Made by a program: the position numbers and the translations under genes. Source: Candidatus Hodarchaeota archaeon (lineage in GTDB: Archaea > Asgardarchaeota > Heimdallarchaeia > Hodarchaeales > Hodarchaeaceae). Taken from it: a DNA stretch of 64,000 nucleotides. Shown here piece by piece: positions 1 to 64,000 of this stretch. Where the stretch lies: contig JAHQWW010000003.1 of assembly GCA_029856365.1 (NCBI GenBank), positions 32,001 to 96,000 of the forward strand, read 5' to 3'. Under the pieces are notes generated by a model, which saw only the letters and a list, made by a program, of their open reading frames with translations, was not told the origin of the DNA and did not search any database. Positions within the stretch are counted from its first letter, which is position 1, and every line of letters starts with the position of its first letter.

Positions 1-1
1 A

Positions 2-481
2 CCTCAAGCATATTATTTTCTTGCTAATGCCATGTTAGATTGGGCAATAAACATCGGAACTAAACAAGTGATTTGTTTGGACGGATTTGTAGCAGATCCT
101 CGTGATGAAAAAACGAATAATGTATTTTTAGTGGCTGAACCTCAGGTCTATAAGGAAAATAAGGAATTAATGCAATTGGATTTTCCCAAACCCCACACTG
201 GTTTTATTTCTGGTCTCTCTGGTGCAATTATGAATGAGGCTCTTCTTACGCAAATTGAAGGCTTTTCACTCCTTGTACCTGTATCCACTCCATATCCCGA
301 CCCGGGAGGAGCTGCTAAACTGATTGATTCACTTAATCAAATAAAAGGTCTCAAGATCGACACTTCTAAGCTCCTTCAGGATGCTGAAAAAATTCAGAAA
401 TCTCTGATGGAATTAGCAGAACGAAATCGTCAGCTATCGCAAGGTGAAGGAATAGAACCTAGTAAAGGCCTTTATGTCTGA
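2..481 (+). CDS. PAC2-family proteasome assembly chaperone (5'-truncated by window edge)
   Basis: Frame is open from position 2. Motifs 'GFISGLSGAIMNEA', 'YPDPGGAAKLI' and 'IDTSKLLQDAEKI'; C-terminus ends in HbYX-like 'LYV'. Confidence 0.85.
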   Translation, partial: PQAYYFLANAMLDWAINIGTKQVICLDGFVADPRDEKTNNVFLVAEPQVYKENKELMQLDFPKPHTGFISGLSGAIMNEALLTQIEGFSLLVPVSTPYPDPGGAAKLIDSLNQIKGLKIDTSKLLQDAEKIQKSLMELAERNRQLSQGEGIEPSKGLYV

Positions 482-498
482 AAAGGATCACATTTGTT

Positions 499-1008
499 TC
501 AGCGATTACTCTGCCACTCAAGAAGACAATCCCAATTATTAAAATAGTTTTTCAGAGATTTTGCCACGGATTTTGAAAGCTTAGAATTTGATTGTTTGTT
601 CAAAATTTGTAGATCAGAGAATGGCAGAGTCACTATCCATTTGTCATTTTTAGTCTTCATTCGATGTTTTTTTGCTATCTGCAAAAAATTTTTCGATTCT
701 AAAATAAAATGATGTTTCTGAAAAGTCTCATCTTCTTCAGGTAAACGTATAGCGAGAATTATGAAACTCTCATTATCCATAAAAAACCCTATTTCAAGCT
801 CCCATATAATGTTGGAACCTTTTTTTAATCCTGTACACACTTTAATATCAGCATAGCGTACGAGACCCCCGTTTTCTGAACGAATGACCATATCTACTTT
901 ACCAGATCCAGCATATGGACTGAATGACTCTACACCCATCTGATATAATTTTAATTGGATATCTAACTCATCTATTCCATCCAGGCTAAATTCTTCATCT
1001 GGATTCAT
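499..1008 (-). CDS. hypothetical protein, possible degenerate PD-(D/E)xK fold
   Basis: 169-aa ORF; 'KVDMVIR...RYADIKVC' resembles the restriction-endonuclease-fold core. Confidence 0.45.
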   Translation of the reverse strand: MNPDEEFSLDGIDELDIQLKLYQMGVESFSPYAGSGKVDMVIRSENGGLVRYADIKVCTGLKKGSNIIWELEIGFFMDNESFIILAIRLPEEDETFQKHHFILESKNFLQIAKKHRMKTKNDKWIVTLPFSDLQILNKQSNSKLSKSVAKSLKNYFNNWDCLLEWQSNR

Positions 1009-1252
1009 TCACATAATGACCCCTAACTGTCCCTTCATATCAAATATTTTAAAATACGTTGCTAAAATATCTTCAATTCAATTTTCAAATACATGTAAAG
1101 CAAATACTTTTGCAAGATTTCTCATTGTTCTGTTTAATAAAAAGTTTTTGAAATTTATTTCAGAAGAGGTAAATATTTCTTGAAAGAAAAATAGTATTCA
1201 ATTCCACTAGAAAATCATTACTAGATAAAGCTCTAGGAAGAAAAATGATCTC

Positions 1253-2254
1253 TTAAGAAGGATTAGAAAACAAAGTTAGTCGTTCATGACACATTGGACA
1301 TTGATTGAATACTTTCAACCATTCCAACAAGTGATTACGATGAAAAGTATGTTGACAGATCGGACACGCAACACTATCATCATCAGACTCTATAGGATAT
1401 CGACAAATTACACAATACTTTTCAGATTGTTTAAATACATCCAAAGGGATGTCACTGATTGTCTCACCTTCATGGCAATCATCTACGGCTAAAATCAATT
1501 CACCGACCCTATTGAGCTCTAATCTCCCGATGATTTCTTCTTGAAACAATATGTGTTCAAGAATACGTTGAAGCAAATGATAATCTACAATTCGATCATG
1601 AACGTGTTTTTTGACTTTGAACATTAAGTAATCAGATTCAATCTCGTTTCGAGGTCGGGACATCTGGGTATTAATAGTATCGAGTATAATTTGCCTCATA
1701 TTTGATAAAAAAACAATATTCTCACGTTTCTTTTTGATTTCATTTAGAGATTGACCTACTAACTTGACAATATCCCTCAGTTCTCTTTGAATGTGCGAAG
1801 TGCTAATAGGAGGGGAGCCTACTGAAATTTCATTTGAAGTTACATTTAATATCTCCTCCATTTCAATGTAAAATTCATCTAATTGTTTTAGAATGGTTTT
1901 AGTGTTATTTAGGGTCTGGAGTGGTTCAATTAATTCAATTTGAGCTATTATTTGTTTCACATCAAAACGACGGGTGACCAAGTCATCTAGGTAACGCGAA
2001 ATCTCTATAAAAAAGGGTTGGCGTAATTTTTTATTCACAATATATGAAAAGAGAATACTTAGTAAGAATCCTGTGATGACAGTAAGCTTTTCAAGATTAG
2101 AAGATAATCCAATTGCACTTAGAACAGATGTTACCCCAATAAATATTACTATTAAGATGATAAAATTCCCAGTTGTTTTATTTCGTGATAACCTAGAGAG
2201 TTTTACAACATTGGTGGCCATTATTACACCAAACAACAGAAAATAACACTTCAA
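1253..2254 (-). CDS. membrane-anchored RING-finger protein (putative E3 ligase)
   Basis: Two N-terminal hydrophobic helices; C-terminal CVIC...CPICQHTFHRNHLLEWL...CPMC. Confidence 0.85.
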   Translation of the reverse strand: MKCYFLLFGVIMATNVVKLSRLSRNKTTGNFIILIVIFIGVTSVLSAIGLSSNLEKLTVITGFLLSILFSYIVNKKLRQPFFIEISRYLDDLVTRRFDVKQIIAQIELIEPLQTLNNTKTILKQLDEFYIEMEEILNVTSNEISVGSPPISTSHIQRELRDIVKLVGQSLNEIKKKRENIVFLSNMRQIILDTINTQMSRPRNEIESDYLMFKVKKHVHDRIVDYHLLQRILEHILFQEEIIGRLELNRVGELILAVDDCHEGETISDIPLDVFKQSEKYCVICRYPIESDDDSVACPICQHTFHRNHLLEWLKVFNQCPMCHERLTLFSNPS

Positions 2255-2324
2255 AACTTTCTGGATTTATTTTATACGAGGATTAATTAAAAACTAGCCT
2301 AGAAAAAGACTCCGCAAAACCTAC

Positions 2325-3290
2325 TCATTCCAGTAAAGCCTGTTCCTTTTTACTATCAGTAAAACACTCATAATAGTCTGATTGAACAATTGAATTTTCA
2401 TAATTTCGATCTATGATTGTATTTGGTAAAACGACACTACTCGTTAATTCTACCCCCTTTTTAACCACAGAGTTGTCTCCTATAATGGAGTTCTTTATGA
2501 CAGCTGATTCATCAATATGGACATTTTTTCCAATTATATTTTCATTAACTCTCCCTTTCTGAATCTTATGAAGAAATTTGAGGTTATAACGCCACAAATC
2601 ATGAGATGTACTGATATGAAAGACTCTCTTCGCAATTAGTCCGCCCACTCGCCCTCCATGACGAATGGTTTTGTTAATTGCTGTAGCTAGTTCATATTCA
2701 CCACGTTTGGTCTTTTCGATGCTTTTTATTATGTTGAAAATTGATTTTGAAAAAATATAAAGAGCTGCTGAATTTAGATCACTCAGTATTTCAGCTGGAG
2801 TTTGTGGTTTTTCTCGAACCTCTAAAACACGGCCATTTCGATAATCAACTGTGGAGGATTCTTTCATTAAGTCAAACTCCATTATTTCAAGAGAAAGAGT
2901 GATGTTATTTCTTTCTTTGATATGTGTTCTACATAATTCCTTTAAGAAAGAAGCTGAAAACAATGAATCCCCTGCTATTACCAGAAAATGTTTGGTTGTT
3001 AGATATTCTTCAACCTGTAAAACCGCATGTGCTGTCCCAAGTGCTTTTTCCTGAGCGATAAAAAGTGTATTGATGTCTGGAAAAGCCATATTAATAAATG
3101 AGGGGATAATCTTGTCATCTTTTTGGATAACAATTCCAATATTTTGAATATCAGCCTTTAAAAGTCGTTCTATTGAGTATTGTAAAATAGGTTTGTTTAA
3201 TAAAGGTAACATCGGTTTAGGAGTGTTGTATGAAAATGGATGCAGTCGTGACCCTACACCTGCAGCCAAAATAAACGCAGAAACAGTCAT
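2325..3290 (-). CDS. sugar-phosphate nucleotidyltransferase with C-terminal hexapeptide repeats
   Basis: 'ILAAGVGSRLHP...PKPMLP', 'LGTAHAV', 'REKP', 'RGEYEL'; left-handed beta-helix tail. Confidence 0.9.
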   Translation of the reverse strand: MTVSAFILAAGVGSRLHPFSYNTPKPMLPLLNKPILQYSIERLLKADIQNIGIVIQKDDKIIPSFINMAFPDINTLFIAQEKALGTAHAVLQVEEYLTTKHFLVIAGDSLFSASFLKELCRTHIKERNNITLSLEIMEFDLMKESSTVDYRNGRVLEVREKPQTPAEILSDLNSAALYIFSKSIFNIIKSIEKTKRGEYELATAINKTIRHGGRVGGLIAKRVFHISTSHDLWRYNLKFLHKIQKGRVNENIIGKNVHIDESAVIKNSIIGDNSVVKKGVELTSSVVLPNTIIDRNYENSIVQSDYYECFTDSKKEQALLE

Positions 3291-3392
3291 TTTTGTCAGA
3301 TCAATTAAATTAACCGTTATTTTTCAATTAATAAAGATTTATAAGTCATTTTGTTAGAATTGTCTCATAATTAATAATCGGGGATTAGTTGC

Positions 3393-4136
3393 ATGGTTCG
3401 TTTAAAAGCTGTTTACCTGATTAAAGAGGAAGGATTTGTAATATATCACCAATCATTTGGTGTAACAGAGCAGGATCAGGATATGGTAGCGTCTTTACTT
3501 ATGGCTTTGAGGAGTTTTGGAAAAGAAGCTTTAGGAGAGGGAGGATCTTTGTCCAAGGTAGACTTTGGAGAAGGGGCAGACATGATTTTAGAAGCGGGTA
3601 ACCGAATAGTTGCAATCGCGGTAGTAGTTCTCGATAAGGAACATAAAGAACGAGAGGAGTATGACATTCGTAAAGACTTATTGAAATTCGTTAGAAAAAT
3701 TGAGGAAAAATACTCAGAAGAGCTGAATGACCCCATTTTTCAAAAGAGTGCTTTTTCTGGAGTTGCAACCCAAATATATCAACATTTTTTCCGTGATAAA
3801 ATGTCTAGGATTCATCAAAACCAATTTGCAAGTATTAATGAGTACTTGAAATATCCCACAACCCTATTATTTGAAATCACTCCTCGGGGAGGTAAGCTCT
3901 ATCAATTTTATAGAGAATTTCCAAAATTCACTGAATTAATCGGAGATATCCAGAAAGAAGAATTTGATAAATTAATTGACAGTATGCAAGACAAGAATAG
4001 CATGGTTTCATTTAAAGATTGCCTTGATCTCTTTGGTGAACAGAAGATGGATCAGATTCTTGAAATATTCAAATTTTTGACAAATCGTGGAATGTTTGAA
4101 GCATATAATTTTGAACGAATAGCAATTGAGTCATAA
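3393..4136 (+). CDS. longin-like domain protein with C-terminal winged-helix-like region
   Basis: 'VYLIKEEGFVIYHQSF...DMVASLLMALRSFGKE...LSKVDFG' is the Asgard longin pattern; ends 'ILEIFKFLTNRGMF'. Confidence 0.7.
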   Translation: MVRLKAVYLIKEEGFVIYHQSFGVTEQDQDMVASLLMALRSFGKEALGEGGSLSKVDFGEGADMILEAGNRIVAIAVVVLDKEHKEREEYDIRKDLLKFVRKIEEKYSEELNDPIFQKSAFSGVATQIYQHFFRDKMSRIHQNQFASINEYLKYPTTLLFEITPRGGKLYQFYREFPKFTELIGDIQKEEFDKLIDSMQDKNSMVSFKDCLDLFGEQKMDQILEIFKFLTNRGMFEAYNFERIAIES

Positions 4137-4160
4137 TTAGTATTCATTCTAGAAATGAAC

Positions 4161-5015
4161 CTAGCATGTAACATCTTTCCCGCAATGAGGACATTTAATA
4201 GTTTTTTCCCTCTGGGTTCGTACAATAAATGCAGTCATCTTTCTCATTTCTTTTTGCATTGTATTGAGTTCAGTTATAATTCTCGTTTCAATACTGGTGT
4301 TAATTTGCTGATTCATCACCTCAGGAAGAGTAGAAATATTTTTAGTCAACTGTTCGGCTGCTAGTACTAATCTTTGAAGAGTTCCATCCTGTTTAGCCAA
4401 ACGTTCTGTCACAGATGTCTTTAATTCGTTGACGGATGACTCTAAGTAAATAGAGATACGATCACGCAGTGATGTCAATTCTACTTGGATTATTGCATTC
4501 ACTCGATCTCTAAGTTCAGCAACAGTGGTTAATTGATCAGTCTGATTCTCAATTAGGGCATTTAGATTACTTACAACGTTATCAAGTTTGTCTGAAATCA
4601 CTACGAAATTATTAATACTAGCTTCGAATCGGCCCTTGGTTTCTTCAGTAGATGAGTCTACCATTGTGGTGATATCATTGGATAACCTCCGCATACTCCC
4701 AACAACATCTTCCACGTAGCTAACTTTAATAAATTTCAGATCGTTCTTTGTTTCTTCAGCAGTTGTCACGAATGTCTTTTGAAAAGACCCAATGGATTCC
4801 TCAAGGTTAGAAATTACTGTAGGAAGGTTTTGGATTGAAACCTGTAAATCAGAACTGATTTTTGAAGTGTCAACTATTTGCTGGATCGTAATAAGCTTTT
4901 CATCAATACCATTTGTAAGTTGGAGGAGGTATTGTAATTCTGAGGGATCTTTAATGGTCTGTTTTAATTCCAATATCAGTTGCAATATCTCTTTAATGTC
5001 ATCTTCTAAGCCCAT
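4161..5015 (-). CDS. long coiled-coil protein with C-terminal zinc knuckle (CPHCG)
   Basis: Heptad-rich 284 aa; ends 'IKCPHCGKDVTC'; SD-like GAGG upstream. Confidence 0.7.
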   Translation of the reverse strand: MGLEDDIKEILQLILELKQTIKDPSELQYLLQLTNGIDEKLITIQQIVDTSKISSDLQVSIQNLPTVISNLEESIGSFQKTFVTTAEETKNDLKFIKVSYVEDVVGSMRRLSNDITTMVDSSTEETKGRFEASINNFVVISDKLDNVVSNLNALIENQTDQLTTVAELRDRVNAIIQVELTSLRDRISIYLESSVNELKTSVTERLAKQDGTLQRLVLAAEQLTKNISTLPEVMNQQINTSIETRIITELNTMQKEMRKMTAFIVRTQREKTIKCPHCGKDVTC

Positions 5016-5183
5016 ACTATTTCCTCACATCTTTTCACTATTGTTGAGTAATAAACTCAAAGATTCTAAAAGATTTTCGAAGCTTCAAGACTCCAGCAGT
5101 TAAAATTCTAATCTTTTATTAGGGTTAATTAAAGATGCCTAGTAAATGTCTTTGAATCTTATTACAATGTTCAGGGAAACAGG

Positions 5184-6269
5184 TTATTTCAAGCGTCTTA
5201 AAAACGTCACAAACTTGTCATTTTCTAACATTGTGTTATTTAATCGATTGATCATAATAATCGTTTCAGAGTAAATGAATTGCTTGAAATCATTCTCTGT
5301 GGCATTTTGTAAGTCTAGATAAATCTCTTTCACAACAGAAAATGAAATATTAGGTATTCTAGATTCTAGATCTCCTGTTCCGAGATTATAATTCTTTAAA
5401 ATACTGGAGGAGACACGAAGAGAGTCTTGCAGCTTTCGATTATCACCAGAGTACTCTGAAATACTCAGATAATAATTCTTTACAATATCTTGGACTTGTT
5501 CTTGTTCCAAAGATGTAAGACTTAATTCATCTTCACTAGGAAACAATCGACGGAGGTTTTGGAGTAAGCGTGCGGCGGGGGCTTCTCGTAAGAGCTTACC
5601 AATAAGATTCTTTAACTCAAAAGATGGAATCTGAATAATTTCACGTGGATTAGGGAGAGAAGATTCTGATTGAAGCTCGTAACGATGTAGCTCTTTACAT
5701 GCAGCAAAATAGTAATTAGGAAAACCCAAGTGAGACAAATTCGAATATGAGGAAAATAATTTGTCAATAGTCTCAACGATTCCCCATTTGTCCAGATATT
5801 CAGTATTTCGTAGAAATAGACCTATTTTTTCCTCTAGAGGCTTTGTTGTTTGAGGCATTCCTGAAGCTTCTGTTGGTGTTGAAATAGTAGAGTGTGCACC
5901 TAGTAATGAAGAAACTTCCAAATCGATTTTTTCTATTTTTTCTAGAATTTCCAAACCTGATTCCGGTTGTAAACGCATTTTAGAAAGAAATTCCTGGACC
6001 ATGGTTAATGTTTCAATTACATCATCATTTAGGCCATCCTCACTCCTTAAAGTTGTAACTAGTGTTGAAAGAAGCTTAATGAGTAAGAGATTCAAACCAA
6101 TGAGGAGATTGATCTTCTCCCCCATGTTACCTCGTGAAGTCCAAAAATTAAATGAGGGATACTTCTGTTTATCTTTATCAGGTGCCAAGTTCGATTGATT
6201 TCTAAGAAGTTCGTTAGAATCAGGTGAGTCTCGTGTAGATTCGAACCTTGGGTGATCATTTTCGTCCAA
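5184..6269 (-). CDS. hypothetical all-helical protein, 14 bp downstream of tubulin-family gene
   Basis: 361-aa ORF with tight spacing. Confidence 0.7.
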   Translation of the reverse strand: MDENDHPRFESTRDSPDSNELLRNQSNLAPDKDKQKYPSFNFWTSRGNMGEKINLLIGLNLLLIKLLSTLVTTLRSEDGLNDDVIETLTMVQEFLSKMRLQPESGLEILEKIEKIDLEVSSLLGAHSTISTPTEASGMPQTTKPLEEKIGLFLRNTEYLDKWGIVETIDKLFSSYSNLSHLGFPNYYFAACKELHRYELQSESSLPNPREIIQIPSFELKNLIGKLLREAPAARLLQNLRRLFPSEDELSLTSLEQEQVQDIVKNYYLSISEYSGDNRKLQDSLRVSSSILKNYNLGTGDLESRIPNISFSVVKEIYLDLQNATENDFKQFIYSETIIMINRLNNTMLENDKFVTFLRRLK

Positions 6270-6283
6270 CTTAATCCAGCACC

Positions 6284-7648
6284 TTATTCTGGTTTGATGT
6301 AGTAACCAAATAACTTCTCCAAATCATTAACCGCTGCATCTAATTCTTTCCTTGTTGTTCCTTTTGATCGTTTAAACCAATGTTGTTTCAATTCCGAGTC
6401 ACCACTATGAAGATTGATGAGTGCTTTGGCCTCCTCAAGAATATCATATAATTCTGGTATTTTTGGCAAACCAAATAATAGAAGGAGCGAGGCTCGTGTG
6501 GTATCATCATCATAGGCACAGTAAGTTGGAGAAATACTTGCACCCTTAGCTAAAAATGGTGTCAATGCCTTTTTCAAAAGTGGATCATACTCCACTCGTG
6601 CAATATTACGGGGACCACTGAGTACAGAGAAAACAGATGAAGCAGCAGGATTTGTTCCCATATTTGTCAAGCTACAGTTAGAAAGAGTGTATTCAACTGC
6701 AGTGGATAGTTGAGAGTCCATTCCTCCAATTTCTGGAAAAACGGATAAATCGTCAAACATTGCTGGTACAACAACGCTATCCAATTTCAATGCAAAGTCA
6801 CCAATATCGGTAGTAGGTAATACTTCCTTTCCGATTTCAGGTACTCCAGGAGACAACATTTCAGCAATCGATTCTAAAGCTAGAGGGTTGATTAGTTCAA
6901 CAAAAGCCTCTTCTATCTGAGCTGGATAAGCTGTTCCGTCTTGGCCGATAACAGTTGGAACACTGGAACTAACCTGCTCACTACTTAAATCAGCTAAATT
7001 CCTTCCGATTTGTCTACTCAATAAATCAACAGATTCCCCACGTTGCCAACTTAAAACCCGTTCAAGCATTGTTCTATTAGAAAGAAGAAGGATAAGATCT
7101 GGCCCCATGTTTCCTTCCTCTAGTTGGAGTCGCAATAATCTTGATAACGCCCAGACGCTATTAATCGCTTCAGAAGACTGGTTAACGAATGGTAAGACCC
7201 CAAAAACATAAATAAAAATTTTACGTTTCTCCTCTTCAGCAAAACGGTTTCTTAACAATCGTATTAAAGCAGGAGTTCCACCACATCCAGTACCTCCTCC
7301 AAAACTGGTAAAAATACAAAAACCACTGATTCCCTCGTAACCAAGCCCTTGTAACTGATTTAGTACAATATCCTGAGAATTCATAACTGCTTCATAACCC
7401 GCAGAAAATTTTCCACCTACTCCAATCTCTGCATCTGAATAAAGAAGTGTTCTCTTCTTGGAAATGGAATACTTCTTTCGTGCTTTTAACAAATCACCAC
7501 GATCAGTATTCATCACTAGATATTCTCTGATGCGCTGAGGTAACTCACCTTTTTTTGATTTGGCTAAATAACTACCTACTAAATTTGACCCACACTCACC
7601 AATACCGATTGCGAAGATTTCTGACTCTGTTCCTCCTTCAATTGACAT
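6284..7648 (-). CDS. tubulin/FtsZ superfamily GTPase (tubulin/CetZ-like)
   Basis: T1 'GIGECGSNL', 'NTD', signature 'GGGTGCG', 'VLPF', 'LLSN', T7-like 'TTDIGDF', C-terminal helices with HWF. Confidence 0.92.
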   Translation of the reverse strand: MSIEGGTESEIFAIGIGECGSNLVGSYLAKSKKGELPQRIREYLVMNTDRGDLLKARKKYSISKKRTLLYSDAEIGVGGKFSAGYEAVMNSQDIVLNQLQGLGYEGISGFCIFTSFGGGTGCGGTPALIRLLRNRFAEEEKRKIFIYVFGVLPFVNQSSEAINSVWALSRLLRLQLEEGNMGPDLILLLSNRTMLERVLSWQRGESVDLLSRQIGRNLADLSSEQVSSSVPTVIGQDGTAYPAQIEEAFVELINPLALESIAEMLSPGVPEIGKEVLPTTDIGDFALKLDSVVVPAMFDDLSVFPEIGGMDSQLSTAVEYTLSNCSLTNMGTNPAASSVFSVLSGPRNIARVEYDPLLKKALTPFLAKGASISPTYCAYDDDTTRASLLLLFGLPKIPELYDILEEAKALINLHSGDSELKQHWFKRSKGTTRKELDAAVNDLEKLFGYYIKPE

Positions 7649-7699
7649 TTCAACACGCTCTATTTGTATTATTTATCTATATATTCATTATTATATTGG

Positions 7700-10600
7700 C
7701 TATTTTTCCAGTTTAATACCAGATTTGATTTCAATAAGTAATTTCATTACTAGAGATAAGTACGATCGAATAACCTTATTATGAGGATATGTTTCTCTGA
7801 TTTTCTTAGATATTTCTTTATACTGTCGTGAGTTCTCCTCTCTGCTCTCCGTTGGGGTGTACCGAGGACGGAACATACGAATAGCATGATGCCAATGGTT
7901 CAATTGCACTGAAACCTTTTTCCATTCTTTTCTTTGTTCATCTATTAGTGGTATTAACTCCAGAATATATCTAAGATCATGAGAATCTAAGAATTCCTCA
8001 CGAGCTTTTACTAATTTAGATAAAGGAAAAATATTCTCAGACGCTTCCTCTGTATATCTCTTGAATACTTCCTGAATGTTAGAGTAATATTCTAAATTCC
8101 CCAACTCAATCTGTAGAGCAGCATTTCGATCTTTTTCAATTTTCTTCATGATTTCAATGACGGTCCCTCGTACTGAAACTAGTTCAAGTATTGCTTGTGT
8201 TAAGCGGCTAATGTGATTTGTTGTAGCAATTTCTTGAAATTGACTCAGATATGCAAGATCAACTCGTTCGTCTTGCCGTAAGTCAATTTGGTAATGATTA
8301 AATAAATATTCAACCGCATCTTGAATTTCAGTAATATAGCGTTTTCCCATGGATCTAATTTCACGACAAGCTTTTGTATCAGTTTGCAAGCGATCAATTT
8401 CAACAAAAACGTCAGTTATTTCCAGTAATTGGACATCTTCTTGATTTTTAACTATTACTTGGCTAAATGTTTCGATATATCCCCCGACATACTCGATAAT
8501 ATTGATCCCAACTTCTTTCAAATCATTAACATTTTTCAGAACCTTTCGTGATTCCTTTACACCATGTGCTAACAGAACAGCGACGATTTCTGTGTCATAC
8601 AAAAAAATTAGCTGCCGTAATTTGTGTGCTAACCGCTCATGGGACACTTCCTCGGCTTCAAAATCTGCAATTTTTTTCTCAGCACCAAAAACCCGATCAT
8701 CAAGCGGTGTTATTTCATTTATCCGTGGAAGACTGAGTCTTAGCCAATTGTAGAGATTTTGGTGAAGTGTAGCTAAGGAATCTTTCGCCATTTGCAAACT
8801 TTCCAAGCTATAACTTTCAAAAACGTTGACTAATCTGATAATATCCTTGTGAGTTTTAATCTCAGCCATTTTCTCGTTCATAAGTTTCAGGGTTTCTTCA
8901 AAAAAGATTGTATACTGGCTAGGAAGTTTAGAATAGTCCTGTATATGAGAGGATATTTCCCGTTCCATTTGTTCAGCCAATGTGGAAGCTTTTCGTTCAA
9001 CAAAAGCTCTTAATTGCCAAAATTCGGTTAAAGCTTCAGAATAATCAAGGTCATCAATTTCTCTATCAGTAGAATAGATTAAACTGCTTTTTCGAGATTT
9101 TAATAGCCTAAAAAGTCTTCTATCGACTCCCTCGAGATTTGTTATCTGCTTTTTTAATTCAATAAGAATTTCATTTTTATTTTCTTCAATCGTTTCAAGG
9201 AAAGAAATGTATTCTTTAATTACAGCCTCAATATTTCCTGATTCTGAATATTCATCAATTAAATCCACGATTTTACTGCGTTTTTCTCGTAGGTCAAATC
9301 GTGTCTCTATAGGAATTAATGGAAATGGAATCGACTTTAAATTCTCACGGATCCGTGAGGAAATCTTGTACTTCCAAACTGGAATCTTTTCATACTCATC
9401 TAAAAGCTCTTGGGTACTTTTTTGGGCAACAGCACTAGCCTCATCTCGGAATGATTTCAAATCGTCAACTGCAAGAATTGGAACATGAACCTTTAATTTA
9501 GGGGGAATTGTTTCTAGATTTATCAGTTGATTATAAATCGGATGTATTTCATTATCTATTTTATTCCAAAGTTCAGTTTTAATATTTGTATTAAGTCTAT
9601 GAAGTCTTTCGATTTCATGAACTAAGTCACGAATATCTATTTCTTCCACAATTTTATGTTTTCTTTGATATTCGATTTGATCTTTTAGGTCTTCAGATAG
9701 AATATCCCGTAAACTTTCACGTGAATCATAGAGATTCAACAAATTTTGTCTGAGACTTTGTTGAGCTGGTTTAGAAAAATAAGCAACCAGTCGAGTCTCC
9801 CAATCCTTTATTTCTCGAGCCTTACTACTTAATTCACTGGGTGATAAAGCCTCAAAATCGCGAATAATCGGTATTTGAGGCCCCTCACTTAAATTTATAA
9901 CTTCTTGGATGTGAGGATTTTCTAGTAATCTGAAGAAATAGTTTTGACACTCTTCAGCTAGAGCTGACTTCAATTCGTGATATCTTTTTGCGAGTTCTAC
10001 CCATTCCTGAAGGTCTCTTGTTTTCGCTGCCTCTTTTTCAATTGCTCGTATATCCTTAGTGAAATCAGATGGAACTGGTATCTTCATTGCACGAATAGCT
10101 TTAGAAGCGTTTATTAGTTCTGATGTACTGATCAGCTTCTTTGTAACAATAATTTGTTGTTGACGCCAAGAACGGATTTTCTCAATATCTTGGATTATAG
10201 TGGGTATATTTGTAGATGAAACATCTGTTTCTGGAACTGGTGAAAAAGAAGATTCCAGTCCTTCTCTTCCTGTAATCTGTATAATACGTCCGATTTGATC
10301 CTCAGTTTCTGTTTTTAATGAAATTTCATAAGTTCTTAGAGCATTTACGAATTCATTACTCAATGAATTCAATCTCTTTTCCAATGTGATGAGAGTTTCT
10401 ACTGAAGTTGTTTTTTCCGTACTGGCTTGAATATCTTGTATTTCCTCCTTCAGTACATCAATTTTTGCCCAAAGATCCAAACCAATTGAGGCTACTGTAT
10501 CGATATGTTGTTGTAACTCAGAAGACATTTGAATTATTGCCAGTTGGATTTTACCTTCTGTACCTTTTCTGCGCTGCTTTAAATATGCGTTTTCCGCTTC

Positions 10601-11218
10601 CAACTGACTATAGACTTCTAGTAAATCAGGAATAGTCATCACATGAATGCTTGTTTTTGTTGTTTGATTCGTTATTCGAATCTTTTCTTCATCAAAATTA
10701 ACAAATTTTCCATAAAGTTCGATAATCTCTCGATTAAACAATAATATAGATACATTTTTTCCTCTTAGAACCTCTGAAATCTGATTATAGGTTCTAAGCA
10801 CATTTGAACTAAATTTCACAATCTCTTTGATGTTAAAACTGGGAATTTGTAGTTTACGAATGGTTTCTGTCTCTTGGGGGATAAATTTGGCAATTTCTTT
10901 GATGTTATTTGCCAAGTCAAAGTAAATCTTACGATATCCAACTAAAAGGGTATTTAGTAAATCCTCAGATAATTTACCAAATTTCTCTTTATTTTGAGTA
11001 AGGGATCTTTTCATTCCCCTCTTTTTAAAGAATCCTGCTGTAGGCAAGTCTTTTTCCAATTTTTCGATTTCTATCACTAATTTTTGTGCTTCGTTTAAAG
11101 TGGAGACAGCTTGCACTGTTGGGTCAATTGATCGTAATTCAGTCACTAAATCTCGAATCTTATGAAGAACTTCCTTTGAAAGGAGTTCTCCTGCTTCCGA
11201 TGTCATATTGGCTGGCAT
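7700..11218 (-). CDS. 1172-aa helical-repeat / coiled-coil protein
   Basis: Almost entirely amphipathic helices with recurring units; no NTPase motif seen. Confidence 0.8.
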   Translation of the reverse strand: MPANMTSEAGELLSKEVLHKIRDLVTELRSIDPTVQAVSTLNEAQKLVIEIEKLEKDLPTAGFFKKRGMKRSLTQNKEKFGKLSEDLLNTLLVGYRKIYFDLANNIKEIAKFIPQETETIRKLQIPSFNIKEIVKFSSNVLRTYNQISEVLRGKNVSILLFNREIIELYGKFVNFDEEKIRITNQTTKTSIHVMTIPDLLEVYSQLEAENAYLKQRRKGTEGKIQLAIIQMSSELQQHIDTVASIGLDLWAKIDVLKEEIQDIQASTEKTTSVETLITLEKRLNSLSNEFVNALRTYEISLKTETEDQIGRIIQITGREGLESSFSPVPETDVSSTNIPTIIQDIEKIRSWRQQQIIVTKKLISTSELINASKAIRAMKIPVPSDFTKDIRAIEKEAAKTRDLQEWVELAKRYHELKSALAEECQNYFFRLLENPHIQEVINLSEGPQIPIIRDFEALSPSELSSKAREIKDWETRLVAYFSKPAQQSLRQNLLNLYDSRESLRDILSEDLKDQIEYQRKHKIVEEIDIRDLVHEIERLHRLNTNIKTELWNKIDNEIHPIYNQLINLETIPPKLKVHVPILAVDDLKSFRDEASAVAQKSTQELLDEYEKIPVWKYKISSRIRENLKSIPFPLIPIETRFDLREKRSKIVDLIDEYSESGNIEAVIKEYISFLETIEENKNEILIELKKQITNLEGVDRRLFRLLKSRKSSLIYSTDREIDDLDYSEALTEFWQLRAFVERKASTLAEQMEREISSHIQDYSKLPSQYTIFFEETLKLMNEKMAEIKTHKDIIRLVNVFESYSLESLQMAKDSLATLHQNLYNWLRLSLPRINEITPLDDRVFGAEKKIADFEAEEVSHERLAHKLRQLIFLYDTEIVAVLLAHGVKESRKVLKNVNDLKEVGINIIEYVGGYIETFSQVIVKNQEDVQLLEITDVFVEIDRLQTDTKACREIRSMGKRYITEIQDAVEYLFNHYQIDLRQDERVDLAYLSQFQEIATTNHISRLTQAILELVSVRGTVIEIMKKIEKDRNAALQIELGNLEYYSNIQEVFKRYTEEASENIFPLSKLVKAREEFLDSHDLRYILELIPLIDEQRKEWKKVSVQLNHWHHAIRMFRPRYTPTESREENSRQYKEISKKIRETYPHNKVIRSYLSLVMKLLIEIKSGIKLEK

Positions 11219-11516
11219 CCTTCGATAATGAGGTGTAGTCTCTTTTCATTACCACTTAGGTAGAGGGTTCTTTATATGTTTCAGTATTATACACACACTA
11301 TACTTTTCCCCTTTTTTAAATTAATCAAATAATCAAACACTCTGTGGATCTAAAATGCCTTTATTAGCTATACCGCTGGCAAAAACTAAGGGAAAATCAA
11401 CTTAATTTACATAAAAAAAGGTATGACTCATGAAAGTATGAAAGAAAAATTTAAGCAATTATTTATAAGAGAAAAGAAATTAAATTTCAAGATAAGGCTA
11501 AACTATCAATTCATGT

Positions 11517-12338
11517 TTGAAGGTTGAAAGATTGCTGAACGCATTGTTAATCTCAATAGGAAATGAGTTACTATCAGGTAAAACTATCAATACAAATGCG
11601 ACTTATCTTGCGAAAAATCTTACAAATTTAGGATTTGTCGTAAAAAAAATCATTACTGTTCCTGATGATCCAGAAATTGTACCAATCGAGATTTCTCACG
11701 CACTCTTATCGAATGATTACCGAATTATTCTTATAACGGGAGGTTTAGGTCCGACTTGGGATGACTCAACAGCATTCTTTCTATCAAAAGCACTAGGTGT
11801 TGACACAGAACTTAACGCTAAAGCTTTATCAATAGTTACACAACGCTACCAAGTTTTATTCAATAAAAAACTGGTAGAAACGTCTGAAATTACCCCAGCA
11901 CGAAAAAAAATGGCAATTCTACCAGTAAACGCTGATCCTATTGATAATCCTGTTGGGACTGCCCCTGGAATCTTTTTTAACCATAAAGACTCAAATACAT
12001 GGATTTTCTGTCTTCCTGGGGTACCTCGGGAAATGAAGGCAATGTATCTTTTAATTGAGTCCGAAATTATGGCTTTAATAAAAGAGAAACATATGAGTTA
12101 CTATGAAACAGAATTTACATCATCGTTCACAGATGAATCTTTACTTGCCCCGTTTTTAATACGAGTGCGTCAAAAGTATGATGTGTGGATAAAATCACTT
12201 CCAGAAGCTTATCAAGAGGAAAAAAATATTCGCTTAATTATATCAAAATCAGCAGACTCAGAGGTGGATGCGAAGAAAGAAGTTATGGATGCAAAAGCAT
12301 ACCTCCAAAAATTATTAGATTTATCACATAATTCCTAG
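11517..12338 (+). CDS. cinA: CinA-like molybdopterin-binding-domain protein
   Basis: 'IGNELLSGKTINTN', 'TGGLGPTWDD', 'NPVGTAPG', 'LPGVPREM'. Confidence 0.9.
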   Translation: MKVERLLNALLISIGNELLSGKTINTNATYLAKNLTNLGFVVKKIITVPDDPEIVPIEISHALLSNDYRIILITGGLGPTWDDSTAFFLSKALGVDTELNAKALSIVTQRYQVLFNKKLVETSEITPARKKMAILPVNADPIDNPVGTAPGIFFNHKDSNTWIFCLPGVPREMKAMYLLIESEIMALIKEKHMSYYETEFTSSFTDESLLAPFLIRVRQKYDVWIKSLPEAYQEEKNIRLIISKSADSEVDAKKEVMDAKAYLQKLLDLSHNS

Positions 12339-12586
12339 TGAAGTAATAGTGTAACCCATATATGTAGGAAAATTACTAGGAACAACTGAATGAATTGCAG
12401 TTAATATCTAATGTCTAAACTTTGTATAGAAAATAAATATAGAAGAAAAACTTTACAAGAGTGATAGCTGAATATCATACACAGTGTTGTTGTTTTCACT
12501 TAGATCACCATCTTTGTTAGACTATTTAAATGAGATCAAACTAGGATTTAATTGCAGAAAAATGGCATTGGAGAATTGCTTGCCAA

Positions 12587-14893
12587 ATGAGCGACGATAA
12601 TGATTCAAAATTACTACTACTAAAAGTTGCAGAGGCGAACCAGGGGGACGTGGGACGAGGATTGGTTCGCATAGATTATTCCATCATGCGGGAAAATGGA
12701 TTAGAAACAGGAGATATAATTGAAATCTCTAGTGAGAGAGCTAATGGAAGAAAAACAGGTGCCTTGGTCATACCTGGAAGACGAGAAGATCGGGGGAAAA
12801 ATATCATCAGGATGGATGGGTTAATCAGAGGGAATGTGGGGACAAGTTTAGGTGAAACTGTTCGAATTCGGCAAATCAAAAAACGAGAAGCAAATCGTAT
12901 CACTATAGCACCTGCAGAAGAACGTATTAGGCTTTTAGTTAGATCAGAAATTATTCGTGAACGTTTACAGAATCATCCAGTCTCACGTGGTGATTTACTG
13001 GTTATAACGGGGCAAATCCGTAAGATTCCTCCCTCTGGAGGATCCAGTGGAACAGGAATGGATGATTTCATCTCTCGTTTCTTCGGCGCATCAAGTCCCG
13101 TATCTTTGGGTGAGATTAAAGTTGTGGTCGTTGCAACGGACCCAGAAGGCATTGTTACGGTAGGAGATACAACAGAAGTCAATATTGTTGAAGAAGCTCC
13201 TAAGGATCTTCGAATGATGCCACGAGTGACATACGAGGATATTGGTGGCCTATCGGAGGAAATTAAGCGTGTGAGAGAGATGATCGAGCTTCCGATGAAA
13301 CATCCCGAACTCTTTGAAAGGTTAGGGATCGATCCTCCAAAAGGTGTCTTATTACATGGACCTCCAGGTACAGGAAAAACATTACTTGCCAAAGCTGTTG
13401 CAAATGAATCAGGAGTTAATTTCGTATCAATTGCTGGGCCCGAAATTATGTCAAAATTTTATGGAGAGAGTGAACAACGAATTCGTGAGATTTTTGAACA
13501 AGCTGAGAAAGACGCCCCAAGTATTATTTTTATAGATGAATTAGATTCAATCGCAGTAAAAAGGGAAGAAGTCACTGGAGAAGTAGAAAGACGAGTTGTT
13601 GCTCAATTGTTGGCCTTGATGGATGGTTTAAAGAGTCGTGGTAAAGTTATAGTTATTGGGGCAACGAACCGGCCTAATGCACTCGATCCTGCCTTGCGAA
13701 GACCTGGACGATTTGACAGAGAAATTGAAATTGGGGTTCCAGATAGAAATGGGCGTTATGAAGTCTTGTTGGTTCATACAAGAGGAATGCCTATTGATGA
13801 AGATGTCGATTTAGAAGAATATGCTGCTAAAACACATGGTTTTGTTGGAGCAGACATCGCTGCTCTTACAAAAGAAGCTGCAATGCATACTCTTCGAAAA
13901 GTTTTACCAAAAATTGATTTTGATAAACCTCTCACGCCAGAAATTCTTTCAAAATTAGTTGTCTCGAAAGAAAATTTCGATGAAGCACTTAAAATTACAG
14001 AGCCCTCAGCTATGCGCGAAGTACTGTTGGAGATTCCAAATATTCACTGGAAAGATATTGGGGGTCTTGAAGGGGTGAAACAACAACTTATTGAAGCTGT
14101 AGAATGGCCCATTATTTATCCTGAGATGTTTAAGCGCCATGGTATTACCCCTCCCCATGGTATTCTTCTTTATGGTCCACCTGGGACTGGAAAGACCCTC
14201 TTAGCCAAAGCTGTTGCTACTGAAAGCCAAGCAAATTTCATAGCAATTCGTGGGCCTGAGTTTCTGTCAAAATGGGTTGGTGAAAGTGAAAAAGCTGTTC
14301 GTGAAGTTTTTAGGAAAGCTAAACAAGCATCTCCTTCTATTATATTTTTAGACGAGCTTGATGCCATTGCTCCTCGCCGAGGAGTATTTGCTGGTGGTAG
14401 CCACGTCACGGAGAGTGTTGTGAACCAAATATTATCATTACTAGATGGTTTAGAGAATCTTCGTGATGTTGTTGTACTAGGTGCAAGTAATCGACCAGAT
14501 ATGATCGACCCAGCTCTCCTCAGACCAGGGAGGTTTGATCGATTATTATTGGTGAAGCCTCCTGATACTGAATCTCGAGAAAAAATCCTACAGATTCATA
14601 CAAATGCAATGAGGCTGGCGTTGGATGTCAACATTTCCCAACTTGCTAGTGACTTAGATGGATATGTAGGTGCAGATATAGCTGCAATTTGCCGTGAAGC
14701 TGTTATGATTGCACTCCGTGAAGATTTAAACACGGAATTAATAGAAAAACGTCATTTTTTTGAAGCAAAAAAAGCCATTCATCCCAGCATTAGTGATAAG
14801 ATTATCAAAGAATTTGAAGAATTAGAACGTAAGCTTTTAGGGAAATCGGAAATTGGACGGAAAGATGTATTAGGATTGAAAGATTATCTCTGA
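12587..14893 (+). CDS. cdc48: Cdc48/VCP-family AAA+ ATPase
   Basis: N-domain plus two AAA modules (GPPGTGKT twice, FIDELD/FLDELD, RPGRFDR twice). Confidence 0.98.
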
Positions 14894-15073
14894 TATGCTC
14901 TCAACAATGAGATAGTACGATCTTATTATAGCTAAGGCATAGTATTTCCATGTTCTCTTCTTGAGAAAAAGTGAACACTATTATATTACAATATTGACGT
15001 TTAAGTATTTTCCAATCTGCCCCATTTTGGTATAGTTAAATTCTCCTGATATTTATCCATAATCCAAAGAATA

Positions 15074-16024
15074 TCACTTGGTATTATCTGCAGATCGAAT
15101 TATTGGTTTATAAATGTCTAAAGGCCACTGTTTCTCCATCAATTTCAGAAGCACACGTGAGTCAAATTGATCAATCTCAATCGAAGCTGATGCTGTTTTC
15201 ATTAATCGTTCAGCTATCAATTTTGATCGTACGACGGAATCGGAGTACCCTATTATGAGTCCAATCACTAAAGGATGATTTTTCACTATAACAAGCTGAA
15301 GATCGGAAGCTGTTATTACTTCCATTCCAGTTGGATTCTTTGATAATTCTTTCACTGTTTCACTAATACCCAAATTTAGCTGATCCAGGATAGGACGTTC
15401 TATATTTATGAATTTCGTAGTATAGATCTGATGTGTTTCGAGATCAATTAAAATTACTACTCGTACTTTACATTTGAATGTGGATTCAACTCCAGCCAAT
15501 ATATCGGCTATCCAGTCAAATGCATCATAAAAATTCTCACCAGTCTTTGCTGATACCCGAAATAAGCCTACAGGTCTATCTGATCTTTGCGCGCGAGGTA
15601 AATCAAGATCCTGTACAATTAGATCAAAAGCTCGAGCCCCCTCTAAGTCAATTTTATTAGCAATGAAGAGAACAGGGGCTTTCTCGTTTCTCTGAATGGA
15701 ATCCCAGAAAGCCTCTGATGCTTCTGTGATACGAATATCAGCACTATCAAGTACAAAAACGATTGCTGACGCTTTTTCTAGAGAATCATGCCATAAAAGG
15801 TTACGGTATATCTCTTGTCCACCTAAATCAACCAAATTGAACTCAATTTGACGATATCTCACGGTTCGATAGTTGACACCGAGGGTTCGTGTTGTAGGTA
15901 CAAATTCTGAACGTAAAAGTCTATTAACGATTGTGGTTTTACCAGCGCCGTCGAGACCAATAATGGTAATCTCATATTTCTCGACCTTTTTTCCTTTGAA
16001 AATTCTTCGCAATATACTCGACAC
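15074..16024 (-). CDS. Arf-like small GTPase fused to C-terminal roadblock/longin-like domain
   Basis: N-terminal amphipathic helix; G1 GLDGAGKTT, G3 DLGGQ, G4 NKID, G5 SAK; about 140-aa alpha/beta extension. Confidence 0.88.
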   Translation of the reverse strand: MSSILRRIFKGKKVEKYEITIIGLDGAGKTTIVNRLLRSEFVPTTRTLGVNYRTVRYRQIEFNLVDLGGQEIYRNLLWHDSLEKASAIVFVLDSADIRITEASEAFWDSIQRNEKAPVLFIANKIDLEGARAFDLIVQDLDLPRAQRSDRPVGLFRVSAKTGENFYDAFDWIADILAGVESTFKCKVRVVILIDLETHQIYTTKFINIERPILDQLNLGISETVKELSKNPTGMEVITASDLQLVIVKNHPLVIGLIIGYSDSVVRSKLIAERLMKTASASIEIDQFDSRVLLKLMEKQWPLDIYKPIIRSADNTK

Positions 16025-16456
16025 TAATAACCACCGATCGTAATAGAGTAGTCAATAATTCCAAAAAAATTAATGTATTTTTTGTAAATAAATTTTCTAC
16101 TTGCACTCATAAATCTTTACAAATCATAATTAAGAATGGCTAGAAAATCAACTTAATTAATTTTGAGGAAACACTCAATATCTTTTCCGTTATTCAAAAA
16201 AGAGGGATATTACTAATTTATATTCTTAAACTTTTTAAATGAAGCTACTTTTTCATCATTGATATGGGCTACTACCAGTCAGAATTGGAATTTCTCATGA
16301 GTTTTTTAGCTTCTTTGAGATATTTACACTTTTTCTTATAGACCTTTATGTGGAGTGAAATAAACTAAACTTCGCTTTGGGTTAATAATAGAAATATTAA
16401 GTAAACTTAAAATTGCATCTTAAGCTGTTAGGAGACTTTAAAGGAGAGATTTTATT

Positions 16457-17404
16457 TTGAGAGGTAATTTTACAGAAACTCCAGAGTTTCGTGAACTAAA
16501 AACTACAATGAAGAAAATTAAAAATTTAACCATTCAAGGTGCTACGAATGTTGCTATTTTTGGGGTTCAAGCTTTCGCAAAACATGCCAAAACTGTTCCA
16601 TTAAAAGGAGATGATCTATTTAAACACTTAGAGGCTGTTGTTGATCAACTTAGCAGTGTTAGAGTTACAGAGCCAGCATTAAGAAATGGTTTACGATATG
16701 TCATGACAGGGATACGGCTAGATGGAAAAGAAACTGCTGATATTCATGGCAAGAAGTATATTAACTTAATAAATGAAGCTAAGCTGAAAATCTTTAAAAC
16801 TGGGGCCGAACGAATACAAGATGGCTCGCGAGTTTTCACCCACTGCCATTCGTCTATTACAGTGGGGATTTTTCTTGAAGCAGCTAAGCAAGGGAAGGAC
16901 TTCGAAGTAATTAACACAGAGACTCGACCTCTTTATCAAGGGAGAAAGACAGCAAAAAAACTATTAGAGAATAACATTAGAGTTACTCACATTGTAGATT
17001 CAGCAATGCGATGGGCAATGAACATTTACAATCCTCATATGATTTTTATGGGAGCAGATGCTATTACTGTTGAAGGGGTAGCTTTAAATAAGATTGGTTC
17101 CCGTCTCTGTGCTCTAGCATCGGAAGAAGAACATATTCCTCTCTATATTTGCACCTCGCTTTTAAAATATGATCAAGCTACCAGCATAGGCCGACTTAGT
17201 GAAATTGAAATGCGTGCTCCCTTTGAAATTTGGGATGATGATGTTCCTCCAGGTATTAGGGTTGTTAACCCTGCTTTTGAAACCATTGACCGAAATAATA
17301 TCTCTGCTTATATAACTGAAGCAGGATTAATTCCCCCTCAAACGGTTCATATGACATTTCAACGTCTGTATGGCAAAAAAATTCAATACTATCATCATTT
17401 TTAG
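16457..17404 (+). CDS. ribose-1,5-bisphosphate isomerase (eIF2B-like family)
   Basis: 'IQGATNVA', 'RVTEPALRN', 'THCHS', 'ETRPLYQG', 'GADAI', 'NKIGS', 'NPAFE'. Confidence 0.9.
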   Translation: MRGNFTETPEFRELKTTMKKIKNLTIQGATNVAIFGVQAFAKHAKTVPLKGDDLFKHLEAVVDQLSSVRVTEPALRNGLRYVMTGIRLDGKETADIHGKKYINLINEAKLKIFKTGAERIQDGSRVFTHCHSSITVGIFLEAAKQGKDFEVINTETRPLYQGRKTAKKLLENNIRVTHIVDSAMRWAMNIYNPHMIFMGADAITVEGVALNKIGSRLCALASEEEHIPLYICTSLLKYDQATSIGRLSEIEMRAPFEIWDDDVPPGIRVVNPAFETIDRNNISAYITEAGLIPPQTVHMTFQRLYGKKIQYYHHF

Positions 17405-17455
17405 AGTAAAAATTGCATTATTTCATCAAAACAGTTTAATAGGATCTTTTAGGTG

Positions 17456-17812
17456 TTAACGAATATCAGGCCCGTCACCTAGATAATATGCATCGTCCTC
17501 TACAAACCCTATTTTTTCAAGTTCATCACGTATGCTTCTTAGAATAAGTTGTTCTTCATTTTCATCATCTTCATATGGCCAAATCGTGAATCCAACGATT
17601 ATTTCACATTGATGAGTTTCATCATCAAAACTATCCAATTCGACATAAAACCCTCGTGCGGTTCCTGCGAATTCTTTTTCTAGTGTTTGACTCACTTCGA
17701 TTAGGTTTGCATCGGCTGATTCGAAGGTCATTTGCTCCTCTCCCTCACGAAAAAGACCGTTGAAAACATAATATCGTGTAATAGCAGCAGTCAAAGACTC
17801 ACGATAAACCAT
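17456..17812 (-). CDS. acidic hypothetical protein
   Basis: 118-aa ORF filling the gap between genes. Confidence 0.65.
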   Translation of the reverse strand: MVYRESLTAAITRYYVFNGLFREGEEQMTFESADANLIEVSQTLEKEFAGTARGFYVELDSFDDETHQCEIIVGFTIWPYEDDENEEQLILRSIRDELEKIGFVEDDAYYLGDGPDIR

Positions 17813-17937
17813 GGGAATTCACAGGCCTACTGACAATTTCTTTCTAGAAATCCTTTATATTAATGCATTTTATTCTTCAATGATATATTAATTACTGAGA
17901 TTAATTTTTTCTTTTCAATTGTTACGATATCTTTGTT

Positions 17938-19197
17938 CTAAAAGAAATCATCTAATGTTTTTCGATTTAAAATGGGGCTTTGATGATAATAAAATCTCAT
18001 TGGAATTGTTAAATTCTCACCAATAAATTGAAGTGCCTGTTGCAAATTATCAAAACACTGATATGGATTGTTGACTGCTTTACGCATGTTTTCCCGGACT
18101 TGCCAAACACCCAATGGAATTGAATATCCCTTTCCAACCTCACGAAAAGCAACCACTGCGGCTTTACGCCTCATTTGTACGAGCTTTTCTTGTACAGCTA
18201 ATCTAGCAGCATAATAACCTCCAACAGTATTAGTTGCGTAAGTTTTTCGTCCATTTGGCCCTTCAGTATCAGTTGAAATTCCTGGAGTTGAACTAGTAAG
18301 ATTCCAAGCACTCTTTTTTTTCCATGTTTCATGATAATCGAAGTGCCACTCACGCCTAGGAATAAATAGAACCCAAAAATCATTATCCAAGTAGGAATTA
18401 TGAAAAACCATATAATCTTGAATTTCAGGATAGTCTTGAATTTGTCTCCTGAGATGATTACCAGTCATATCGTCAACAGCTGTGATACTCCACCTTGTAG
18501 GTACAAACTTTCGATTTTTAGTCAAACCTAATAAGCCAGCAGATAATATTCTTGATATTTGAGTGACTGTTGCCTCTGTTTTATATAGTTCTGTGACTGC
18601 AGAGACAGCATTCAAATCAGAATCACTTACAACTCGATCGACTTTATGATCGACTTTAGGTGTTGTTGTCAATTGGATAGAGTCTATATTAATACGAGCA
18701 CCCATAGGTTGGGTGAAACGATCGAAATTTATGTCTAACCGAGGTTTTTTAGAGAATTTTACTTCCAAATCAATAGGAGATGAAGATTGGATTTGTTCCT
18801 GTGTGATTTCAAGGATTTTTGTGGACGAGGTTATATCTGTGACTTTGATTGGTTCAGCTATAAATCGAAATAACTTTGCTCGGAGGTTAACTATGTCTTC
18901 TAATGACATATTTGTCTGCCAAATATCAGGTTCATCGATTACCTGAATATTTTCCCAGTTAATTGCTGCCATTGGTCCTAATCTAACCTTAGGATATCCG
19001 AATCTACCAACAAACAAGCTCGGAGGGCTAGGCCCATAGTATTCATTTTTTAATTTAGGTAAGATCTTCCTAACGGGCAATAGGGCCTTTGTTTTAAGAA
19101 TTATGGGACAATAGGAAAGACCACATAAAAATTTCCCGCCCTTACAGCGTAAACAGAGCTCTTTGTTTGTAGATAATTTAACCATGATTTCACTCAC
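17938..19197 (-). CDS. nreA: Nre-family PCNA-interacting DNA repair protein
   Basis: N-terminal 'CLRCKGGKFLCGLSYCP', 'FVGRFGYPKV', 'VPTRWSITAVD', 'GGYYAARL', 'GVWQVRE'; C-terminal PIP-like 'RKTLDDFF'. Confidence 0.93.
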   Translation of the reverse strand: MSEIMVKLSTNKELCLRCKGGKFLCGLSYCPIILKTKALLPVRKILPKLKNEYYGPSPPSLFVGRFGYPKVRLGPMAAINWENIQVIDEPDIWQTNMSLEDIVNLRAKLFRFIAEPIKVTDITSSTKILEITQEQIQSSSPIDLEVKFSKKPRLDINFDRFTQPMGARINIDSIQLTTTPKVDHKVDRVVSDSDLNAVSAVTELYKTEATVTQISRILSAGLLGLTKNRKFVPTRWSITAVDDMTGNHLRRQIQDYPEIQDYMVFHNSYLDNDFWVLFIPRREWHFDYHETWKKKSAWNLTSSTPGISTDTEGPNGRKTYATNTVGGYYAARLAVQEKLVQMRRKAAVVAFREVGKGYSIPLGVWQVRENMRKAVNNPYQCFDNLQQALQFIGENLTIPMRFYYHQSPILNRKTLDDFF

Positions 19198-19245
19198 TAA
19201 GTACTTTATATAGACTCATTGCTCTTTACACAGATAATATCTTTT

Positions 19246-20631
19246 TTAAAGTGTTTTTTGAACTGGTTTTGAGGAACGAGTCACATTCACATTTTTATAA
19301 TTTCCTTTCTGACCAATTATCAAAGTCCCATATACTCCATCAAACCCATAGGGATGAAAAGTGAAATTACCAGCTTTAACTTGTAGAATTGCTTCAATTA
19401 TCGATGTTTCTATTTGACCATGAAGTTTTGCTTCAACTTCTTCAGAAGTAAGTTGCCATAAAATCCGTTCAGGGCCTATATAACTTGTAATTCGCCGATA
19501 TTGATTAATTAAAGACTTAGCTGTCTTAGTTCTTATATTTAAGACATGACTTAAGATATCTATTAATGGTACCATACGAATGAATTTTTTTGGTGGTTTT
19601 TCTTCCCCAAGTACTCTTTTTCCTTTTTGAGTGTTACTAATCTCAACACATCTCTGGAAGACCCCGATTGTTAACGGTTTTTTACAAATTGGGCAAATAT
19701 CATCTAATGGTACGTGTTGAGGAGAAAAATAACAATAATCATTATCACCGTGTAAACCAGGGCGTTTCCTTCCTGCACGATGACCAGTTAAAAAAAACCT
19801 TCCTTCTTCTGGAGGAAATTCAACTGTATATAACACTTGATTATTACGTAGAGCTAATACTATACTTTGATAATCAAATTTCGATACAGAAAGAACAGTG
19901 AATTCACGGCCCATCCTATGTAAGGCACTTGAGTGAGCATCTGAATTTGATATTAATGTTCTATCATCTAATTCAGGAATTAATGCTAAGAATTCGGGAT
20001 CAGCGGATAACCCAGTCTCAAAAACGTGTAATCTTGAAGTTGCTGAAGCGAAAAAATCTGATAAATAGTTAATACGAATATTGCCTTTCCCAGATCCGAA
20101 AACTCCTTGGGGTGTCATAATATGAGCTGGAATAGCCTCGATCCATGGATCTAAATCTAAAATGGCGTGAATTCGTTCTGCAACTTGATCTGAAGATTGA
20201 CATGTAATAAAAGGTCTTGCCATTTTATGGTGTTTAACCCCCCATTGGTCCAATAAAACTCTAAATGTTTCTATTAAGGGAAAATTTGGAAATAGAAAGA
20301 TTACATGTGTTTCTTTAGAATATTCTCCTATCTTTGCCGTGAAAATCATTTCCGTCTGCAAAATAAACCGAGTTTGATTATTATTTTGGAGAAAAAATAC
20401 TCCTTTCATATCTTCAATAAGAGCTTCCTTGAGAATATCAGTCCACATTGTGAATTGACAATCTCCTGTCCCAATCAAGTCAACGCCTTTTAATGGCATT
20501 GTCTGATTCGTTTTTGCTAAATGTAAAATTCCTTTTTTCCGATTTATAAGCTTAGTTTCTGGTTTAATTCCAAGGCTTTGAGTTCCACCAGCAAAAATAG
20601 AATGAGCGTGTAAATCTACCGCTACTTCCAA
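19246..20631 (-). CDS. endoQ: endonuclease Q family (PHP domain + Zn finger)
   Basis: 'DLHAHS', 'GTGD', 'PAHIMTP', 'ETGLSAD', 'NSDAHS...GREF', CPIC, 'GFDGVYG'. Confidence 0.88.
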   Translation of the reverse strand: MEVAVDLHAHSIFAGGTQSLGIKPETKLINRKKGILHLAKTNQTMPLKGVDLIGTGDCQFTMWTDILKEALIEDMKGVFFLQNNNQTRFILQTEMIFTAKIGEYSKETHVIFLFPNFPLIETFRVLLDQWGVKHHKMARPFITCQSSDQVAERIHAILDLDPWIEAIPAHIMTPQGVFGSGKGNIRINYLSDFFASATSRLHVFETGLSADPEFLALIPELDDRTLISNSDAHSSALHRMGREFTVLSVSKFDYQSIVLALRNNQVLYTVEFPPEEGRFFLTGHRAGRKRPGLHGDNDYCYFSPQHVPLDDICPICKKPLTIGVFQRCVEISNTQKGKRVLGEEKPPKKFIRMVPLIDILSHVLNIRTKTAKSLINQYRRITSYIGPERILWQLTSEEVEAKLHGQIETSIIEAILQVKAGNFTFHPYGFDGVYGTLIIGQKGNYKNVNVTRSSKPVQKTL

Positions 20632-20646
20632 TAATCGTTCTCCTCA

Positions 20647-21978
20647 TTAAATATTAAGTTTATTAGGCATATTACTATTATCATTATTGTTTGAGTCAGG
20701 TTTTACTTGATATTCTAACACCTGCTCACTGACTAGTTTCAATAGTCCTACTCCTTTAGTAGAATCACCGACCATGAAGAGAGAAGTATCTTTCGTGTTA
20801 TTTGTTGCCCACCTTAATGCAATGGCGTTCGATCCATGTTGGGACAATACCATTTGAACCAAATCAGTACGAAACAATCGTGAGCTAATATTGTTAATTG
20901 CTATGAAAATCTGGCATATAAACGCATGTTTTCTTGCTACACGAATAGTGCTAGCGCGGAGTGTGTCAACTTTGTCCATACTACACCGTAAAAGGGAAAC
21001 ATCTGTAATAATTGGTTTAAAGCTTTTGAGTAATTCGAAACTCTTATCTAAAAACTGATTTTGAGGATATAGTTTGATTTCATCATTAATTGACATTGAA
21101 TATCTCGAAATATAAGGTTGTGAAATATTCGAGCCTTGTATATTCAAATGCCATAAAATTTCCCGAAAGGTTCTGAATAAACTCCCAAGGCGCCCTTTGC
21201 CTGAACTAAATGCAATGATAAAATTATTCCTAATATATATTAAATAGAATTGTTGATTACTGTAAGTTTTCCCATGTATTTCGATGGGAAGCGCATCAAA
21301 GAAGGTTCCAAATGTCTTTAACTCACGCTCATAATCTTGTAGGAGTGTAGGAATTGTATTCACTAAAGAAATTATATCTGGAGACAGAATGATGTTATGA
21401 AGAGCTCGAATGGTTCCATCTGAAACCAAAACCGTCTCCGTATCTGTACAAATTTCACTAATTCGATTTTGAAGGGTATGATCAATTTTAGTTAAAAGAA
21501 CTTTCCTAATGTTACTGAACACCTTGTTTAATGAATAGGCTTCTTGCTTACTGTTGTTTTGAAATTTTATTTCTCGGATGGCTTCTTGAAGAATATTTGA
21601 GAAAGCAAGAGAATGTTGCAATAATTTGTCCTGATGAATGCGTGGGATAAATAGCATGAAACTTTCAATTCGATTTTTTCCTCTAGCTTTAGGATCCTCA
21701 ATTGTGAAAGAGTGGATCAATACACGGCCGCGGATACCTGTAACATTGATTGGTATTATTGCAGTCTCAGACTCTCCTGTTGGTTCACCCACACCAATTG
21801 CCATCGTAAATAACGTTGTTGTGATACCTTGAAGAATAATTGTCGGGATTTCTAACTCATGGGTCAAATGAGATTTTAATACAGGACCATGTTCTTCATC
21901 AAAGACTATATGGGCCAAAAAAAATTGAATAGGAATATCTTCTGACGTTTCGGAAGTTCCCATGATATTAGGTCTCAC
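20647..21978 (-). CDS. uDENN/longin (folliculin/SMCR8-like) domain protein with degenerate roadblock-like C-terminal domains
   Basis: 'HIVFDEEHGP' and 'HSFTIEDPKARGKNR' motifs. Confidence 0.72.
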   Translation of the reverse strand: MRPNIMGTSETSEDIPIQFFLAHIVFDEEHGPVLKSHLTHELEIPTIILQGITTTLFTMAIGVGEPTGESETAIIPINVTGIRGRVLIHSFTIEDPKARGKNRIESFMLFIPRIHQDKLLQHSLAFSNILQEAIREIKFQNNSKQEAYSLNKVFSNIRKVLLTKIDHTLQNRISEICTDTETVLVSDGTIRALHNIILSPDIISLVNTIPTLLQDYERELKTFGTFFDALPIEIHGKTYSNQQFYLIYIRNNFIIAFSSGKGRLGSLFRTFREILWHLNIQGSNISQPYISRYSMSINDEIKLYPQNQFLDKSFELLKSFKPIITDVSLLRCSMDKVDTLRASTIRVARKHAFICQIFIAINNISSRLFRTDLVQMVLSQHGSNAIALRWATNNTKDTSLFMVGDSTKGVGLLKLVSEQVLEYQVKPDSNNNDNSNMPNKLNI

Positions 21979-22168
21979 CTTTTACTTGTTGAAACCAAAT
22001 TGAAAAGGATTCTCAGTCTTTGTGTGAAATCAATCTCTATCTAGAATCTACCTATATCCTCAATTAAGTGTTTTTCATTACTTATACGAAAATATTTCTT
22101 TCTTGGATCAAGAGAAAATAACATCTTTAAATGTGATAAAACATTATTGACATAAGAAAGTAATAAAT

Positions 22169-22465
22169 CTAAGATTCAGACTCTTTCTTCTTTATCAAAT
22201 CGATTATATCCTCCCATTCTTGCTCTTGCTTTTGTTTTTTTGGAGGATTTAAACGATTTTCTACTCCTAGAATATCTAACGCCCATTGGCGCTCTTTTTC
22301 ACGTTTTTGCAACTTCTTTTTTTTTCGATGTTCAGCTGCATTGATCCAAGTCTCTAATGCTGCTTCCTGTATTCCACATTTAGTACAAACATACAATCTT
22401 TCCTCAGGATTCCAAAAAAGGGTTCCATTCTTGCAATTAGGGCAAGGAATTCTTGAATCGCGCAC
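22169..22465 (-). CDS. small zinc-ribbon protein with basic helix
   Basis: CPNC...CTKCG. Confidence 0.75.
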   Translation of the reverse strand: MRDSRIPCPNCKNGTLFWNPEERLYVCTKCGIQEAALETWINAAEHRKKKKLQKREKERQWALDILGVENRLNPPKKQKQEQEWEDIIDLIKKKESES

Positions 22466-22486
22466 AGGAGGCTTAGACAGAGCTGT

Positions 22487-22981
22487 TCACTTCTCCATTG
22501 ACAGAATGTTATCTAGTTCTTTCTGAGTAATAGATAAGGATGAAATTTGTGATTGAGGACGCTTTGAAGGAGGCCATTGTTGTATTATCTGCATTATTGA
22601 ATCAATAGCTGGGCCAATTATCAACTTCAAGAGCTCAAGATCCACATAAGGATCTGTCAAGACTCCTAAGAAAGCGATACGCCCAATTGCTCGTAAAAAT
22701 AATTTAAAATTATTTCTTTCTGCAGTGAAAGAAACCCAGGGGGAACTCCCAATTTCGTGTCTAATGGTATCCATGTTCGATTGAATTCCAGCCACTAAAG
22801 AACAGAGAATAAGACTGCTTTCTTTACCTAGCGTACCTTCTAAATTCGCCTCTTCAATTAGAAGTCCATCTGTATCTACACAGAAACCTGAATAAATACC
22901 ATCTAGAGAGTTCACGATGTCAGTTAATACTTGTCGAAGTCCAGTTTTCGATTGTCTTGAATTATCATTGGAAAAGGTCAA
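22487..22981 (-). CDS. roadblock/LC7 (MglB/LAMTOR-like) protein
   Basis: 'LDGIYSGFCVDTDGLLIE', 'FLGVLTDPYVDLELL'. Confidence 0.85.
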   Translation of the reverse strand: MTFSNDNSRQSKTGLRQVLTDIVNSLDGIYSGFCVDTDGLLIEEANLEGTLGKESSLILCSLVAGIQSNMDTIRHEIGSSPWVSFTAERNNFKLFLRAIGRIAFLGVLTDPYVDLELLKLIIGPAIDSIMQIIQQWPPSKRPQSQISSLSITQKELDNILSMEK

Positions 22982-23199
22982 GGATCATCAACCAGATCTT
23001 AGTCATATTGTTGAAGAAACCCTTTATTTAGTTAAGAAAAGACTATAATTGTCTTATATCTGAATCTATTTAATCTTTCTCACGTTTCTGACAATTGAAT
23101 CTATGCTTAATTATGAATATAGATTAAGTAAATCAGGAGAACCACGATAAAAGAGGTGGATAGCTCATAGAGAAACCTCTTTATTATCAAGAGATGGTC

Positions 23200-23207
23200 T
23201 TTATAAA
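23200..23207 (+). promoter_or_regulatory. TATA box of SRP RNA gene
   Basis: TTTATAAA about 21-28 nt upstream of the predicted 5' end. Confidence 0.6.
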
Positions 23208-23227
23208 GGCCCATAAGACAGACTACT

Positions 23228-23534
23228 TGGAACAGTAGGCGGCTGAGGATAGCGGCTCAGCTAAATCGTAACGCTATATGACGAGCTTAATCCCAGAACT
23301 GAGATGCTGAAGCCTGGTAAGGCTCCTTGGTTTGTGCAATGAGAGATCCTCCGACTAGGTGGCTTCTGGCTGAGATTCCTCTGGAGAGAGGAATAAGAAA
23401 GCGAGGTTAAACTGGGTCAGGCATGGGAATGAACAGCCCTAAGACCGAGAGGTTATGCTTTTCGGGTTCGGGTCTTAAGCACGGCTAAGTTCAACCGATC
23501 TAGAGTGGAAGCCCCGAAGTTCTGGTCTGTTCCA
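23228..23534 (+). ncRNA. ffs: signal recognition particle RNA (7S)
   Basis: About 307 nt. Helix 1 TGGAACAG/CTGTTCCA; helix 5 CCAGAACT/AGTTCTGG; helix 6 ATTCCTCT-GGAG-AGAGGAAT (23375-23394); helix 8 GGGTCAGGCAT-GGGA-ATGAACAGCCC (23414-23439); T-run downstream. Confidence 0.92.
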
Positions 23535-23694
23535 CTATCATTTTTAAAATAACAGAGTTAAAGAATTGTATCTCTGGTTTCTTTACTTGTAAGAATCCAT
23601 AAGAGACCTAGAAGAACAGAAATTCAATAATAGAATAATCTTTTTTATTTAACATTGTTAGTATCATTTTCTTCATTGATACAAAAGTTTAAAA

Positions 23695-23747
23695 GTGTCG
23701 CGCGACACGATCAACACGAGCAACACTAACAACACTAACAACATGCA
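23695..23747. repeat. 14-bp palindrome plus five 9-bp direct repeats (putative operator)
   Basis: GTGTCGCGCGACAC, then CGACACGAT/CAACACGAG/CAACACTAA/CAACACTAA/CAACATGCA, directly after TTTAAAA. Confidence 0.7.
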
Positions 23748-23824
23748 CAGGAAAAAACTGTCATTTTAAATTCAATTTTGCTCAAATTTCCCATTAAATA
23801 GTATGAAATTGGTGAAAAAAGAAC

Positions 23825-24103
23825 TTGATGCAAATTTTGCTAGATAAAGAAGAGATCAATAAAGAATTACCAACTATTATTAGTTCAATACCTTTGCCTC
23901 AAAGTGCAAAGAGAATTTTCGAAATTTTATGTCAAGAGGGGCCTCTAACATCAGGAGATTTGGAGAAGAGATGTACCTATTCTGATCGGACAATTAGAAA
24001 CGCCCTGAAGAAGTTAATAGGAATAGGTTTAGTCATAAAAGTTGCTAATTTCAGCGATATGCGAACTTCATTGTTTCATGTTCAAATGATGAATGCTGCA
24101 TGA
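23825..24103 (+). CDS. winged-helix transcriptional regulator
   Basis: 'LPQSAKRIFEILCQEGPLTSGDL...SDRTIRNALKKLIGIGLV...DMR'. Confidence 0.85.
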   Translation: MMQILLDKEEINKELPTIISSIPLPQSAKRIFEILCQEGPLTSGDLEKRCTYSDRTIRNALKKLIGIGLVIKVANFSDMRTSLFHVQMMNAA

Positions 24104-24143
24104 TCCGATTTTGTATTGAATAGCTTATTTTACTTTTCTTTTT

Positions 24144-24758
24144 TTAGAAGAAGAATTTTTCCCCGTAATAATTCCAGAGTATTTTCCAAATCCAACTAAT
24201 GGGCAGTCCTACCACGTTAAAGTAATCTCCCTGTATTTTACTAATTAAAAATGCGCCCAATCCTTGAATTGCATAACCTCCTGCTCTATTTTGCCATTCA
24301 CCCGTTTCCAGGTAATACCGTATCTCTCCTTCTGAGATTATCCTGAATTTTACTAATGTGGAAACTTTAGTCTGGTATTTCACTTTATCGGGGTAAATAA
24401 GAATTGTACAGCCTGTGAGAACCGTATGAGTCTTACCAGACAGTGTTTGTAACATAATTTTCGCTTCATCTCGATCCTTAGGTTTACCTACAATCGTGTG
24501 AGATGGATCAATGACAACTGTGTCACATCCTATAACAATATAATTTTTCTTTTTGTATTGAAGTTGAGAAGCGACTAAAGCTGCCTTTTTCTGAGAAATA
24601 TTTAACACGAACTTTTCAGGATCAGCAGAGAATTCAGTTTCATTGTCATTTTCATCTATTTCACTAGGAAAAACTGTAAAAGGTAATTGAACCTGCTTCA
24701 ATACCTCGGCTCGTGCTGGGGATTGGGATGCAAGAATTATTTCTGGGAAGTGTGACAT
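24144..24758 (-). CDS. maf: Maf-family nucleoside triphosphate pyrophosphatase
   Basis: 'ILASQSPAR', 'GCDTVV', 'GKP', 'LSGKTH', 'AGGYAIQG', 'NVVGLP'. Confidence 0.95.
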   Translation of the reverse strand: MSHFPEIILASQSPARAEVLKQVQLPFTVFPSEIDENDNETEFSADPEKFVLNISQKKAALVASQLQYKKKNYIVIGCDTVVIDPSHTIVGKPKDRDEAKIMLQTLSGKTHTVLTGCTILIYPDKVKYQTKVSTLVKFRIISEGEIRYYLETGEWQNRAGGYAIQGLGAFLISKIQGDYFNVVGLPISWIWKILWNYYGEKFFF

Positions 24759-24909
24759 TTTTTGTTCAATTTTTTGAAATTAAAAAAAAGACTTAAGGAC
24801 TATTCATTTCCTATTGCAAATAGTAATTCTCTGAAAACTCCAAATGATCATCTATTTTTCTTTGGTAAAACTCTTTTTTTCATAAAAAAATAAGGGCTAG
24901 GCAAATAGA

Positions 24910-26109
24910 ATGACAGTAGAGAAAAACATTTTTGATTCTAAGCGAATCGCCATTCGTATGTCTCAGATTCGCCCATCAGGATTGAGAAAATTATTTGATC
25001 TTGAACATAAAATCGCAAAATCCTCTTCTCTCAAGATTCTCTCTTTTGGGCTTGGAAATTTAAATATTCCAACTATGCCTGAGATTATCAATCAATTGAA
25101 AATTGCCCTTGATGATCCTCTTTCTCACCGTTATTCTCCGAATGCTGGACTCTTCGAACTACGAGAGGCATTGGCTGCTAGATATAAAACTGAATATCAT
25201 CTCGATTACTCTACAGATCAAATCGTTGTTACTTCAGGTTGTTTAGAAGCTTTGATTGATACATTCTTTGCTCTTATTAACCCTGGTGATGAAGTTCTCA
25301 TCCAAGATCCTACTTTTGGTTACTATGCTAGCCAAATTACGCTTGCTGGAGGAGTAGTAAGACCAATTCCTTTGAATGACAAATTTGAACTAGAAGCAGA
25401 AGCAGTGAACGAAGCTATCACCTCAAAGACCAAAGCTCTTGTTCTAAACTTCCCATGTAATCCGACTGGTAGTGTAATGAATCGTGAACAGATCCAAGCA
25501 GTAGTCGAAACTGCAACGGATAAAGGAGTTACCATAATATCCGACGAAGCATATGAAGCAATCACATTTAATGGCCACAAACATACATGTGCAGCAGAAA
25601 TTGACTATGATAACGTGATTATTATTTCATCTTTTTCTAAAACTTATTGTATGACTGGTTTTCGTGTTGGTTATGTTATAGCTCCCCCTGAACTTCTTAC
25701 TCCTATTTCATTAGTTCATCAATATAATACTGCTTGTGCAAACAGTCCAGCTCAAATAGCTGCCAGAATTGCTTTACATTCTCCCTCTTCCATTAGGGAG
25801 GCAATGATGGAGACCCTTATAAAAAGGCGTACTGAGACTATTAAAGCTTTTACTTCTGTTAAAGGTATTGAATTAAATTATAATCCACTAGGGGCTTTTT
25901 ACATTTACCCCAACGTCAGAGGCCTAGGGATGAATGGAACAGAATTCTCTGAAATTCTCTTAGAGAATTGTCAGATAATAGTGGTCCCAGGAACAGAATT
26001 TGGAACTGCTACCCCTGACCACGTTCGTGTATCTTATGGTTTTTTAAACCAAGAAGATATCCGAGAAGCAGGCACACGAATTCAATCATACTTTTCAAAA
26101 TCTCATTAA
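24910..26109 (+). CDS. class I/II PLP-dependent aminotransferase
   Basis: 'NFPCNPTG', 'SDEAY', 'SFSKTYCMTGFRVG'. Confidence 0.95.
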   Translation: MTVEKNIFDSKRIAIRMSQIRPSGLRKLFDLEHKIAKSSSLKILSFGLGNLNIPTMPEIINQLKIALDDPLSHRYSPNAGLFELREALAARYKTEYHLDYSTDQIVVTSGCLEALIDTFFALINPGDEVLIQDPTFGYYASQITLAGGVVRPIPLNDKFELEAEAVNEAITSKTKALVLNFPCNPTGSVMNREQIQAVVETATDKGVTIISDEAYEAITFNGHKHTCAAEIDYDNVIIISSFSKTYCMTGFRVGYVIAPPELLTPISLVHQYNTACANSPAQIAARIALHSPSSIREAMMETLIKRRTETIKAFTSVKGIELNYNPLGAFYIYPNVRGLGMNGTEFSEILLENCQIIVVPGTEFGTATPDHVRVSYGFLNQEDIREAGTRIQSYFSKSH

Positions 26110-26230
26110 ACGAAGAAAGGCCTGATTAAGAGTGCATAGGTTTCGTTGTTTTAAATAAATCCTTTATTCTTGACCATTTCTCCAAAATAGAGTCGCAGAA
26201 AATATAAAAAATATTAATTTTATTATTTCT

Positions 26231-27568
26231 ATGAATCTAAAGGTGCAAAACATGTCAGAAAGTAGAGAATTTATTCTTAAAGCTGATGATTTGCCAGATA
26301 AATGGTATAATATCATCCCAGACTTACCAGAACCTCTCCCACCACCTAAAGATCCTCCTGAAGGGTATTCAAGAGTTAAAGACCTGCCCAACATGCTCTT
26401 ACATGAATGTTTAAAACAAGAAATGTCGAATCAGAGATGGATACCCATTCCTGAGGGAATTCGTAACCTATATTTAGCTGCAGGAAGACCAAGACCATTA
26501 TTCAGGGCAAAAAATCTTGAGGAAAAATTAGGGACGCCCGCAAAATTATTCTATAAATCAGAATTTTTTAGCCCAACAGGTAGCCATAAGGTTAACACTG
26601 CCCTTGCTCAAGCTTATTATGCAAAACAAGAAGGCTTTGAACGACTCACAACAGAAACAGGGGCAGGTCAATGGGGTAATGCACTTGCTTATGCTGCGAG
26701 TTTAAATGATCTAGATTGCACTGTTTTTTGGGTTCGAGCTGTTTATCGTTGGAAAGAGCAGAGATTAAAATTCATGCAATTATATGGTGCAGATGTTTAT
26801 GCTTCTCCTAGTAACAAAACGGATTTTGGAAAGAAATTATATAAGGAAGACCCCAACCATAATGGTTCTCTGGGAATTGCTATTTCTGAAGGATTAGAAG
26901 AAGCCAAGAAAGACCCGAAAGCAGTTTATTGTCTTGGCTCTGTATTGAATCATGTTTTAATACATCAATCTATAATAGGCCTTGAAACCAAGGCACAGAT
27001 GGAGCTTGCTGGAACATATCCTGATGTTGTGATTTCGTGTCTTGGTGGGGGTAGCAACTTTGGTGGGATTGCTATTCCCTTCATGCGTGATGTCCTTAAG
27101 AAGAAAACAGAAATTAAGTTTATTGCCTCACAAAGTAAGGCAGCCCCGAATTTACAGGGAGAGTATAAGTATGACTTTGCTGATCACGCAGAAATGACTC
27201 CTATGTTGAAAATGTATTCACTTGGACATCAAGTAACAATGGTACCTATTCGTGGTGATGGTCTTAGATACCATGGCTGTTCACCAATCTTGAGCTTATT
27301 AAGGCATCACGGTTACATTGACACAGTAGCTTATCCAGAAGATGAAAAATATGTTTTTGAGAGGGCTAGAGAGTTTGTACGAGCAGAGGGCTTTCTTCCT
27401 GCACCTGAATCAGCGTACAGTATTACGTGTGCTATAGATGAAGCAATAAAGTGTAAGAAAGAAAATGAGGAAAAAGTTATTGTTTTCAATGTAAGTGGAC
27501 ATGGTTTCATGGACATGGATGGTTATGCTGAGATCCTAGGTTTGAAAAAGCAGCTGGACAGGGCATGA
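26231..27568 (+). CDS. trpB2: tryptophan synthase beta chain 2
   Basis: 'WYNI', 'GSHKVNTA', 'TETGAGQWG', 'GSLGIAISE', 'GGGSNF', 'LRYHG', 'NVSGHG'. Confidence 0.95.
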   Translation: MNLKVQNMSESREFILKADDLPDKWYNIIPDLPEPLPPPKDPPEGYSRVKDLPNMLLHECLKQEMSNQRWIPIPEGIRNLYLAAGRPRPLFRAKNLEEKLGTPAKLFYKSEFFSPTGSHKVNTALAQAYYAKQEGFERLTTETGAGQWGNALAYAASLNDLDCTVFWVRAVYRWKEQRLKFMQLYGADVYASPSNKTDFGKKLYKEDPNHNGSLGIAISEGLEEAKKDPKAVYCLGSVLNHVLIHQSIIGLETKAQMELAGTYPDVVISCLGGGSNFGGIAIPFMRDVLKKKTEIKFIASQSKAAPNLQGEYKYDFADHAEMTPMLKMYSLGHQVTMVPIRGDGLRYHGCSPILSLLRHHGYIDTVAYPEDEKYVFERAREFVRAEGFLPAPESAYSITCAIDEAIKCKKENEEKVIVFNVSGHGFMDMDGYAEILGLKKQLDRA

Positions 27569-27644
27569 AGGGTTCCTGAGAGATGTTGCTCTAATAGCAG
27601 AATCTTTATGAGAAGTTCGATCCTCCCTGTGTAATCTTATATTT

Positions 27645-27857
27645 TCACGCAATCAATCTTCGAGATATATAATCGGATAGCTTCTTGTTACGGGGAATCC
27701 TGGTTACAAACGCATCCATACCACATTCATTGCACTTCAGACGAAGTGTCCCATGATTAACGATGGTACTGATGGTATGAGTATGACACCAAGGGCATAG
27801 AAGCTCTAATTCAGCCCGATGTTGTAGATCTACATTCTCTTCAATTTCGATAGTCAC
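27645..27857 (-). CDS. small zinc-ribbon protein
   Basis: CPWC...CNECG; strong SD AGGAGGT before GTG. Confidence 0.75.
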   Translation of the reverse strand: MTIEIEENVDLQHRAELELLCPWCHTHTISTIVNHGTLRLKCNECGMDAFVTRIPRNKKLSDYISRRLIA

Positions 27858-27880
27858 TTTTTTACCTCCTTTTCTTTATT

Positions 27881-27998
27881 AGGATGGAAAACTGCCCATT
27901 ATGGGTTCATTTTCCGATATAGCTTAGCTATATCACACCAATTCGATTTTGGTGAGCTTTTCCTGTATGGAGATGCAAACTAGTAAAACTAGAGTGCA
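27881..27998 (-). promoter_or_regulatory. structured 5' leader (multi-hairpin RNA element)
   Basis: Three abutting hairpins closed by AGGA/TCCT, plus a fourth hairpin, between a TATA-like box (about 28021-28029, minus strand) and the SD. Confidence 0.55.
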
Positions 27999-28707
27999 GA
28001 TAATTTTTTTTCTTTAGGGTCTATAAAAATGTTATGATTTATGACGAATTTTGTAATTTTATACATATTTTCATGTTAATTTTCATACTGATTAATTTCA
28101 TCTAACAGGTTTATTCTGTGTTTAAAGGATTAATATAATTATATTTTATCACTATTTATTATAAATCTTCCTGTATTGGTAAATCTTATCAATTTCTACG
28201 ATTATGAATTTTTTAAGGGAATAATAGCTCACATCTTATTCATAAACATAAAATTTAGAAAATTTTAAAGCAAATGAATCTAGTATGACCTGGATTGGCA
28301 AAAAAATTCGCTGATTAGCACAGTTACAAGAAAATTCTAGATTAATGATAAAAATCCTTAAAAAAAGATCTATTTAATTTTTACACCTACAAAACTGATG
28401 AAAAATACCTTCATGTGATGTTTAACAAAAAGAATGTGAGGTATCAAGCTATAATTAATATATCATCAGGTTTTTTTCATTGTATTGCATTTGTTAGCAT
28501 TTATTTCTTAAAACATTCTTGTAAAAATTAACAGATCTCCATTTAAAACTACGATATATTGTTTGAGTAAAGATTAAGTAGCAATGTTTTCACTTCATTC
28601 TATAAAAAATTTTTTCATTAAAAAATGTCTTTACTATTTAAAGCAAAATTACCTTGAACCATCCATTAACAAGAAATTTCTAGATTATTTAGAACTGTGT
28701 CCCCAAC

Positions 28708-29871
28708 ATGGCAATTATTCACCAGATATTTAGTAAATTCGCCTTAATTGGAGATGATCTCAGATTAAAGCAGAACGTACTGATTGATATCAATAAGCAA
28801 GGTAGAATTTTAAATATTAATTATAACTCATCGAAAGATGAAAATGATGTAAAATTTTCTTTTCCTCATCATTTGCTTTTACCCAAGTTTATTAACTCTC
28901 ACACACATCTTGGTGATACCGTTTTAAAGGATCAAGCTTTTGGATTGTCTTTAAATGAAGCTGTAGGGATCGGAGGTCGTAAATATCAAGCTAATAAACA
29001 CGAAAGAATCCATAGAATCACTGCAATGAGATCTGCAATAATAGAAATGATCGAAAGTGGTACTTCGGCTTGTTATGATTTCAGAGAAGGCGGATTAAAT
29101 GGAATTATTGAACTCCAAGAAGCTGCAAACGATCTTCCAATTGATCTTCATATCCTTGGGCGACAAAATACCAAGATTGATTTAGATGACGTTCTTTCTC
29201 AATGCGATGGATTGGGATTACCTACTCCTCTTTTCTTTTCCCCGCACGAATTGAATATGATTCAACAACAAACTTCTTCTCGGAATACCTTGGTGGCAAC
29301 ACATGTTGGAGAGGAGCCCCAAGTAATTCAAGAATCTCTAAATCAGTTTGGACTTTCGGATTTACAGGTGGCTTTGAAATACCTTAATCCGAATATTCTG
29401 ATTCATTTAACAGCGTATGATGAAAATGATCTCATTAAAATCCCTTCTTCTAAATTTATTGTTTTTTGTCCCCGATCCAATGCTTATTTCGGACTGGGAT
29501 TTCCACCAATCAACTATTTTCTTAACAAGAAAAATTTGATTGGCTTAGGAACCGATAATGTTATGACAATAGCCCCAAACATATTGGAAGAGCTAAGATG
29601 GCTTGTATTACGATTAAAAGAGCAAGGAATTTCAATTGACCCGGTTCAAGCTCTAAAATTAATTACAATTAACCCCTCAAAAGCATTAAAAATGAAAACA
29701 GGCTGTATCAAAGAAGAATTTTGGGCCGATTTATTAATTATTAATCTTCAAAGCTGTAGAACCGCGTATGGAAAAGATCCAATCATGAGTTTACTCTTTC
29801 GTTGCCTTCTTCCAGAAGATATTTCTCTTAATCTTTTCCACGGAGAAATTGTTTCCAATGAGCTCTTTTAA
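28708..29871 (+). CDS. amidohydrolase-superfamily metallo-deaminase
   Basis: 'NSHTHLGD', 'ATHVGE', 'LIHLT', 'CPRSN', 'GLGTDN'. Confidence 0.9.
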   Translation: MAIIHQIFSKFALIGDDLRLKQNVLIDINKQGRILNINYNSSKDENDVKFSFPHHLLLPKFINSHTHLGDTVLKDQAFGLSLNEAVGIGGRKYQANKHERIHRITAMRSAIIEMIESGTSACYDFREGGLNGIIELQEAANDLPIDLHILGRQNTKIDLDDVLSQCDGLGLPTPLFFSPHELNMIQQQTSSRNTLVATHVGEEPQVIQESLNQFGLSDLQVALKYLNPNILIHLTAYDENDLIKIPSSKFIVFCPRSNAYFGLGFPPINYFLNKKNLIGLGTDNVMTIAPNILEELRWLVLRLKEQGISIDPVQALKLITINPSKALKMKTGCIKEEFWADLLIINLQSCRTAYGKDPIMSLLFRCLLPEDISLNLFHGEIVSNELF

Positions 29872-30568
29872 ACCTCCTGAGAACCGGCCTTTTGTATTAC
29901 TGTCAGCAGCTATCAGTCTTGATGGTCAAATCGCAACACTTCAAGGTAACACCCTTCTATCGAACTCAAAAGATTGGATTCGGGTCCACCATTTAAGAGC
30001 AGAATCTGATGCAATAATGGTTGGAAGTGGAACTATTCGAGCTGATGACTCTAAACTGACCGTTAATGAAAAATTAATTAATAAAGGCATTGAAAACCAT
30101 CCCATCCGAGTCGTAGTTAGTTCGAAAGGTATTATTCCTTTGAAGTCTAGGGTAATTACCCATCGACCTGATATCCTGACCCTAATTGCAACTACATCAC
30201 AATGTTCTCAAAACCAAAAAAAAAATCTGGAAGAAAAAGGTTGTCATGTCATTACATGCGGAGATGGCCCCTTAACAGACCTAATCCAGCTATTATACAT
30301 CTTGAAAAAGGATTATCACGTTAAGAAATTAATGGTGGAAGGGGGAAGTCTCTTGAATGGAGAAATGTTAAATAATCAACTTATTGATGAAGTTCAACTA
30401 GCGATAGCACCAGTAATTTGTGGTCAAGGCATTCCTCTTTTTAATCTTTCACAGGCAATTCCTGCATTTTCAAAGTCCCCCTATTTCGAAATAAAAGCAC
30501 ACAACCAAATAGATGATATGATATGGCTTAAAATGTCAATTCACTATCGATCCAGACGAGTTTCATAA
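29849..30568 (+). CDS. arfC: 2,5-diamino-6-ribosylamino-pyrimidinone 5'-phosphate reductase (RibD C-terminal/Rib7); start may be ATG 29858
   Basis: 'SAAISLDGQIA', 'HHLRAESDAIMVGSGT', 'MVEGG'. Confidence 0.88.
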   Translation: MFPMSSFKPPENRPFVLLSAAISLDGQIATLQGNTLLSNSKDWIRVHHLRAESDAIMVGSGTIRADDSKLTVNEKLINKGIENHPIRVVVSSKGIIPLKSRVITHRPDILTLIATTSQCSQNQKKNLEEKGCHVITCGDGPLTDLIQLLYILKKDYHVKKLMVEGGSLLNGEMLNNQLIDEVQLAIAPVICGQGIPLFNLSQAIPAFSKSPYFEIKAHNQIDDMIWLKMSIHYRSRRVS

Positions 30569-30673
30569 CTATCTCCTTAATAGTTAATGAAAAATGATGT
30601 AAATAAGCTGATACTAGATTATTTTCCAGTCTTTGGGAGGTTTGTTTGAGTCTGTGTTTTTGAAAGAGGTGTT

Positions 30674-31588
30674 TTAACCCAAAAAGAAGAGAATTACAGC
30701 ATATATTATTGCAATGATAACCGCATGTGACCCCTCTGGATCAATTGACTTAACAGCAAAATAAACCAGCACAATACCCCAAATAAGGAAAATAATATCT
30801 ATAAAGAAGAGAATATCCCCCACTATCCCAAGAGGAGTACTCATTGCTGAAAAATCCAATATATCATTGATTATGATAGTTGATGGTTCAATAAAAAGAG
30901 CAAAAGCGGCAAGTCGAACCAGTTCATTGAAAATTCTAGGAAGAAAACTCCAACCCACGATAGATATCATAGTTTTAAAGTTTCTTTCATGTGATGGAAC
31001 TCGGGACGAGAATATTGCATGTAAGATCCACAGGACAATACTTCCAACCAACCAAGTAATAAAAAATCCAAAAGGAGTAAAAAATGCAGATAATATCGTA
31101 AGAAATTGCATAAATTCTTCCATTTCAATATCCATCCCTGACAAACCCAAGCTCTCAAAGAAAGAAGAAGAGAATTCAATTGTAGTCTTTAAGGTAAGAA
31201 CATAAAGAGCTAAACCTGAAACAATTCCAGCTATTAGAACAATAAGAAATGGTTGGCTTAAGTTTGGTCGTTTAACAATCCGAGGCATCTCCAATTGAGG
31301 AGACATCAATACTCCTTGAAAATGTTGAGTAAATGGTAGAGCTGGTTCCCTCACTATTTTTTCAGGTCTATATGAAGGTGGATAAGTAGGAGTACCTCTA
31401 TCAGAAACAGTTGGAGGGATTGATGTATGTGGAAAGGAAGGTTTCGCTCTGACCACTCCAGTTGAATCAATGGTTGGAACTGGAGTGCCACAGTATGCAC
31501 AAAAAGTAGCTCCCCCTAGTAGCTTCTGACCGCAATTTCCACAAAATTTTGGAGCTGTTTCAGGAATATCTTTACTCATGAAAATCAA
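30674..31588 (-). CDS. zinc-ribbon + Yip1-domain membrane protein
   Basis: CGNCG/CAYCG, Pro-rich linker, then about 5 TM helices with 'IVGWSFLP'. Confidence 0.82.
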   Translation of the reverse strand: MIFMSKDIPETAPKFCGNCGQKLLGGATFCAYCGTPVPTIDSTGVVRAKPSFPHTSIPPTVSDRGTPTYPPSYRPEKIVREPALPFTQHFQGVLMSPQLEMPRIVKRPNLSQPFLIVLIAGIVSGLALYVLTLKTTIEFSSSFFESLGLSGMDIEMEEFMQFLTILSAFFTPFGFFITWLVGSIVLWILHAIFSSRVPSHERNFKTMISIVGWSFLPRIFNELVRLAAFALFIEPSTIIINDILDFSAMSTPLGIVGDILFFIDIIFLIWGIVLVYFAVKSIDPEGSHAVIIAIIYAVILFFLG

Positions 31589-31868
31589 CTTAATGATGTT
31601 AATACAGGAGAATATTCTATTATAAGCTAATGAAACATGAAATAAAAATTTATTGTTTGCGATGGCTATTTTTCACTAGAACATCCCACTAAGTATCCCC
31701 AAAGGGCTTCTTTTTGAATTAATCTGTGAAATAGAACTTGATTGAACTCTATTTCATGTAAAAAATATGCTTTCTAGCTATCAACAGTGATTCCAGAAAT
31801 AAATGGGAGGAGATAGGTAATGAGTGTGTCAAACAGGTTATGGTGAGAAAAACTAGTCAAAAATAGGA

Positions 31869-32186
31869 TTAGCCTGATCTGTCTTTTAAAACAACAATAG
31901 TGAAGCCAGCTGCTTCGTCAGGGGTGATGATTATTTCTGATTTAGGCATCTCTACGTATACACTTTGAAGTCGTCCATGATCGAGGGCATCTGAAACACT
32001 ACGAACCTTTTTTACTAGTGAAGCCACATGAGCAGATACTCTTTCGGCATCTGACTGTGGAAGATTACTTTGGAGTGGCAAACCATCTTCATCACAAACC
32101 AGTATCCCTTTAACCCCACGTCGTGCGGCTAATCTTTTAATTGTGTTCTGTAACACCGAGGGAATTACATATTCATCATTTGACAT
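31869..32186 (-). CDS. roadblock/LC7 protein (dynein light chain roadblock-like)
   Basis: 'TIKRL...GVKGILVCDEDGLPLQSNL...KVRSV...EIIITPD'. Confidence 0.92.
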   Translation of the reverse strand: MSNDEYVIPSVLQNTIKRLAARRGVKGILVCDEDGLPLQSNLPQSDAERVSAHVASLVKKVRSVSDALDHGRLQSVYVEMPKSEIIITPDEAAGFTIVVLKDRSG

Positions 32187-32202
32187 TTGATCACATTCCT
32201 CT

Positions 32203-32550
32203 TTAATCCTTGGACGTTAGTGTCATTTTACTGCTCTCCCGTTTCACTAACGCCACAATAATAATTTCTGAGTCATAATCAGGGATTATCTCAACATCAC
32301 CTACTTCCAATTCTAACCGTACGCTTCGAGCTTCTTCTTGTGAGATTTCCCTAGAAATACTTCTCACCTTCCCCACCAAAGAGGCAACGTGAGCAGCCAC
32401 TCTCTCTGTATCCTCTTCAGGAAGAGAAGATTGGAGTGGTAAACCATCTGTATCACTTAATACGGCACCATATACTCCCTTATGCTTTCCGACTGATTCA
32501 ATGACCTTCTCCAACGCCTGTTGTGATAAATACCCTGCTTCTTGTGCCAT
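32203..32550 (-). CDS. roadblock/LC7 protein, tandem paralog
   Basis: 'HKGVYGAVLSDTDGLPLQSSL...AHVASLVGKVRS...EIIPD'. Confidence 0.92.
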   Translation of the reverse strand: MAQEAGYLSQQALEKVIESVGKHKGVYGAVLSDTDGLPLQSSLPEEDTERVAAHVASLVGKVRSISREISQEEARSVRLELEVGDVEIIPDYDSEIIIVALVKRESSKMTLTSKD

Positions 32551-32735
32551 TTTTCATCGTATGCCTTTTCTCCGACGGCCACTTAAAACCTTTTGCTTTT
32601 GATTCCACGAAGGAAAAGGTAAACCCTATTGAGTAGTATAACCTTTTTAAAAATAGGCTAGTATATCAAAGTTCTGGTAGGCTAAACCTTAAAAGCGGGG
32701 GAAAACATGAAGCCCTTAGTCCTAGGAGGCTATAT

Positions 32736-33185
32736 ATGTTGGACTCACAAGAAAGTGATAGCAGCAAATCTTCAGATAAAAAGCTAGATGAAATTCTGTC
32801 AACGATCAAAAACTTAGGAAATCGTATCAAAACCCTAGACCACAGGATTTCTCGACTTGAGGGACGTATCGACCTCCAATTGTCTAGTGTAATAGAATCT
32901 AGTGAGTCAAAATCAACAGAAAGAAAAATTAAACTAGATAGTTTTGATGAATTGGATGAGCATCTAAAGCGTACATATCAAACTTTAGCAACAGCTCAAA
33001 AACCGATGGATGCCTCAGAACTCGCGGAACGAATGGGCCGAAGTCGCAGCACCACTAGTTATCATCTTAACCAGCTTGAGAAGATGGGTGTTCTTGAAAA
33101 AATTCCAAGTCCAAAAGATAGGTCAAGAAATGTCTTTTTTCGTCCTAAGGGTAGCTCTTTTGAGCTGATAGACTCTAAAAAATAA
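32736..33185 (+). CDS. coiled-coil + HTH (ArsR-like) regulator
   Basis: N-terminal heptads; 'ASELAERMGRSRSTTSYHLNQLEKMG'. Confidence 0.85.
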   Translation: MLDSQESDSSKSSDKKLDEILSTIKNLGNRIKTLDHRISRLEGRIDLQLSSVIESSESKSTERKIKLDSFDELDEHLKRTYQTLATAQKPMDASELAERMGRSRSTTSYHLNQLEKMGVLEKIPSPKDRSRNVFFRPKGSSFELIDSKK

Positions 33186-33225
33186 TTTTTAAGGAAAAGA
33201 GAAAAGTAAAGCGGAGCTGTAACTT

Positions 33226-33774
33226 TTATTCAGAAGTAAAATCTAGTATCTTTGTTCCCAGCTGGTTAAAGGCAGCTTGTACACCCTCACCAGTTTTCGC
33301 ACTGGTTTCAATGAAATTCAGCCCTAAACGGTCAGCAAGTGCTTTACCTTCATCTGTAGATACTGTTTCGGTTCCTTCCTCACGTAAGTCACTTTTATTT
33401 GCGAGGAGGATTACGGGAACGTCCCTATCACGTTTGGAATTTTCTCGGATATCATTTAACCATTTTTCTACATTCTTAAAGGTTTGATGGCGTGTAATGT
33501 CATAAACAAGAATTCCACCAAATACTTTGGTATAATATGCTTTTACAACATCTTTAAAAACAGGCTGCCCAGCAAGATCCCAGATTTGCCAGCGAATGTG
33601 TGTTTCTTTTACTGTTGTATCATACAAGGCAAAATCTGCGCCCATTGTACTTAGATAATCTGTTTCGAACCCCTCACCTAGGTAACGTTTACGCAGTGAG
33701 GTTTTTCCAACTGCTCCATCTCCAATTAACACAATTTTCCATAAGCGATGATCCTCATTACTCAACAATTCCAC
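33226..33774 (-). CDS. Rab-like small GTPase
   Basis: GDGAVGKTS, YLSTMGADF, WDLAGQ, NKSD, ETSAK; no C-terminal Cys. Confidence 0.93.
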   Translation of the reverse strand: MELLSNEDHRLWKIVLIGDGAVGKTSLRKRYLGEGFETDYLSTMGADFALYDTTVKETHIRWQIWDLAGQPVFKDVVKAYYTKVFGGILVYDITRHQTFKNVEKWLNDIRENSKRDRDVPVILLANKSDLREEGTETVSTDEGKALADRLGLNFIETSAKTGEGVQAAFNQLGTKILDFTSE

Positions 33775-34019
33775 CTTTTGTAATCCTATTTTGATAAATT
33801 TTACTATTTTAAAGTTTTCTAAAGCCTGTGTATGAAGGTTTAAAAACTTTTTTTCAATAACACTTGTATATATCTGAGTTTTTTTCGTTTTAAGTCAATT
33901 TTCTTTAAACACATAAATATCATTTGACTAGTGAGGATAGAATTTTAGGAGTTTTGATAAGGATTCTTAGACAATTTGTTATTTTTTTTCTTAGATCTCT
34001 CTGATTAAAAAGAATTAGA

Positions 34020-35723
34020 TTAAACATAAGATTTAGAATCAGTAGGAGAAATTCGTTTGACATATCCCCGTTTTCGTAATTCTTCTAAACACTCAAGTTC
34101 TATATCTTGATCACGTTTTGTTATTTCTGTTGATGTTTCAGGAGAAAGCACATTGGATGTTAGTAGAGCTCTAATGGTTGGCCGTAATTTTTCTGGCAGA
34201 GCTAGTATCCCAAGGGTGTCGAAAGGTTGGATTTGAACATATTTAGGGGGTTCTGTACATGAACAAACCTTTCTTCCTGTTTCATCTTCCAGTTTATGAA
34301 GAAATGGCCTTGGATTAATTCCTATTTCTAGCAAATATTCATGTCTAATGTTGTGGGCAGTTGTAAACTCATATAATAACAAATCTTTGACAATAGGGTC
34401 TGAAAAAAATTTTTGAACATAATTATGGAATAGAACTTCAGGATCACCGCGTAGGAGATCCATCTCAGCACCATATGTAAGTATATTCTGGCGCAATTGT
34501 TCATTTACAGTATCAATATCAAAGACATATGGTTCAAAGATTTCTTCTACAACTTTTGTAGCTCCTGCAAATCCACCAGTTTTTCCTGTCTTGGAAAAAT
34601 CATGAATAGCTTCACTAAACTCTTTCTCAAAACGTTGAATATACTGAAAAAGCAATTCAGTCAGGGTTTCGGTCATCACTGGGCTATAGAGGATACCAAT
34701 AACACGCTTTCCTTTTCGTTGAACAATTTTCATATTCCCATTATCAATATAACGTAAATCACCCCGGCGTCCAGCAGTCTCCGAAACCATATGAGCAATA
34801 CTAGTTAACGCTGCTGTTATCAGAACTGGGTTCTTCATTTCGTCCTCTGCCTTTCCAAAAAAGTAATAATACATAGTTGATCCTGATTCTCGATCTGTTA
34901 TAAATATAGCGATGGGTGACGCTTCAATTTCAGTAGTAATCCGTCCAAATTCCTCTTTTTCAGTGATTTCATAAAATTTTTGATTCAAATCTTGAAATGT
35001 TTCATTTACTGGGGAATATGGTTCTTCCAAATAATAGACACCTTGATCTGAAAATTCATTAAGTTCAGAAATCCAAGGAATTATGTAGAAAATGGGATGC
35101 TTTAATTTTGATTCCATCTGTTCAAGCATATATTCAAGTTTCCCAAAAACCACAGGGGGTTTAACCATGTTCATGATTAGCAGAGTCGGAGTGGTAAGGA
35201 AAGATAAGAAGTTCTGAATTACGGATTTTGTCAAACTGAATGTAGGATATTTTTCTGACGAAACAATCCAGACCATGTCACTTTGAAGAATAGCTTCCAT
35301 TGTGATACTTTTTTCTTCCAAATTAGCTGGTAAGATGAATGCGAGAAGATCAATTGTGTCTTTAAAAAAAAGCGATTGTACTCGATATTTTGTGCGTTCT
35401 CTTAAGTCAATTTGTGATATTGGGCATCCTGCAGAAGGAAGAACCCGTACAAATGAGCCTTTATCCTCATCATCAAAGATTGACAAGGACTCACTCACAA
35501 GGGTATCCTCTGAAATTTCGCTTAGGAAATCTGAACTAGTAAAATGAGATTTACCATATTTTAAAAGAGAATATCTTAGCTTCTCGGTGATTGAAAAGTC
35601 GACAACAAGAATCCGGAATCCAGGTCTCGAACGAGCGTAAGCTAGGAAAAAATTTAGTGCTATAGTCTTTTTTCCACAACCAGGGGTACGAGAATAAATA
35701 CTTATCACTTTTGGAGATACCAT
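34020..35723 (-). CDS. degenerate MinD/ParA-like domain + longin + winged helix fusion
   Basis: 'VISIYSRTPGCGKKTIALN', 'ILVVDF', 'LIMNMV', 'IIPW'; central longin pattern; C-terminal wHTH. Confidence 0.78.
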   Translation of the reverse strand: MVSPKVISIYSRTPGCGKKTIALNFFLAYARSRPGFRILVVDFSITEKLRYSLLKYGKSHFTSSDFLSEISEDTLVSESLSIFDDEDKGSFVRVLPSAGCPISQIDLRERTKYRVQSLFFKDTIDLLAFILPANLEEKSITMEAILQSDMVWIVSSEKYPTFSLTKSVIQNFLSFLTTPTLLIMNMVKPPVVFGKLEYMLEQMESKLKHPIFYIIPWISELNEFSDQGVYYLEEPYSPVNETFQDLNQKFYEITEKEEFGRITTEIEASPIAIFITDRESGSTMYYYFFGKAEDEMKNPVLITAALTSIAHMVSETAGRRGDLRYIDNGNMKIVQRKGKRVIGILYSPVMTETLTELLFQYIQRFEKEFSEAIHDFSKTGKTGGFAGATKVVEEIFEPYVFDIDTVNEQLRQNILTYGAEMDLLRGDPEVLFHNYVQKFFSDPIVKDLLLYEFTTAHNIRHEYLLEIGINPRPFLHKLEDETGRKVCSCTEPPKYVQIQPFDTLGILALPEKLRPTIRALLTSNVLSPETSTEITKRDQDIELECLEELRKRGYVKRISPTDSKSYV

Positions 35724-35934
35724 TTTTATTTCAGCACTGATATTTTGAGATTTTATATATATTAAATGTCCTTCTGCATTATGATCAAGTAAATTATATG
35801 TTTTCTTTCAAACCATAATCAATAAACTTTTGGTTCAATATCAAATTCTATCATTTAATACCCAAATGGCAAAGAAAATGACTACTCAAAAGTATTTTAA
35901 TTCTGGCAACTTAATCATCCAAGGACTGTTTTGA

Positions 35935-36765
35935 ATGGAAAAAGAAACACAAGACCAATCCCCTGTTGTCTCATTATCTTTAGATGAAGTGGGACTCACT
36001 GATTTTCAGACTCAGGTCTCTATCACTCGGGGAACCAAGGTTTATCATTATCAAACAACTGTCAGTGTTGTTATTAACTTACCTCCTTCCCGAAAAGGAG
36101 CGCATTTATCTCGTTTTGTTGAATCGATTTCTGAAATTCTGAGTAGTGAAGTTCAAATCCATTATTCCTTAGAAGAGATGTCTATTCATGTTCTCCGAAA
36201 GCTAAATGAACGGCATCCGTTTGAAAAAGGAGCAATCACATTAGATTTCATTTTTTTCACGAATAGAATTACTCCAGTCTCACAGCGACCTTCAATAGAA
36301 AATTATAATGCTCAATTGATAACTTGGTGGGATCAGGGTAGTATTCTTCATAAGCTAACTTTGGGAACGTATGGAAGCACCGCATGTCCTCATGCTCTTT
36401 CTCAAAACTCTGCAAATCGTACCCACATTCAACGTGCTTACGCAGAAATCAGTTTACAAGGTAGAACAATAGATATTCCCGATATGGAAGATTTATGTAT
36501 AATTCTTGATGAAAGTTTCTCAGCTCCAACATTTTCTCTTCTAAAAGCTGAAGATGAACAGTGGGTTGTCAAACGAATGTGGGAAAATCCATTATTCGTA
36601 GAAGATGTTACCCGAAATCTTTTACAGCAAGCTCTGAAACACTTCTCTGATCGAAAATTAGAAGTTCATGCTAAAACGATCTCTCAAGAATCTATTCATA
36701 AGCATAATATTATATCGAAGGGTAGTACCAGAACCTCCCCCTTGAAACGAGATAACAATCAATAA
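35935..36765 (+). CDS. mptA: GTP cyclohydrolase MptA/FolE2 family
   Basis: 'RKGAHLSRF', 'TACP', 'THIQR', 'LLKAEDE', 'NPLFVED', 'ESIHKHN'. Confidence 0.92.
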   Translation: MEKETQDQSPVVSLSLDEVGLTDFQTQVSITRGTKVYHYQTTVSVVINLPPSRKGAHLSRFVESISEILSSEVQIHYSLEEMSIHVLRKLNERHPFEKGAITLDFIFFTNRITPVSQRPSIENYNAQLITWWDQGSILHKLTLGTYGSTACPHALSQNSANRTHIQRAYAEISLQGRTIDIPDMEDLCIILDESFSAPTFSLLKAEDEQWVVKRMWENPLFVEDVTRNLLQQALKHFSDRKLEVHAKTISQESIHKHNIISKGSTRTSPLKRDNNQ

Positions 36766-36808
36766 TATTTTTAAAGAAAAATTGCCAAAAAAGGTTTACT
36801 CAAAATTT

Positions 36809-38137
36809 CTAGTCGGATTTCTCTTTCTCTCTGAATATTTTACTTCGAAATTTCTTTGCTGCAGAAAATATACCGACTCCGCTTGCTTCAACTGCTTTTT
36901 TTCCCACAGTAAGGGCAATATCTGTTTTACTTATTTCTCCTTTCTTAATACGTTCTATATAATCTACTAAATCATCGTATGGAGGTAAAAAATCAAAGCG
37001 AAAAATATCAGATGCCCAATAGCCAGATCCTCGTTGTGCTATGTAGAAAATAATTACAATAACAAGGATGAAAACCATAAATATCAAAGTAATATCGTGA
37101 TAGACTTCAGAAAAAGATAGATCTCCTATTAAGCTCTTTATGACCTCTGGTAATAACCTTACGCTCATTAATTGGAGCTGAAAGACTTGAAATCCTAAAG
37201 CAAGACCCAGATAAATTAAGACAACTCCTTCCCCTCCAACGAAGCCAACAAATCTGCCAATGCGAAAAGGATCCTCCTTGAGTTCTTTCTTTGATGGATC
37301 TCCGACAACTCCTTTCATTTTAATTCGACGTGAAACATTCTGAGCGGTATATACTAGTGAGAACAGAACCATAATATAATTGAAACTAGTAATAATACTC
37401 TCGGATCCGTTAATAGAAGTAATAAAGATCATAATTTGATTTGGTAAACTCACAATGAAAAAGAAACCTAAAATTGTATTGAAAACATCATCCCCCAATA
37501 ATATTCCTTGTACCACTAAGATAATTAGGACTGCAGCCCCAATTCCAATAACCCCGAGAATTATATAGCTAATGCGTGTTTCATTATAGCCAACATAGAT
37601 CATTATCAGATTCCACACAAGAGACAAAAATATAATAAGGGTCATTAATCCAGAAAAAATGGATTTACGATCTGTTGTTGGTTTTCCCAAAAATAACACG
37701 CTTCCTGTTATTTTATTGGAAAAGAGACCTTTTGAAAATGAGAAAGTGGCTAATGGGACTAAAAATGCCCAAATCAAGAGAGCTATTAGCGGAAAAAATG
37801 TAATGAAGAGATCTGAAATAGAAGCTATTACAGCAAAGATAGCAGCAACTAATAAAAGCAGAAGAAATCGAAATAACAAATTTAATTTTTTAGAAAGTAA
37901 GCCCGAAATTATGAATCCAATTGCAATGCTAATTTGTAACGAAAATATTAGGTTAAGCAGGTCGTTAGTGATTACATCAGAAGCTTGGCTTTGAAGTACA
38001 AATGCGCCTGTAGTAACTGCCGAAGTAATAAATAAAATTAAAGAAAAAAGAACAAGGCGCCTTGATAATAGAATTCGTACGCCACCAAACAATGTTGATT
38101 TTAAATAGTCCCAAAATGCCTTTTCTACATAACTCAT
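36809..38137 (-). CDS. polytopic membrane protein of unknown function
   Basis: About 10-11 hydrophobic segments. Confidence 0.75.
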   Translation of the reverse strand: MSYVEKAFWDYLKSTLFGGVRILLSRRLVLFSLILFITSAVTTGAFVLQSQASDVITNDLLNLIFSLQISIAIGFIISGLLSKKLNLLFRFLLLLLVAAIFAVIASISDLFITFFPLIALLIWAFLVPLATFSFSKGLFSNKITGSVLFLGKPTTDRKSIFSGLMTLIIFLSLVWNLIMIYVGYNETRISYIILGVIGIGAAVLIILVVQGILLGDDVFNTILGFFFIVSLPNQIMIFITSINGSESIITSFNYIMVLFSLVYTAQNVSRRIKMKGVVGDPSKKELKEDPFRIGRFVGFVGGEGVVLIYLGLALGFQVFQLQLMSVRLLPEVIKSLIGDLSFSEVYHDITLIFMVFILVIVIIFYIAQRGSGYWASDIFRFDFLPPYDDLVDYIERIKKGEISKTDIALTVGKKAVEASGVGIFSAAKKFRSKIFREKEKSD

Positions 38138-38280
38138 TAGTCATTCCTCAATTGTTTCTACTAAACAACACCACTAAAGAACAAATAAGAGAAATTTTAA
38201 AATTTCTTCGAACCCTTGGATTTTTGTTGTAACAAAGGACAATTCTGTTATGAAAGAATGCTTTCAAAGAAGTGAATATG

Positions 38281-38580
38281 ATGGATTTGAACAGGATTAC
38301 TAGTTAATTAGACAAGTTTATTCGGAATCATGGTGGTTATTGGGAAGATCCTTGACTTTTAGCTGCAATAACAGAAGAATTGGGGGAGTTATCTCGAAAT
38401 TTACAAATTTATCATAAAATTCAAAATATAAACGGTTTAAACCAGAAAAAATCAAGTAAGATATTCATTGAAAAAGAATGTGGTGATCTTTTCTTTGCCT
38501 TTACCTGTTTGGCAAATTCATTAGGTATAAACCTAGAAGCTGCATTACTTAATACATTGAAAAAGTATAAATCTCGATAA
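38281..38580 (+). pseudogene. MazG-like (YpjD-type) nucleotide pyrophosphohydrolase with two in-frame stops
   Basis: MDLNRITS*LDKFIRNHGGYWEDP*LLAAITEELGELSR...KECGDLFFAFTCLANSLGINL; TAA 38305-38307, TGA 38353-38355. Confidence 0.8.
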
Positions 38581-38773
38581 CTCTTCTATTATCAGCCCGT
38601 AAAAAATAACAATTAAAGTGATTATTACTTAAAATAGGATTATTATGAGGGATAGACACCTAAGAAGCGGGTTAATAGGATTTAAACGAATTTTATCCTA
38701 TTAAGAATACCGCAACCTCTAATTATTTATTAAAAGTTATTATTTACTTTAAACAGACATTAATACAAAATAG

Positions 38774-40240
38774 ATGAGTGTAATAAGCATGACAAGTGTA
38801 ATAAAAATCATTGCAGGCATATTCATCATATTAATTGGATTTCCCATCTTTATTGGTGGTTCAGCGATTCTTCTTTTTGTCCCGCTATTTACTGATGGCG
38901 AAGGGTATTTTATGACAGATCCGATTGCTATTTCATCGGAGGATCTGAACGCTAATTTTTCAGCAATTCGAGTAGATATTCCTCTTGATGACGTTCAAAT
39001 AGGGGTGCAAATTGATCCTGCTAAATTTGTCAAGTTCAAAATGAATGTTCATGGACAAACCCGCTCAGAGGAAGTCTTCTTGGGTTTGTGTACTGCAGAC
39101 GAAGCTGATACATTTCTAGGTACGAATATTGCTTATCTTCTGATTCGAAATTTTGAATATTATGGCTTTGACCTTGGTGAAAATAGAGAAGATCCTATTT
39201 ATCAGATGGAGTATGAAATTTTTCCAAATTCTACCAATTGGACTCTTCCATTGGAAGACAGTGTATCTTGGCTTACAGGAGGTTATAGTGATACCTCTTT
39301 CAAATGGGATCCGTCATACGAAACCTTAACAGGAAACGAACCTATCTCACTAATTCTAATGCACGAAGACCTTGGTGAATCAATTAGTGTTGATATAACT
39401 TTCAGTGTTGGTGCGAATGTTCCTATAATAAATGCAATCGGATGGATACTCCTCATATTTGGTGGTTTATTCACCTTATTGGGTATTATCCTTGTATGGA
39501 GTGGGATGCGAACTAAAAAGCCTCAAGTTGAGCGTGTACGATATTACTACGGAGCTTCAGCACAGATAGTTGAACCTGTAAGCAAACCTACTCCCAAATT
39601 CCAACTTCAATGTTCCAACTGTGGTTCATTAAATGAACCAGATAGCGCATTCTGCTCTCAATGTGGTGAGATTCTCCTTTCAGAGGATCGAAAATCCGTA
39701 GAAGATGTGGTAGAAGGGAAAAAAATCGAGCTATATGAACCAGTAGGAACTAAACTAGTTGTAGCAGAAGGTTGGCCTCGCTTCTGGGCATGGTTAATTG
39801 ACATCTTCATCGTTGGTATGATCACGAGTATTCTGAGCTCGATAGTGTTCTTTTCTTTCAGTAATTGGGATTGGTGGTCATTTGGTTTCTGGAACCCCTT
39901 TCAATGGTTATTTAGTCTCGGACCCTCTTCAATAATTTTCCTTTTGTACTGTATTTTCATGGAATATTACTATGGGCAGACTATAGGAAAGATGGTTCTG
40001 AATCTCGAGGTAGTGTCAGAAACCACTGGGGATCGTCCCGTATTGCAAGATTTAATCATTTCTGCGCTAGGAAAATCCTTCTTTCTTCCATTGGACGTGA
40101 TATTAGGATGGTTTGCACGTGACAAGAGCCAAGTACCAAATCTTGAGCAACGATTGACCCAGAAATGGGCTCGAATCGTTGTTATAGTTCAACAGAAGAA
40201 AAAGGAGAAATCTGCTCAATTTGTTTCCAGTAGAATTTGA
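38774..40240 (+). CDS. membrane protein with extracellular domain, zinc ribbon and RDD domain
   Basis: CSNCG/CSQCG; 'RFWAWLID', 'GQTIGKMVLNLEVV', 'QRL'. Confidence 0.85.
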   Translation: MSVISMTSVIKIIAGIFIILIGFPIFIGGSAILLFVPLFTDGEGYFMTDPIAISSEDLNANFSAIRVDIPLDDVQIGVQIDPAKFVKFKMNVHGQTRSEEVFLGLCTADEADTFLGTNIAYLLIRNFEYYGFDLGENREDPIYQMEYEIFPNSTNWTLPLEDSVSWLTGGYSDTSFKWDPSYETLTGNEPISLILMHEDLGESISVDITFSVGANVPIINAIGWILLIFGGLFTLLGIILVWSGMRTKKPQVERVRYYYGASAQIVEPVSKPTPKFQLQCSNCGSLNEPDSAFCSQCGEILLSEDRKSVEDVVEGKKIELYEPVGTKLVVAEGWPRFWAWLIDIFIVGMITSILSSIVFFSFSNWDWWSFGFWNPFQWLFSLGPSSIIFLLYCIFMEYYYGQTIGKMVLNLEVVSETTGDRPVLQDLIISALGKSFFLPLDVILGWFARDKSQVPNLEQRLTQKWARIVVIVQQKKKEKSAQFVSSRI

Positions 40241-40307
40241 GAAAACTTTACTACCTCCTCCACCTTTTTTTCTTTTCATCTTTTTTACTTGATTTAATTT
40301 CCACCAG

Positions 40308-40790
40308 TCAAATTGAACTCTTGATTCCCTCATCAGTCATCAGGACTTCATGGGACTCTTTTAAAACCCGTTGATAATCATCGAATGTGAGTAACGAGAG
40401 AGCTTCTTCAAACGTAACCCATCGCCAGTTGATATGCTCTGGAGAAATATTTATTTCTTTAGAAAAGAATCTAACTAAAAAAAATACTACTTTTTTGACT
40501 ATTGTTTTTGGGCCTCGTTTAGGAAAATAGATTGAATCACTAAGTAATCTTCTAATAATTTTGAAGTTTGATTGCCCTGTTTCTTCACGGATTTCGCGAA
40601 TAGCGGTTTGCTCATAGGATTCCCCTTTATCTTGACGCCCTTTAGGAAATGCCCAATACTTGATAGGTCCATGGTGTTGTACTAATAAATAGAGAGGTTT
40701 ATTCCGTTTATCCAGTTCATTGATGTACACAGGCACCCCTCCGCACGAAATTTCATCGAAATGAGGGAGAAATTCCTGTTTGGAGGTCAT
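40308..40790 (-). CDS. Nudix hydrolase (Ap4A hydrolase-like)
   Basis: 'WAFPKG...GE...AIREIREETG', 'SPEH'. Confidence 0.92.
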   Translation of the reverse strand: MTSKQEFLPHFDEISCGGVPVYINELDKRNKPLYLLVQHHGPIKYWAFPKGRQDKGESYEQTAIREIREETGQSNFKIIRRLLSDSIYFPKRGPKTIVKKVVFFLVRFFSKEINISPEHINWRWVTFEEALSLLTFDDYQRVLKESHEVLMTDEGIKSSI

Positions 40791-41015
40791 AAATTGGCAT
40801 TCCTTGACATTGGGATTAGGAATATTGACTAATCATACTATTACAAGCAATGTTTTAATAGTTAAAGATGTTCTGTTATAAGCATAGTAAATCATTTGTT
40901 CATTATTAGGCATACTAATAGAGAAATAATTTAAAACTTATTATTCTGTTTCTGAAAGTGAATAAAAAACACAATTAATGTGTAAAGGATTGACACATTA
41001 TCTGGAGATAGATCT

Positions 41016-41903
41016 GTGAAAGAAAAGGACATCATTAAATACCGTGTGATTCTGAAACACGAGGATCCATCGACTGATATTTCAAATGTAAAAGGAGTCT
41101 TATCATTCCAAAGGAATGAAATATTTTTCACCCCCCATGATCTTGATCCAAACCTAGAAAGAACTTATGCTTTAAATGAATTAACAAGTGCAACATTAGT
41201 TACTGCGCGAGAATGGTTCAAGAAAAAAGAAATGGTGTCACTACAATTTACAAAGAGGCATGTTTCTGTATCCGTCCTTTTTGAACCCATTGATGTATCG
41301 CCTGAGTTTTTTTTGCAGGAAATCCTGAAGCTTCAGGAGCATATAACAAAAGGATCTTTTTCTGGTGTAGTAGGATCTCTGATTGAAAAAATTGGAGAAG
41401 AAGGCCAGAAGATAGTCCGTGAAGTCGGGGCAATGATTCAATCTTCTTCCCAAGAAATTACCCAAGCTATTGATCAAACGAGACAGTTCATCAGAGAAGC
41501 AACAAAGACGGCTAACTTATTGGAATCTGTCGATGTAGATCCTGAGAGAAAAAGTAAAACAATCAATTTAGAGGTAACCGATATCGATGAAATTCTAAAG
41601 AGGTCTCTAGCTTCAGAAAAAATAGAAGCAATGATTTCTGGTTTGATAGCTAAAGGCCTAATTTCTGCAAAGGATCAAAAATTTCAGGAGGCGTTAGATG
41701 CTTTAAAGATTGCTCGAGAAGCTGCAAAGAATGAAAATCTGAAAGAATATACTGAGGTTGCTGATGAAAATATTAAACAGATTGAAAACCTAGATACTGA
41801 GAATCTAGATAAAAAAGCTATCAAATATGCTAATGAGGCTCGTGATATTGTAGCAGAATGGGAAGCGTCAAAAAATAATGAAAAAAAAGATGTACCTGAT
41901 TAA
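41016..41903 (+). CDS. PH-like domain + amphipathic/TPR-like helices
   Basis: Beta-rich N-terminus capped by a helix, then helical remainder. Confidence 0.6.
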   Translation: MKEKDIIKYRVILKHEDPSTDISNVKGVLSFQRNEIFFTPHDLDPNLERTYALNELTSATLVTAREWFKKKEMVSLQFTKRHVSVSVLFEPIDVSPEFFLQEILKLQEHITKGSFSGVVGSLIEKIGEEGQKIVREVGAMIQSSSQEITQAIDQTRQFIREATKTANLLESVDVDPERKSKTINLEVTDIDEILKRSLASEKIEAMISGLIAKGLISAKDQKFQEALDALKIAREAAKNENLKEYTEVADENIKQIENLDTENLDKKAIKYANEARDIVAEWEASKNNEKKDVPD

Positions 41904-43005
41904 ACGGATCATTATAATAATATGTATTATATGGAATTCGTCCTTTACAATCCCTCTTTGGGCTGTAAGTTATGTTCATTCCCCCTCATCTTATGAAATA
42001 TTTGTAAACTATGATTTTAAATTTAACAGCACACGAGCTTATGATATTATCCAAAAGCAAGTCAAATTTGGGCCGCGTTTTCCTGGTTCTGAAGGTATTG
42101 AGAAAACTAGAGGATTGATCGCTTCAGAACTCCTCCCAACTCAAAAGTGGGTCATCTCATATCAAAATTTCTCAAAAAATTGGATAGATGGCCAAGAAGT
42201 AAATCTAGTGAATGTCATTTGCAATCCTATTGATTGGGATCCAATGCGGCAATCCTTTTTTCTAATAGCCCATTATGATACACGATTATGGGCTGATGAA
42301 GATCCTGATCCTGTAAACCGAAAAAAACCTGTTCTTGGTGCAAATGATGGTGCTTCAGGAGTAGCAGTAGTACTAGAGCTTGGAAGGGTATTACTTGAAG
42401 ACCACAATGTCACAAATTTTCAATTAATTTTCTTTGATGGCGAAGATCAAGGAGATATTTATGGTTGGGATTGGTTAGCAGGATCTCGATTTTATGTTGA
42501 GTCTCCTCTGTTTAAGAGTCAAAATTTATCGTTTGTAATTCTATTTGATATGGTTGCTGGGAAAAATGCTATATTTAAGCGGGAAAAGTATTCCGATCAA
42601 TATGCAGGTAAACTTGTAAACCAGATTTGGAATGAAGCAAAGGAATTGGGCTTTAACAATTATTTTGTAAATCAATCTGGAGGCTATATATTAGATGATC
42701 ATTTTCCTTTTATCCAAAAAGGATTCCCAGCCATTGACATTATTGATGATTTTTCTCATCGTTTCAAACCTTGGCATACAAGCTTTGATAATATGACTTT
42801 CATTGATACCAGAACTCTAGAAGCTGTGGGTTATACCCTAGAATCAGTATTAACTCGTCTTACGGCCTCAATGGAATGGTTATCTAGACTTTCAACATTC
42901 CATTTTCAAAGTCCAGTTAAAATCTTTGATTTCATGAGTGGATGTCTTCTACTTACATTTGGAATGATATATCGAAAAAGAAAGAATGTAAAACATCGGA
43001 TTTAA
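41878..43005 (+). CDS. M28 family peptidase / glutaminyl cyclase-like, exported
   Basis: Signal peptide; 'FGPRFPGS', 'AHYDTR', 'GANDGASG', 'FFDGED', 'DDH', 'WHT'; C-terminal hydrophobic + basic tail. Confidence 0.9.
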   Translation: MKKKMYLIKRIIIIICIIWNSSFTIPLWAVSYVHSPSSYEIFVNYDFKFNSTRAYDIIQKQVKFGPRFPGSEGIEKTRGLIASELLPTQKWVISYQNFSKNWIDGQEVNLVNVICNPIDWDPMRQSFFLIAHYDTRLWADEDPDPVNRKKPVLGANDGASGVAVVLELGRVLLEDHNVTNFQLIFFDGEDQGDIYGWDWLAGSRFYVESPLFKSQNLSFVILFDMVAGKNAIFKREKYSDQYAGKLVNQIWNEAKELGFNNYFVNQSGGYILDDHFPFIQKGFPAIDIIDDFSHRFKPWHTSFDNMTFIDTRTLEAVGYTLESVLTRLTASMEWLSRLSTFHFQSPVKIFDFMSGCLLLTFGMIYRKRKNVKHRI

Positions 43006-43144
43006 CCATGACTCCTAAGGAGAATTAGTTGAAAAACTATTGTATAAGAAAATAATTTAAAACTGGATCAATAATTTTCGATTAAATCCACAAAGTGACA
43101 AAGTATTTATTTTGTGTCCTAAATCCATCAAAAAACAGTGAGAG

Positions 43145-43618
43145 ATGATAATCATGCCCATGACTAAAGAATTGAGCTCTCAATTAACTTTTAGGCCTCT
43201 TACAGAGGATGATATTGATACTATTGTAAGAATTGATGAACAAATTCTTCGAAGAAAACGTTCTACGTTATTTCATGACCAATTGCGTGAACAAATTCAA
43301 AAACATGGCGAAGAAAGTTTTGGGGCACTTAATGATGATGGGGCACTCATCGGATATCTCATCGCTGAAACTGTGGTTTATATTTATGGAGAAGACGACC
43401 TCAGTGCCTGGATCATTTTACTAGGAGTCGATCCTGCACATCAGGATAAAGGTGTAGGAACAGCTCTTGTAAAAAAAGCAATCAACTACTTTGGTGAAAA
43501 GGGAATTAAAACGATTCGTACAATCTGTGCATGGAATTGGGGTGATTTAGTCGAATTTTTTAGCTCAGTTGGATTCGATCTCTCCACTTACTTGACATTG
43601 GAATTGAACATTGGATAA
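43145..43618 (+). CDS. GNAT acetyltransferase
   Basis: 'LGVDPAHQDKGVGTAL', 'FFSSVGF'. Confidence 0.9.
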   Translation: MIIMPMTKELSSQLTFRPLTEDDIDTIVRIDEQILRRKRSTLFHDQLREQIQKHGEESFGALNDDGALIGYLIAETVVYIYGEDDLSAWIILLGVDPAHQDKGVGTALVKKAINYFGEKGIKTIRTICAWNWGDLVEFFSSVGFDLSTYLTLELNIG

Positions 43619-43640
43619 AGTCCATAGGAGTAAAAAAAAA

Positions 43641-43787
43641 ATGAGTGAACTCATCCGACAAAGTAAATTCGAAGTTTATGGCGAAGAAATGTTAGAAAAA
43701 GAAGTAAAAAAGAGTGGAAATAGTGGTCGGGTATATCTACCACCCTCTTGGATTGGAAAACGGGTGAAAATTATTCGCATGGACTGA
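43641..43787 (+). CDS. DUF2080-family small protein (48 aa; below ORF-track cutoff)
   Basis: MSELIRQSKFEVYGEEMLEKEVKKSGNSGRVYLPPSWIGKRVKIIRMD; SD AGGAG upstream. Confidence 0.85.
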   Translation: MSELIRQSKFEVYGEEMLEKEVKKSGNSGRVYLPPSWIGKRVKIIRMD

Positions 43788-43800
43788 TAAGTACTGATGT

Positions 43801-45051
43801 TCAATTTTTGCTAGGAACATCTGTTATTGATGCTTTTTTATTCTTCTTTTTCCGTAAAGCCTCGGTGTTATCCCGAAGCTCAGATATCATGACCCCTGAT
43901 TCTTTATATAATTTATCAGCTTGTTCCAGATCAAAGTAAAGATCATTTTCAATCCATTTATACTTACGGTACTTGTAAAGTGAGATACTGCCAATTCTAG
44001 ATTCAATGGCAGGGATATCCCTTTGTATGAGAGTCTCAAGTTCTTCAACTGACAAATTTGCAAGTTTACTGAAGTTTTCCGACACAAAGATTTTGCATCT
44101 CTCCAGCTCAGTCTTAATTTTTACCAATTCAGCTTGATATTCCGTAATAATGGGATCTTTTATCTCCTTATAAATTTTTAAGACCATATCACTGTCGACA
44201 TTAAACAAATACTCATCATAGTATTGGATAGCAATTAAGCTATCACCTTGTGCTACTTTCTCAATTTCCGAAACGATGACTTCAGCTGGTAATTGTTGTA
44301 AGGCCCAAATTGCCTTTCCTTGAACATTCACATCCCTATCCTTAGCTACCTGTAATAGAGGGAGGACTGAATCAGTATGCCTGATTTTACCTAAAGCTTC
44401 TGCAGCATTTCCACGAGTTCCTTTATCTTTGTCCTTTAAAGCGTTAATCAAAACAGAAAGAGCCCTAGCATCTTTTAACTCACCGAGACTCCAACTCATT
44501 TCTCGACGAGCATATTCTTCAGGTTCCTTCTCCAGCGCTTTTATCAGGGGTTCAATAGCATTTAGAACCCTAATTTGCCCTATGGCGTGGGCAGCATTTT
44601 CTCGTACTTCAGAGCTTTCAGTATCATTAAGTACTTTAATAAGACTCAGTCCTGCTTCAATAGCTATATCTCCCATTTCTCCTAATTGTTTGGCAACCAT
44701 AGCACGAAAATCTGGATCCTCATCGGATTCTAAATACTTAACAAGGGGGTTAACAGTTGATTTATTTGCGATCTCGCCAAGTGCTTCAACTGCACCAAAT
44801 CTTACTGTCCAATAGTCAATTGATGGATCTAAAGCAGCAAGTATTTTTGGTATAGCCATTTGGGGATTATTTTTACCTAAGATAACTAGTTGATTGACTG
44901 CTGATGCACGAATAAGTAACTGATGACTCTCTAACGCTCGTAGCATAACATCGCACAAAGCATCAGGAGGTAGTTCTTGGTCATCAGGTATTTGCATGAT
45001 TTTTCGAAGGGCAGGATCTATATCTTCCTCTTTATTTGGGATCACAGTCAT
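43801..45051 (-). CDS. HEAT/PBS-lyase repeat protein
   Basis: Repeated 'VR..AA.ALG.I' units. Confidence 0.92.
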   Translation of the reverse strand: MTVIPNKEEDIDPALRKIMQIPDDQELPPDALCDVMLRALESHQLLIRASAVNQLVILGKNNPQMAIPKILAALDPSIDYWTVRFGAVEALGEIANKSTVNPLVKYLESDEDPDFRAMVAKQLGEMGDIAIEAGLSLIKVLNDTESSEVRENAAHAIGQIRVLNAIEPLIKALEKEPEEYARREMSWSLGELKDARALSVLINALKDKDKGTRGNAAEALGKIRHTDSVLPLLQVAKDRDVNVQGKAIWALQQLPAEVIVSEIEKVAQGDSLIAIQYYDEYLFNVDSDMVLKIYKEIKDPIITEYQAELVKIKTELERCKIFVSENFSKLANLSVEELETLIQRDIPAIESRIGSISLYKYRKYKWIENDLYFDLEQADKLYKESGVMISELRDNTEALRKKKNKKASITDVPSKN

Positions 45052-45387
45052 TACTCCTGAAATAAGCTTATCTTAATTCAAATAAGCATCTAATAATATT
45101 TATCTATTTACTGAATAAATCATACTTCATTTAAAGGACAATTTTTCCAAGAACAACAATAATTCAAAAACTATTACTTAGTGAATAAAAGATCATCGAC
45201 TTATCTGATAATAAATTACTCTATTTACTAAATAGGCCTTTATATGAATGTAAAGTCCAGGAAAGACCTCGGAATAAGTTATAAAATTTGTTACTGAAAA
45301 ACAGTAGTAGACTTTTTAAAGACTCTGATGTTAAGAACAGTTCAAAAATACATTTATGAAAAAGGGAAAAATTAAGAATCTGAGGTT

Positions 45388-45882
45388 TTAACCAATCCGA
45401 ACTTCAACTATTTGTTGCTTCGTTCGCAAGTTAGAAGATAAGAAACGTCCTTCTACTGAAGATAATTCCATCATTAGTGGATTATTTGTCCATGAACAAC
45501 GAATTGAAGCCCCTTCAAAAACCCGTTCTGTTATCTCTGGATTTCCTCGTACAATGACTGGTTCTTGAAACTCAAATCCATTTTTGACCTTCTTTACTTG
45601 CAGAAAAAAAACAGAAAGTGCTATCCCTCGCTTCATCATACTAGATACATTCTCCTCTACTTCAATGGCCTGATTCTCCACGTTCCAGAAAATTCGAGCA
45701 CGAATGCGTCGCGGCTCTGGTTGTTCAATATTGATAAATCTCATACCAGTAATGAAGAAACCCGTCCTGTTTCGACCATCTTCATCTTTCAATCCTTTCA
45801 CATTGAGATGACTTTCTACATCAATAATGGGGTAGATTTCGATTTTTTTTACTTCATCGATTCGGGTCATTCTCATTCTCAT
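45388..45882 (-). CDS. hypothetical beta-rich protein
   Basis: 164-aa ORF directly downstream of an aminotransferase; AGGA SD. Confidence 0.6.
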   Translation of the reverse strand: MRMRMTRIDEVKKIEIYPIIDVESHLNVKGLKDEDGRNRTGFFITGMRFINIEQPEPRRIRARIFWNVENQAIEVEENVSSMMKRGIALSVFFLQVKKVKNGFEFQEPVIVRGNPEITERVFEGASIRCSWTNNPLMMELSSVEGRFLSSNLRTKQQIVEVRIG

Positions 45883-45916
45883 TCCTAAGTGCTACATTTT
45901 ACCAAGTCAATAATTA

Positions 45917-47119
45917 CTATACTGTTTTCAAGAAGGATTCAACATGATCTAAGGCTTCCCTCATCATTGTGACATCAGGAAGTACAACAGATCGGAAATG
46001 GCCTTTTCCTAGCTCTCCAAAACCACTTCCAAATACGAAAAGTACGCCTGTTTCTTGAAGAAGATCCAACACAAAACGACGGTCATTGATATCTTTGCTA
46101 ATCCGGGGAAACGCGTAAAAAGCTCCCTTGGGCGGAACAACAGATAATCCATTCATTCCATTTACTCGCGTTGAAAAATAATCAGCACGCTTTTCCAGTT
46201 TTTCAATAACTGCAGGTAGAAAATCCATTTCTTTGTTAATGATTTTACTCACTGCTACTTGCACGGGGCTATTAGCGCACAACCGAATCCGTGACTGTTT
46301 GGCTAATGCTTCCCAAAATTCTGAGTAGATATCATTATCATCCCTTAATATTGCCCACCCTAAACGCCATCCTGGGGAAAGCAACGTTTTTGAAATACCA
46401 TTTAACTCTAAAACTGGTATATCTGTTATTGAAGCCGTTGATCGAAAATTCTTCTCGAATGTCAGTAAATCATAAATTTCGTCAGAGATTAATAGAAGAT
46501 TGTGTTCCCCAGCGAGGTCTGCAATCTTTTTCACAACTTTTTTTGAATAAACTGCTCCAGTAGGATTATTAGGATTGATTATAATAATTGCCTGAGTTTT
46601 TGGAGATATTTTTCTTTGAATATCTTCAACATCAGGTTGCCAATCTTCTGATTCTAGAGTATGATATTCTACCGGAGAAATATTATGATAATTAAAATAC
46701 GATAAATATGGAGGATACGCAGGAGAAGGCACTAATACTTCTGTTCCAGCTTTAAGACTTGCAGATATGAATGATATTGCTTCAGAGACCCCTGATGTGA
46801 CCAGGATTTTGTTAAGATCTAAATCAGTTCCCCAAAGTCGTTTCTGTCTTTTAACTATTTCTTTACGTAAGGTAGGATCCCCTGCAGAATCACTATAGTA
46901 GTTAGCCTTATCTTTTGTAACTGCCTCCAATAATGCCTGTTTTAGAAAATCGGGAGTATCGAAGTCAAATTTATCAGGATCACCAATGTTAAAGTAATAA
47001 AGCTTTTTTCCTTGTTTTTCTACCTTTTTAGCTAGAATTACAATGTCTCTAATTGCATATTGGATATTAGTAACGTTCGGTGAGAGTTCCATAAGTGTAC
47101 CTTCTTTAAATGCGGACAT
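45917..47119 (-). CDS. class I aminotransferase (alanine aminotransferase-like)
   Basis: 'YAIRD', 'NIGDP', 'NPNNPTG', 'SDEIYD', 'NGISK...PGWRLG'. Confidence 0.92.
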   Translation of the reverse strand: MSAFKEGTLMELSPNVTNIQYAIRDIVILAKKVEKQGKKLYYFNIGDPDKFDFDTPDFLKQALLEAVTKDKANYYSDSAGDPTLRKEIVKRQKRLWGTDLDLNKILVTSGVSEAISFISASLKAGTEVLVPSPAYPPYLSYFNYHNISPVEYHTLESEDWQPDVEDIQRKISPKTQAIIIINPNNPTGAVYSKKVVKKIADLAGEHNLLLISDEIYDLLTFEKNFRSTASITDIPVLELNGISKTLLSPGWRLGWAILRDDNDIYSEFWEALAKQSRIRLCANSPVQVAVSKIINKEMDFLPAVIEKLEKRADYFSTRVNGMNGLSVVPPKGAFYAFPRISKDINDRRFVLDLLQETGVLFVFGSGFGELGKGHFRSVVLPDVTMMREALDHVESFLKTV

Positions 47120-47549
47120 GCTCTTTCCTATATCTAACGAAGGAGAATTAACCTGAAAGAACAGTAAGGAGTTGTTAATTAAGTTGTTTAATCAACATTT
47201 ACTTAAACTCTTCTATTTCTCTAGACATGATTCCTTTGATTTTCAGAACTATTATTTCAAGTTCTAGTTGATTTTATTTCTTTATCCTTTAATCCTGCAT
47301 AATTCATTACAATGAAAAGTTAAAAATGGATTTTTAACGCGAAAAATCAATTATGGCTTTAAACTAAATGAATACCTATTTTAAAGTATCATATAGATAA
47401 CTTTCAGAAATTTTATCGGGTTTTGACTAATTGAAATCAAACACCCTCTATTACTCAAAGAAAAAATGATCTTCCTTTTGCAAGCCTTTTTTAAATTTTA
47501 AAAAATTAGGATGATTAATAGAAAGTAACACTCGAGGAAGGTAATCTCA

Positions 47550-48239
47550 TTGAGTACTGATGTAGAATCATTATCTGTACTTATTGCCTCCATTGTAGAT
47601 CTTGGAGCTAAAATCTGTGTTTTATCAGACATTTCAGGGTTACCTATTGTTACTCGTTCGAAAATAAACATAGAAGATGTAGAAATTGCACTTAGTGCTC
47701 TCAGTAGTCTCGTTATTTCAACAGGAGATACTATTGCCCGAGAATTAGAAGGGAATTTTTCAAATATGTCCGTTCGAACGAGTGGTGGTCTGCTTCTTTC
47801 TACTGTCATCGATTCAAATCCCAAAGTGGTTCTTACAGCTATTGTTGATGAGAATCTTGAAACTACAGTCATCCATGAAATGCGTCGTCTTCAACCAATT
47901 ATCTCCAATGCCATTGAGGGAGTAGCCATTGAGATAAAAGAACGTGAAAGATTACAGGCCCCAGATCAACGAAAAATTCTCACATTTTTTGATTCATTTT
48001 CTCTTAAAGTAAACCAAGCAGACTCTCCAAATAATTTGGTTAGTATTATTCAAGCAGCTAAAGATGATCTGTTTACATTAGTCAATTCAGGAACAATATC
48101 TTATGAAATGAATCGATTTGCTCTTAAGCTGGAAAAATACATCCAATACGAATCTCTCAACCCAGAAACTCTATCGAAAATCAAAGAAGAAATCAAAAAA
48201 GCTGTAGAAGATTGGAAAAGACGACTCTTACCAGAATAG
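47550..48239 (+). CDS. roadblock-like domain + helical bundle
   Basis: 'VLSDISGLPIV...ALSALSSLV', then an all-helical C-terminus. Confidence 0.78.
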   Translation: MSTDVESLSVLIASIVDLGAKICVLSDISGLPIVTRSKINIEDVEIALSALSSLVISTGDTIARELEGNFSNMSVRTSGGLLLSTVIDSNPKVVLTAIVDENLETTVIHEMRRLQPIISNAIEGVAIEIKERERLQAPDQRKILTFFDSFSLKVNQADSPNNLVSIIQAAKDDLFTLVNSGTISYEMNRFALKLEKYIQYESLNPETLSKIKEEIKKAVEDWKRRLLPE

Positions 48240-48775
48240 ATCCATTTCACTTATTTGTTGTTAGAAAAACCTGTTTTATCATTTACTTTTCATAACGAAT
48301 AGAGTTGTTTGTCAGTGATTTGTTGTACATTCAATGTTTCTTAAGTGAAAATCTGTTATTCATAAAATACAGCAACAAGAGAATTCCAATATGGAAACCA
48401 GATAACGATAAGAACCTGCAAACTTATAAGAGGAATTTCAGTAAAATCTAAACTTTGATAAGGTGTATTTTTGAAGCACTCAAAGGTAAGTATTTAATTA
48501 ATGTCTAATAACAATATGCCTCTAGCAATATTCGTACTTGAAAATTGTTCCAAAGTACTCCGCGATCTCATGCCTCGAATATCACTAGATTTATCCTCAT
48601 CCATGATCTGAAAGTTCCTCATGTGATATGACTTTCACATTCTTACAAGCTGATATCTCATGTTAAGGCAAGCATCTGTCGAAGTAAAAAACGGTAAGAA
48701 GGGCTCTATTTTCGTAAAAACATGAATCGTCTATACGGGAAAACTTATAATCTAGGATGTGTTAGACTTATGTAA

Positions 48776-48836
48776 GAAAGAAAGGGCTTCAGTTCGTTTA
48801 ACTCTTTTATGGTTACCGCAAACCGCCTTTTCTTTC
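48776..48836 (+). ncRNA. candidate small structured RNA (three-way junction)
   Basis: 12-bp closing stem, two internal hairpins, upstream TTATAA at 48745-48750, pyrimidine tract downstream. Confidence 0.4.
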
Positions 48837-49136
48837 ACCTTTTCTCCCAAACAATAATTTCTCCATGTTTTATTTGAATTCTACCGTTTTTAGCAATGGT
48901 TAGTTTTTTTATCATTAGGTGTCATGAGTGTGTAGAAGTAATACAGCAAAAACTTTTTTGTCGGCTTCTTTCTCCTCAAACTGCTATTTATAAGGTTTTT
49001 AACCATTGAACAATACGACAAAAATGATGAATTATCTTGTTTAGAATCATGCTTCTCAATAGTTATATATTATGTTAATTGAAGTTTATAATTTTAGTAA
49101 AAAATCAAAAAAAATTCTTTTAAGGTTAAAAGAAAA

Positions 49137-49841
49137 CTATTCTGCTGAAAGGCCAATTAGAAAGTTCATTATTGAACTCGCGTTATCAGGACTTTCACGC
49201 TGAATTCCGCAGTTTGTGCACACAGAGTACGGAACACTATGGCTTTTTCCCCAGTAATTAATCTTGTAAGTACCTTGCCAGAATTTCCCCCCACACTCAC
49301 AGTCATCACCAGGAGTCTCTATGAAATCCGTTTCCACTTGTCGCACTTGACCAACGACCTTACGAAGATAAATACTGGGATTAGTTATCTTATGAATGCT
49401 TTCAGGATCATATCTTGTTTCGAAAAAAGTAATTTCGTGTATATGGGGATATTGGCTAGTATAATCTATCTGCAGCAATTCTGGAGTCAAAATTCCATTT
49501 GTTACAAACATAAAATGAATATCATCTAAATTTTCTCCTTGAATTTGTGATATACTATCATTCAAGGCAAGGTCTCCTGAAAAGTGAGCTACTAATTCGT
49601 CAGACTCAACAGATTTAACAAAGGTTTTTCTACTATTGGGATCTAATGTGAAAATATCTGCAATTTCTCCATTGATCAATGGGAGAAGAGGCTTAATGTC
49701 ACTCCGTGAAGCTAATGGAGTGGTCGTTCGTGATAATGCGTGATGAGCAATCCGATGACTGTTTGTTTTTAAATAATCAATGATTACCCTGAGGTATAGA
49801 AATCGCTTACGGTTAGACGAGGTACTTCTAGCTTCAAACAC
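49137..49841 (-). CDS. hypothetical protein with C-terminal zinc ribbon
   Basis: CECGG...CTNCG; SD AGGAG before GTG. Confidence 0.7.
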   Translation of the reverse strand: MFEARSTSSNRKRFLYLRVIIDYLKTNSHRIAHHALSRTTTPLASRSDIKPLLPLINGEIADIFTLDPNSRKTFVKSVESDELVAHFSGDLALNDSISQIQGENLDDIHFMFVTNGILTPELLQIDYTSQYPHIHEITFFETRYDPESIHKITNPSIYLRKVVGQVRQVETDFIETPGDDCECGGKFWQGTYKINYWGKSHSVPYSVCTNCGIQRESPDNASSIMNFLIGLSAE

Positions 49842-50105
49842 TCATACTAACTCCTTCTACTTATAAAAACAAACCAAAAACTTATTCAGATGGGTGAAAT
49901 GCCCATCTAGGAGTATGAATTCACTATAACGATTTACTCCATTTAAAAATATCTCTCTTGATATATATAGCAATATTAGTAACACGCTTTGTTTTTTATT
50001 TTTAGCTCTAGGTTACATTCTCTAAAAGTACTTAAATAAGAAGTTAAATTTTTTAATACCATCTTAGTTTATGTTTTATTTTCTACTTCCATTTAGGTAT
50101 TCTTC

Positions 50106-51278
50106 ATGTCATCATCACATTCTTCAAAGCGAATATTAGTTGTTGGAAGAGAAGTTGGATCTATCACACGTTTACTCAAAGAAAAAATTCCTAAAGTATT
50201 AATAGGCGCGGTTGATGTATTAGGGAACGAGGAAACTCGCTTTTATGCTGATTGGAAATTTTCTGTTGAAAAACAGTCTCCTAATGTTTCTATTTTTCGT
50301 TTCAAACATCGTCCTATTCTTGATCTTCTCTTTGAACTAACCTTAATAATGCTTGAGGATAGAGACTTTGATTTATTGATTCCTTTATCTCCCTTTCAAA
50401 CTAATCCTCAATACATTCACAGATTATCTCGGGAAATAGAAGTTTATACTCCAAATTATAACTCATTAAAACTGACTACATCCGCTTATACTTTTTTAAC
50501 ATATGTTTCAGCTAATTTTCCTGAAGTAATTCCTCCAAATATTATAATTTCTGATCTATCTAAGGTTTCTTCGATCGACCTTCCAGCAATTTTTATTTCT
50601 GACCATCAAACATATTGTTTTTCTTCTGAAACATCTATTTCATCTATTGGTTCATTGAACCAGTCTGGATTTCTTTTTCCTTTTTCTAGGATTCACTGTG
50701 CATTCTTTATAGTTTTTTATCAATGTATAAGATTTCTTGGGATACAAACACTCTCCAATCCTCATGACCACGCATTCTTTCCTGATTACCTTGAGAAAAA
50801 TGCCCTTATCCCTTTTCACTTACCACAAAATTTCTCTTATCAAAGAATCATCTCATTTCTCTCTCGAATTATCACTCAATTGGAAGTTACTGGTATGATT
50901 ACCATCTATTTTGGATTATCAAAGGAAAATATTTTTCCTGTTTCTTGCAGTGTCCTACTTGATGAAAATTTTGACCTTTGGGAAAGACGATCCTCAAAAA
51001 CGCTTATACCATATATTTTTTTTCCTGAAGATGAACGAGATCCTCTTTTAGCTTCCTCCAACTTTGCATTTAAACTTCCTATATACTCTCGTCGTTCTAT
51101 TAGAGTTCCTCCCCTTTTGAATAACCTTTGTTATCAACGAAACTTGGCTGGGGTGATTTCTCACCCTGATTATCCACTTTGTGCCCTCTTAGAAGCAAAC
51201 TTCTCGTTTTCGGTTACACACCACCTATTCCAGCAAAAAAAAATGGAAATCCTTGAGATCCTTGATCCCAAAGCTTAA
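50106..51278 (+). CDS. degenerate ATP-grasp-family protein
   Basis: Pre-ATP-grasp N-terminus ('ILVVG...AVDVLG') and C-terminal 'DYPLC'; EVNPR-type motif absent. Confidence 0.55.
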   Translation: MSSSHSSKRILVVGREVGSITRLLKEKIPKVLIGAVDVLGNEETRFYADWKFSVEKQSPNVSIFRFKHRPILDLLFELTLIMLEDRDFDLLIPLSPFQTNPQYIHRLSREIEVYTPNYNSLKLTTSAYTFLTYVSANFPEVIPPNIIISDLSKVSSIDLPAIFISDHQTYCFSSETSISSIGSLNQSGFLFPFSRIHCAFFIVFYQCIRFLGIQTLSNPHDHAFFPDYLEKNALIPFHLPQNFSYQRIISFLSRIITQLEVTGMITIYFGLSKENIFPVSCSVLLDENFDLWERRSSKTLIPYIFFPEDERDPLLASSNFAFKLPIYSRRSIRVPPLLNNLCYQRNLAGVISHPDYPLCALLEANFSFSVTHHLFQQKKMEILEILDPKA

Positions 51279-51617
51279 TTTCCCGCTTTAACTTCAGAAG
51301 CTTCATGGGTTCCCTTACAAATTCTATTCTAATCTTTTCTAGACCAAAATTGTTAAATTATATTTTTTCTTCTTTCTTCTCGAGATATTTGTTATATCGA
51401 TAAGAATTATCACATAAAGATTATTACTGAATAATTAAGATGATTTTTTAGTACGGATTCAGAGATCCTTTATGAAATTAGTATCGGAGATTTTTCCTTT
51501 TTATCTTGCCCTAAATGTGGAAAAAACAGACATAGAAACCTCTACTAATCGTTTGAAAGCAAAAGAAAATGGAAACCTTTATGAATCATATTTTTTCCAT
51601 GACAGATAGGTGTTAAA

Positions 51618-52025
51618 GTGGTTGGAACTGATTCAACAGATAATTTTGTAAGAGATGCGTTTAAAAAGTGCAGCCCTGAACTTGCTTTCCGGTTTTTTGG
51701 TAGTAATGGTAAAGTTATAGCGACAATTTCTAATCTTTCTGAATTAATCTCTACATTACCAGAGATTCCAGCCACAATTGCGCAATTTCACATCTTTCGA
51801 GAAACAACTAAAGACCTCTTCGACCTAAAACAACTTGATGGCCCAGTAGTACGCTCAGATCTTGCTTTATGGATTAACTATGTTTTAGGTGATGTGGAAC
51901 TCTCTCGTAGAGTATACGAACTCGGAAAAATGGAATCTACTAATCCAGAAACTCTTAAACAGCGAGTCATTGATTTATTAAAACAGAGAGAACGAGAACT
52001 AATTAACTTGATTCGTCCATCTTAG
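51618..52025 (+). CDS. DUF5752-like protein
   Basis: 'PELAFRF', 'NLSEL...L..IP...FH', 'SDLALWINYVLGDVELS'. Confidence 0.7.
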   Translation: MVGTDSTDNFVRDAFKKCSPELAFRFFGSNGKVIATISNLSELISTLPEIPATIAQFHIFRETTKDLFDLKQLDGPVVRSDLALWINYVLGDVELSRRVYELGKMESTNPETLKQRVIDLLKQRERELINLIRPS

Positions 52026-52231
52026 ATCGTCTCAATAATACAATTAATAGCTCTCTTTTTTTAACTTCTTTGAAGTCATATTCTAAGGAGTCATTTTTTC
52101 TCGAGGTATTAATGGTATAATTCTATTAATCTCTTATTCCTTTTAGAAATCATGTTTATCTATTCTACAAACTTTCAAAAAATATTCAAAATTCTATTAA
52201 TTCAGCTGTTTTTTAAAAAGATGGTGTATTA

Positions 52232-53470
52232 ATGTATATTATTCGAAGAATACTCCGTATAGATCCTCAACGAGACTTCTCAAAAGGACGAGAGGCGTTT
52301 GATCAAGGAAATTACGCCTTAGCTTCTAAAATTTTTTTAAAGACTCATAAACAATTTGATACTATCGATATGAAAATCATTTCTATAGAGAATGCGGCTA
52401 TAGCAGCAGAGTATGCTGATATGTTTGATAAATCGCTAGAACTTTATTATCGTACTGTTCTCATCAAATTACATGTAGAGAAATCTCCCAAGGAGGTTTT
52501 ACTAGATATTGATAAGGCCATACATATGGCACGACAATGTGAAAAACCCCCTATTCCTATAAGTAAATTAATCTTTATGAAATTCTTGATTTTCCTTTCC
52601 CAAAAGGATTTTGATCAATTAAACTCTTTTTATAACAAATTGAAGTTTGAAATTTCAGATAATTATAGTAATGCGATTGAAAAAACTTGGATTCTGATTC
52701 ATTCAACTGATACTTATGAAAAAAAAGAACTGCTTCCACAGGTGGATCTTCCAAAAGAATTTTATAGCATTTCGGAAGCTGCTGAACGAGTTATGCAAAG
52801 GTGTTCATTATGTGACATCGTGTTGAATAAAATTGATCAATCTGAGCTTATAGAAAAAGGTACCAGTTTTTCACTGTCTGTAACATTAACAGCATATGCA
52901 CCTTTATCTGTTCAGAAGATTAATCTCAAAACTGGAACAAGAGGAAGGATCTTGACCTCATCAGCTCCTGAATTTCCCTTAAGATTAAGTACAGGTGAAA
53001 ATTATTCGATTATATTCTCTCTTATTCCCAATTTGCCAGGGGAGTGGTTGTTAGGTCCGTTGTTTCTGGTTTATTCTATTCCATCTGAGCCAGGAGAATA
53101 TCCAGTGATATCAAAACCCATTTCTCTCATGGTGGAAGATGCACCACCCGCTTTAAGTTTATCAATGGAATCAGAGACAATTGAAGAAGATCTGGAATAC
53201 TTGATAACTATTTTTGCAGAGAATGTTGGGAAAACAACCCTTCAAGAAGTGAAAATTGTTACAGAGATTCCAGAGGGAATTAAAATTCATGAGGGAACCA
53301 AAGAGAAACATATCAGCACTTTAGGAGAAGGAGAGTTGTTTCAATATGAAATTCGTGTTCGGTTTGAGCTAGATCGAACCCATTTTTCAGGACATATAGT
53401 TAAAGTATCTGGATACATTAAGGACAATCAAAGACTTTCAAAAGCTTCTCTCAGACTGGGAGACAATTAG
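52232..53470 (+). CDS. TPR-like solenoid + two Ig-like beta-sandwich domains
   Basis: Helical N-half; beta-strand pattern 'LSTGENYSIIFSLIP..PGEWLLGP' and 'ENVG...LGEGE'. Confidence 0.7.
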   Translation: MYIIRRILRIDPQRDFSKGREAFDQGNYALASKIFLKTHKQFDTIDMKIISIENAAIAAEYADMFDKSLELYYRTVLIKLHVEKSPKEVLLDIDKAIHMARQCEKPPIPISKLIFMKFLIFLSQKDFDQLNSFYNKLKFEISDNYSNAIEKTWILIHSTDTYEKKELLPQVDLPKEFYSISEAAERVMQRCSLCDIVLNKIDQSELIEKGTSFSLSVTLTAYAPLSVQKINLKTGTRGRILTSSAPEFPLRLSTGENYSIIFSLIPNLPGEWLLGPLFLVYSIPSEPGEYPVISKPISLMVEDAPPALSLSMESETIEEDLEYLITIFAENVGKTTLQEVKIVTEIPEGIKIHEGTKEKHISTLGEGELFQYEIRVRFELDRTHFSGHIVKVSGYIKDNQRLSKASLRLGDN

Positions 53471-53484
53471 TTTATTTCAGTTGA

Positions 53485-55647
53485 TTAACTAGATCGAAGG
53501 CCAAGTCTTGCAATAAAGGTAGAATAATAATCAAAACAATCGACCGATTCTTTTTCATCTAAAGTGATTGAAGAGTGGACAATCCTGTTCCTTAAATTTC
53601 GGAAACGAGCGATCTTCCTATCACTAGGTAGGTCGAAACCCCGTTTACGAAGGCTAGCAACTTGAAACTGAAAATCAGGTTTAGAATGAGTAGGATCGAA
53701 TAATAGTTGTTGAAATCGAGTCGTTAGAAGATTTTTGACTGACGCATCAGCCTTAATCACAAATAATTCAAAATTATTTTCCTTGAAAGCATGTTTAGCT
53801 TGATTCCACAAAACTCGAACATAATTTATGTTTTTCAATGCTTGATCGGGATCCAAAATCTGAGGAGGATATTCTTTATTTGAGTTTTCCTTATAGTTTT
53901 TTAAAATATAATTCATCCTATTAATGACTTGGCTGTAACTAATAAAAGTAGTTACATTTATAAAAATCACTGTGATTACGAGTAATGCTGTTGGAATTGT
54001 CAATACAATGAATAATACTGTGAAACTAGGAATATAAATTGGGAGAAGATGGGATGTAAAAAGAATATAACCTAGAAGATTCAGAAGATCGTAAATCAGA
54101 AATCCAATAAAAATATAGAAAATCCATTCGATTTTTCGGTGCAATCGTTTTGATATCACAAGTGTTTCTGTTTCAGAGGATTCCATGAAACTAAGTAATC
54201 CAAATGTTTTGAATGGGATATTGGTCACTCGGATTAGAATTGACTCGTTAGGAACCTCCTTAATATTGAAGATTCCACGAAGATTACTTTCTAAATATTT
54301 GTAGGTATCTCCCAACGAAGCAGGAATAGTCCATTGATTGATTCGAAACCATTTTCCTTTTGAATCTAAATACATTAGGTATGCTGGTAATGCAGCCAGA
54401 ATAATAATGGAAAGAAGGATCGAGGGGAGAGTCCATATGAAGGGTTTCGGTAGACGATATTCAAAATGAATGTAGAACAGTCCTTTAGTTTCTGTTTTAG
54501 GATAAATTATTAAATAATATTTCCCCTCGTCCAATAACTTGGTAATATTAATCTCGCCATCTTGGGTTGATTGGTGCTCATATGCAGTATGAATTGGATC
54601 TTGAAGTCCCTTGTCTTTGATCTCGATGTGTGCAGAATCAAGGATTTTATTAATCGTTGGATTTTCTGCAAAAACACGAATGTTAACCTTTGATCTACTT
54701 GTATTCACCATAAACCAGAAATAATATTTCTTGAATACATAATTATGAACCTCACGAACAGAAATAGTTTGGTTATAAGGTATTTTTCCTGCTGTAAGGT
54801 AATTAAAAAAGTTTTGATGAACAGAGGAGGATATATTATACAGCCCTGTATATTGTGTTTTGTGTGAGATTTCAATAATATAGTCATCTTGCTCAGGAGG
54901 ATTCCAAGAAAAGTTATACAATCCGAATATTTCAGAATGTTTTTTTTCCACGGCGGTAGGATTTCCTCTTCCCGATTCCTTTGGGTATATTATTACCTCC
55001 ACTTCTTCAAGTACGTTAGATGTTGTTTCTCTTAAAAAAACGGTACAATTTTGGTTTTCCTCCAATGAAACCTTCCAATATTGGATTTCATGATCTATAG
55101 TGAAATTAGCAACCCTAAATGATTTATTAAGGGAGATTGCAGATTCAACGCTATACCCTATACTAGGCATACTAGCCAATATTTCATAAGAAAAATCCCC
55201 GCTTTTCTCCACTCTAGTATCATTCACTTGTATTGTCCAGTTACCTGTTCTTGAAGCAATCCAGGATCCCAAGTATTTATCAGAAGGGAAAAGATTTATT
55301 CTTTTTGGATCTAGTGTAGCTTGTGCACCTGAAGGATCATAAAGCGTGACTTGAAAATCAGATTTGGAGAAAGGTGGATTAGGATCGATTGAAAAATATA
55401 CTATTTGTCTTGAATTAACAGTATTAAGAGTCCAATTATGCTGTGTAGACTTATTTGTGAAATAATGAGTTTGAGGAATTCCATGCCTCAGTATGGTTAC
55501 GTTTTGGAAATTTGTCGATTTCTTCACTTTATCAAGTAAGAACATAGAAGAGGAACTAGTAGACACTGAAGAGAAATGAAAAATTAAGAGATTAAGTGTA
55601 ATAATTGCAACGAGAAGCATAACATGCTTTTGGGGTATAGCTTTCAT
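53485..55647 (-). CDS. signal peptide + extracellular PPC-like repeats + 3 TM + cytoplasmic HEPN domain
   Basis: N-terminal hydrophobic segment; 'LYDPSG', 'GNWTIQV' and 'GKYYLII' repeats; TM helices; C-terminal 'RNRIVH' (RX4H). Confidence 0.8.
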   Translation of the reverse strand: MKAIPQKHVMLLVAIITLNLLIFHFSSVSTSSSSMFLLDKVKKSTNFQNVTILRHGIPQTHYFTNKSTQHNWTLNTVNSRQIVYFSIDPNPPFSKSDFQVTLYDPSGAQATLDPKRINLFPSDKYLGSWIASRTGNWTIQVNDTRVEKSGDFSYEILASMPSIGYSVESAISLNKSFRVANFTIDHEIQYWKVSLEENQNCTVFLRETTSNVLEEVEVIIYPKESGRGNPTAVEKKHSEIFGLYNFSWNPPEQDDYIIEISHKTQYTGLYNISSSVHQNFFNYLTAGKIPYNQTISVREVHNYVFKKYYFWFMVNTSRSKVNIRVFAENPTINKILDSAHIEIKDKGLQDPIHTAYEHQSTQDGEINITKLLDEGKYYLIIYPKTETKGLFYIHFEYRLPKPFIWTLPSILLSIIILAALPAYLMYLDSKGKWFRINQWTIPASLGDTYKYLESNLRGIFNIKEVPNESILIRVTNIPFKTFGLLSFMESSETETLVISKRLHRKIEWIFYIFIGFLIYDLLNLLGYILFTSHLLPIYIPSFTVLFIVLTIPTALLVITVIFINVTTFISYSQVINRMNYILKNYKENSNKEYPPQILDPDQALKNINYVRVLWNQAKHAFKENNFELFVIKADASVKNLLTTRFQQLLFDPTHSKPDFQFQVASLRKRGFDLPSDRKIARFRNLRNRIVHSSITLDEKESVDCFDYYSTFIARLGLRSS

Positions 55648-55939
55648 TGGTTAAACTTCATAAAAATGAGTTAGATTATATTTATAAAATTAATTTGTAT
55701 TTTAAGTTACCATGTTTCTTTTTAGTAAACTATTTGAGGCAGATAGGTTGAATGAATAAATCTGTTATTACGAACTGAAAGATTCATCTTTTATATATTT
55801 TATATATTACTCATTCCTTTTTGATTAAGTTTATTATTGAGTGTAGAGAATTATGGTTAATGAACTATAATAAAACTTATTGTCAATAAATACACTACTT
55901 GGAGAATTTTAGCATCAACCATTCGGGTTTGGAAAAAAT

Positions 55940-56581
55940 TTGAATCAAAATATTCGGATTTTCAAAAAACGCCTCCAAATTTCTCAAAAAAAGTGGAATA
56001 CGGTTCAGGGCCATTCATTAAGAACAGTTAATACCATCTTAACCATCCTTTCGAGATTAAATTTGACTCAACGTCCTGATGCTTTTTCAAAGGCACTTTT
56101 AACTAGATTTACTGACATTCCAGAACGGTTAGCTTATCATCTTGCAGAATTGATAAATAAAAGTATTATAGATTTATATTCTTATATTGAGCAATTCTCC
56201 GATATTGTTCGTGAAATGAGAAAAATAGAGAAAGTTTTTCGGCAAGATTTTTCTCTTATGGCTAGAAAACAAGTGATAGGAGGAAATGATGCATGGCCAC
56301 ATGATCTCGAGATCATAGAACAAGCTGAAAGAACTTTCCAAGAAATAATCGATATGTATGAGACTGAGCTTACACTTAGAAAGCAATTAATAAAAGAAAT
56401 ACAAGAATCAATTTCTTTACAGCCCTTAATGATCACTGTTTACTTGGTTCTCTGGACATCAGAAGTTTATATCGAACCTACTAGGATTCATGAACTCATT
56501 GAAGAATTTACACATGTAGAGAAAGTTTGTGAGCGCGTGTTCCAACAAGATTCTTATAATTCCGTTCCAAAATCTCGATGA
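55940..56581 (+). CDS. CINP/C1orf109-like helical protein
   Basis: 'KKWNTVQ', 'FTDIPERL', 'AWP', 'IIDMYETELTLRKQL', 'YLVLWTSEVYIE'. Confidence 0.7.
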   Translation: MNQNIRIFKKRLQISQKKWNTVQGHSLRTVNTILTILSRLNLTQRPDAFSKALLTRFTDIPERLAYHLAELINKSIIDLYSYIEQFSDIVREMRKIEKVFRQDFSLMARKQVIGGNDAWPHDLEIIEQAERTFQEIIDMYETELTLRKQLIKEIQESISLQPLMITVYLVLWTSEVYIEPTRIHELIEEFTHVEKVCERVFQQDSYNSVPKSR

Positions 56582-56599
56582 TCTATTTTTTGAACACAT

Positions 56600-58033
56600 T
56601 TAGCTTGCATGGAATTTAGTTAATTTTAGAATGTTATCTATTGATCCATTATGAAACCCTTTCACTAGCAAGCCCTGAATTTTATCGTTAACAGCGTATT
56701 CGGGTTCACCATTCTCTAAAAATTTCTTTACTAAATTCATTGACACAGTTAAACTATCTCGAGCATTCTTTTCCAAACCTGCAGGACAAATTGCAACACC
56801 TCGTAATTGAGAATTTTGTGGCCCTACTTGCGATATAAAGACACATCGTTTATCTCCTGCAGTTAAGTGGTCAGGCGTATGCCCAATTAAGTCTGAACTC
56901 ATAGATTGAATAGCAGAAAACAAACCTGTGTACAAACAAACTTCTTGTCCAGCTGGACGATGACTCGCGAATAAAGGAAGACCACCATCATCGAAAATAT
57001 ATATCTCTGAATCTGAGAATATCTTATTCAACACGTTAAAACGTTCATCCTCGTCGGAGGGCTCCGATGGTACTGATTCTATAGAATTTCTTTTGATTGA
57101 AGTTTCACATGAAGCAAGTGCTGGAACCACAGAAGTTAAAAAATCATTTGAAGCAGTATTGGGCATAATATTTCCTATTGTGTTAGAGTCTGTCAGAAAA
57201 AGAACAACATTATAACCTGAAATGCTAGAATCAACCACATTAGAAAAAACTATCTCAAATTCTTTTCCAAATGTGTTTGCTATTTGTTTGGATGTGTTGT
57301 TCATGGTTTTAAGATTAAGAGATTTAATTGAAGTCACAGATAAAAATATCATCTCCAGACTTTCGAGTTTTTCAGGAAGCGTTGTAACTAGATTCTCACC
57401 AACTTGGTCAATAGCGCCGTTTATTGCGTCTTCTAAGATCATTGAAGATGAAATTCCATAATACATACATTTAGAGTCGCCAAAAATACGAATTAAATTG
57501 GGAAATGAAATTCCAAATCCAGATGACGGTGTAAGACTTGATATCAAACTATTTAATAGAACTAAAAAATTCTGTCGACCTTTATCGAGAGTACAATCAA
57601 AATGAAAATAACATTCTCCAAAAAAATCCCTTTGATTCGAGTGAAAACCTTTTCCTGTATCAATAAATATAGGAACAATACCAGAAAAATCGATAGAAGC
57701 CATGATTGCTCCTAAGACTCTGAAAATTCCTTCTTCGGAAGAATTGAATATGAATATCAAGAAAAAAGAATTTAAAAGGCTGCATATTTGCGGTATCATC
57801 GTTTCAGAGTCAAGAACAACTACTTGATCACATATATTAGGCGTGAAGGATGTTCCAGTGGTTATAAGTAGCAGAGGTAAGCGAGACTCACTTTTTGTGG
57901 CTAAGTAATCTTTCAATACTTCTAATTCAGTTACCAAATCCTTGCCAACATATACGATTTTCCCACGAGGTCGGAAATATTCCAATATTGAATTTCTATC
58001 AGATCGTGAGCTCAAAGCTGATATCTCTTGCAT
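56600..58033 (-). CDS. inactive FtsZ-like domain fused to C-terminal longin-like domain
   Basis: FtsZ C-terminal-domain pattern at about residues 165-285; no GGGTG(S/T)G; C-terminal 'IYIFDDGGLPLF...LYTGLFSAIQSMS'. Confidence 0.68.
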   Translation of the reverse strand: MQEISALSSRSDRNSILEYFRPRGKIVYVGKDLVTELEVLKDYLATKSESRLPLLLITTGTSFTPNICDQVVVLDSETMIPQICSLLNSFFLIFIFNSSEEGIFRVLGAIMASIDFSGIVPIFIDTGKGFHSNQRDFFGECYFHFDCTLDKGRQNFLVLLNSLISSLTPSSGFGISFPNLIRIFGDSKCMYYGISSSMILEDAINGAIDQVGENLVTTLPEKLESLEMIFLSVTSIKSLNLKTMNNTSKQIANTFGKEFEIVFSNVVDSSISGYNVVLFLTDSNTIGNIMPNTASNDFLTSVVPALASCETSIKRNSIESVPSEPSDEDERFNVLNKIFSDSEIYIFDDGGLPLFASHRPAGQEVCLYTGLFSAIQSMSSDLIGHTPDHLTAGDKRCVFISQVGPQNSQLRGVAICPAGLEKNARDSLTVSMNLVKKFLENGEPEYAVNDKIQGLLVKGFHNGSIDNILKLTKFHAS

Positions 58034-58318
58034 TTTATGGATTAAATTACCCTATCAGATTTTTTCTTAGAGAAGGGGAATTTCAGATGACAGGTGATCA
58101 CAATCTTCGACAATCTCTTCAATGACCATATTATGTAGAAAATATTCTAAATCGCTTTTAAAGGGAGATGATACAGCTCCATGTTACATTCCTAATTAGG
58201 ATTCTGACAAATTTTAGAGATTAAAAAATTATGAAAATCAACATCCATTGTTTAAGTAATAAATAGATTAATTCATATAGCAATTTTCTTCTTCCATTAG
58301 TATATTTGGTAGGTTATA

Positions 58319-60244
58319 ATGACATTTGAAATCGAAAAATGTGAAGGCTGGGGGCGATTGGGACTAGCTTTTGGAAAAGAAGGTTTTATCACACCAAATA
58401 TAGTAATACCTTGTTTTTTTAACAATAATTCTTCTTCTCAACAAAATTCTCTTTTGGACTTATTAAAATTCCAGGAAAACAATGCTTCTTTAACCTCTAG
58501 AAATAATGTAATAATGGATAACATAGATTTCGACTATTTTCCCTCATGTTTCATTTATCCTTCTTTACAAATGCAAGGAAAGTCTCTAAAGGAGGTTACT
58601 TGCTTTGAGGATATGTTCCCCGTGGACATAAACCAAAGCTCTAATCTAAAAGCTTCGTATCACCTTATCCCATGGGATTTACCTACAATATATTTGAATC
58701 GATATGATAAATACATACAAACTCTTAATAAAATCGAGGTACCAGAGTTAGATGATAAAATTAAGTTAATGTTAAATGTTCCATTCACACCTGAAATCCT
58801 AGAAACAGAGCTCCCACCTCTAAGGCCATCTGTTATTTCTGTGGTAAGTTTGGGAGATATTTCATCATTATTAACACATCCAAAACTTTTAATCAGATAT
58901 TTGATTCGTATAAAGTCATGGTTACCTTCTAATAAGATGCTATACGCCCCTGCAGTTCCTTCAAGTTATATTCCAATTTTGGTGTACCTAGGTATTGATT
59001 TATTTGACTTATTAATTACAGAAATGTACTCAGCGAACCCTGATCAGCAATTGGATCTAATTCTTGAACAGCAGAAGAGTAGAAAGGCTTTTTCACAGAT
59101 TCTGGATCTCACTAGAAAAGCTATAGAAACCTACAAATTAAGGGATTTAACAAGAATTTTCGCGAATTCCTATCCTTCTTTAAAGACATTATTAAGAATT
59201 AGTGATAAACAGATCCCACTTGAAGAAGGAACCCCGATTTATGGGTCTCGAACCCTCTACTGCACTGATGAAACTGATTTTACCCGTCCAGAAGTGACAC
59301 GCTTTCGTGAACGAGTACAAACTCGTTATTTTCCTCCCTCTCACACTACTGGGATCATTTTCCTCCCTTGCTCCGCTAAAAAGCCATATTCAAAATCAAA
59401 ATCACATAATATTTTTTCAAAAGTAATTCGTCAAAATTTGAAGAAAAAACGATTTTCAGTTGGAGAAGTAATTCTAACAAGCCCTTTAGGTGTTGTACCG
59501 CGAGAACTTGAGTACTCTTTTCCAGCAGCCCATTATGATATTCCAGTTATAGGAGAATGGAGTCAAATTGAGAAAAAACATCTTGAAGAAGATCTCGTAT
59601 ATTTTTTAAGTAAAATCAAACCTTCTATTCCGCTTGTGGGATATGTTAAAGGAATTGAACGTGATATATTGAAAAAAGTGTGTAAACTACATAATCGTTC
59701 GATATACCTCATAACTCAAGATACAACATCATTATATTCAAAAGAAGCTCTCAAAGAATTTTCAGCAATTCTCCAAGAGATTTGGCTAAACATTTCCTAT
59801 AAGCCTAAAATCCCTAATCGACTCATGTTCCTAAGAGCAATTGCTGATTTTCAATTCGGAAAAGGGATTGGACAAGTTCTTATTCCTGATCATGTCAAAA
59901 TTTACGGTCGAAAAGAACTTGGTATCAGAGTTCAGCTTAATAACAAACATCTACTCACATTTCGTCCAGAAACAGGTTATCTCACCTTATCCCTTACTGC
60001 AGGAAAACTGTTATTAGATTACAGTTGTAACTTAGTGACATTTGACGGTCAGAAGATCATTGGTTCTACAATATTCTCAAAAGCTATAATCATGGCAGAT
60101 CCAGAGATACGTCAAAATGATGAAGTTCTTATTACAGATAGAAATGGGGAATTATTAGCTGTTGGTATTGCACATTTACCAGGAAAACTTTTAGTTGAAA
60201 TGAAAAGGGGAAAAGGGGTTACTATTCGGCAAAAGGTGAATTAA
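58319..60244 (+). CDS. arcS: archaeosine synthase subunit alpha (TGT-like, DUF5591, PUA)
   Basis: 'LPCSAKKPYSKSKSH', 'TSPLGVVPRELE..FPAAHYDIPV.GEW', 'ADFQFG', PUA domain. Confidence 0.93.
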   Translation: MTFEIEKCEGWGRLGLAFGKEGFITPNIVIPCFFNNNSSSQQNSLLDLLKFQENNASLTSRNNVIMDNIDFDYFPSCFIYPSLQMQGKSLKEVTCFEDMFPVDINQSSNLKASYHLIPWDLPTIYLNRYDKYIQTLNKIEVPELDDKIKLMLNVPFTPEILETELPPLRPSVISVVSLGDISSLLTHPKLLIRYLIRIKSWLPSNKMLYAPAVPSSYIPILVYLGIDLFDLLITEMYSANPDQQLDLILEQQKSRKAFSQILDLTRKAIETYKLRDLTRIFANSYPSLKTLLRISDKQIPLEEGTPIYGSRTLYCTDETDFTRPEVTRFRERVQTRYFPPSHTTGIIFLPCSAKKPYSKSKSHNIFSKVIRQNLKKKRFSVGEVILTSPLGVVPRELEYSFPAAHYDIPVIGEWSQIEKKHLEEDLVYFLSKIKPSIPLVGYVKGIERDILKKVCKLHNRSIYLITQDTTSLYSKEALKEFSAILQEIWLNISYKPKIPNRLMFLRAIADFQFGKGIGQVLIPDHVKIYGRKELGIRVQLNNKHLLTFRPETGYLTLSLTAGKLLLDYSCNLVTFDGQKIIGSTIFSKAIIMADPEIRQNDEVLITDRNGELLAVGIAHLPGKLLVEMKRGKGVTIRQKVN

Positions 60245-60245
60245 G

Positions 60246-61343
60246 ATGCCTCAAGAAAGAAACCAGCTTTTAGCTTCAACGGTTTTTAATTTACGTCAAG
60301 AATACTTAAGTAAACGACCTCCAGATTTTCAACCAAAATTATGGAGTACTAAAACTGAAACAAGAAAAAGTATTGTAATAACTATGGTAATCCCAACAAG
60401 AGGATGTAGTTGGGCTTTTTCAGATAGTGGAGGATGTTCCGTTTGTGGTTATGTAAACGATTCCTCTTATGATCAAGTTATTCCGACCCAAAAAATTCTT
60501 GAGGAAATTAATCTTTCCTTGAGTCAGGTCGACTCTAGTAAGCCCATTGAATATAAGTTGTATAATTCAGGGAGTTTTTTTGACGAAAATGACGTTCCAC
60601 AGAGATTACGATCACAAATTATTGATCTAATTAGGAAAACAAATGGAATTCTTAAATTAAGTGTTGAAAGTAGGCCAGAATATCTCATAAATAATCAAAA
60701 AGCTATCAAAAAAGTAAAAGAAATGCTAGAACCCATTAAACTAGAAATTGGCGTGGGGATTGAAAGCTCAAATAACGCTATCATAAGAGACTGTTGGAAT
60801 AAAGGATTTTCTGTTGAAGATTATCAGAGAAGCGTACAAATAACTCGAACACTGGGTATTCGGATTAAAAGTTATATTCTAATAAAACCTCCCTTTTTAA
60901 CTGAGGTAGAGGCAATAATTGATGCAATAAAGACAGCTTGTGACACAGTGGAATTTGGAACTGATGTTATTTCATTCAATCCCTGTAATATCCAAAAAGG
61001 AACACTAGTCAACCATTTACACAAACAAGACCGTTATCAACCTCCTTGGATATGGTCTGTGTTATATATTGTAAAAACAATTCGAAAAAAGTATCCAAAT
61101 GTCGAGATAATTTGCGAACCGACTGCAGGAGGAAAGCACCGAGGAACTCATAATTGCGGGAAATGCGATAAAACCGTCATTGACCTTGTTGACAAGATTA
61201 TTAATAAGAAAAAGATACCTGATGATCTTTCTACAATCTGCTCCTGTTTTTTAAAATGGAGAATCCTAGTAAAAACCCCAATTGAGATATTTCGCTCAAG
61301 AAATCTGTCACGGTTGCGACGATTTGATCCTCTAAATGAGTAA
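60246..61343 (+). CDS. raSEA: archaeosine biosynthesis radical SAM enzyme
   Basis: 'TRGCSW...GGCSVCGY', 'NSGSFFD..DVP', 'ESRPE', 'KPPFLTE', 'YQPPWIWS', 'RGTHNCG.CD'; 1 bp after arcS. Confidence 0.93.
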   Translation: MPQERNQLLASTVFNLRQEYLSKRPPDFQPKLWSTKTETRKSIVITMVIPTRGCSWAFSDSGGCSVCGYVNDSSYDQVIPTQKILEEINLSLSQVDSSKPIEYKLYNSGSFFDENDVPQRLRSQIIDLIRKTNGILKLSVESRPEYLINNQKAIKKVKEMLEPIKLEIGVGIESSNNAIIRDCWNKGFSVEDYQRSVQITRTLGIRIKSYILIKPPFLTEVEAIIDAIKTACDTVEFGTDVISFNPCNIQKGTLVNHLHKQDRYQPPWIWSVLYIVKTIRKKYPNVEIICEPTAGGKHRGTHNCGKCDKTVIDLVDKIINKKKIPDDLSTICSCFLKWRILVKTPIEIFRSRNLSRLRRFDPLNE

Positions 61344-61349
61344 ATACAT

Positions 61350-62510
61350 TTATTTCAAAGAAGAAAGAGTTTTTAACAGCTCATCATTGTCCTCAAAAAC
61401 ATAATCCTTGTCTATTAACTTCTCAAGTTCATATAAAACTTTTTTAGATGTTTTATTCAGCTTCTTGGGAAATTTCACGATAATTCCTATGTGCATATCT
61501 CCTTTCTGGGAGCTATTTGGATATGGAGCACCTTTATTACGAAGTGTTATGATCTTTCCATGTTCTGTTCCTGGATCTATTTTAATTGTTTCTTTCCCAT
61601 CTATAGTGGGAACTTCAACCTTTGTACCTAGAATAGCATCAATAAAACTGATGGGATATTCTATAAGAATATCAGAGCCATTTCTATGGAAAAAAGGATG
61701 TTCTTCTACTGAAACAACGAGGTATAGATCTCCTGATGGTCCTCCTAGTTCTCCTGGCCGGCCTTCTCCCTGAATAACGACTCGCATACCGCTATCTACA
61801 CCTGCAGGAATTTCAGCATTGACATTTCGAAATTGCTTTACCTTTCCAATACCATTACACGTATTACATTCTGCACCTTTGGGAAGACTTTTGCCCTCTC
61901 CGTGACATGTTGGGCACGTAGATATATTAACAATTTGACCAAACGCGGAACGTTGAATCCTACGGATTTCTCCAGTTCCTTGACATGTGTCACAATTTTT
62001 CAATGATTTTCCTTCTTTTACTTTCATACCATGGCAAGTTGGACACTGTGCCCAATTAGGAACTTTTATTTTCTTTTTTAATCCTTTCATTGCTTCATCA
62101 AAGGATATTTCCAGATTTAAACGCACATCCTGTCCTCGTCTTGCTCTAGGACGTGATGTTCGGGCACGGGAACCCCCACCAAAGGCACTGAATAAATCAT
62201 CGAAGATTCCAAAGCCACCAAAGAGATCATCAAAACTAATCCCAGAGAAATCTCTAAATGGGGTTCCTGACAATCCTTCATGACCAAAACGATCATAAGT
62301 AGCACGTTTGTCGTTATCTGAAAGAACTTCAAACGCTTCAGCTACTTCTTTAAATTTTTCTTCAGCATTTGGATCATCAGGTTTCATGTCAGGATGATAT
62401 TTCCTAGCGAGATTACGAAATGCCTTCTTTATTGTTTTTAAATCAGCATCTCTAGAAACTCCCAAGACTTCGTAATAATCTCTTCTAATCTTCTCGCTCA
62501 GCACTTTCAC
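61350..62510 (-). CDS. dnaJ: chaperone DnaJ
   Basis: J domain with HPD, G/F region, four CxxCxG motifs. Confidence 0.97.
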
Positions 62511-62543
62511 CTAGCTTGGATTTCTAATTTTTGAAATCTTTAT

Positions 62544-64000
62544 TTAATCATCGTCTACTATTTCATAATCAACATCAACAACTTCAGAGTCATCGGCTCC
62601 ACTTGGGGCGCCTTGAAAACCAGACGCACCCGCCTGCTGAGCTTGGGTCTGAGCCTGTTGAGCTGTTTGTTGTGCATATAGTTTTTGAGCGAGTTCGTGA
62701 GTAATTCTTTCTAGTTCCTCACTTTCTTTTTTAATTTCAGAGACATTACTTCCTGTCAACGCTTTTTTCACGACTTCAATCTGGTTTTCAGCTCTTGAAC
62801 GTAAATTAGTATCAACTTGGGCTCCTAAATCTTTTATGAGTTTCTCTGATTGATAAACTAATGAATCTGCTTTATTCCGAGTCTCTGCTTCTTCAAGGCG
62901 CTTCTCATCTTCTTCTTCGTAATTAGCTGCCTCATGAACCATCCGTTCAAAATCCTTCTTGGTGAGCCCGCTTTCACTCTTTATAGTAATTTTTTGTTCG
63001 TTTCCAGTCCCAAGATCCTTTGCAGAGACGTTGACAATCCCGTTTGCATCGATATCAAAAGTTACTTCTATTTGTGGAACTCCTCGGGGAGCAGGAGGAA
63101 TACCAACAAGTTGAAACCTACCTAAAGTTATGTTATTTGATGCCATTTTACGCTCACCTTGTAATACGTGAACTTCGACAGATGGTTGATTATCTGCTGC
63201 TGTAGAGAATATTTGACTTTTTTTAGTGGGAATAGTAGTATTTCTTTCAATTAATCTTGTAAAGACTCCGCCTAATGTCTCTATACCAAGTGAAAGAGGA
63301 GTTACATCAAGTAGCAACACATCCTTCACGTCTCCCATTAAGATTCCAGCCTGAATAGCAGCACCTAAAGCAACACACTCATCAGGATTGATTTCTTTAG
63401 TTAACTCTTTTTTATAGTAGGTTTTTAACGCAGATTGAACAGCAGGTACTCTAGTTGAACCACCAACAAGTAGGATTTTATCAATATCGGAAGGTTGTAG
63501 TTTCGCGTCCTGCATTGCTTGGTGAGTAGGCCCCATAGCAGCCTCGATTAGATCAGCTATCATTATCTCGAATTTAGAACGTGATAATGTAAGGTTTAGA
63601 TGCTTTGGGCCAGTATTATCAGCATAAATATATGGTAAGTTAATATCAGCAGATGTTTTTTGTGATAGTTCAATCTTGGCTTGCTCAGCTGCATCCTTTA
63701 AACGCTGCAATGCCATTGGATCTTTTGAGAGATCTAATCCGGTTTGATTCTTGAATTCTTCAACCATCCAATCCATTATTCTTTGATCAAAATCATCCCC
63801 TCCTAGGCGATTATTGCCCGAAGTAGCCTTTACCTCGAAAACACCTTCTGATAACTCCAAAATCGAGACATCAAATGTGCCTCCTCCTAAATCGAAGACC
63901 AAAACAGTTTGTTCTTCCTCTTTATCAATTCCATAAGCCAATGAGGCACTTGTTGGCTCATTGATAATACGAAGTACCTCCATTCCTGCAATTCGTCCAG
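62544..64000 (-). CDS. dnaK: chaperone DnaK (5' part outside window)
   Basis: 'IINEPT', 'DLGGGTFD', 'VGGSTR', '[10 protein letters not shown]', 'TAADNQ'. Confidence 0.98.

Follow-up and report, generated by a model that had tools for sequence, protein, structure and literature searches.

Longin and Roadblock Genes of the Window

The window, the whole 64-kb stretch of DNA that was analyzed, is a conserved chromosome stretch of a Hodarchaeales archaeon (Asgard). All nine open reading frames that the original prediction had listed as longin/roadblock genes were present at the coordinates given below. A longin or roadblock domain was confirmed by at least one test in eight of them, the exception being the gene at 15074, whose C-terminal domain had no match. 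Seven further genomes of the genus have the nine candidates in identical order. However, the order of the housekeeping genes of the window is equally well conserved, and collinearity across seven genomes of the genus extends over the entire 64 kb with its housekeeping genes. The candidates are interspersed with housekeeping genes, lie on both strands, and have their own intergenic regions. Given the mixed strands, the intervening housekeeping genes, and the collinearity of the whole window in the genus, the single 55-kb system that had been proposed is not supported. The longin/roadblock genes probably form at least six separate transcription units.

A Pseudo-FtsZ Fused to a Longin-like Domain

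FtsZ-L (477 aa; positions 56600–58033, minus strand) is encoded by an isolated gene flanked by plus-strand genes and joins a pseudo-FtsZ to a longin-like C-terminal domain (CTD). The FtsZ-like body (residues 20–285; 57179–57976, minus strand) has pLDDT values of 70–96 and is confidently modeled as a complete two-subdomain FtsZ fold. It is followed by a disordered linker (residues 286–325; 57059–57178, minus strand) with pLDDT <50 and zero invariant columns, and by the CTD (residues 326–477; 56603–57058, minus strand). FtsZ accounted for all of the best 50 Foldseek matches (top E 2.6e-13), and VIA matched FtsZ 2vaw over 250 aa with Z 20.0 and rmsd 3.1. The Pfam FtsZ-family models (Tubulin and FtsZ_C) were not passed, and the T1, T4, and T7 motifs are eroded. 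G30 and G102 are the only survivors of the T1/T4 glycine signatures, and the acidic residues of T7 are gone. In alignment A6, NSSEEG replaces GGGTGTG of the intact relatives and GISFPN replaces their NLDYSD, the mapping of T7 being consistent with hhalign. The predicted fusion to a catalytically eroded FtsZ was thus borne out. Because T1, T4, and T7 are lost, FtsZ-L most likely neither binds nor hydrolyzes GTP.

All 21 genomes of the genus (21/21) have the gene at full length with an intact frame. Identity was 57–59% in the body versus 78% in the CTD, with 12–17% versus 45% invariant columns, and the core of the CTD (residues 340–400) reached 94% identity across the genus. The dN/dS values here and for MinD-L are rough because dS is close to saturation; for FtsZ-L they were 0.18 in the body, 0.86 in the linker, and 0.07 in the CTD. 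The C terminus matched the longin family FAM_L, described below, in hhalign (92%, E 7e-7). VIA gave Z 8.7 for the CTD with each of two proteins, a CPLANE-complex chain that we take for the longin subunit and one subunit of the Lam complex. The Lam complex is the fission-yeast Ragulator, and we regard the matched subunit as a roadblock protein.

A new finding is that the dead FtsZ of the window belongs, as judged by sequence comparison, to a family that also contains intact FtsZ-CTD proteins. In hhalign, alignment A1 matched the intact FtsZ-CTD protein P0091 with 98.4% and E 7e-15, and the match ran collinearly from the end of the FtsZ C-subdomain through the linker and the CTD. The intact relatives P0081, P0090, P0091, and P0093 passed both Pfam Tubulin and FtsZ_C (Tubulin E 4e-40) and kept every GTPase motif. 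Another relative, P0074, matched Pfam Fuz_longin_1 (E 0.0019). The gene for the intact FtsZ-CTD protein lies directly downstream of an Arf-family GTPase gene in each of the three contigs read. The three contigs come from related organisms (CTD identity 67–77%), so that the adjacency may be plain synteny. In the source genome, the nearest match to that Arf (67%) adjoins no FtsZ-like gene.

MinD-L and Its Neighborhood

MinD-L (567 aa; 34020–35723, minus strand) combines a degenerate MinD/ParA-type P-loop domain, a longin domain, a helical region, and a winged helix. The MinD/ParA-like domain (residues 1–255; 34959–35723, minus strand) carries the P-loop SRTPGCGKKT and matched Pfam CbiA with E 0.004; seven of 20 orthologues matched as well, the best with E 5.4e-6. 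In a PDB profile search, residues 6–43 matched a CapA/CapB tyrosine-kinase chimera (E 0.0046). The domain keeps a conserved G-K and may thus bind nucleotide. Its structural model is poor (pLDDT 30–55), and the predicted MinD identity is supported at the sequence level only. The other part of that prediction, the fused longin, was confirmed: the longin of the FAM_L family (residues 266–400; 34524–34928, minus strand; VIA and Foldseek) matched Sec22 (Z 13.3, model residues 269–404), a CPLANE chain (Z 13.2), and VAMP7 (Z 12.8) in VIA. Z was 11.1 for SRP-receptor chain 6frk_y, which we take to be the SRX longin, and 9.7 for the SRX chain in complex with SR-beta. Foldseek matched the longin to AP sigma with TM 0.70. 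The helical region and C-terminal winged helix (residues 401–567; 34023–34523, minus strand) were modeled with pLDDT 74–92, and residues 501–566 gave a weak VIA match to the TFE-alpha winged helix (Z 7.7). MinD-L thus ends in a winged helix and not in a membrane-targeting helix, which argues against the proposed MinD-defined membrane zones.

The dN/dS was 0.11 in the MinD-like part and 0.09 and 0.08 in the other parts; the eroded FtsZ-like and MinD-like domains are both under purifying selection. MinD-L was full-length with an intact frame in 19 of 21 genomes of the genus, and homologues were found in Hodarchaeales only. The original prediction had treated co-occurrence of the two fusions as an informative test. 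Both are order-level core genes of Hodarchaeales, so their co-occurrence is uninformative and reflects shared ancestry only.

A Ras/Rab-like small GTPase gene (33226–33774, minus strand; Pfam Ras E 4e-48) lies 245 bp downstream of MinD-L; it was missing from the earlier list. The MinD-L stop codon is followed by a T-run, and an A/T-rich TATA-like stretch precedes the GTPase gene. Beyond an opposite-strand MarR gene lies a tandem pair of roadblock genes (31869–32550, minus strand; 105 and 115 aa, 16 bp apart). Both products, 31869 and 32203, matched Pfam Robl_LC7 (E 2e-17 and 1e-15) and are 82–99% identical in the genus. A Yip1-domain membrane protein with a zinc ribbon is encoded at 30674–31588 (minus strand; Pfam Yip1 E 6e-16). 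In all 13 genomes of the genus that were examined (13/13), a 5-kb stretch holds MinD-L, the Rab-like GTPase, the roadblock pair, and Yip1. The gene for a divergent relative of MinD-L, P0070 (45% identical), is not followed by a GTPase gene.

Other Candidates, the FAM_L Family, and Gene Density

A string of four minus-strand genes (19246–22981; intergenic gaps of 21, 190, and 15 bp) encodes the roadblock-like protein 22487, the zinc-ribbon protein 22169, the FLCN/SMCR8-type longin 20647, and the 461-aa product of 19246, to which no family was assigned. For 22487, the Robl match (E 0.008) was under the Pfam cut-off, and hhalign matched the roadblock family of the genome with 87.7% and E 3e-6. 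The gene for 20647 sits 15 bp from its downstream neighbor. Its product scored 29.9 bits with Pfam Folliculin (cut-off 23.3) and has an HGP motif and the arginine of KARGKNR, features described for Asgard FLCN/SMCR8-type longins (PMC12290439); the predicted FLCN-type arginine was thereby located.

The gene at 47550–48239 (plus strand) encodes a divergent roadblock (residues ∼5–105) and a C-terminal part. It was matched to the roadblock family by hhalign (93.6%, E 2e-7), gave no match in the Pfam search, and is 72–92% conserved in the genus. The product of 15074–16024 (minus strand) consists of an Arf-family GTPase (Pfam Arf E 6e-34) and a conserved 140-aa C-terminal domain. Its top PDB matches, 8oun, 8oum, and 8oul, carry the deposition names "GTP-binding protein" or "Arf GTPase." The Arf part of the predicted Arf fusion was therefore confirmed, but the C-terminal domain had zero matches in the domain comparisons, including hhalign.

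The product of 3393–4136 (plus strand) has an N-terminal longin (residues 1–138; hhalign and iterative HMM search) and a 107-aa C-terminal part. This N terminus (hhalign 99.5%) and the middle of MinD-L belong to one paralogous longin family, FAM_L, with 23 genes in the source genome. In the window, longins are joined to pseudo-NTPases of the FtsZ and MinD/ParA folds; elsewhere, the fusion partners of FAM_L are MFS transporters and a HerA-like ATPase as well as a histone-fold protein and giant proteins. Because the family is fused to so many unrelated proteins, longin tagging is not specific to division proteins, contrary to what had been envisaged.

For density and linkage, profiles built from singleton window genes were excluded, which left 36 longin/roadblock genes genome-wide. 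Five of these lie inside the window, compared with 0.54 expected (Poisson P 2.5e-4, or ∼0.017 allowing for 66 windows). No enrichment of GTPase genes was seen in the window (two of 58 genome-wide versus 0.87 expected). Five of the 36 genes lie ≤300 bp from a Ras-family small-GTPase gene, compared with 0.61 expected (P 3e-4), and tight pairs of this kind are found at C162, C102, C161, and C91. Because no other stretch of the fragmented assembly is as dense in these domains as the window, some room is left for regional functional grouping.

Discussion

The folds, motif losses, purifying selection, distribution, and gene order are probably best explained by separate units that include two lineage-specific fusions, FtsZ-L and MinD-L, rather than by one system. 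Hodarchaeales have a family of FtsZ paralogues that carry a longin-like domain after a flexible linker, at the place where FtsZ has a short C-terminal anchor peptide, and FtsZ-L would stand at the eroded end of this family. It probably serves as an adaptor or a non-hydrolyzing subunit, acting through its longin domain, which is nearly invariant. For MinD-L, a scaffold bound to DNA or protein is a likelier role than that of a membrane marker. The longin fold docks small GTPases in eukaryotes, and longin/roadblock pairing and docking are also found in MglA/MglB. By analogy, we infer that the longin domains have other longin/roadblock proteins as pairing partners and serve as docking sites for small GTPases. 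A candidate link between the cytoskeleton and GTPases is plausible.

It is possible, though doubtful, that function resides in local modules only. One, a GTPase-cycle module like MglA/MglB or Ragulator, would then comprise MinD-L with the Rab-like GTPase, the roadblock pair, and Yip1. A second, a candidate GAP complex, would consist of the roadblock, the FLCN-like longin, and the 461-aa protein, and FtsZ-L would work elsewhere with an unlinked partner. The constant adjacency of MinD-L to a GTPase gene (13/13 genomes), the similar tight pairs elsewhere, and the 15-bp spacing and retained GP motif and arginine (PMC12290439) of 20647 favor this. However, MinD-L and the GTPase gene are set apart by the 245-bp gap with its T-run and TATA-like stretch, the MarR gene parts the GTPase from the roadblock pair, and P0070 has no adjoining GTPase gene.

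The system originally proposed appears unlikely. In it, combinatorial pairing of the nine domains would let the two pseudo-enzymes, FtsZ-like and MinD-like, position GTPase switches on filaments or membrane zones, and the window would code for a single layer of spatial signaling. The local density, the gene order kept in the genus, the 5-kb MinD-L cluster, and the genome-wide linkage to GTPase genes are in its favor, but housekeeping order is conserved equally, both strands and separate intergenic regions are used, MinD-L ends without a membrane anchor, the tagging domain occurs on many unrelated proteins, and the two fusions co-occur through ancestry. That the pseudo-enzyme domains are decaying relics without a function of their own, the longin parts alone being important, fits the lower conservation of the FtsZ-like body and its lost glycines and acidic residues but is very improbable given the intact frames, dN/dS values of 0.18 and 0.11 compared with 0.86 in the linker, and the confidently modeled, complete two-subdomain fold.

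Several known systems can be compared. Canonical bacterial and archaeal FtsZ has a disordered linker and then a C-terminal peptide that binds FtsA, ZipA, or SepF. FtsZ-L likewise has the two-subdomain fold (Z 20), a disordered linker, and a C-terminal interaction module. Unlike canonical FtsZ, it lacks T1, T4, and T7, fails the Pfam models, and has a folded longin-like domain of ∼150 aa instead of the short peptide. The SRP receptor alpha subunit consists of the SRX longin, which binds the Arf-like SR-beta, and a SIMIBI-class NG domain. MinD-L also combines a SIMIBI-class NTPase and a longin in one polypeptide, but in reversed order, with a degenerate MinD/ParA-type NTPase and an added winged helix; the likeness is one of shared folds.

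As in Rag/Gtr, Asgard Rag-like GTPases (LokiRagO, PDB 8yl2), and the Asgard GTPase-longin/roadblock fusions (Tran et al. 2024, PMC10933270), FtsZ-L and MinD-L have an NTPase and, after it in the same chain, a longin/roadblock domain, and Foldseek aligned ∼240 columns of MinD-L to Rag chains. In contrast to those proteins, their NTPase is not Ras-like but has an FtsZ fold or a MinD/ParA-type P-loop, with degenerate motifs. MglA/MglB, Ragulator, FLCN-FNIP, Mon1-Ccz1, and TRAPP share the domain superfamily with the window proteins. A further likeness is that longin/roadblock genes adjoin small-GTPase genes at a rate above chance, and 20647 has the FLCN-type GP motif and arginine (PMC12290439).

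A predicted longin domain on a catalytically eroded FtsZ

FtsZ-L, a 477-residue protein encoded at 56600-58033 on the minus strand, was modelled with an alignment of 21 orthologues (A1). Residues 20-285 were confidently modelled as a Rossmann-like domain, a long central helix and a beta-alpha-beta-alpha-beta-beta subdomain, followed by a disordered linker (residues 286-325) and an alpha-beta-beta-alpha-beta-beta-beta-alpha-alpha C-terminal domain (CTD; residues 326-470). All top 50 Foldseek matches of the model were FtsZ (best E 2.6e-13, TM up to 0.71), and VIA-align placed FtsZ (Z 20.0, rmsd 3.1, 250 residues) ahead of CetZ (Z 16) and the tubulins (Z 15). The predicted body has the two-subdomain fold of FtsZ, with a Rossmann-like GTPase domain, the H7 helix and a C-terminal subdomain. 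A sequence profile search of the PDB returned FtsZ only (best E 0.002). FtsZ-L had no match to the Pfam models Tubulin (PF00091) and FtsZ_C (PF12327), the latter matching only 2 of the 21 orthologues (best E 0.0076).

The T7 loop of FtsZ, NxDxxD, activates GTP hydrolysis in the next subunit. This motif was absent from FtsZ-L, where hhalign placed GISFPN against NLDFAD of the genome's own FtsZ; the same residues aligned with NLDYSD of intact relatives. The T4 signature GGGTG[ST]G was likewise absent, with NSSEEG after strand 4 where FtsZ has GGGTGTG, and the glycine-rich T1 loop was deleted except for G30. Because a rough dN/dS estimate gave 0.18 for the body versus 0.86 for the linker, the body is under purifying selection and not a relic. 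The CTD showed a dN/dS of 0.07 and 78% identity, against 57-59% for the body; residues 340-400 were 94% identical, with 70% of columns invariant.

The CTD matched FAM_L, a longin family with many paralogues in this genome, by hhalign (92%, E 7e-7 over 56 columns), and Pfam Fuz_longin_1 was found in the FtsZ-L relative P0074 (E 0.0019). In VIA, the CTD matched a CPLANE chain (116 aa) and a subunit of the Lam complex, the yeast Ragulator (106/117 aa), both at Z 8.7, which is near the stated noise level of the tool. A PDB profile search with the CTD alignment (A4) gave chance-level matches only. Profile and model together point to a longin fold for the CTD, and the original prediction of a longin-type domain fused to a catalytically eroded FtsZ was borne out.

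On the opposite strand, FtsZ-L is adjoined by a gene for a C1orf109-like (CA109-like) protein (55940-56581, plus strand; E 8e-11), a member of a eukaryotic ribosome-biogenesis family. A third FtsZ/tubulin-family gene is located at 6284-7648 on the minus strand (Pfam Tubulin E 2e-17), is 81-95% identical across the genus and has CetZ as its best PDB matches (3zid, 4b46). It stands in a same-strand string with 4161-6269 and 7700-11218, which encode a coiled-coil protein, a 361-residue protein and a 1,172-residue protein of unknown families.

Intact and eroded members of the FtsZ-CTD family

Searched against 1.84 billion representative proteins, the A1 profile yielded 15 matches only. One of them, P0081, retains both GGGTGTG and NLDYSD, is a genuine FtsZ by Pfam (Tubulin E 4e-40, FtsZ_C E 1.5e-19) and carries the same C-terminal domain as FtsZ-L. 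Of five close relatives, three measure 571-577 aa and two are partial sequences; three carry an annotation as FtsZ of Hodarchaeales or Hodarchaeota. A1 aligned with the intact protein P0091 by hhalign (98.4%, E 7e-15), and since this alignment is collinear across the end of the FtsZ C-subdomain, the linker and the CTD, eroded and intact proteins share the whole architecture. Further eroded members (P0083, P0086, P0087, P0074 and an ORF of genome G079) displayed intermediate motif loss.

Among 399 Asgard genomes, strong CTD matches were confined to Hodarchaeales, in all 21 genomes of one family and both genomes of the other. An intact FtsZ-CTD fusion was absent from all 24 genomes of the order, and their canonical FtsZ proteins, encoded at G000:C36:75402-76394 in the present genome, have no CTD. 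The homologue from genome G078 gave no alignment of its N-terminal part with the FtsZ-like body (E 0.27); the contig ends there. The literature searched, with incomplete coverage, contained no description of FtsZ-longin or MinD-longin fusions. The FtsZ-CTD proteins represent a new family of Hodarchaeales FtsZ paralogues, with intact and eroded members, in which a putative longin domain replaces the usual C-terminal anchor. We infer that they would dock to GTPase or longin/roadblock partners.

The intact genes have a GTPase neighbor: on all three readable contigs the order was TFIIB (opposite strand), Arf-family GTPase, FtsZ-CTD and EamA, with the Arf-family gene before P0091 at L170:6620-7186. 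This adjacency may be plain synteny because the three contigs come from related organisms. In the present genome, the gene that matched that Arf best (67%) is on another contig (G000:C77:1247-1810, plus strand) and had no FtsZ-like neighbor. It lies 2.3 kb from C77:4094-4906 (minus strand), which encodes a protein with two tandem roadblock domains.

A longin on a degenerate MinD-like protein

MinD-L (34020-35723, minus strand; 567 residues; orthologue alignment A2) had been predicted as a second fusion, of a longin to an eroded MinD. In the structural model the longin is clear: residues 269-404 adopt the beta-beta-alpha-beta-beta-beta-alpha fold, and VIA retrieved Sec22 (Z 13.3), a CPLANE chain (13.2), VAMP7 (12.8), AP sigma (12.3), AP mu N-terminal domains (11.3) and an SRP-receptor chain (11.1); roadblocks scored less, at 8-9. 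Foldseek matched AP sigma with a TM of 0.70.

For the N-terminal domain, the CbiA model gave a weak score (17.4 bits versus a cut-off of 25.4), and 7 of 20 orthologues matched CbiA/MinD/ParA, with a best E of 5.4e-6. In a PDB profile search the sole match was to the P-loop region in a chimera of the tyrosine kinase CapA/CapB, a protein of the MinD/ParA type. The deviant Walker A motif KGGxGK[ST] is not kept in MinD-L; its loop reads SRTPGCGKKT, with Thr at the position of the signature Lys in an alignment to MinD made by eye. The orthologues conserve G-K, but none has the signature lysine or a Ser/Thr following G-K; that following position is Lys or Gln throughout. Aligned by eye, the sequence has no acidic residue where the second switch-I Asp and the Walker B Asp would be expected. 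The longin and the degenerate P-loop motifs of the predicted fusion stood, but the NTPase-like fold is supported by sequence only because residues 1-260 were poorly modelled by AF2 (pLDDT 30-55).

The C-terminal part of MinD-L consists of helices, with a probable winged helix at its end (weak match to TFE-alpha, Z 7.7). The C-terminal amphipathic membrane-targeting helix of MinD is absent, its place being taken by the longin, the helical region and the winged helix, and a role in marking membrane zones, as proposed in the original prediction, is therefore unlikely. Homologues of MinD-L were confined to Hodarchaeales. A predicted complex of the MinD-L longin (A2:262-402) with the FtsZ-L CTD (A1:326-477) scored 0.13 relative to a mark of 0.32, which is evidence neither way.

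Two other CbiA matches in the genome were discarded. The candidate for a split MinD and longin pair on contig C124 is an AAA_26/DRTGG protein adjoining an acyl-CoA ligase/ATP-grasp gene, and is probably metabolic and not MinD; the match on contig C122 is CTP synthase.

Domain assignment of the nine longin/roadblock genes

The assembly comprises 4.24 Mb in 204 contigs and is 83.6% complete, with a G+C content of 33-39% in the window. All nine candidate ORFs were present, and their order was kept in seven other genomes of the genus. The adjacent genes 31869 and 32203 form a Roadblock/LC7 pair (63.1 and 57.4 bits; Pfam Robl_LC7, cut-off 23). These roadblock proteins (31869-32550, minus strand) are among the most conserved products of the window, with 82-99% identity, above Cdc48, which suggests a heavily constrained heterodimer. 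For 22487 the Roadblock match was weak (16.3 bits, under the Pfam cut-off of 23), and hhalign linked it to the genome's roadblock family at 87.7%. Gene 47550 had no Pfam match but reached 93.6% by hhalign to that family, and was among the 14 members gathered by iterative profile searches.

No meaningful Pfam match was obtained for 3393 or 56600. Iterative profile searches within the genome united the N terminus of 3393 (hhalign 99.5% to FAM_L) and the middle of 34020 in FAM_L, with 23 member genes; FAM_L and the roadblock family were related by hhalign at 84.7%.

Gene 20647 passed the Folliculin model PF11704 (29.9 bits versus a cut-off of 23.3) and contains an HGP motif and the arginine of KARGKNR, in agreement with the proposed FLCN-type Arg finger. 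A GP motif and an arginine finger are features of Asgard FLCN/SMCR8-type longins (PMC12290439), and by sequence those of 20647 match them. Its C-terminal half had no longin/roadblock family match of at least 20% by hhalign. A 461-residue protein without a Pfam match (19246-20631, minus strand) is encoded 15 bp downstream and is 60-83% conserved in the genus. An FNIP-like partner of the FLCN-like longin might be expected at this position; no similarity and no longin/roadblock family match of at least 20% by hhalign were found for the protein.

The Arf GTPase domain of 15074 was confirmed (117 bits, PF00025; best PDB matches 8oun, 8oum and 8oul, deposited as 'GTP-binding protein' or 'Arf GTPase'). 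Fusions of Arf- and Rag-like GTPases with longin or roadblock domains have been reported from Asgard archaea (PMC10933270, PMC11914678). The C-terminal 140 residues of 15074 are highly conserved, and their strand/helix pattern fits a longin/roadblock fold by eye, but the domain (A3) had no hhalign match of at least 20%, and a PDB profile search was at chance level. The count of nine longin/roadblock genes was largely right as an observation, the longin/roadblock nature of this Arf extension being putative.

Longin tagging and GTPase proximity across the genome

FAM_L was also found fused to three MFS transporters, a HerA-like ATPase and a histone-fold protein, and in proteins of 1,528, 1,721 and 6,872 residues. 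The largest is encoded by G000:C5:1442-22057 (minus strand), with the longin near the C terminus (residues 6632-6773). Because FAM_L occurs on so many unrelated partners, the tag is not aimed at division proteins, as had been proposed; longin tagging is a general habit of this genome, extending to transporters, ATPases and adhesins.

With profiles seeded on singleton window genes left out, 5 of the 36 longin/roadblock genes of the genome fell in the window versus 0.54 expected (P 2.5e-4, or ~0.017 after allowing for 66 windows). Genome-wide, the number expected within 300 bp of any of the 58 Ras-family genes was 0.61, and 5 of the 36 were observed there (P 3e-4). MglA/MglB and the eukaryotic longin/roadblock platforms are established cases in which these domains are linked with small GTPases, and the two counts, which support a link to GTPases, agree with them.

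One system or separate genes

The original prediction treated 3393-58033 as a single longin/roadblock system wiring the cytoskeleton to small GTPases. The nine genes lie on both strands, interspersed with genes for Cdc48, an IF-2B-family protein, aminotransferases, an amidohydrolase, GTP cyclohydrolase, a peptidase and others, metabolic genes among them. Gene order is conserved in seven genomes for all 51 window genes compared, down to ~47% identity for FtsZ-L, so conserved linkage carries no specific signal. FtsZ-L stands alone, flanked by opposite-strand genes.

Downstream of MinD-L, across a 245-bp gap, lies a Ras/Rab-like GTPase gene (33226-33774) that had not been listed originally, and a MarR gene on the other strand separates this GTPase from the roadblock pair and Yip1. 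This cluster was kept in all 13 genomes of the genus examined. The 245-bp gap, read by eye, contains a T-run and an A/T-rich TATA-like stretch, and P0070, a 45%-identical MinD-L relative from another lineage, has a helicase gene downstream and no GTPase neighbor. The pseudo-FtsZ-longin and pseudo-MinD-longin do co-occur, but both are order-level genes, so their co-occurrence cannot test the system hypothesis. A 55-kb system is not supported.

Few known archaea are as closely related to eukaryotes as the Hodarchaeales, and in eukaryotes small GTPases and longin/roadblock platforms decide where membranes and cytoskeleton act. In one reading, filaments of the intact FtsZ paralogues with a longin in place of the anchor peptide, or non-hydrolysing derivatives such as FtsZ-L, would be docked and switched by Arf/Rab-like GTPases, with MinD-L as a second, parallel case on a ParA/MinD scaffold. 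We regard this as a long shot; if true, cytoskeleton placement under GTPase control would have a prokaryotic forerunner. The intact FtsZ-CTD and the adjoining Arf-family gene offer a concrete, expressible protein pair for asking whether such wiring predates eukaryotes.

The window also encodes two proteins with domain types better known from eukaryotes, a RING-H2 finger protein (1253-2254, minus strand) and a HEAT-repeat protein with a weak Adaptin_N match (43801-45051, minus strand).

Follow-up and report, generated by a model that had tools for sequence, protein, structure and literature searches.

EzrA and spectrin-type rods, like MAP65/PRC1, are built of helical bundles and bind FtsZ or microtubules, and gamma-tubulin is held by the C-terminal domains of the large helical GCP proteins. 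Some tubulin-superfamily GTPases, encoded in small dedicated operons, serve in partition, in Bacillus plasmids and in phages.

Santana-Molina, del Saz-Navarro and Devos named in 2023 a 'CetZ-like group in Asgardarchaeota', Asg.Tub, an Asgard-only paralogue between CetZ and the tubulins, with a C-terminus unlike that of other families, a tree position reported as unstable, and unknown neighbouring genes with coiled-coil regions (PMC9871819). That paper gives no function for Asg.Tub, and no fixed trio, co-duplication, giant repeat structure or predicted complex (PMC9871819); we found no paper describing the trio presented here. The neighbourhoods of CetZ hold pili, cofactor and sugar genes (PMC9856176). 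BtubA/B with BtubC, and the Asgard AtubA/B, are small operons in which a tubulin-family polymer is accompanied by a dedicated helical stabiliser, BtubC (PMC9871819; PMC13394414).

The locus studied here lies in a window of 64,000 nucleotides, the whole stretch of DNA analysed. Compared by description, it resembles Asg.Tub in being Asgard-restricted and CetZ-like, in its unmatched C-terminus and in its helical neighbours without family. With BtubA/B and AtubA/B it shares the small operon that pairs a tubulin-family GTPase with a helical partner, the polymer being presumed in our case. Those systems, however, are bona fide tubulin heterodimers, whereas the present locus has a single CetZ-like GTPase, and its partners are unrelated to BtubC, with no TPR or other Pfam match.

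Gene layout of the locus

Four co-oriented genes lie on the minus strand, exactly as in a preliminary description of this DNA, with gaps of 51, 14 and 168 bp between genes 1-2, 2-3 and 3-4, respectively (Table 1). Genes 1, 3 and 4 have no Pfam or NCBIfam match above cut-off, in agreement with their earlier designation as uncharacterised, and the reported lack of SepF extends from the neighbourhood to the entire assembly (no PF04472 match; 84% complete). Gene 3 has a GGTG Shine-Dalgarno-like site and its ORF begins 14 bp past gene 2; the spacer ahead of gene 4 contains a GTGAGG Shine-Dalgarno-like site and space enough for a separate promoter. The trio of genes 1-3 is flanked by Cdc48, a molybdopterin-binding-domain gene and a nucleotidyl transferase. 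PADLOC has no family for gene 1 and returned no matches save one for gene 4, which is weak and of coiled-coil type.

Table 1 Features of the locus, in window coordinates
Feature	Position	Strand	Basis or remark
Gene 1, giant all-helical protein, 1172 aa	7700..11218	-	ORF; first gene of module
Giant, unique N-terminal region, ~residues 1-130	10829..11218	-	No repeat relation to other segments
Giant, internal repeat region, ~residues 130-850, ~160-190-aa helical units	8669..10831	-	hhalign, alignment A2 segments
Giant, C-terminal domain, ~residues 1000-1172, predicted GTPase docking	7703..8221	-	Three-chain prediction
Gene 2, Asg.Tub, CetZ-like tubulin/FtsZ-superfamily GTPase, 454 aa	6284..7648	-	ORF; PF00091
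GTPase domain, residues 10-171, nucleotide-binding motifs intact	7136..7621	-	Alignment of 33-43 sequences
Variable insertion, ~residues 222-245, after GTPase domain	6914..6985	-	Indel-rich, poorly conserved
Candidate T7 (catalytic) loop, T-T-D281-x-x-D284-F	6794..6814	-	Inferred assignment
Gene 3, ~350-aa helical partner protein, 361 aa here, TTG start	5184..6269	-	ORF; third gene of module
Gene 3, C-terminal helical domain, residues 146-361, predicted GTPase contact	5187..5834	-	AF2 pLDDT mostly >90
AT-rich spacer between genes 3 and 4, 168 bp	5016..5183	-	Sequence read directly
Gene 4, 284-aa protein, weak coiled-coil-type family matches	4161..5015	-	Probable genus-specific neighbour; module membership unsupported

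Gene 2 encodes a CetZ-like GTPase

Gene 2 matches PF00091, the Tubulin/FtsZ GTPase family, with 64.5 bits (cut-off 33). Among 33-43 aligned sequences, G15, G17, E18, G20 and N22 of the T1 motif (GIGECGSN, after the pattern G-x-G-x-x-G) are invariant and C19 is present in at least 90%; equally invariant are N47, T48 and D52 of T2, G76, G78 and G79 of T3, P153, F154, Q157, S159 and E160 of T5, and N191 of T6, located just past the domain. T4 (GGGTGCG, residues 117-123) is invariant too and carries Cys where the signature GGGTG(S/T)G has Ser or Thr.

The nearest solved relatives of the GTPase domain are CetZ structures: the family profile finds CetZ1 (4b46) at 1e-13, CetZ (3zid) at 7e-9 and CetZ2 (4b45) at 8e-8, and motifs T1-T4 are common to both. 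Beta-tubulin (5e-7) and OdinTubulin (5e-6) come behind, the tubulin, Odin and Atub chains all being weaker than CetZ (5e-7 to 8e-5) and aligned over the GTPase domain only. The top 60 PDB matches include no chain with a bona fide FtsZ molecule name; the three CetZ structures are entered there under 'cell division protein FtsZ' or 'tubulin/FtsZ GTPase'. CetZ differs in that only residues ~12-190 align, in the extra variable insertion of gene 2 and in having no giant helical partner. With E values of up to 10 allowed, the C-terminal half of the GTPase still matches no chain of CetZ, FtsZ or tubulin.

Three closer assignments were rejected. Gene 2 is not FtsZ: it has no match to FtsZ_C (PF12327) and reaches 31.9 bits with TIGR00065 against a cut-off of 295; the real FtsZ of this genome is on contig C36 and carries both domains. 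It is not a eukaryote-type tubulin (alpha/beta, AtubAB or OdinTubulin), having no Tubulin_C match and scoring better with CetZ, nor does it resemble CetZ over its full length, given the unmatched C-terminal half. Judged by its sequence, gene 2 is a tubulin/FtsZ-superfamily GTPase closest to CetZ and not a true tubulin, so that its first label, 'tubulin', has to be replaced. It fits the description of the Asg.Tub group, from which we infer its identity.

The position of the T7 loop allows two assignments. In the candidate loop P278, D281 and D284 are invariant and T280 is present in at least 90%, across all family members; hhalign against Asgard FtsZ, however, places the FtsZ NLDFAD at residues 217-222 and not at D281/D284. 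This alternative site adjoins the variable insertion, and its first residue is N in the window's protein and D in at least 90% of relatives. Copies L004, L017, L018 and L020, which are paralogous, lack the insertion altogether, which makes it a dispensable loop.

The two helical partners

AF2 models of the giant (pLDDT 83, pTM 0.40) and of gene 3 (pLDDT 78) are all-helical, besides two very short strands in the latter, as had been supposed of the partners. The accompanying claim that they lack TM segments needs qualification, for the first helix of gene 3 (residues 53-75) is hydrophobic in the window's genus, at Kyte-Doolittle 2.06, and less so in other lineages.

The giant varies between 870 and 1400 aa across lineages. 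Its N-terminal region is conserved across families, with invariant P126 and N162 at or just beyond the C-terminal edge. The repeat units were recognised by aligning segments with hhalign: 130-320 matches 320-480 with a probability of 93% (E 2.5e-7) and 660-850 with 88%, while 320-480 matches 660-850 with 79% and 480-660 with 73%. Conservation dips in the middle (390-660), which varies between lineages. In the C-terminal domain W1109 is invariant, and the adjoining H1110, I1140 and Y1153/L1154 are invariant or nearly so.

Fold searches with the giant returned generic three-helix bundles only (Z up to 11.4 over 60-80 residues), with PRC1 at E 0.8, and none of 37 giants has a Pfam match, GCP included. 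The likeness to EzrA, spectrin and MAP65/PRC1 is in outline only: a long rod of helical-bundle repeats with a filament-binding end, here a predicted one. The giant shares no sequence, specific fold or Pfam match with EzrA, spectrin or PRC1, and we claim no membership of the spectrin family, whose repeat of ~106 aa is shorter than the unit found here.

The family alignment of gene 3 (A1) contains conserved motifs. Its relatives number only 53 among 1.84 billion representative proteins, and Foldseek finds no match for the whole model in the PDB (best E 0.73).

A predicted three-chain complex

A three-chain fold of the giant's C-terminal domain, the GTPase and gene 3 scored 0.76, while the best of three controls reached 0.38. 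The pass mark is attained by 58 of 80 solved complexes and by 2 of 110 mismatched pairs, rates that are rough for a three-chain job with its own alignments. Replacing the GTPase with unrelated proteins gave 0.00 and 0.00, and swapping the giant's C-domain left 0.38; the gene 3 interface alone scored 0.38, without a control of its own. Runs share at least 76% of contacts, with partner pLDDT of at least 78.

In the model, the giant (residues 1047, 1108-1118, 1139-1150 and 1161-1165) contacts the GTPase at 300-324, and gene 3 (residues 230-234, 294-311, 358 and 361) contacts it at 63-74, 93-102 and 200-208. The gene 3 interface holds the invariant P231, G297, R304 and K361, with invariant E302 alongside. 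Both partners are predicted to dock through the best-conserved residues of their families: conservation at the interface is raised in the giant (0.55 vs 0.43 for the segment, permutation p ~0.0025) and in gene 3 (0.69 vs 0.49, p<1e-4), and not above average on the GTPase side (0.60 vs 0.67); as the prediction program uses alignments, this agreement is not fully independent evidence. The C-terminal domains of the giant and of gene 3 are predicted to dock on two separate faces of the GTPase.

Genes 1-3 are inherited together

The order giant, GTPase, gene 3, with tight or overlapping junctions, is kept in about 110 of the 120 loci read across Asgard archaea. We find it in 44 loci of eight families, with gaps of -29 to +53 and -35 to +44 bp in nearly all, and in 80 further named MAG loci with a handful of exceptions. 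In nearly all loci the gene immediately upstream of the GTPase is a giant homologue, and gene 3 adjoins the GTPase in all but a few genomes (in G037 they are ~8 kb apart).

Among 250 Asgard genomes, profiles match the GTPase in 95, gene 3 in 95 (single copy each) and the giant in 97. The trio occurs in 8 of 28 families, with no profile match in the remaining 20, and per-family counts are near-identical for its members: 15-16 of 16 (f1), 52-53 of 59 (f10) and 15-16 of 19 (f16), and, in small families, 4 of 4 (f18, f19) and 1 of 1 (f9, f12, f27). GTPase homologues at least 50% identical are found across Hodarchaeales, Thor and other Asgard MAGs, all named homologues coming from Asgard MAGs.

Trees of the three proteins agree at group level. 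Contig C12 of the same genome carries a second giant and GTPase pair; over their full length the two giants share 24% identity (E 3e-66), and the two GTPases share 54%. Both copies fall in a single Hodarchaeales clade of the giant tree and of the GTPase tree, with support of 98-99; evidently, giant and GTPase were duplicated jointly inside Hodarchaeales.

It could be argued that only the gene order is conserved and that the proteins are linked neither physically nor functionally, a pass in structure prediction not being proof. This is highly improbable: the order holds across families even though their module proteins share only ~20-57% identity with those of the window and their surrounding genes differ, phyletic patterns are identical, giant and GTPase were co-duplicated, and the complex prediction passed its controls. 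Because order, phyletic pattern, congruent trees, co-duplication and predicted complex point the same way, we regard genes 1-3 as one real module that is inherited together, a conclusion drawn from sequence comparison and modelling. The dedicated GTPase-centred system envisaged earlier is well supported in this three-gene form, and not with gene 4.

The patchy distribution across the phylum would suit a TubZ-type DNA-partition or mobile-element system, a tubulin-like motor with adaptors moving a replicon. We give this very little credence, as the trees follow host groups, each group forming one clade, the module is present in one copy per genome on chromosome-size contigs of up to 4.9 Mb, and no integrase or plasmid genes adjoin it; PADLOC, likewise, offers nothing beyond the weak match of gene 4. 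No DNA-binding family match was obtained for 34 relatives of gene 3 or 37 giants. Membership of TubZ-TubR-tubC was rejected on the same grounds, the partners having no DNA-binding adaptor family and the context being chromosomal.

A putative GTP-driven filament with two adaptors

The best reading of genes 1-3, and one we consider probable, is an Asgard-specific cytoskeletal module of three proteins, a GTP-driven filament with two dedicated adaptors. Since all nucleotide-binding motifs and the invariant D-x-x-D loop are kept, polymerisation is likely GTP-dependent; Asg.Tub would most likely assemble head-to-tail, like CetZ, FtsZ and tubulin.

Translational coupling points to the three proteins being made in roughly equal amounts. 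Such a balance suits a stoichiometric complex no less than it does a filament thinly decorated with adaptors. Asg.Tub could then be a regulated monomer or dimer in a non-filamentous GTPase complex that would serve as a switch or as a factor for assembly or capping, a rather unlikely alternative. Equal dosage is suggested by the tight or overlapping junctions, and each partner is predicted to bind the GTPase directly through one domain. The gene 3 contacts at 200-208 and just ahead of the T3 loop could be near the nucleotide-side longitudinal face. The ambiguous T7 assignment, with hhalign preferring 217-222, N at 217 in the window's protein, and a C-terminal half that aligns to nothing, points the same way.

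By analogy, gamma-tubulin and GCP offer a precedent, a large all-helical protein whose C-terminal domain (here by prediction) holds a tubulin-family GTPase. Yet the giant, queried with its domains together, has no sequence or fold likeness to GCP, which is absent from its fold matches, and its own genome, with only three PF00091 matches, has no true tubulin to nucleate. The motifs and D-x-x-D loop are, moreover, kept across eight families, and in the tubulin/FtsZ superfamily such retention normally accompanies polymerisation-activated hydrolysis.

In the filament reading, the partners would sit on lateral faces of Asg.Tub, the S7-H9 'M-loop' side and the H3 side, leaving its longitudinal faces free, if the mapping is right, which comes from secondary-structure assignment and not from coordinates. 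Gene 3 would clad the filament. The giant would reach outward with its repeat rod and unique N-terminal domain and may tether or cross-link the filament to the membrane, another filament or cargo. Nothing in the data tells apart the bundling, anchoring and nucleating roles proposed earlier.

Gene 4 is a genus-level neighbour

Gene 4 is present in all 16 genomes of the window's genus. It is co-oriented downstream of gene 3 in all genus loci that reach that far, including L013 and L015, in which giant and GTPase are split by an insertion. A four-component system in the genus, with gene 4 as an integral partner bridging or oligomerising through its CxxC tail, is nonetheless improbable. Synteny within the genus is just as strong for the other flanking genes, and outside it this query finds only two marginal matches (E ~1e-4 and ~1e-3) in the other 233 genomes; all other lineages, like the paralogous pair, do without gene 4. 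The AT-rich gap between genes 3 and 4 always exceeds 100 bp, against -35 to +53 bp for most 1-2 and 2-3 junctions in other loci. Gene 4 is most probably a later, genus-specific neighbour, and its inclusion in the system is not supported. Its family matches, Apolipoprotein and ZorA coiled-coil, are weak only. As for the Zn knuckle once ascribed to it, the CPHC...C tail does exist, confined to the window and its closest relative, L008.

Genes of the cluster

The open reading frames bear out the four co-oriented genes of the preliminary description, all on the minus strand of the window (contig C9:32001-96000), with gaps of 51, 14 and 168 bp between genes 1-2, 2-3 and 3-4, respectively. The assembly measures 4.24 Mb and is 84% complete; its close named relatives are Hodarchaeales MAGs, such as Ca. 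Hodarchaeum mangrovi and B3_Heim. Genes 1, 3 and 4 have nothing above cut-off in Pfam or NCBIfam.

Coordinates of the cluster genes, their neighbours and features at related loci (L, locus; G, genome; C, contig)
Feature	Location	Strand	Description
Gene 1 (giant)	window 7700-11218	-	ORF, 1172 aa
Gene 2 (GTPase fitting Asg.Tub)	window 6284-7648	-	ORF, 454 aa
Gene 3	window 5184-6269	-	ORF, 361 aa, TTG start
Gene 3, first helix	window 6044-6112		residues 53-75
Gene 4	window 4161-5015	-	ORF, 284 aa
GTPase residue 217	window 6998-7000		Asn
Molybdopterin-binding-domain gene	window 11517-12338	+	PF00994, upstream of module
Cdc48-type double AAA ATPase	window 12587-14893	+	upstream of module
Arf-family GTPase	window 15074-16024	-	316 aa, C-terminal extension, upstream of module
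Second locus of the window genome	L004 (G000:C12) 49-8088		includes 311-aa gene
Paralogous giant	L004 1055-4480		1141 aa
Paralogous GTPase	L004 4493-5827		444 aa
ORF between giant and GTPase	L013 10655-14263		1202 aa, also in L058
Separated GTPase and gene 3	G037:C69 11298-21918		Thorarchaeial, about 8 kb apart
Extended gene 3	L128 6001-7809		602 aa

Gene 2 encodes a CetZ-like GTPase

In Pfam, the product of gene 2 scores 64.5 bits against the tubulin/FtsZ GTPase domain (cut-off 33). Compared with solved proteins, a profile built from 33 family members ranks CetZ first (4b46, 1e-13; 3zid, 7e-9; 4b45, 8e-8), followed by beta-tubulin (5e-7), OdinTubulin (5e-6), then gamma-tubulin, BtubA/B and AtubA. 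No chain among the top 60 structure matches is named as a bona fide FtsZ, the CetZ entries themselves being deposited under FtsZ-type names. The alignments are limited to the GTPase domain: taken by itself, the C-terminal half has no match among solved tubulins, FtsZs or CetZs at E-values up to 10, and neither FtsZ_C nor Tubulin_C is present. The T1-T6 nucleotide-binding motifs are invariant in the family, with an unusual signature, GGGTGCG. The earlier naming of gene 2 as a tubulin is not supported: its GTPase domain is nearest to CetZ. The genome's real FtsZ, with FtsZ_C, is encoded on contig C36; SepF, already noted as missing from the cluster, was not found anywhere in the 84% complete assembly.

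Asg.Tub was described as a CetZ-like paralogue confined to Asgard archaea, whose C-terminus has no match and whose neighbours are coiled-coil-type genes of unknown kind; no function was assigned to it (Santana-Molina et al. 2023, PMC9871819). Judged by its sequence, gene 2 fits this group, because it has a CetZ-like GTPase domain and an unmatched C-terminus and lacks FtsZ_C and Tubulin_C. The GTPase family is already in the literature, though uncharacterised; our literature searches found no paper describing the trio formed by genes 1-3.

Genes 1-3 are conserved as a module

We read about 120 related loci, 44 by ORF calling and phmmer and 80 further ones from named MAGs. In the 44 loci, from eight Asgard families, the order is giant (870-1400 aa), GTPase (440-475 aa) and gene 3 (293-392 aa), co-oriented, with junctions of -29 to +53 bp and -35 to +44 bp, respectively, in nearly all of them. 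With a handful of exceptions, the same order recurs in the 80 MAG loci (Hodarchaeales, Thorarchaeota, Sifarchaeum, Borrarchaeum and others).

Among 250 Asgard genomes, the GTPase is found in 95, the gene 3 profile in 95 and the giant profile in 97, with almost identical counts per family; the few mismatches come from fragmented assemblies. The 20 remaining families searched in this sample yielded none of the three; they include families of the window's own class with 26 and 10 genomes and another family with 54. The module is intact in about a third of the genomes sampled, Hodarchaeales and Thorarchaeia included, and the trees of its three proteins are congruent at group level. A partition or mobile system, like mere synteny, is an unlikely account of the trio, given its vertical inheritance, its chromosomal contexts and the lack of DNA-binding or defence family matches for the partners in Pfam scans of relatives and in PADLOC. 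The trio constitutes a tubulin-superfamily system of its own; for neither of its two dedicated partner families are relatives known.

Membership of gene 4 in the system, as first proposed, is not supported. Its homologues occur in 16 of the 16 genomes of the window's genus, where the other flanking genes are equally syntenic, with only two marginal matches among the other 233 genomes. Ahead of it lies an AT-rich spacer of 168 bp, which carries a separate Shine-Dalgarno-like site. The CxxC tail, formerly read as a Zn knuckle, is limited to the window and its closest relative. PADLOC returned nothing for the cluster except a weak coiled-coil ZorA match of gene 4.

Several loci depart from the common layout. 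In a subclade of the genus to which B3_Heim belongs, giant and GTPase are separated in L013 and L058 by an additional 1202-aa ORF, one without a Pfam family or any relationship to the giant; L015 and L059 carry ORFs of 563 and 773 aa at this position. In genome G183 about 10 kb separate the giant from the GTPase, and in G037 the distance between GTPase and gene 3 suggests an insertion inside the module. Loci L073 and L103 apparently lack an intact gene 3. In Thorarchaeial loci (L021-L032, L064-L119) a conserved divergent gene of ~650 aa, WD40-like, lies upstream of the trio, and a co-oriented 468-aa gene of the CoA-binding/succinyl-CoA-ligase type lies downstream.

Two helical partners

The model of the giant is all-helical (pLDDT 83, pTM 0.40). 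Profile comparison of its own segments reveals internal repeats of about 160-190 aa: segment 130-320 matches 320-480 with 93% probability and 660-850 with 88%, other pairs reaching 73-79%. Both ends are unique and stand outside this relation. The weakly conserved middle and the length range of 870-1400 aa fit a variable number of repeats. Foldseek with the giant model gave a best E-value of 0.024 (dynein tail, WAVE Nap1; TM at most 0.1), a wider fold search generic helical bundles only, and a Pfam scan of 37 giants scattered sub-threshold matches only. With the giant profile, a word-index search recovered close Hodarchaeales relatives and nothing else.

Gene 3 is modelled as an N-terminal three-helix bundle (46-130) and a helical C-domain (150-361), whose pLDDT is mostly above 90. 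The whole model has no PDB match in Foldseek (best E 0.73); wider fold searches match the N-terminal bundle only, and generically (Z up to 8.3; Vta1, MIT-like and designed bundles). A Pfam scan of 34 gene 3 proteins again yielded scattered sub-threshold matches only. Among the conserved motifs are EAPxARLLQ, WGGPxLEKR and a terminal MKP. Out of 1.84 billion representatives, the gene 3 profile retrieves no more than 53 proteins, one of them a 602-aa form from the same kind of trio. This length is seen at L128, in another Hodarchaeales lineage, where gene 3 has an N-terminal extension of ~285 aa with no family match and the giant has 1311 aa.

The first helix of gene 3 is hydrophobic in the window's genus (Kyte-Doolittle 2.06 here, 1.7-2.25 across the genus), where it follows an F-x-F-W-T-S-R-G motif, and less so in Thor and other lineages (1.0-1.6). 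By composition it could be a membrane helix in this genus, so the statement that the partners lack transmembrane segments needs amending for gene 3 here.

Predicted complex of the trio

A single three-chain prediction combined residues 855-1172 of the giant and 146-361 of gene 3 with the full-length GTPase, which served as the scored partner; every chain was given the alignment of its family. It scores 0.76 and the best of three controls 0.38; 58 of 80 solved complexes reach the score mark, as do 2 of 110 mismatched pairs, counts that are rough here, with our own alignments and three chains. Prediction runs share at least 76% of contacts, with a partner pLDDT of at least 78. Swapping the GTPase for unrelated proteins gives 0.00 twice and swapping the giant domain 0.38; hence most of the confidence lies in the giant-GTPase interface, and that of gene 3 is weaker.

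Residues 1047, 1108-1118, 1139-1150 and 1161-1165 of the giant are predicted to contact GTPase residues 300-324, and residues 230-234, 294-311, 358 and 361 of gene 3 to contact GTPase 63-74, 93-102 and 200-208. On the partner side these residues include or adjoin invariant positions (W1109/H1110 of the giant; P231, G297, E302, R304 and K361 of gene 3). Conservation at the interface is 0.55 vs 0.43 for the segment in the giant (p about 0.0025) and 0.69 vs 0.49 in gene 3 (p<1e-4); GTPase-side residues are not more conserved than the rest. By our secondary-structure assignment, GTPase 300-324 would correspond to the S7-H9 loop and H9, the position of the tubulin M-loop, and 93-102 to H3; both would then be lateral faces.

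A second giant-GTPase pair

The window genome carries, on contig C12, a second giant directly upstream of a second GTPase, without gene 3. From end to end the giants share 24% identity (E 3e-66), the GTPases 54%. Of 17 genomes searched in the genus, 7 showed a second pair, counting the window's own. Both copies, together with an LC_3-type sequence, form one Hodarchaeales clade in the giant and GTPase trees (support 98-99), so the duplication involved giant and GTPase jointly. The paralogous GTPase is not clearly diverged at the predicted gene 3 face (0.50 vs 0.54 overall). The sole such change there is D208, 97% conserved elsewhere and Ala in the paralogues.

Upstream of the pair lies a conserved gene in the same orientation, which encodes 311 aa and belongs to no family; BLAST and hhalign (prob 0.1) rejected it as a relative of gene 3 or gene 4. 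On its other side the pair is bordered by a convergent 735-aa protein that contains a Gtr1/RagA-type G domain. The same layout is found in L017, L020, L115, L120, L122 and L123.

Possible architecture

Our best reading is that Asg.Tub forms a GTP-driven filament carrying two dedicated adaptors, the giant and gene 3, and that the giant's rod would act as its tether or spacer. The main rival is a stoichiometric complex of the trio proteins that is not a filament. If Asg.Tub does assemble into a filament that has its adaptors built in, this would mean that Asgard archaea evolved elaborate, partner-dependent cytoskeletons of the tubulin type independently of microtubules, and the module would supply concrete proteins and interface residues for testing; predicted contacts, paralogous pair and repeat-number variation make it directly testable.

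Tubulins contact each other laterally in microtubules. We consider it rather unlikely that gene 3, at the H3 face, and the giant's C-domain, at the M-loop-equivalent face, replace such contacts in a composite filament or lattice, the number of ~170-aa repeats in the giant fixing spacing or reach. If so, Hodarchaeales, Thorarchaeia and related Asgard lineages would have a cytoskeleton of a design not seen before.

Candidate T7 loop and neighbouring genes

The catalytic T7 loop of Asg.Tub is most likely the invariant P-T-T-D281-x-x-D284, although profile comparison with Asgard FtsZ or PDB sequences did not fix its position: hhalign paired the NLDFAD of Asgard FtsZ with GTPase residues 217-222, not with D281-x-x-D284, and gave no alignment for the C-terminal half alone. 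Residues 222-245, before the candidate loop, are variable and deleted outright in the paralogues, and are therefore a loop insertion. The stretch paired with the FtsZ T7 loop is a (V/I)-D-I-A-D motif, in which the window's GTPase has Asn at residue 217, where at least 90% of the family have Asp.

Around the module, a PF00994 gene lies directly upstream of the giant at the distant Hodarchaeales locus L128, and an Arf-like GTPase lies nearby at the LC_3 locus L006.

Follow-up and report, generated by a model that had tools for sequence, protein, structure and literature searches.

A minus-strand open reading frame in a 64,000-nucleotide stretch of a Candidatus Hodarchaeota archaeon contig (hereafter, the window) raised the question of whether the longin-type GTPase-activating proteins (GAPs) of eukaryotes have a counterpart in Asgard archaea that keeps their arginine finger. 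At the eukaryotic lysosome, the Rag and Arf GTPases that govern nutrient signaling are turned off by folliculin (FLCN), SMCR8, and NPRL2, whose origin is a question of eukaryogenesis to which this gene speaks. The order Hodarchaeales was reportedly placed as the sister of eukaryotes by Eme et al. in 2023.

The initial annotation had described the product as a folliculin/SMCR8-like longin with a retained arginine finger, followed by two degenerate roadblock-like segments instead of a DENN body. The core of this idea was not new. Asgard “Folliculin/SMCR8 longin domain-containing” proteins with a GP motif and an arginine finger, notably from Heimdallarchaeia, are described in the main text of PMC12290439 (Traffic 2025), where the set comprises 15 proteins, and in that of the Liu et al. 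2020 preprint (10.1101/2020.10.19.343400); Bulzu et al. (10.1101/385732) belongs to the same literature. The class is already published, and the protein studied here is a member of it. What the main texts of these three sources present is the longin motif or a layout of “longin + DENN,” and a longin + roadblock + roadblock protein is not described in them; in the text of PMC12290439, “roadblock” appears nowhere outside the reference list. Measured against these main texts, the two-roadblock body that replaces DENN looks to be the new element.

The gene and its folliculin-type longin domain

The open reading frame occupied 20647..21978 on the minus strand and counted 443 aa from a GTG codon. 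On the same strand, LAHIVFDEEHGP was encoded at 21918-21883 and HSFTIEDPKARGKNRIESF at 21714-21658, the codon at 21684-21682 specified arginine, and the motifs SGKGRLGSL and STKGVGLL both occurred in the translation. The frame, the two longin motifs, and the arginine codon were all recovered exactly as first annotated. The GTG at 21978, which was the choice of the ORF caller, is part of a Shine-Dalgarno-like box (GGTGA) located 11 nt ahead of an ATG at 21963, and the homologs begin at the Met corresponding to this ATG. Therefore, the GTG is probably not used and the ATG is most likely the start, which gives a protein of 438 aa in which the arginine is Arg94. A scan for sigma-70 promoters and terminators was uninformative, the host being an archaeon. 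The features of the locus are collected in Table 1.

Table 1. Features of the folliculin-type longin locus, with positions in the window
Feature	Position	Strand	Basis or remark
CDS, folliculin-type longin + two-roadblock protein, 438 aa (most likely start)	20647..21963, stop codon included	-	ORF, homolog starts
Domain 1, residues 14-137, FLCN/FNIP/SMCR8/C9orf72-type longin	21553..21924	-	AF2 model, VIA-align, Pfam PF11704
GP motif, Gly26-Pro27, start of strand 2	21883..21888	-	Invariant in A1, 23 genome copies, and three architectures (A3)
Arg94 (Arg99 from GTG), candidate arginine finger in D-x-x-A-R-G	21682..21684	-	beta4-beta5 loop (strands 77-89, 97-107)
Domain 2, residues 162-277, topology of a roadblock	21133..21480	-	AF2 models
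Domain 3, residues 303-420, roadblock fold	20704..21057	-	AF2 models, LAMTOR2/p14 match
Zinc-ribbon protein, 98 aa, Lys/Glu-rich tail, between roadblock gene and longin gene	22169..22465	-	Conserved here only within the genus
Small roadblock-like protein, 164 aa, candidate partner subunit	22487..22981, upstream of longin gene	-	Robl_LC7 E 0.008, below cut-off

In the AF2 model of the protein (pLDDT 84.6, pTM 0.82), domain 1 adopted the canonical longin order beta-beta-alpha-beta-beta-beta-alpha-alpha, with strands at residues 14-22, 26-35, 66-74, 77-89, and 97-107 and helices at 41-56 and 108-137. The Pfam model PF11704 (Folliculin) matched the protein with 29.9 bits (E 5.9e-7; curated cut-off, 23.3 bits), and this was the sole match above the cut-off in its own genome. 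When the family members were scanned separately, 24 of the 25 exceeded the cut-off, and so did proteins of separate Asgard lineages. A comparison of folds with VIA-align placed domain 1 on FLCN (6nzd_H) with a Z of 14.2 and an rmsd of 2.4 Å across 136 aa (18% identity), on Lst4 with a Z of 14.9, and on the Loki longin 8yqg with a Z of 14.7. Overall, FLCN, Lst4, and the non-SMCR8 chains of the C9orf72-SMCR8 complexes gave values of 12.8-14.9, whereas the longins of TRAPP, sedlin, Ykt6, DENND1, and NPRL2/3 did not exceed 10.9, with the FLCN-type longins ranking 3-4 Z units over the others. The chains matched in the CSW complexes (Z 12.8-13.5) are not SMCR8, which is 6lt0_B and 7o2w_B, and are most likely C9orf72; the longins of GATOR1 gave a Z of about 10. 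The Arg-less Lst4/FNIP and C9orf72-side longins fit domain 1 as well as FLCN does.

Eukaryotic folliculin was not retrieved in sequence searches. The family profile found 18 proteins among 1.84 billion representatives, all of them family members or fragments, with no eukaryote and thus no eukaryotic folliculin. No FLCN appeared among PDB sequences at E up to 10, either with phmmer (the whole protein and the N-terminal 160 aa) or with hmmsearch (the family profile A1 and the broadened longin profile A3), and the ESM Atlas gave no usable match. Therefore, the sequence link to FLCN is carried by the Pfam model (about 30-34 bits) together with the fold and the motifs. The PF11704 matches and the close superposition on FLCN bear out the assignment of the N-terminal domain to the folliculin/SMCR8-type longins.

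In the FLCN-FNIP GAP, which acts on RagC/D (PDB 6nzd, 6ulg, 8dhb), FLCN (yeast Lst7) is the catalytic subunit, SMCR8 (R147) is the Arf/Rab GAP of the C9orf72-SMCR8-WDR41 complex, and NPRL2 is a subunit of GATOR1. To our knowledge, all eukaryotic longin GAPs known so far are heterodimers. The FLCN and SMCR8 motifs cited in the initial annotation proved to be real: the PDB sequences contain R164 within SLARGFQR in human FLCN (6ulg_L), where the GP motif is G15-P16, and R147 within DLEARGFVR in SMCR8 (6lt0_B). The likeness to FLCN extends from the longin fold and PF11704 to the GP before strand 2 and to the pattern D-x-x-A-R-G-x-x-R, which is common to the archaeal protein, FLCN around R164, and SMCR8 around R147; 9 of the 19 residues around the arginine are identical to those of human FLCN. 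The signature of GP and A-R-G is likewise shared with SMCR8 and NPRL2. The GP motif and the arginine are separated by 68 residues here, compared with 149 in FLCN, and the long insert of human FLCN is missing.

The initial annotation had made its reading depend on an arginine in the beta4-beta5 loop that is conserved in homologs. Both were found: Arg94 sits in this loop of the AF2 model, and the GP motif and Arg94 are kept in all homologs and in 23 of 23 genome copies examined. Invariant columns of the family fall mostly in domain 1 (15 of 17), including G26, P27, D90, and R94, and when the three architectures were aligned (A3), five columns stayed invariant, F, G, P, and R being four of them. 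The main text of PMC12290439 gives GP plus Arg as the mark of GAP longins and as absent from the longins of FNIP2, NPRL3, TRAPP, and DENND. The invariant arginine could have a structural role instead.

A C-terminal body of two roadblock-type domains

In contrast to FLCN, the protein has no detected DENN body and carries two roadblock-type domains in its place; its C-terminal body also differs from those of SMCR8 and NPRL2. In the AF2 models, both C-terminal domains run alpha-beta-beta-alpha-beta-beta-beta-alpha. Domain 2 is likened to roadblock proteins by topology only, and its fold matches were weak, such as the Mon1-Ccz1 chain 7qla_A with a Z of 5.5. Domain 3 has the complete roadblock fold in common with LAMTOR2 (p14), MglB, the Asgard roadblocks 7yh1 and 9jue, and the C-terminal domains of Rag/Gtr proteins (Z 7-8.4). 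In the comparison with LAMTOR2/p14 (2zl1_B), 110 of 116 residues were aligned with a Z of 8.4, and the best 40 rows were all roadblock proteins, namely LAMTOR2, MK-D1 roadblocks, MglB, Rag/Gtr C-terminal domains, and dynein LC7. However, neither domain matched Pfam PF03259 (Robl_LC7) at E up to 10, and domain 3, unlike roadblock/LC7 proteins, is embedded in a larger protein. A BLASTP comparison of domain 2 with domain 3 detected no internal repeat.

The glycine-rich motifs fall at equivalent places, SGKGRLGSL between the last strand and the last helix of domain 2 and STKGVGLL between those of domain 3. A DENN domain had no Pfam match in the protein and no chain in the fold lists, an absence which in the fold lists alone does not exclude it; a weak sub-threshold DENN match was present elsewhere in the genome. 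The proposed succession of a longin and two roadblock-like segments, with no DENN body detected, was supported. A likeness of the C-terminal parts to BBS5 and RanBP3 (PH-like) was also noticed (PDB E 0.0025; BBL5 E 0.022, below cut-off; RanBP3 E 0.06) but was put down to chance, since these parts have the strand-helix topology of a roadblock in both AF2 models.

Distribution, genomic neighborhood, and candidate partners

The three-domain family is single-copy and was found only in Hodarchaeales, in 22 of 23 other genomes, and in none of 375 genomes elsewhere in the phylum. In other Asgard lineages, the folliculin-type longin is joined to different bodies. The description of the protein as “ancestor-type” is therefore not supported. 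With hhalign, the C-terminal part showed no similarity to other Asgard folliculin-type proteins, namely the 372-aa G116 type and those of family f7 (roughly 445 aa). In another Asgard lineage (L036), a single chain combines such a longin, with GP and ARG, and a Gtr1/RagA-type GTPase, which suggests Rag-like GTPases as partners.

The gene of the 164-aa roadblock protein adjoins the longin gene in 19 of the 21 genomes of the genus. In genome G078 its homolog (33% identity, E 1e-19) is encoded on the same strand at a distance of about 2 kb, and in G079 a weak 169-aa homolog is located 24 bp upstream; the linkage holds across three genera of Hodarchaeales.

The genome of the archaeon (84% complete) contains one full-length copy of the gene. 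A search of this genome for a paralogous partner with the full-length profile gave the tail of a giant protein as the sole other match; longin-like ORFs of 346 and 362 aa were considered and rejected as too weak and devoid of both motifs. No FNIP-like partner was found, in which the protein differs from FLCN, and the partners of SMCR8 and NPRL2 are different too; NPR2 had no match in the genome. Eight giant single-pass membrane proteins end in a folliculin-type longin, two of these tails being without the Arg motif, and a 186-aa longin without the arginine is also encoded. The Arg-less 186-aa longin and the giant-protein tails are possible pairing partners.

More than 50 small GTPase genes are present in the genome, including at least 8 strong Gtr1/RagA-type genes. 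The Arf-like GTPase at 15074-16024 and the Rab-like GTPase at 33226-33774, which the initial annotation had named as partners for modeling, are tied to the longin gene by within-genus synteny only, and the nearby Arf-like GTPase is linked to it only within the genus. The 141-aa C-terminal extension of the latter had no Pfam match; it is present in f1 and weakly in f7 but was not found in the sister family f2 (0 of 2 genomes), and therefore does not track the longin protein.

Possible function in small-GTPase regulation

The gene probably encodes a cytoplasmic regulator of a small GTPase, in which a folliculin/SMCR8-type GAP longin with Arg94 as the candidate GAP residue is followed by two roadblock-type domains. 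By analogy with the eukaryotic complexes, domain 1 would pair with a second longin or a roadblock surface, and the pair would form a docking platform for a Rag-like or Arf-like GTPase. The pairing partner may be a second copy of the protein, the linked 164-aa roadblock protein, or a membrane-anchored folliculin-type longin tail. Arg94, beside the GP motif, would enter the nucleotide pocket and accelerate GTP hydrolysis, on the model of FLCN R164 toward RagC/D and SMCR8 R147 toward Arf. The two roadblock domains may have an assembly role like that of Ragulator and of domains 2-3 in Mon1/Ccz1-type proteins. Several observations speak against this reading: one full-length copy in the genome where eukaryotic longin GAPs are heterodimers, the equally good fit of domain 1 to Arg-less longins, the many small GTPases that could be the substrate, and the lack of eukaryotic FLCN among the profile matches.

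It is possible, though not likely, that the protein is a non-catalytic scaffold or adaptor, which binds the giant-protein longin tails or Rag-like roadblock domains and localizes GTPases in the manner of Ragulator. Assembly-type roadblock folds make up two of its three domains, a small roadblock gene is linked to it, and the longin tails of the eight giant membrane proteins could pair with it, as in FLCN-FNIP and SMCR8-C9orf72. In addition, helix 1 and the following loop (residues 48-64) are nearly invariant in this three-domain family only, which suggests a family-specific binding surface. However, a scaffold leaves unexplained why the catalytic-site marks, GP and Arg, stay invariant across all architectures, and scaffolding is compatible with catalysis, since FLCN does both.

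The tri-longin Rab regulators (Mon1-Ccz1, Fuzzy-Inturned, and HPS1-HPS4/BLOC-3) lack an arginine finger and work as GEFs, each a heterodimer of two paralogs. We know of no other proteins than the Mon1/Ccz1-type Rab regulators with a longin-roadblock-roadblock layout. The protein might be their archaeal equivalent, acting on a Rab-like GTPase as a GEF or as an effector platform, with the arginine needed for binding or stability and not for catalysis, but we regard this as rather improbable. Tri-longin subunits consist of a canonical longin, then a roadblock-like and a lamtor-like domain (PMC11947305), and the domain order of the archaeal protein agrees with this; moreover, among longin platforms GEFs outnumber GAPs (PMC10933270). 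In Foldseek, tri-longin subunits gave the best matches at full length (E 2e-8 to 1e-5), among them 7q3e_B (1.9e-8), 9lol_B (4.9e-8), and 8zwc, which were aligned across 460-520 columns with the three domains in order, and the two C-terminal domains folded alone matched 9rs7_A (E 3.6e-5, 294 columns). However, domain 1 is much nearer to the FLCN type (Z 13-15) than to the LD1 chains of tri-longins (Z 7.6-8.2; about 8 for the Mon1/Ccz1 type). The Mon1, Ccz1, Fuzzy, Inturned, and HPS Pfam families gave no match at E up to 1, the scan returning Folliculin and the sub-threshold BBL5 only. The multi-domain superposition was poor (rmsd 8.5-11 Å, TM-scores 0.16-0.25), with the inter-domain geometry of tri-longins not superposing and the fold order alone in common. 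No second tri-longin paralog was found in the 84% complete genome, and the main text of PMC12290439 ties GP plus Arg specifically to GAP longins. A literature search found no account of tri-longin proteins in Asgard archaea.

That the likeness to folliculin is convergent or a chance result in a generic Asgard longin/roadblock protein is very improbable: Asgard genomes do abound in longin and roadblock folds (130 asCOGs in the main text of Liu et al., 10.1101/2020.10.19.343400) and eukaryotic FLCN is not among the matches of the family profile, but PF11704 recurs above its cut-off throughout the family and in separate Asgard lineages, the surroundings of the arginine are nearly half identical to those of human FLCN, and FLCN-type longins stand well above other longins in the fold comparison.

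A regulator with a GAP longin, the reading preferred here, also admits a more speculative extension, which we offer as a doubtful one. The protein might be a surviving archaeal tri-longin with a live GAP longin, and the FLCN/SMCR8/NPRL2 GAPs and the Mon1-Ccz1/Fuzzy-Inturned/BLOC-3 GEFs might have arisen from one pre-eukaryotic longin-roadblock-roadblock ancestor. In the archaeon, it would link the cell surface with Rag-like GTPases by docking on the folliculin-type tails of giant receptors there.

Both marks of the catalytic site are preserved in this small, soluble, and highly conserved single-copy protein, which therefore lends itself to a first biochemical test of whether the archaeal “GAP longins” are GAPs and toward which GTPases. 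If the arginine proves non-catalytic, the published inference for the entire Asgard class weakens. Its layout is otherwise known from Mon1/Ccz1-type regulators, and the protein thus offers a concrete hypothesis that would join two families of eukaryotic regulators.

Gene model, longin domain and candidate arginine finger

The minus-strand ORF proposed in the initial annotation was recovered, with a length of 443 aa counted from GTG. However, this GTG is part of a GGTGA Shine-Dalgarno-like box located 11 nt upstream of an ATG, whose Met is the first residue in a near-identical database protein and in all homologs. The gene likely starts at this ATG rather than at the GTG chosen by the ORF caller; 438-aa numbering was therefore adopted, by which residue numbers decrease by five and the former Arg99 becomes Arg94. 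Direct translation reproduced LAHIVFDEEHGP, HSFTIEDPKARGKNRIESF, and the Arg codon. The motifs given for the human proteins were also correct: solved human FLCN contains G15-P16 and R164 within SLARGFQR, and SMCR8 contains R147 within DLEARGFVR. In the 19 residues surrounding the arginine, the protein and human FLCN are identical at nine.

The Pfam Folliculin profile (PF11704, cut-off 23.3 bits) matched residues 82–151 (E 5.9e-7, 29.9 bits). This was the only match above the cut-off in the genome, and 24 of the 25 aligned family members, each scanned singly, were matched as well. The full-length structure was predicted from the family alignment, the first row of which (P0001) differs from the protein in one residue (H80 for R80), with a pLDDT of 84.6 and a pTM of 0.82. 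In the model, residues 14–137 follow the longin order beta-beta-alpha-beta-beta-beta-alpha-alpha, the GP motif starts strand 2, and Arg94 lies between strands 77–89 and 97–107, that is, in the beta4-beta5 loop. In fold comparisons, domain 1 was closest to the Lst4 longin of K. lactis (Z 14.9), the Lokiarchaeal longin 8yqg (Z 14.7), and FLCN (6nzd_H; Z 14.2, rmsd 2.4 Å over 136 residues, 18% identity), followed by chains of the C9orf72-SMCR8 complexes (Z 12.8–13.5), the TRAPP, GATOR1, sedlin, DENND1, and Ykt6 longins (Z 9.4–10.9), and LD1 of the tri-longin proteins (Z ~8). Together with the Pfam match, these results supported a folliculin/SMCR8-type longin at the N-terminus.

Domain 1 contains 15 of the 17 invariant columns of the family alignment, including G26, P27, D90, and R94, and both Arg94 and GP were retained in all 23 copies extracted from genomes. 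On average, the near and far subgroups were 53% identical to each other in domain 1; the values for domains 2 and 3 were 29% and 19%. We consider, with moderate confidence, that the protein most likely serves a Rag-like or Arf-like GTPase as a GAP subunit with an arginine finger and assembles through its roadblock domains, probably with the linked small roadblock protein. A non-catalytic adaptor, one of the two main rival readings, is unlikely.

Residues 48–64 (TTTLFTMAIGVGEPTGE), which cover helix 1 and the next loop, were near-invariant in the Hodarchaeales family. Their conservation was absent from the other folliculin-type longins (the G116 type and the giant tails described below), and the segment may form a family-specific interface.

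Predicted roadblock domains and likeness to tri-longin regulators

Residues 162–277 and 303–420 of the model each display the roadblock order alpha-beta-beta-alpha-beta-beta-beta-alpha, and the two G-rich motifs singled out in the initial annotation occupy an equivalent position in each domain, at the junction of the last strand and last helix. The same elements were obtained when residues 150–423 were modelled alone, with the protein's own sequence as the first row (pLDDT 88.3, pTM 0.89). Domain 3 matched LAMTOR2/p14 (Z 8.4, 110 of 116 residues aligned), and the top 40 rows of its fold list were roadblock proteins throughout: LAMTOR2, Asgard roadblocks, MglB, Rag/Gtr C-terminal domains, and dynein LC7. 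Domain 2 gave only weak matches, the most relevant being a Mon1-Ccz1 chain (Z 5.5), so its roadblock assignment rests on topology. The predicted structure thus agrees with two roadblock-like segments after the longin, in domain 3 by fold matches and in domain 2 by topology. No DENN chain appeared in any fold list and no DENN match was found by Pfam.

The best full-length Foldseek matches were Fuzzy/Inturned, Mon1/Ccz1, and HPS1/HPS4 (E 2e-8 to 1e-5, 460–520 columns), with FLCN not among them (E ~3e-4); tri-longin Rab regulators were again the top matches of the two C-terminal domains alone. In a paper on BLOC-3, subunits of such regulators have been described as a canonical longin followed by roadblock-like and lamtor-like domains (PMC11947305), an order common to our protein. 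However, multi-domain superposition was poor (rmsd 8.5–11 Å; Foldseek TM-scores 0.16–0.25), and no tri-longin Pfam family matched. The evident similarity of the protein to the tri-longin regulators is one of fold order rather than of geometry or sequence family. An exchange platform of the Mon1/Ccz1 kind, the other main rival, is slightly less probable than the adaptor.

Distribution and alternative bodies of the longin

A word-index search yielded 75 homologs. Every one comes from a Hodarchaeales/Heimdall-type Asgard assembly and is annotated as "hypothetical protein." When 1.84 billion representatives were searched in full with HMMER, the family profile returned only 18 proteins, none of them eukaryotic. 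In whole-genome searches, the full-length profile matched 20 of the 21 other genomes of the genus and both genomes of the order's sister family; in the rest of the phylum it gave weak matches, to the longin part only, in four genomes. The gene is single-copy in its own, 84%-complete genome.

The same longin was found with other bodies. Through a weak second match, the family profile also pointed to contig C52 in its own genome, where two adjacent giant ORFs (1536 and 1227+ aa) encode Ig-like domains, a single membrane crossing, and a ~145-aa end domain with "FDQV.GP" and "NPEARGG" at identical spacing. A broadened longin profile, in whose alignment the invariant columns were limited to F, G, P, R, and one L, detected eight giant ORFs in this genome (1186 to >2971 aa, some with Ig-like domains; the other contigs were C199, C119, C155, C158, C135, and C147). 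All end in a transmembrane helix and a ~145-aa folliculin-type longin, with GP in eight of eight and ARG or SRG in seven; a 186-aa stand-alone longin was also present. A ninth giant ORF, the third C52 neighbour (996 aa), has a related tail lacking both motifs and fell below the search threshold. The giant ORFs look receptor-like with a cytoplasmic "GAP longin" and could possibly be membrane anchors or partners of the soluble protein. Across the phylum, the broadened profile matched 149 of 399 genomes, a count that is partly by construction, with motifs checked in the own genome only.

In another Asgard genome (G116), a tandem trio (372, 375, and 166 aa) has a Pfam Folliculin match in each protein and FDE..GP/DEKARGKER motifs. 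The first two proteins are 69% identical. The C-terminal body, with the internal repeat "IVW.LLS.NF," is unrelated to the roadblock body. Two proteins of family f7, from the same class, showed no detectable similarity to our protein in their C-terminal two thirds, despite near-equal length. In G134, from another Asgard family, the longin is followed by a Gtr1/RagA-type GTPase domain (Pfam E 2.4e-20); as a Rosetta-stone case, this one-chain fusion hints at Rag-like GTPases as partners of the folliculin-type longin class.

The initial observation is correct, and the structural part of its interpretation holds. The term "ancestor-type" is unsupported, since the three-domain form is restricted to a single order and the longin is subject to rampant domain shuffling.

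Coordinates of the features discussed (L loci are extracted loci with local coordinates)
Feature	Sequence	Coordinates	Strand	Remarks
ORF of the three-domain protein	window	20647-21978	-	
GTG of ORF caller	window	21976-21978	-	
Likely start ATG	window	21963	-	
LAHIVFDEEHGP	window	21918-21883	-	
HSFTIEDPKARGKNRIESF	window	21714-21658	-	
Arg94 codon	window	21684-21682	-	
Residues 48–64	window	21772-21822	-	
Roadblock-like gene	window	22487-22981	-	164 aa
Zinc-ribbon gene	window	22169-22465	-	98 aa
PHP-like TIGR00375, Nre	window	17938-20631	-	
Arf-like GTPase	window	15074-16024	-	316 aa
Small roadblock genes	window	32203-32550, 31869-32186	-	
Rab-like GTPase	window	33226-33774		
C52 giant ORFs	L003 (G000:C52:5000-20000)	3550-6540, 6544-11154, 11177-14860	-	
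G116 trio	L023 (G116:C1:634000-648000)	5091-6209, 6515-7642, 7896-8396	+	
f7 protein, 444 aa	L035	508-1842	+	Pfam Folliculin above cut-off, GP and [AS]RG
f7 protein, 448 aa	L037	346-1692	+	Pfam Folliculin above cut-off, GP and [AS]RG
Longin-GTPase fusion, 469 aa	L036 (G134:C1:3013000-3015500)	451-1860	+	N-terminal longin with GP and "DESARGK"

Gene neighbourhood, candidate GTPases and significance

On the minus strand, the roadblock-like gene is followed after 21 bp by the zinc-ribbon gene and, after an AT-rich spacer of ~205 bp, by the gene of the putative GAP subunit. The PHP-like gene follows after 15 bp and the Nre gene after a further 48 bp, and these short gaps make co-transcription with the DNA-repair-type genes probable throughout the genus; no functional link to them is apparent. 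The whole block, including IF-2B, the Arf-like GTPase, and CDC48, is syntenic within the genus, which, being confined to one genus, is not independent evidence. Order-wide, the small roadblock gene was the sole neighbour still linked: of two genomes outside the genus, one carries a 169-aa weak homolog (E 2e-6) 24 bp upstream, and the other a 33%-identical copy on the same strand at a distance of ~2 kb.

The best solved relatives of the Arf-like GTPase were the Arf-type entries 8oun, 8oum, and 8oul. Its 141-aa C-terminal extension had no Pfam match; it was detected in 21 of 21 genus genomes and, weakly, in proteins of similar length in all 12 genomes of family f7, but in neither sister-family genome, though both carry the three-domain protein. 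Over 50 small GTPases are encoded in the own genome, at least eight of them strong Gtr1/RagA-type ones, so the layout of the genome cannot tell which is the substrate, as was concluded for another Asgard genome (Tran et al., PMC10933270).

Elsewhere in the window, two adjoining small genes lie near the Rab-like GTPase and a MarR-type regulator. Both matched Robl_LC7, the first in a direct scan (E 1e-15) and the second at the same place in a genome-wide scan; by these profile matches, the region 31869–32550 represents another GTPase-roadblock neighbourhood.

Folliculin N-terminal domains have been reported in Lokiarchaeia (Bulzu et al., 10.1101/385732). A 2025 paper in Traffic demonstrated, for "FLCN/SMCR8-type" longins of Asgard archaea and notably of heimdallarchaeial ones, that GP and the arginine finger are retained, and its authors suggested a common ancestry, with ArfR or Rag GTPases as possible targets of GAP activity (PMC12290439); thus, the central claim of the initial annotation was already published for the class. 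No description of a longin-roadblock-roadblock protein or tri-longin-like layout was found in the literature searched, which included the text of that paper. The protein is a variant of the published Asgard folliculin-type longin class, and its value lies chiefly in being a tractable test object.

Follow-up and report, generated by a model that had tools for sequence, protein, structure and literature searches.

A MinD/ParA-like protein with degenerate catalytic motifs, a longin domain and a winged helix, encoded beside a Rab-like GTPase gene in Hodarchaeales

Introduction

Longin domains bind GTPases in TRAPP, Mon1-Ccz1, DENN, GATOR1 and SR-alpha/SR-beta, and two systems with which the protein described here can be compared, NPRL2/NPRL3 of GATOR1 and Npr2/Npr3 of SEACIT, are longin-domain GAP subunits for Rag/Gtr GTPases, in which the longin is followed further along the chain by a winged helix. 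Longins are also found in subunits of Rab GEFs (TRAPP Bet5/Trs23, Mon1-Ccz1, CPLANE and the uDENN part of DENN), and the tri-longin Rab GEFs Mon1-Ccz1, BLOC-3 and CPLANE have three consecutive longins per subunit. SR-alpha unites a longin-type domain and a SIMIBI NTPase in one chain and has a small Ras-superfamily GTPase, SR-beta, as its partner. There are also pseudo-NTPases, such as CENP-M and AAGAB, the latter a pseudoGTPase on the longin-fold AP sigma, in which a P-loop fold stripped of its catalytic residues serves as a binding module in trafficking, and in MglA/MglB and the Ragulator-type platforms it is Roadblock domains that are paired with a small GTPase.

GTPases of the Rab-, Arf- and Rag-like kinds are encoded by the dozen in Asgard genomes, alongside numerous longin and Roadblock proteins, and Liu et al. 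are said to have described an operon of a Roadblock gene, a Rab-like GTPase gene and a DENN protein gene. Regulators are hard to pair with their GTPases, since in the cultured Lokiarchaeon the GTPase, longin and Roadblock genes generally lie outside operons (Tran et al., PMC10933270). Heimdallarchaeial cultures have been reported too, according to a citation in PMC12290439. Longin and roadblock dimers are, as Levine (2013) is quoted in PMC10933270, the usual platforms for small GTPases.

We here describe gene T, which lies at 34020..35723 on the minus strand of the window, by which we mean the whole stretch of 64,000 nucleotides from Candidatus Hodarchaeota archaeon that was analysed. Its 567-aa product consists of a pseudo-MinD/ParA domain, a longin domain, a helical subdomain with two conserved histidines and two conserved cysteines (His2Cys2), and a winged helix, and a literature search did not find a published description of this architecture. 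We consider it somewhat better than an even chance (a probability of about 0.55) that T is a four-part, non-hydrolysing MinD/ParA descendant, most likely a regulator or scaffold of the neighbouring Rab-like GTPase.

Results and Discussion

Comparison with described systems

The order of longin and winged helix in T appears to be that of NPRL2/NPRL3 and Npr2/Npr3. In VIA, the matches to NPRL3 (8fw5_C, Z 8.8) and Npr2/3 (8adl_S, Z 8.0) span residues 266-566 and are collinear over 182 residues, with an rmsd of 17-22 Å over both domains, so that T and NPRL2/3 would have no more than the domain order in common; no sequence similarity of T to NPRL2/NPRL3 was found. T differs from them by its extra helical His2Cys2 subdomain, by its N-terminal dead ATPase, and by having a Rab-like and not a Rag-like GTPase as its neighbour. 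GAP longins have a GP motif in the loop between b1 and b2 and carry a catalytic Arg finger (PMC12290439), whereas T has SG in that loop, with no Pro after the Gly, and its conserved Arg pair lies in the loop between a1 and b3, which may not be where the known finger sits.

The longin of T is also similar to those of the Rab GEF subunits (Z 9-13), and the neighbouring GTPase is Rab-like as well, but T has only one longin (residues 270-400) where the tri-longin GEFs have three, there is no TRAPPC3-type partner in its gene cluster, and T has no DENN core. The likeness to SR-alpha is an analogy only, as the domain order is the reverse and the NTPase of SR-alpha is of the SRP54/FtsY NG type, whereas that of T is a dead MinD/ParA type. 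T resembles AAGAB and CENP-M in having a P-loop fold without catalytic residues, but these come from a Ras-like P-loop lineage and T from a MinD-like one, and the longin partner of AAGAB is a separate protein. As in the Roadblock platforms, two tandem Roadblock genes are found together with a small GTPase gene in the cluster, although T itself has a longin (Z 13) and reaches a Z of only about 8 against Roadblock domains.

The gene and its distribution

The open reading frame was confirmed as a real gene by the list of open reading frames and by comparison with orthologs, and its start (MVSPKVISIY) agrees with theirs. We found 65 homologs, the full-length ones being 539-578 aa long, and their sources are all Hodarchaeales/Heimdall-type MAGs. 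The gene is present in one copy in the window's own genome, and the family is found in 18 of the 20 genomes of the same genus/family group and was not found in the approximately 277 other Asgard genomes that were sampled. The family is near-core (near-universal) and single-copy in Hodarchaeales.

A search of PDB sequences with the family profile gave chance matches only (transmembrane segments of the acetylcholine receptor, E about 0.1, and a P-loop stretch of CapA), and a query of the ESM Atlas with T returned MinD/ParA clusters only, with a low score (0.75). The distant homolog P0068 had no relatives in a scan of genome contigs when used as query. Some candidates were rejected. P0071 (356 aa) looked like a stand-alone longin with a winged helix, but its 90% cluster includes the 576-aa P0086, and it is probably a truncated gene call. 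The 56600 protein of the window has no detectable relation to T (hhalign 0.3%), and a CTP synthase (L012) that surfaced in the CbiA scan is irrelevant to it.

A MinD/ParA fold with a remodelled active site

Residues 1-255 (34959..35723, minus strand) have a MinD/ParA/Mrp-type (SIMIBI) fold without its catalytic residues. In hhalign the domain matched the canonical ParA/MinD/Mrp proteins of the same genome with a probability of 98.8% (E 6.8e-17, 243 columns). Foldseek gave MinD (4v03 and 1hyq), ParA, CooC1 and FleN at E 7e-5 to 1e-3 and a TMt of about 0.5, and VIA gave BcsQ (Z 8.8), ParA (Z 8.7 and 8.0) and FlhG (Z 7.8) with 189-204 residues aligned. The matches to family models are below threshold but extend across the whole profile: Pfam ParA scored 12.8 bits against a cut-off of 27.1, residues 5-249 of T spanning positions 4-244 of 246, Pfam CbiA scored 17.4 bits against 25.4, and NCBIfam TIGR01969 scored 17.1 bits (E 0.0024) against 201.75. 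The AF2 model has a pLDDT of only 50-70 in this domain and a pTM of 0.37 as a whole. The profile of the domain is roughly equally close to several subfamilies, namely Mrp-like proteins (96.5%), the ParA on contig C77 of the same genome (92%) and another ParA, L026 (90%).

Fold and strand order are thus those of the MinD/ParA/Mrp family over about 245 residues; the fold had been proposed in an earlier note, made from the sequence alone, and the stretches in which it saw the pattern continue, 'NMV' and 'IP', hold up in the profile-profile alignment as well, N185 and P216 being the conserved Asn and Pro of the later strands. There is no C-terminal membrane-targeting helix as in MinD/ParA; the domain instead continues into a variable linker (residues 256-269, 34917..34958, minus strand) with low pLDDT, a majority-residue frequency of 0.39 and no invariant columns, and then into the longin.

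The same note had listed three degenerate motifs, and the alignment with the canonical ParA/MinD set places each of them. The P-loop reads SRTPGCGKKT (residues 11-20, 35664..35693, minus strand), in which S11, G17-K18 and T20, and N24 further on, are equivalent to the canonical S, GK, T and N and are retained. The position of the signature Lys is T13, followed by P and G/S at what are two Gly positions, and the Lys is replaced in 23 of 23 orthologs as well as in more remote homologs. An Arg stands at the first Gly of GxxxxGK, and K19 takes the place of the Mg-binding Thr, a position at which orthologs have K or Q and remote homologs have S, K, R or T. The switch-I motif DxD has become DFS (35592..35600, minus strand), with the first Asp retained as D42 and the second replaced by S44 (remote homologs have G, N or E here). 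In the Walker B strand remnant, LLAFILPAN (residues 126-134, 35322..35348, minus strand), the Asp of IFDTPPG has I130 as its counterpart, at a position that is acidic in no member of the family, and P132, the first Pro of DTPPG, is invariant. 'FILPAN' does accordingly take the place of 'DTPPG', as had been claimed, and the degenerate motifs are common to orthologs and to homologs of 20-31% identity. ATP hydrolysis would by these substitutions have been lost.

The domain does not seem to be a decaying one. Its conservation is about equal to that of the rest of T, with 42 invariant columns of 255, and the majority-residue frequency is 0.71 for the whole domain, 0.83 over residues 9-24 and 0.82 in the switch-I region, which argues that it is under selection. 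Since the degenerate P-loop is among the most conserved stretches of T, it should be a working site and not a relic. One could imagine that T is still a nucleotide-binding switch, which takes up ATP, ADP or GTP but does not hydrolyse it fast, or does so with a non-canonical catalytic set, in a pocket of G17-K18-x-T20, R12 and D42, and that the state of the nucleotide gates the longin and the winged helix. A nucleotide might still fit the kept P-loop residues and D42, the P-loop stretch is among the best conserved of the domain, G17 and T20 do not vary even in homologs of 26-31% identity (P0066, P0067 and P0068), K18 is invariant within Hodarchaeales (Arg in P0066), and GKT is retained in P0086. 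Some ParA-type ATPases, e.g. the cyanobacterial McdA, furthermore function without the classical signature Lys. Against this, four catalytic positions are lost together, the Walker B Asp and the Mg-holding residue among them, the residue that follows K18 varies (K, Q, S, R or T), and the first Gly of the P-loop is an Arg. We find such a switch the best of the alternatives to a non-hydrolysing regulator or scaffold, but still unlikely.

The neighbouring genes

The earlier note had placed T directly upstream of a Rab-like gene, and this gene (33226..33774, minus strand) is indeed on the same strand, 245 nt downstream of T; it matches Pfam Ras at 3.8e-48, and of PDB entries Rab11A comes first (E 5e-39). 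Further along are a coiled-coil and MarR-type wHTH protein on the opposite strand (32736..33185, plus strand; Pfam MarR 2e-10), two tandem Roadblock/LC7 genes (31869..32550, minus strand; Pfam Robl_LC7 1e-15 and 2e-17) and a membrane protein with a Zn-ribbon and Yip1 (30674..31588, minus strand; Pfam Yip1 6e-16), all of which are kept in the Hodarchaeales loci. Among the 16 examined Hodarchaeales-type loci that hold sequence downstream of T, a Rab-like gene follows at the 3' side of T in 15, either directly or past a gene X, and the order T, X, GTPase is found in 7 of the 15 orthologous loci with a downstream GTPase gene. X has a 244-aa product with no Pfam family and no match in the ESM Atlas, and the window's own genome has copies of it on contigs C167 and C111; a match to X at locus L027 was an artefact, as alignment A3 contained a radical-SAM fragment from there.

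Most of the Hodarchaeales loci are not independent evidence of a link between the two genes, since synteny extends over the entire region and takes in unrelated genes. The order of T and, directly or past X, a Rab-like GTPase does however recur at locus L028, where the T homolog has 28% identity and the surroundings are quite different, with proteasome, SBDS and exosome genes in place of the GCHY, RibD, Roadblock and Yip1 genes of the window, which suggests that the link goes beyond local synteny. The cross-lineage support is this one locus, and the Roadblock genes are absent from it. At P0063 (45% identity) the GTPase gene is not downstream. Tight spacing (0-30 nt) is seen only between X and the GTPase gene; the distance from T to its next gene is 155-245 nt, so T may have its own transcript.

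Three distant homologs with the same architecture as T, P0066 (a Thorarchaeota MAG), P0086 (a Hodarchaeales MAG) and P0082, adjoin a canonical ParA gene instead of a GTPase gene and begin 0-17 nt after it. These ParA genes are one subfamily (HSYKGGTGK[TS] ... CxC), which has a member also in the window's genome, on contig C77, beside a coiled-coil wHTH protein of the same build as the HTH protein encoded in the T cluster. The main role of T could then be to serve a canonical ParA-type positioning ATPase as its partner or adaptor, the dead domain mimicking a ParA monomer and pairing with an active one, so that a cargo of longin and winged helix is tied to the ParA gradient and the Rab-like neighbour is secondary. 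However, the window's own clade has an adjacent GTPase gene and no adjacent ParA gene, the tandem ParA may merely mark the duplication that yielded the dead copy, and an ATP-sandwich heterodimer would be one-sided, as T lacks the signature Lys. We regard this as rather improbable, somewhat more so than a nucleotide switch, and continue with T as a candidate regulator or scaffold of the Rab-like GTPase.

The longin domain

Residues 270-400 (34524..34916, minus strand) were called a clear longin in the earlier note, and the model bears this out. DSSP gives the topology bb-a-bbb-aa (E272-277, E283-288, H299-316, E325-327, E332-337, E341-347, H352-379 and H388-400), with no Roadblock-type N-terminal helix. 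The best matches in VIA are VAMP7 (Z 13.0, 118 aa, rmsd 2.8), Sec22 (12.9), CPLANE (12.9) and TRAPP (12.8), followed by sedlin (11.9), AP2 sigma (11.8), Mon1-Ccz1 (11.0), a Lokiarchaeota longin (10.4) and SRX (9.8-11), while Roadblock domains reach only 8.0-8.2. The top Foldseek match for T, the AP-1 sigma chain of 9ddt, also covers the longin part. A reading of T as a DENN protein was rejected, the match to DENND1A and FLCN being confined to the longin and the DENN core not being seen. Two loops are conserved: the b1-b2 loop, D-x-x-S-G-[SAE]-T, in which S280-G281 is invariant, and the loop ETAGRRGDL between a1 and b3, with conserved R319 (R or K) and R320.

The C-terminal part

The longin is followed by five helices (residues 401-486, 34266..34523, minus strand), which together with the winged helix are modelled with a pLDDT of 90 (residues 400-567). 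No known fold matched this subdomain: Foldseek with residues 400-567 against the PDB was empty at E<0.2, and the VIA matches for these residues fall on the winged helix only. Two histidines, H457-x3-H461, and two cysteines, C487-x-C489 (34257..34355, minus strand), are invariant across 37 sequences with identities down to 25%, and are kept in alignments A2 and A7 too, save in the shortened P0082. They are probably a Zn site, metal binding being predicted from this pattern. The earlier note makes no mention of the set.

For the winged helix (residues 492-560, 34044..34250, minus strand; pLDDT 90), VIA found 211 chains at Z of at least 5, and among the matches listed nearly all are winged-helix domains, aligned to residues 492-567. 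The nearest is by two programs NPRL2 (8fw5_B, Z 8.5, rmsd 1.8, 65 aa), with Npr2/3 (8adl_S) at Z 8.1, and its lead over other winged helices is only about 1 Z unit; TFE, MarR and Fur reach 6-7.5. With Z 8.5-6, three helices and a beta wing, the wHTH that had been read from the sequence stands. Helix three has an acidic sequence (DQDIELECLEELRKR), while the net charge of the domain is +1. Although the domain resembles the TFE, MarR and Fur-type DNA binders and ParA-type proteins often bind DNA, we think it very improbable that T regulates by binding DNA or acts in partition, with a ParA-like domain left over from a ParA/ParB-type system, as the helix in the recognition position is acidic on a domain with little net charge, the winged helices that match best in structure, those of NPRL2 and Npr2/3, bind protein, T itself has no Pfam HTH match, and we know of no DNA-binding role of longin domains.

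A possible mechanism

As a regulator or scaffold of the Rab-like GTPase, T could work in the following way. The longin, which probably is dimeric, would be the platform that binds the GTPase. The MinD-like domain would have lost its ATP cycling and have become a fixed module for dimerisation or docking, in which a ligand or a partner, perhaps a canonical ParA-type ATPase, may be contacted through the remodelled P-loop and switch-I region. The helical subdomain would be clamped by the His2Cys2 set onto the acidic winged helix, which, like that of NPRL2/NPRL3, may bind protein and not DNA. The gene neighbourhood and the roles of eukaryotic longins are what point to T as a scaffold linking to small-GTPase signalling, as was suggested in the earlier note, and it would bind the GTPase, possibly as a GEF, a GAP or an effector.

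It is not very probable, but conceivable, that T, the Rab-like GTPase and, where present, X make up an undescribed archaeal complex for small-GTPase regulation, in which a dead ParA/MinD ATPase docks an NPRL2/3-like regulator of longin and winged helix and thereby wires prokaryotic ParA-type spatial systems to eukaryote-like Rab signalling. If this is true, the module could, with Yip1 and the two Roadblock proteins added, be a complete set of GEF, GAP and membrane receptor for one Rab-like GTPase.

Conclusions

The dead domain of T is, judged from its alignments, a natural case of a MinD/ParA pseudo-enzyme in which the former active site is under strong selection. That T and a Rab-like gene are neighbours across a deep divergence gives one specific pair that can be tested, along with X, the two Roadblock proteins and Yip1. 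T belongs to Hodarchaeales, an order that some consider to be the closest to eukaryotes, and since it appears to share the domain order of NPRL2/3 in GATOR1 it bears on the origin of longin-based regulators of GTPases.

Results and discussion

The target gene (34020-35723, minus strand) is a single open reading frame of 567 amino acids in archaeal DNA of low GC content (about 35%), and its own genome has only one copy. A FolE2 GTP cyclohydrolase gene lies upstream and divergent, and 245 nt 3' of the target, on the same strand, is a Ras-family GTPase gene (33226-33774, minus). The GTPase is Rab-like, with Rab11A (E 5e-39) and a Thorarchaeota Rab as its closest relatives of solved structure. Close by are a coiled-coil MarR-type wHTH gene (32736-33185) on the strand opposite to the target, two tandem Roadblock/LC7 genes (31869-32550, minus) and a Zn-ribbon-Yip1 gene (30674-31588, minus).

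Pfam and NCBIfam match the N-terminal domain to the MinD/ParA family below threshold, yet over the whole profile (residues 5-249 on positions 4-244 of 246 in Pfam ParA, and residues 6-256 on positions 2-236 of 251 in TIGR01969). For hhalign, residues 1-265 of nine family members were made into a profile and compared with a canonical one, built from an alignment of the genome's own ParA/MinD/Mrp genes plus one from a related locus; the probability was 98.8% (E 6.8e-17, 243 aligned columns). The whole-protein AlphaFold model is of only moderate confidence here (pLDDT 50-70); with it, Foldseek found MinD of Aquifex and Archaeoglobus, ParA-type proteins, CooC1 and FleN (E 7e-5 to 1e-3), and VIA-align found BcsQ, ParA and FlhG (Z 7.8-8.8 over 189-204 residues). 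The earlier note had proposed a MinD/ParA fold that has lost its signature Lys, Mg-binding Thr, DxD and Walker B motif. Foldseek bears out the fold, and the profile alignment shows the motif reading to be right in every detail: these positions are T13, K19, S44 (the second Asp of DxD) and I130 (the Walker B Asp), and the canonical positions retained are S11, G17, K18, T20, N24, D42, P132, N185 and P216.

The losses extend to the orthologs, where the same note had wanted conservation checked: the degenerate motifs are common to 23 of 23 aligned (45-86% identity). Full-length homologs at 20-31% identity (P0066, P0067, P0068, P0086 and P0082) are degenerate as well; the P-loop of P0066, from a Thorarchaeota MAG, reads GCGRST, P0086 retains GKT but has neither signature Lys nor Walker B Asp, and in P0082 the motifs are eroded further still. 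Among orthologs the N-terminal domain is about as conserved as the rest of the protein, with 42 of 255 columns invariant. The catalytic losses are old, and selection still acts on the remodelled site. Conservation within the domain peaks in the P-loop remnant (0.83) and the switch-I region (0.82), while the linker varies freely (0.39); the pocket is re-used rather than decaying. That the protein is a switch that still binds nucleotide is possible, if rather unlikely.

The 65 proteins returned by a word-indexed search come without exception from Hodarchaeales/Heimdall-type MAGs; where named, they are labelled 'hypothetical' or, in JGI annotation, 'MinD-like ATPase' or 'BcsQ'. An exhaustive search added only the distant homologs already named (P0066, P0067, P0068, P0086 and P0082) and many proteins with the longin domain alone in common. 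Among 300 genomes sampled across the phylum, the full-length family was present in 18 of 20 from the window's own genus/family group, in 1 of 2 from a second family of the order, and, at E<=1e-20, in 0 of the other ~277.

The order of target and Rab-like gene, pointed out in the earlier note, recurs in 15 of the 16 Hodarchaeales-type loci examined with sequence downstream of the target; the Rab-like gene comes straight after it, as in the window, or after X, a 244-aa gene of a family (196-245 aa) for which Pfam gave no match. The exception is P0063, the most divergent of the 16 (45% identity), where a helicase gene comes next. Of the 15 loci where a GTPase gene lies downstream, 7 have X between the two, as does the distant locus L028 (L002:6362-7096, L004:7914-8648, L005:7847-8581, L028:7774-8364), and the window's own genome has two unlinked copies outside the cluster (L029:1498-2235, minus; L030:1483-2211, plus). 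The gap from X to the GTPase gene is 0-30 nt but the target lies 67-245 nt upstream, and it may therefore be transcribed independently. The whole region is syntenic within the order, unrelated genes included, so the Hodarchaeales loci are not independent. The one independent case is L028, where the target's homolog (28% identity) precedes a homolog of X (30% identity) and then the GTPase ortholog, in surroundings of proteasome, SBDS and exosome genes.

Every Hodarchaeales locus read has the Roadblock pair and the Zn-ribbon-Yip1 gene next to the Rab-like gene. Neither the pair nor the Zn-ribbon-Yip1 gene is present at L028, and their link to the target is thus weaker than that of the GTPase gene.

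P0066, P0086 and P0082 are each preceded, at 0-17 nt, by a canonical ParA gene (L026:5184-5984, L042:5093-5902, L045:967-1794). These ParA genes form one subfamily, with HSYKGGTGK[TS] near the N-terminus and CxC[DE][IV][AS] near the C-terminus; its member in the window's own genome (contig C77, L008:1012-1839, minus) follows a 228-aa coiled-coil and wHTH gene (L008:1847-2533, minus), similar in layout to the HTH gene of the cluster. A role of the protein as a ParA partner, to which these neighbours would point, is in our view rather improbable.

The longin (residues 270-400) has the topology bb-a-bbb-aa, with Z scores of 13.0 to VAMP7, 12.9 to Sec22 and CPLANE, 12.8 to TRAPP, 11.8 to AP sigma, about 11 to SRX, 11.0 to Mon1-Ccz1 and 10.4 to a Lokiarchaeota longin; Roadblock domains reach about 8 at most. 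Residues 400-567, modelled separately with a deeper alignment (pLDDT 90), form five helices, C487-x-C489 and a winged helix. Structure searches with the helical part gave no clear known fold. None of H457, H461, C487 and C489 varies among 37 sequences that reach down to 25% identity; the simplest reading is a putative zinc site that joins the helical part and the winged helix. The latter (492-560) has many winged-helix matches at Z 6-7.5, headed by NPRL2 (8fw5_B 172-236, Z 8.5, rmsd 1.8) and yeast Npr2/3 (8adl_S, Z 8.1), and NPRL2 chains are among the few high-probability Foldseek rows for the C-terminal part. The longin and the wHTH of the earlier note both stand. DNA binding by the protein is very improbable; helix three of the winged helix is acidic and the domain carries a net charge of +1, which speaks against it.

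NPRL3 and Npr2/3 are collinear with the protein across longin and winged helix (Z 8.8 and 8.0, 182 residues, rmsd 17-22 Å), an alignment that would reflect a common domain order and does not prove homology. GAP-type longins carry a GP motif (PMC12290439), whereas this longin lacks it and has a conserved Arg pair, R319 and R320, in a different loop. NPRL2-like longin fusions and a Roadblock/Rab-like/DENN operon have been reported in Asgard archaea by Liu et al. (bioRxiv 10.1101/2020.10.19.343400), and GTPase-longin and GTPase-Roadblock fusions by Tran et al. (PMC10933270), according to whom operons of GTPase genes with such regulators are rare. The literature searched contains no mention of a MinD/ParA-like domain joined to a longin; the individual folds are all known, and what is undescribed there is their combination, together with the dead ATPase and the His2Cys2 subdomain.

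Longin paralogs occur elsewhere in the window's own genome, three as C-terminal fusions on MFS-like multi-pass membrane proteins (L017:244-1899, L021:283-1920, L021:2026-3372; contigs C86 and C162), two of them in tandem. The target's longin is related to theirs (E 1e-8 to 1e-12), and the fusions recall the lysosomal transporters paired with longin GAP complexes in eukaryotes. In the window itself, the '56600 protein' (56603-58033, minus) has no significant Pfam family, and hhalign detects no relationship with the target (probability 0.3%). A 213-aa protein (55940-56581, plus) matches PF15011 (C1orf109-like, ribosome biogenesis protein) above the family cut-off (E 7.8e-11), a family that to our knowledge is otherwise eukaryotic.

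Conclusions

This analysis establishes the domain folds, the loss of the motifs, selection acting on the remodelled site and conservation of the neighbouring genes. We give a probability of about 0.55 to the protein being a scaffold or regulator of the Rab-like GTPase, a role compatible with a nucleotide-binding switch and with a ParA partner, as these are with each other. Such a scaffold would not hydrolyse ATP, and its longin would be a platform for the Rab-like GTPase, by analogy with TRAPP, Mon1-Ccz1, DENN, GATOR1 and SRX-SR-beta. The dead ParA-like domain may now serve as a fixed module for docking or dimerisation, perhaps with a ParA-type partner, and the acidic winged helix, probably clamped by zinc, would bind protein.
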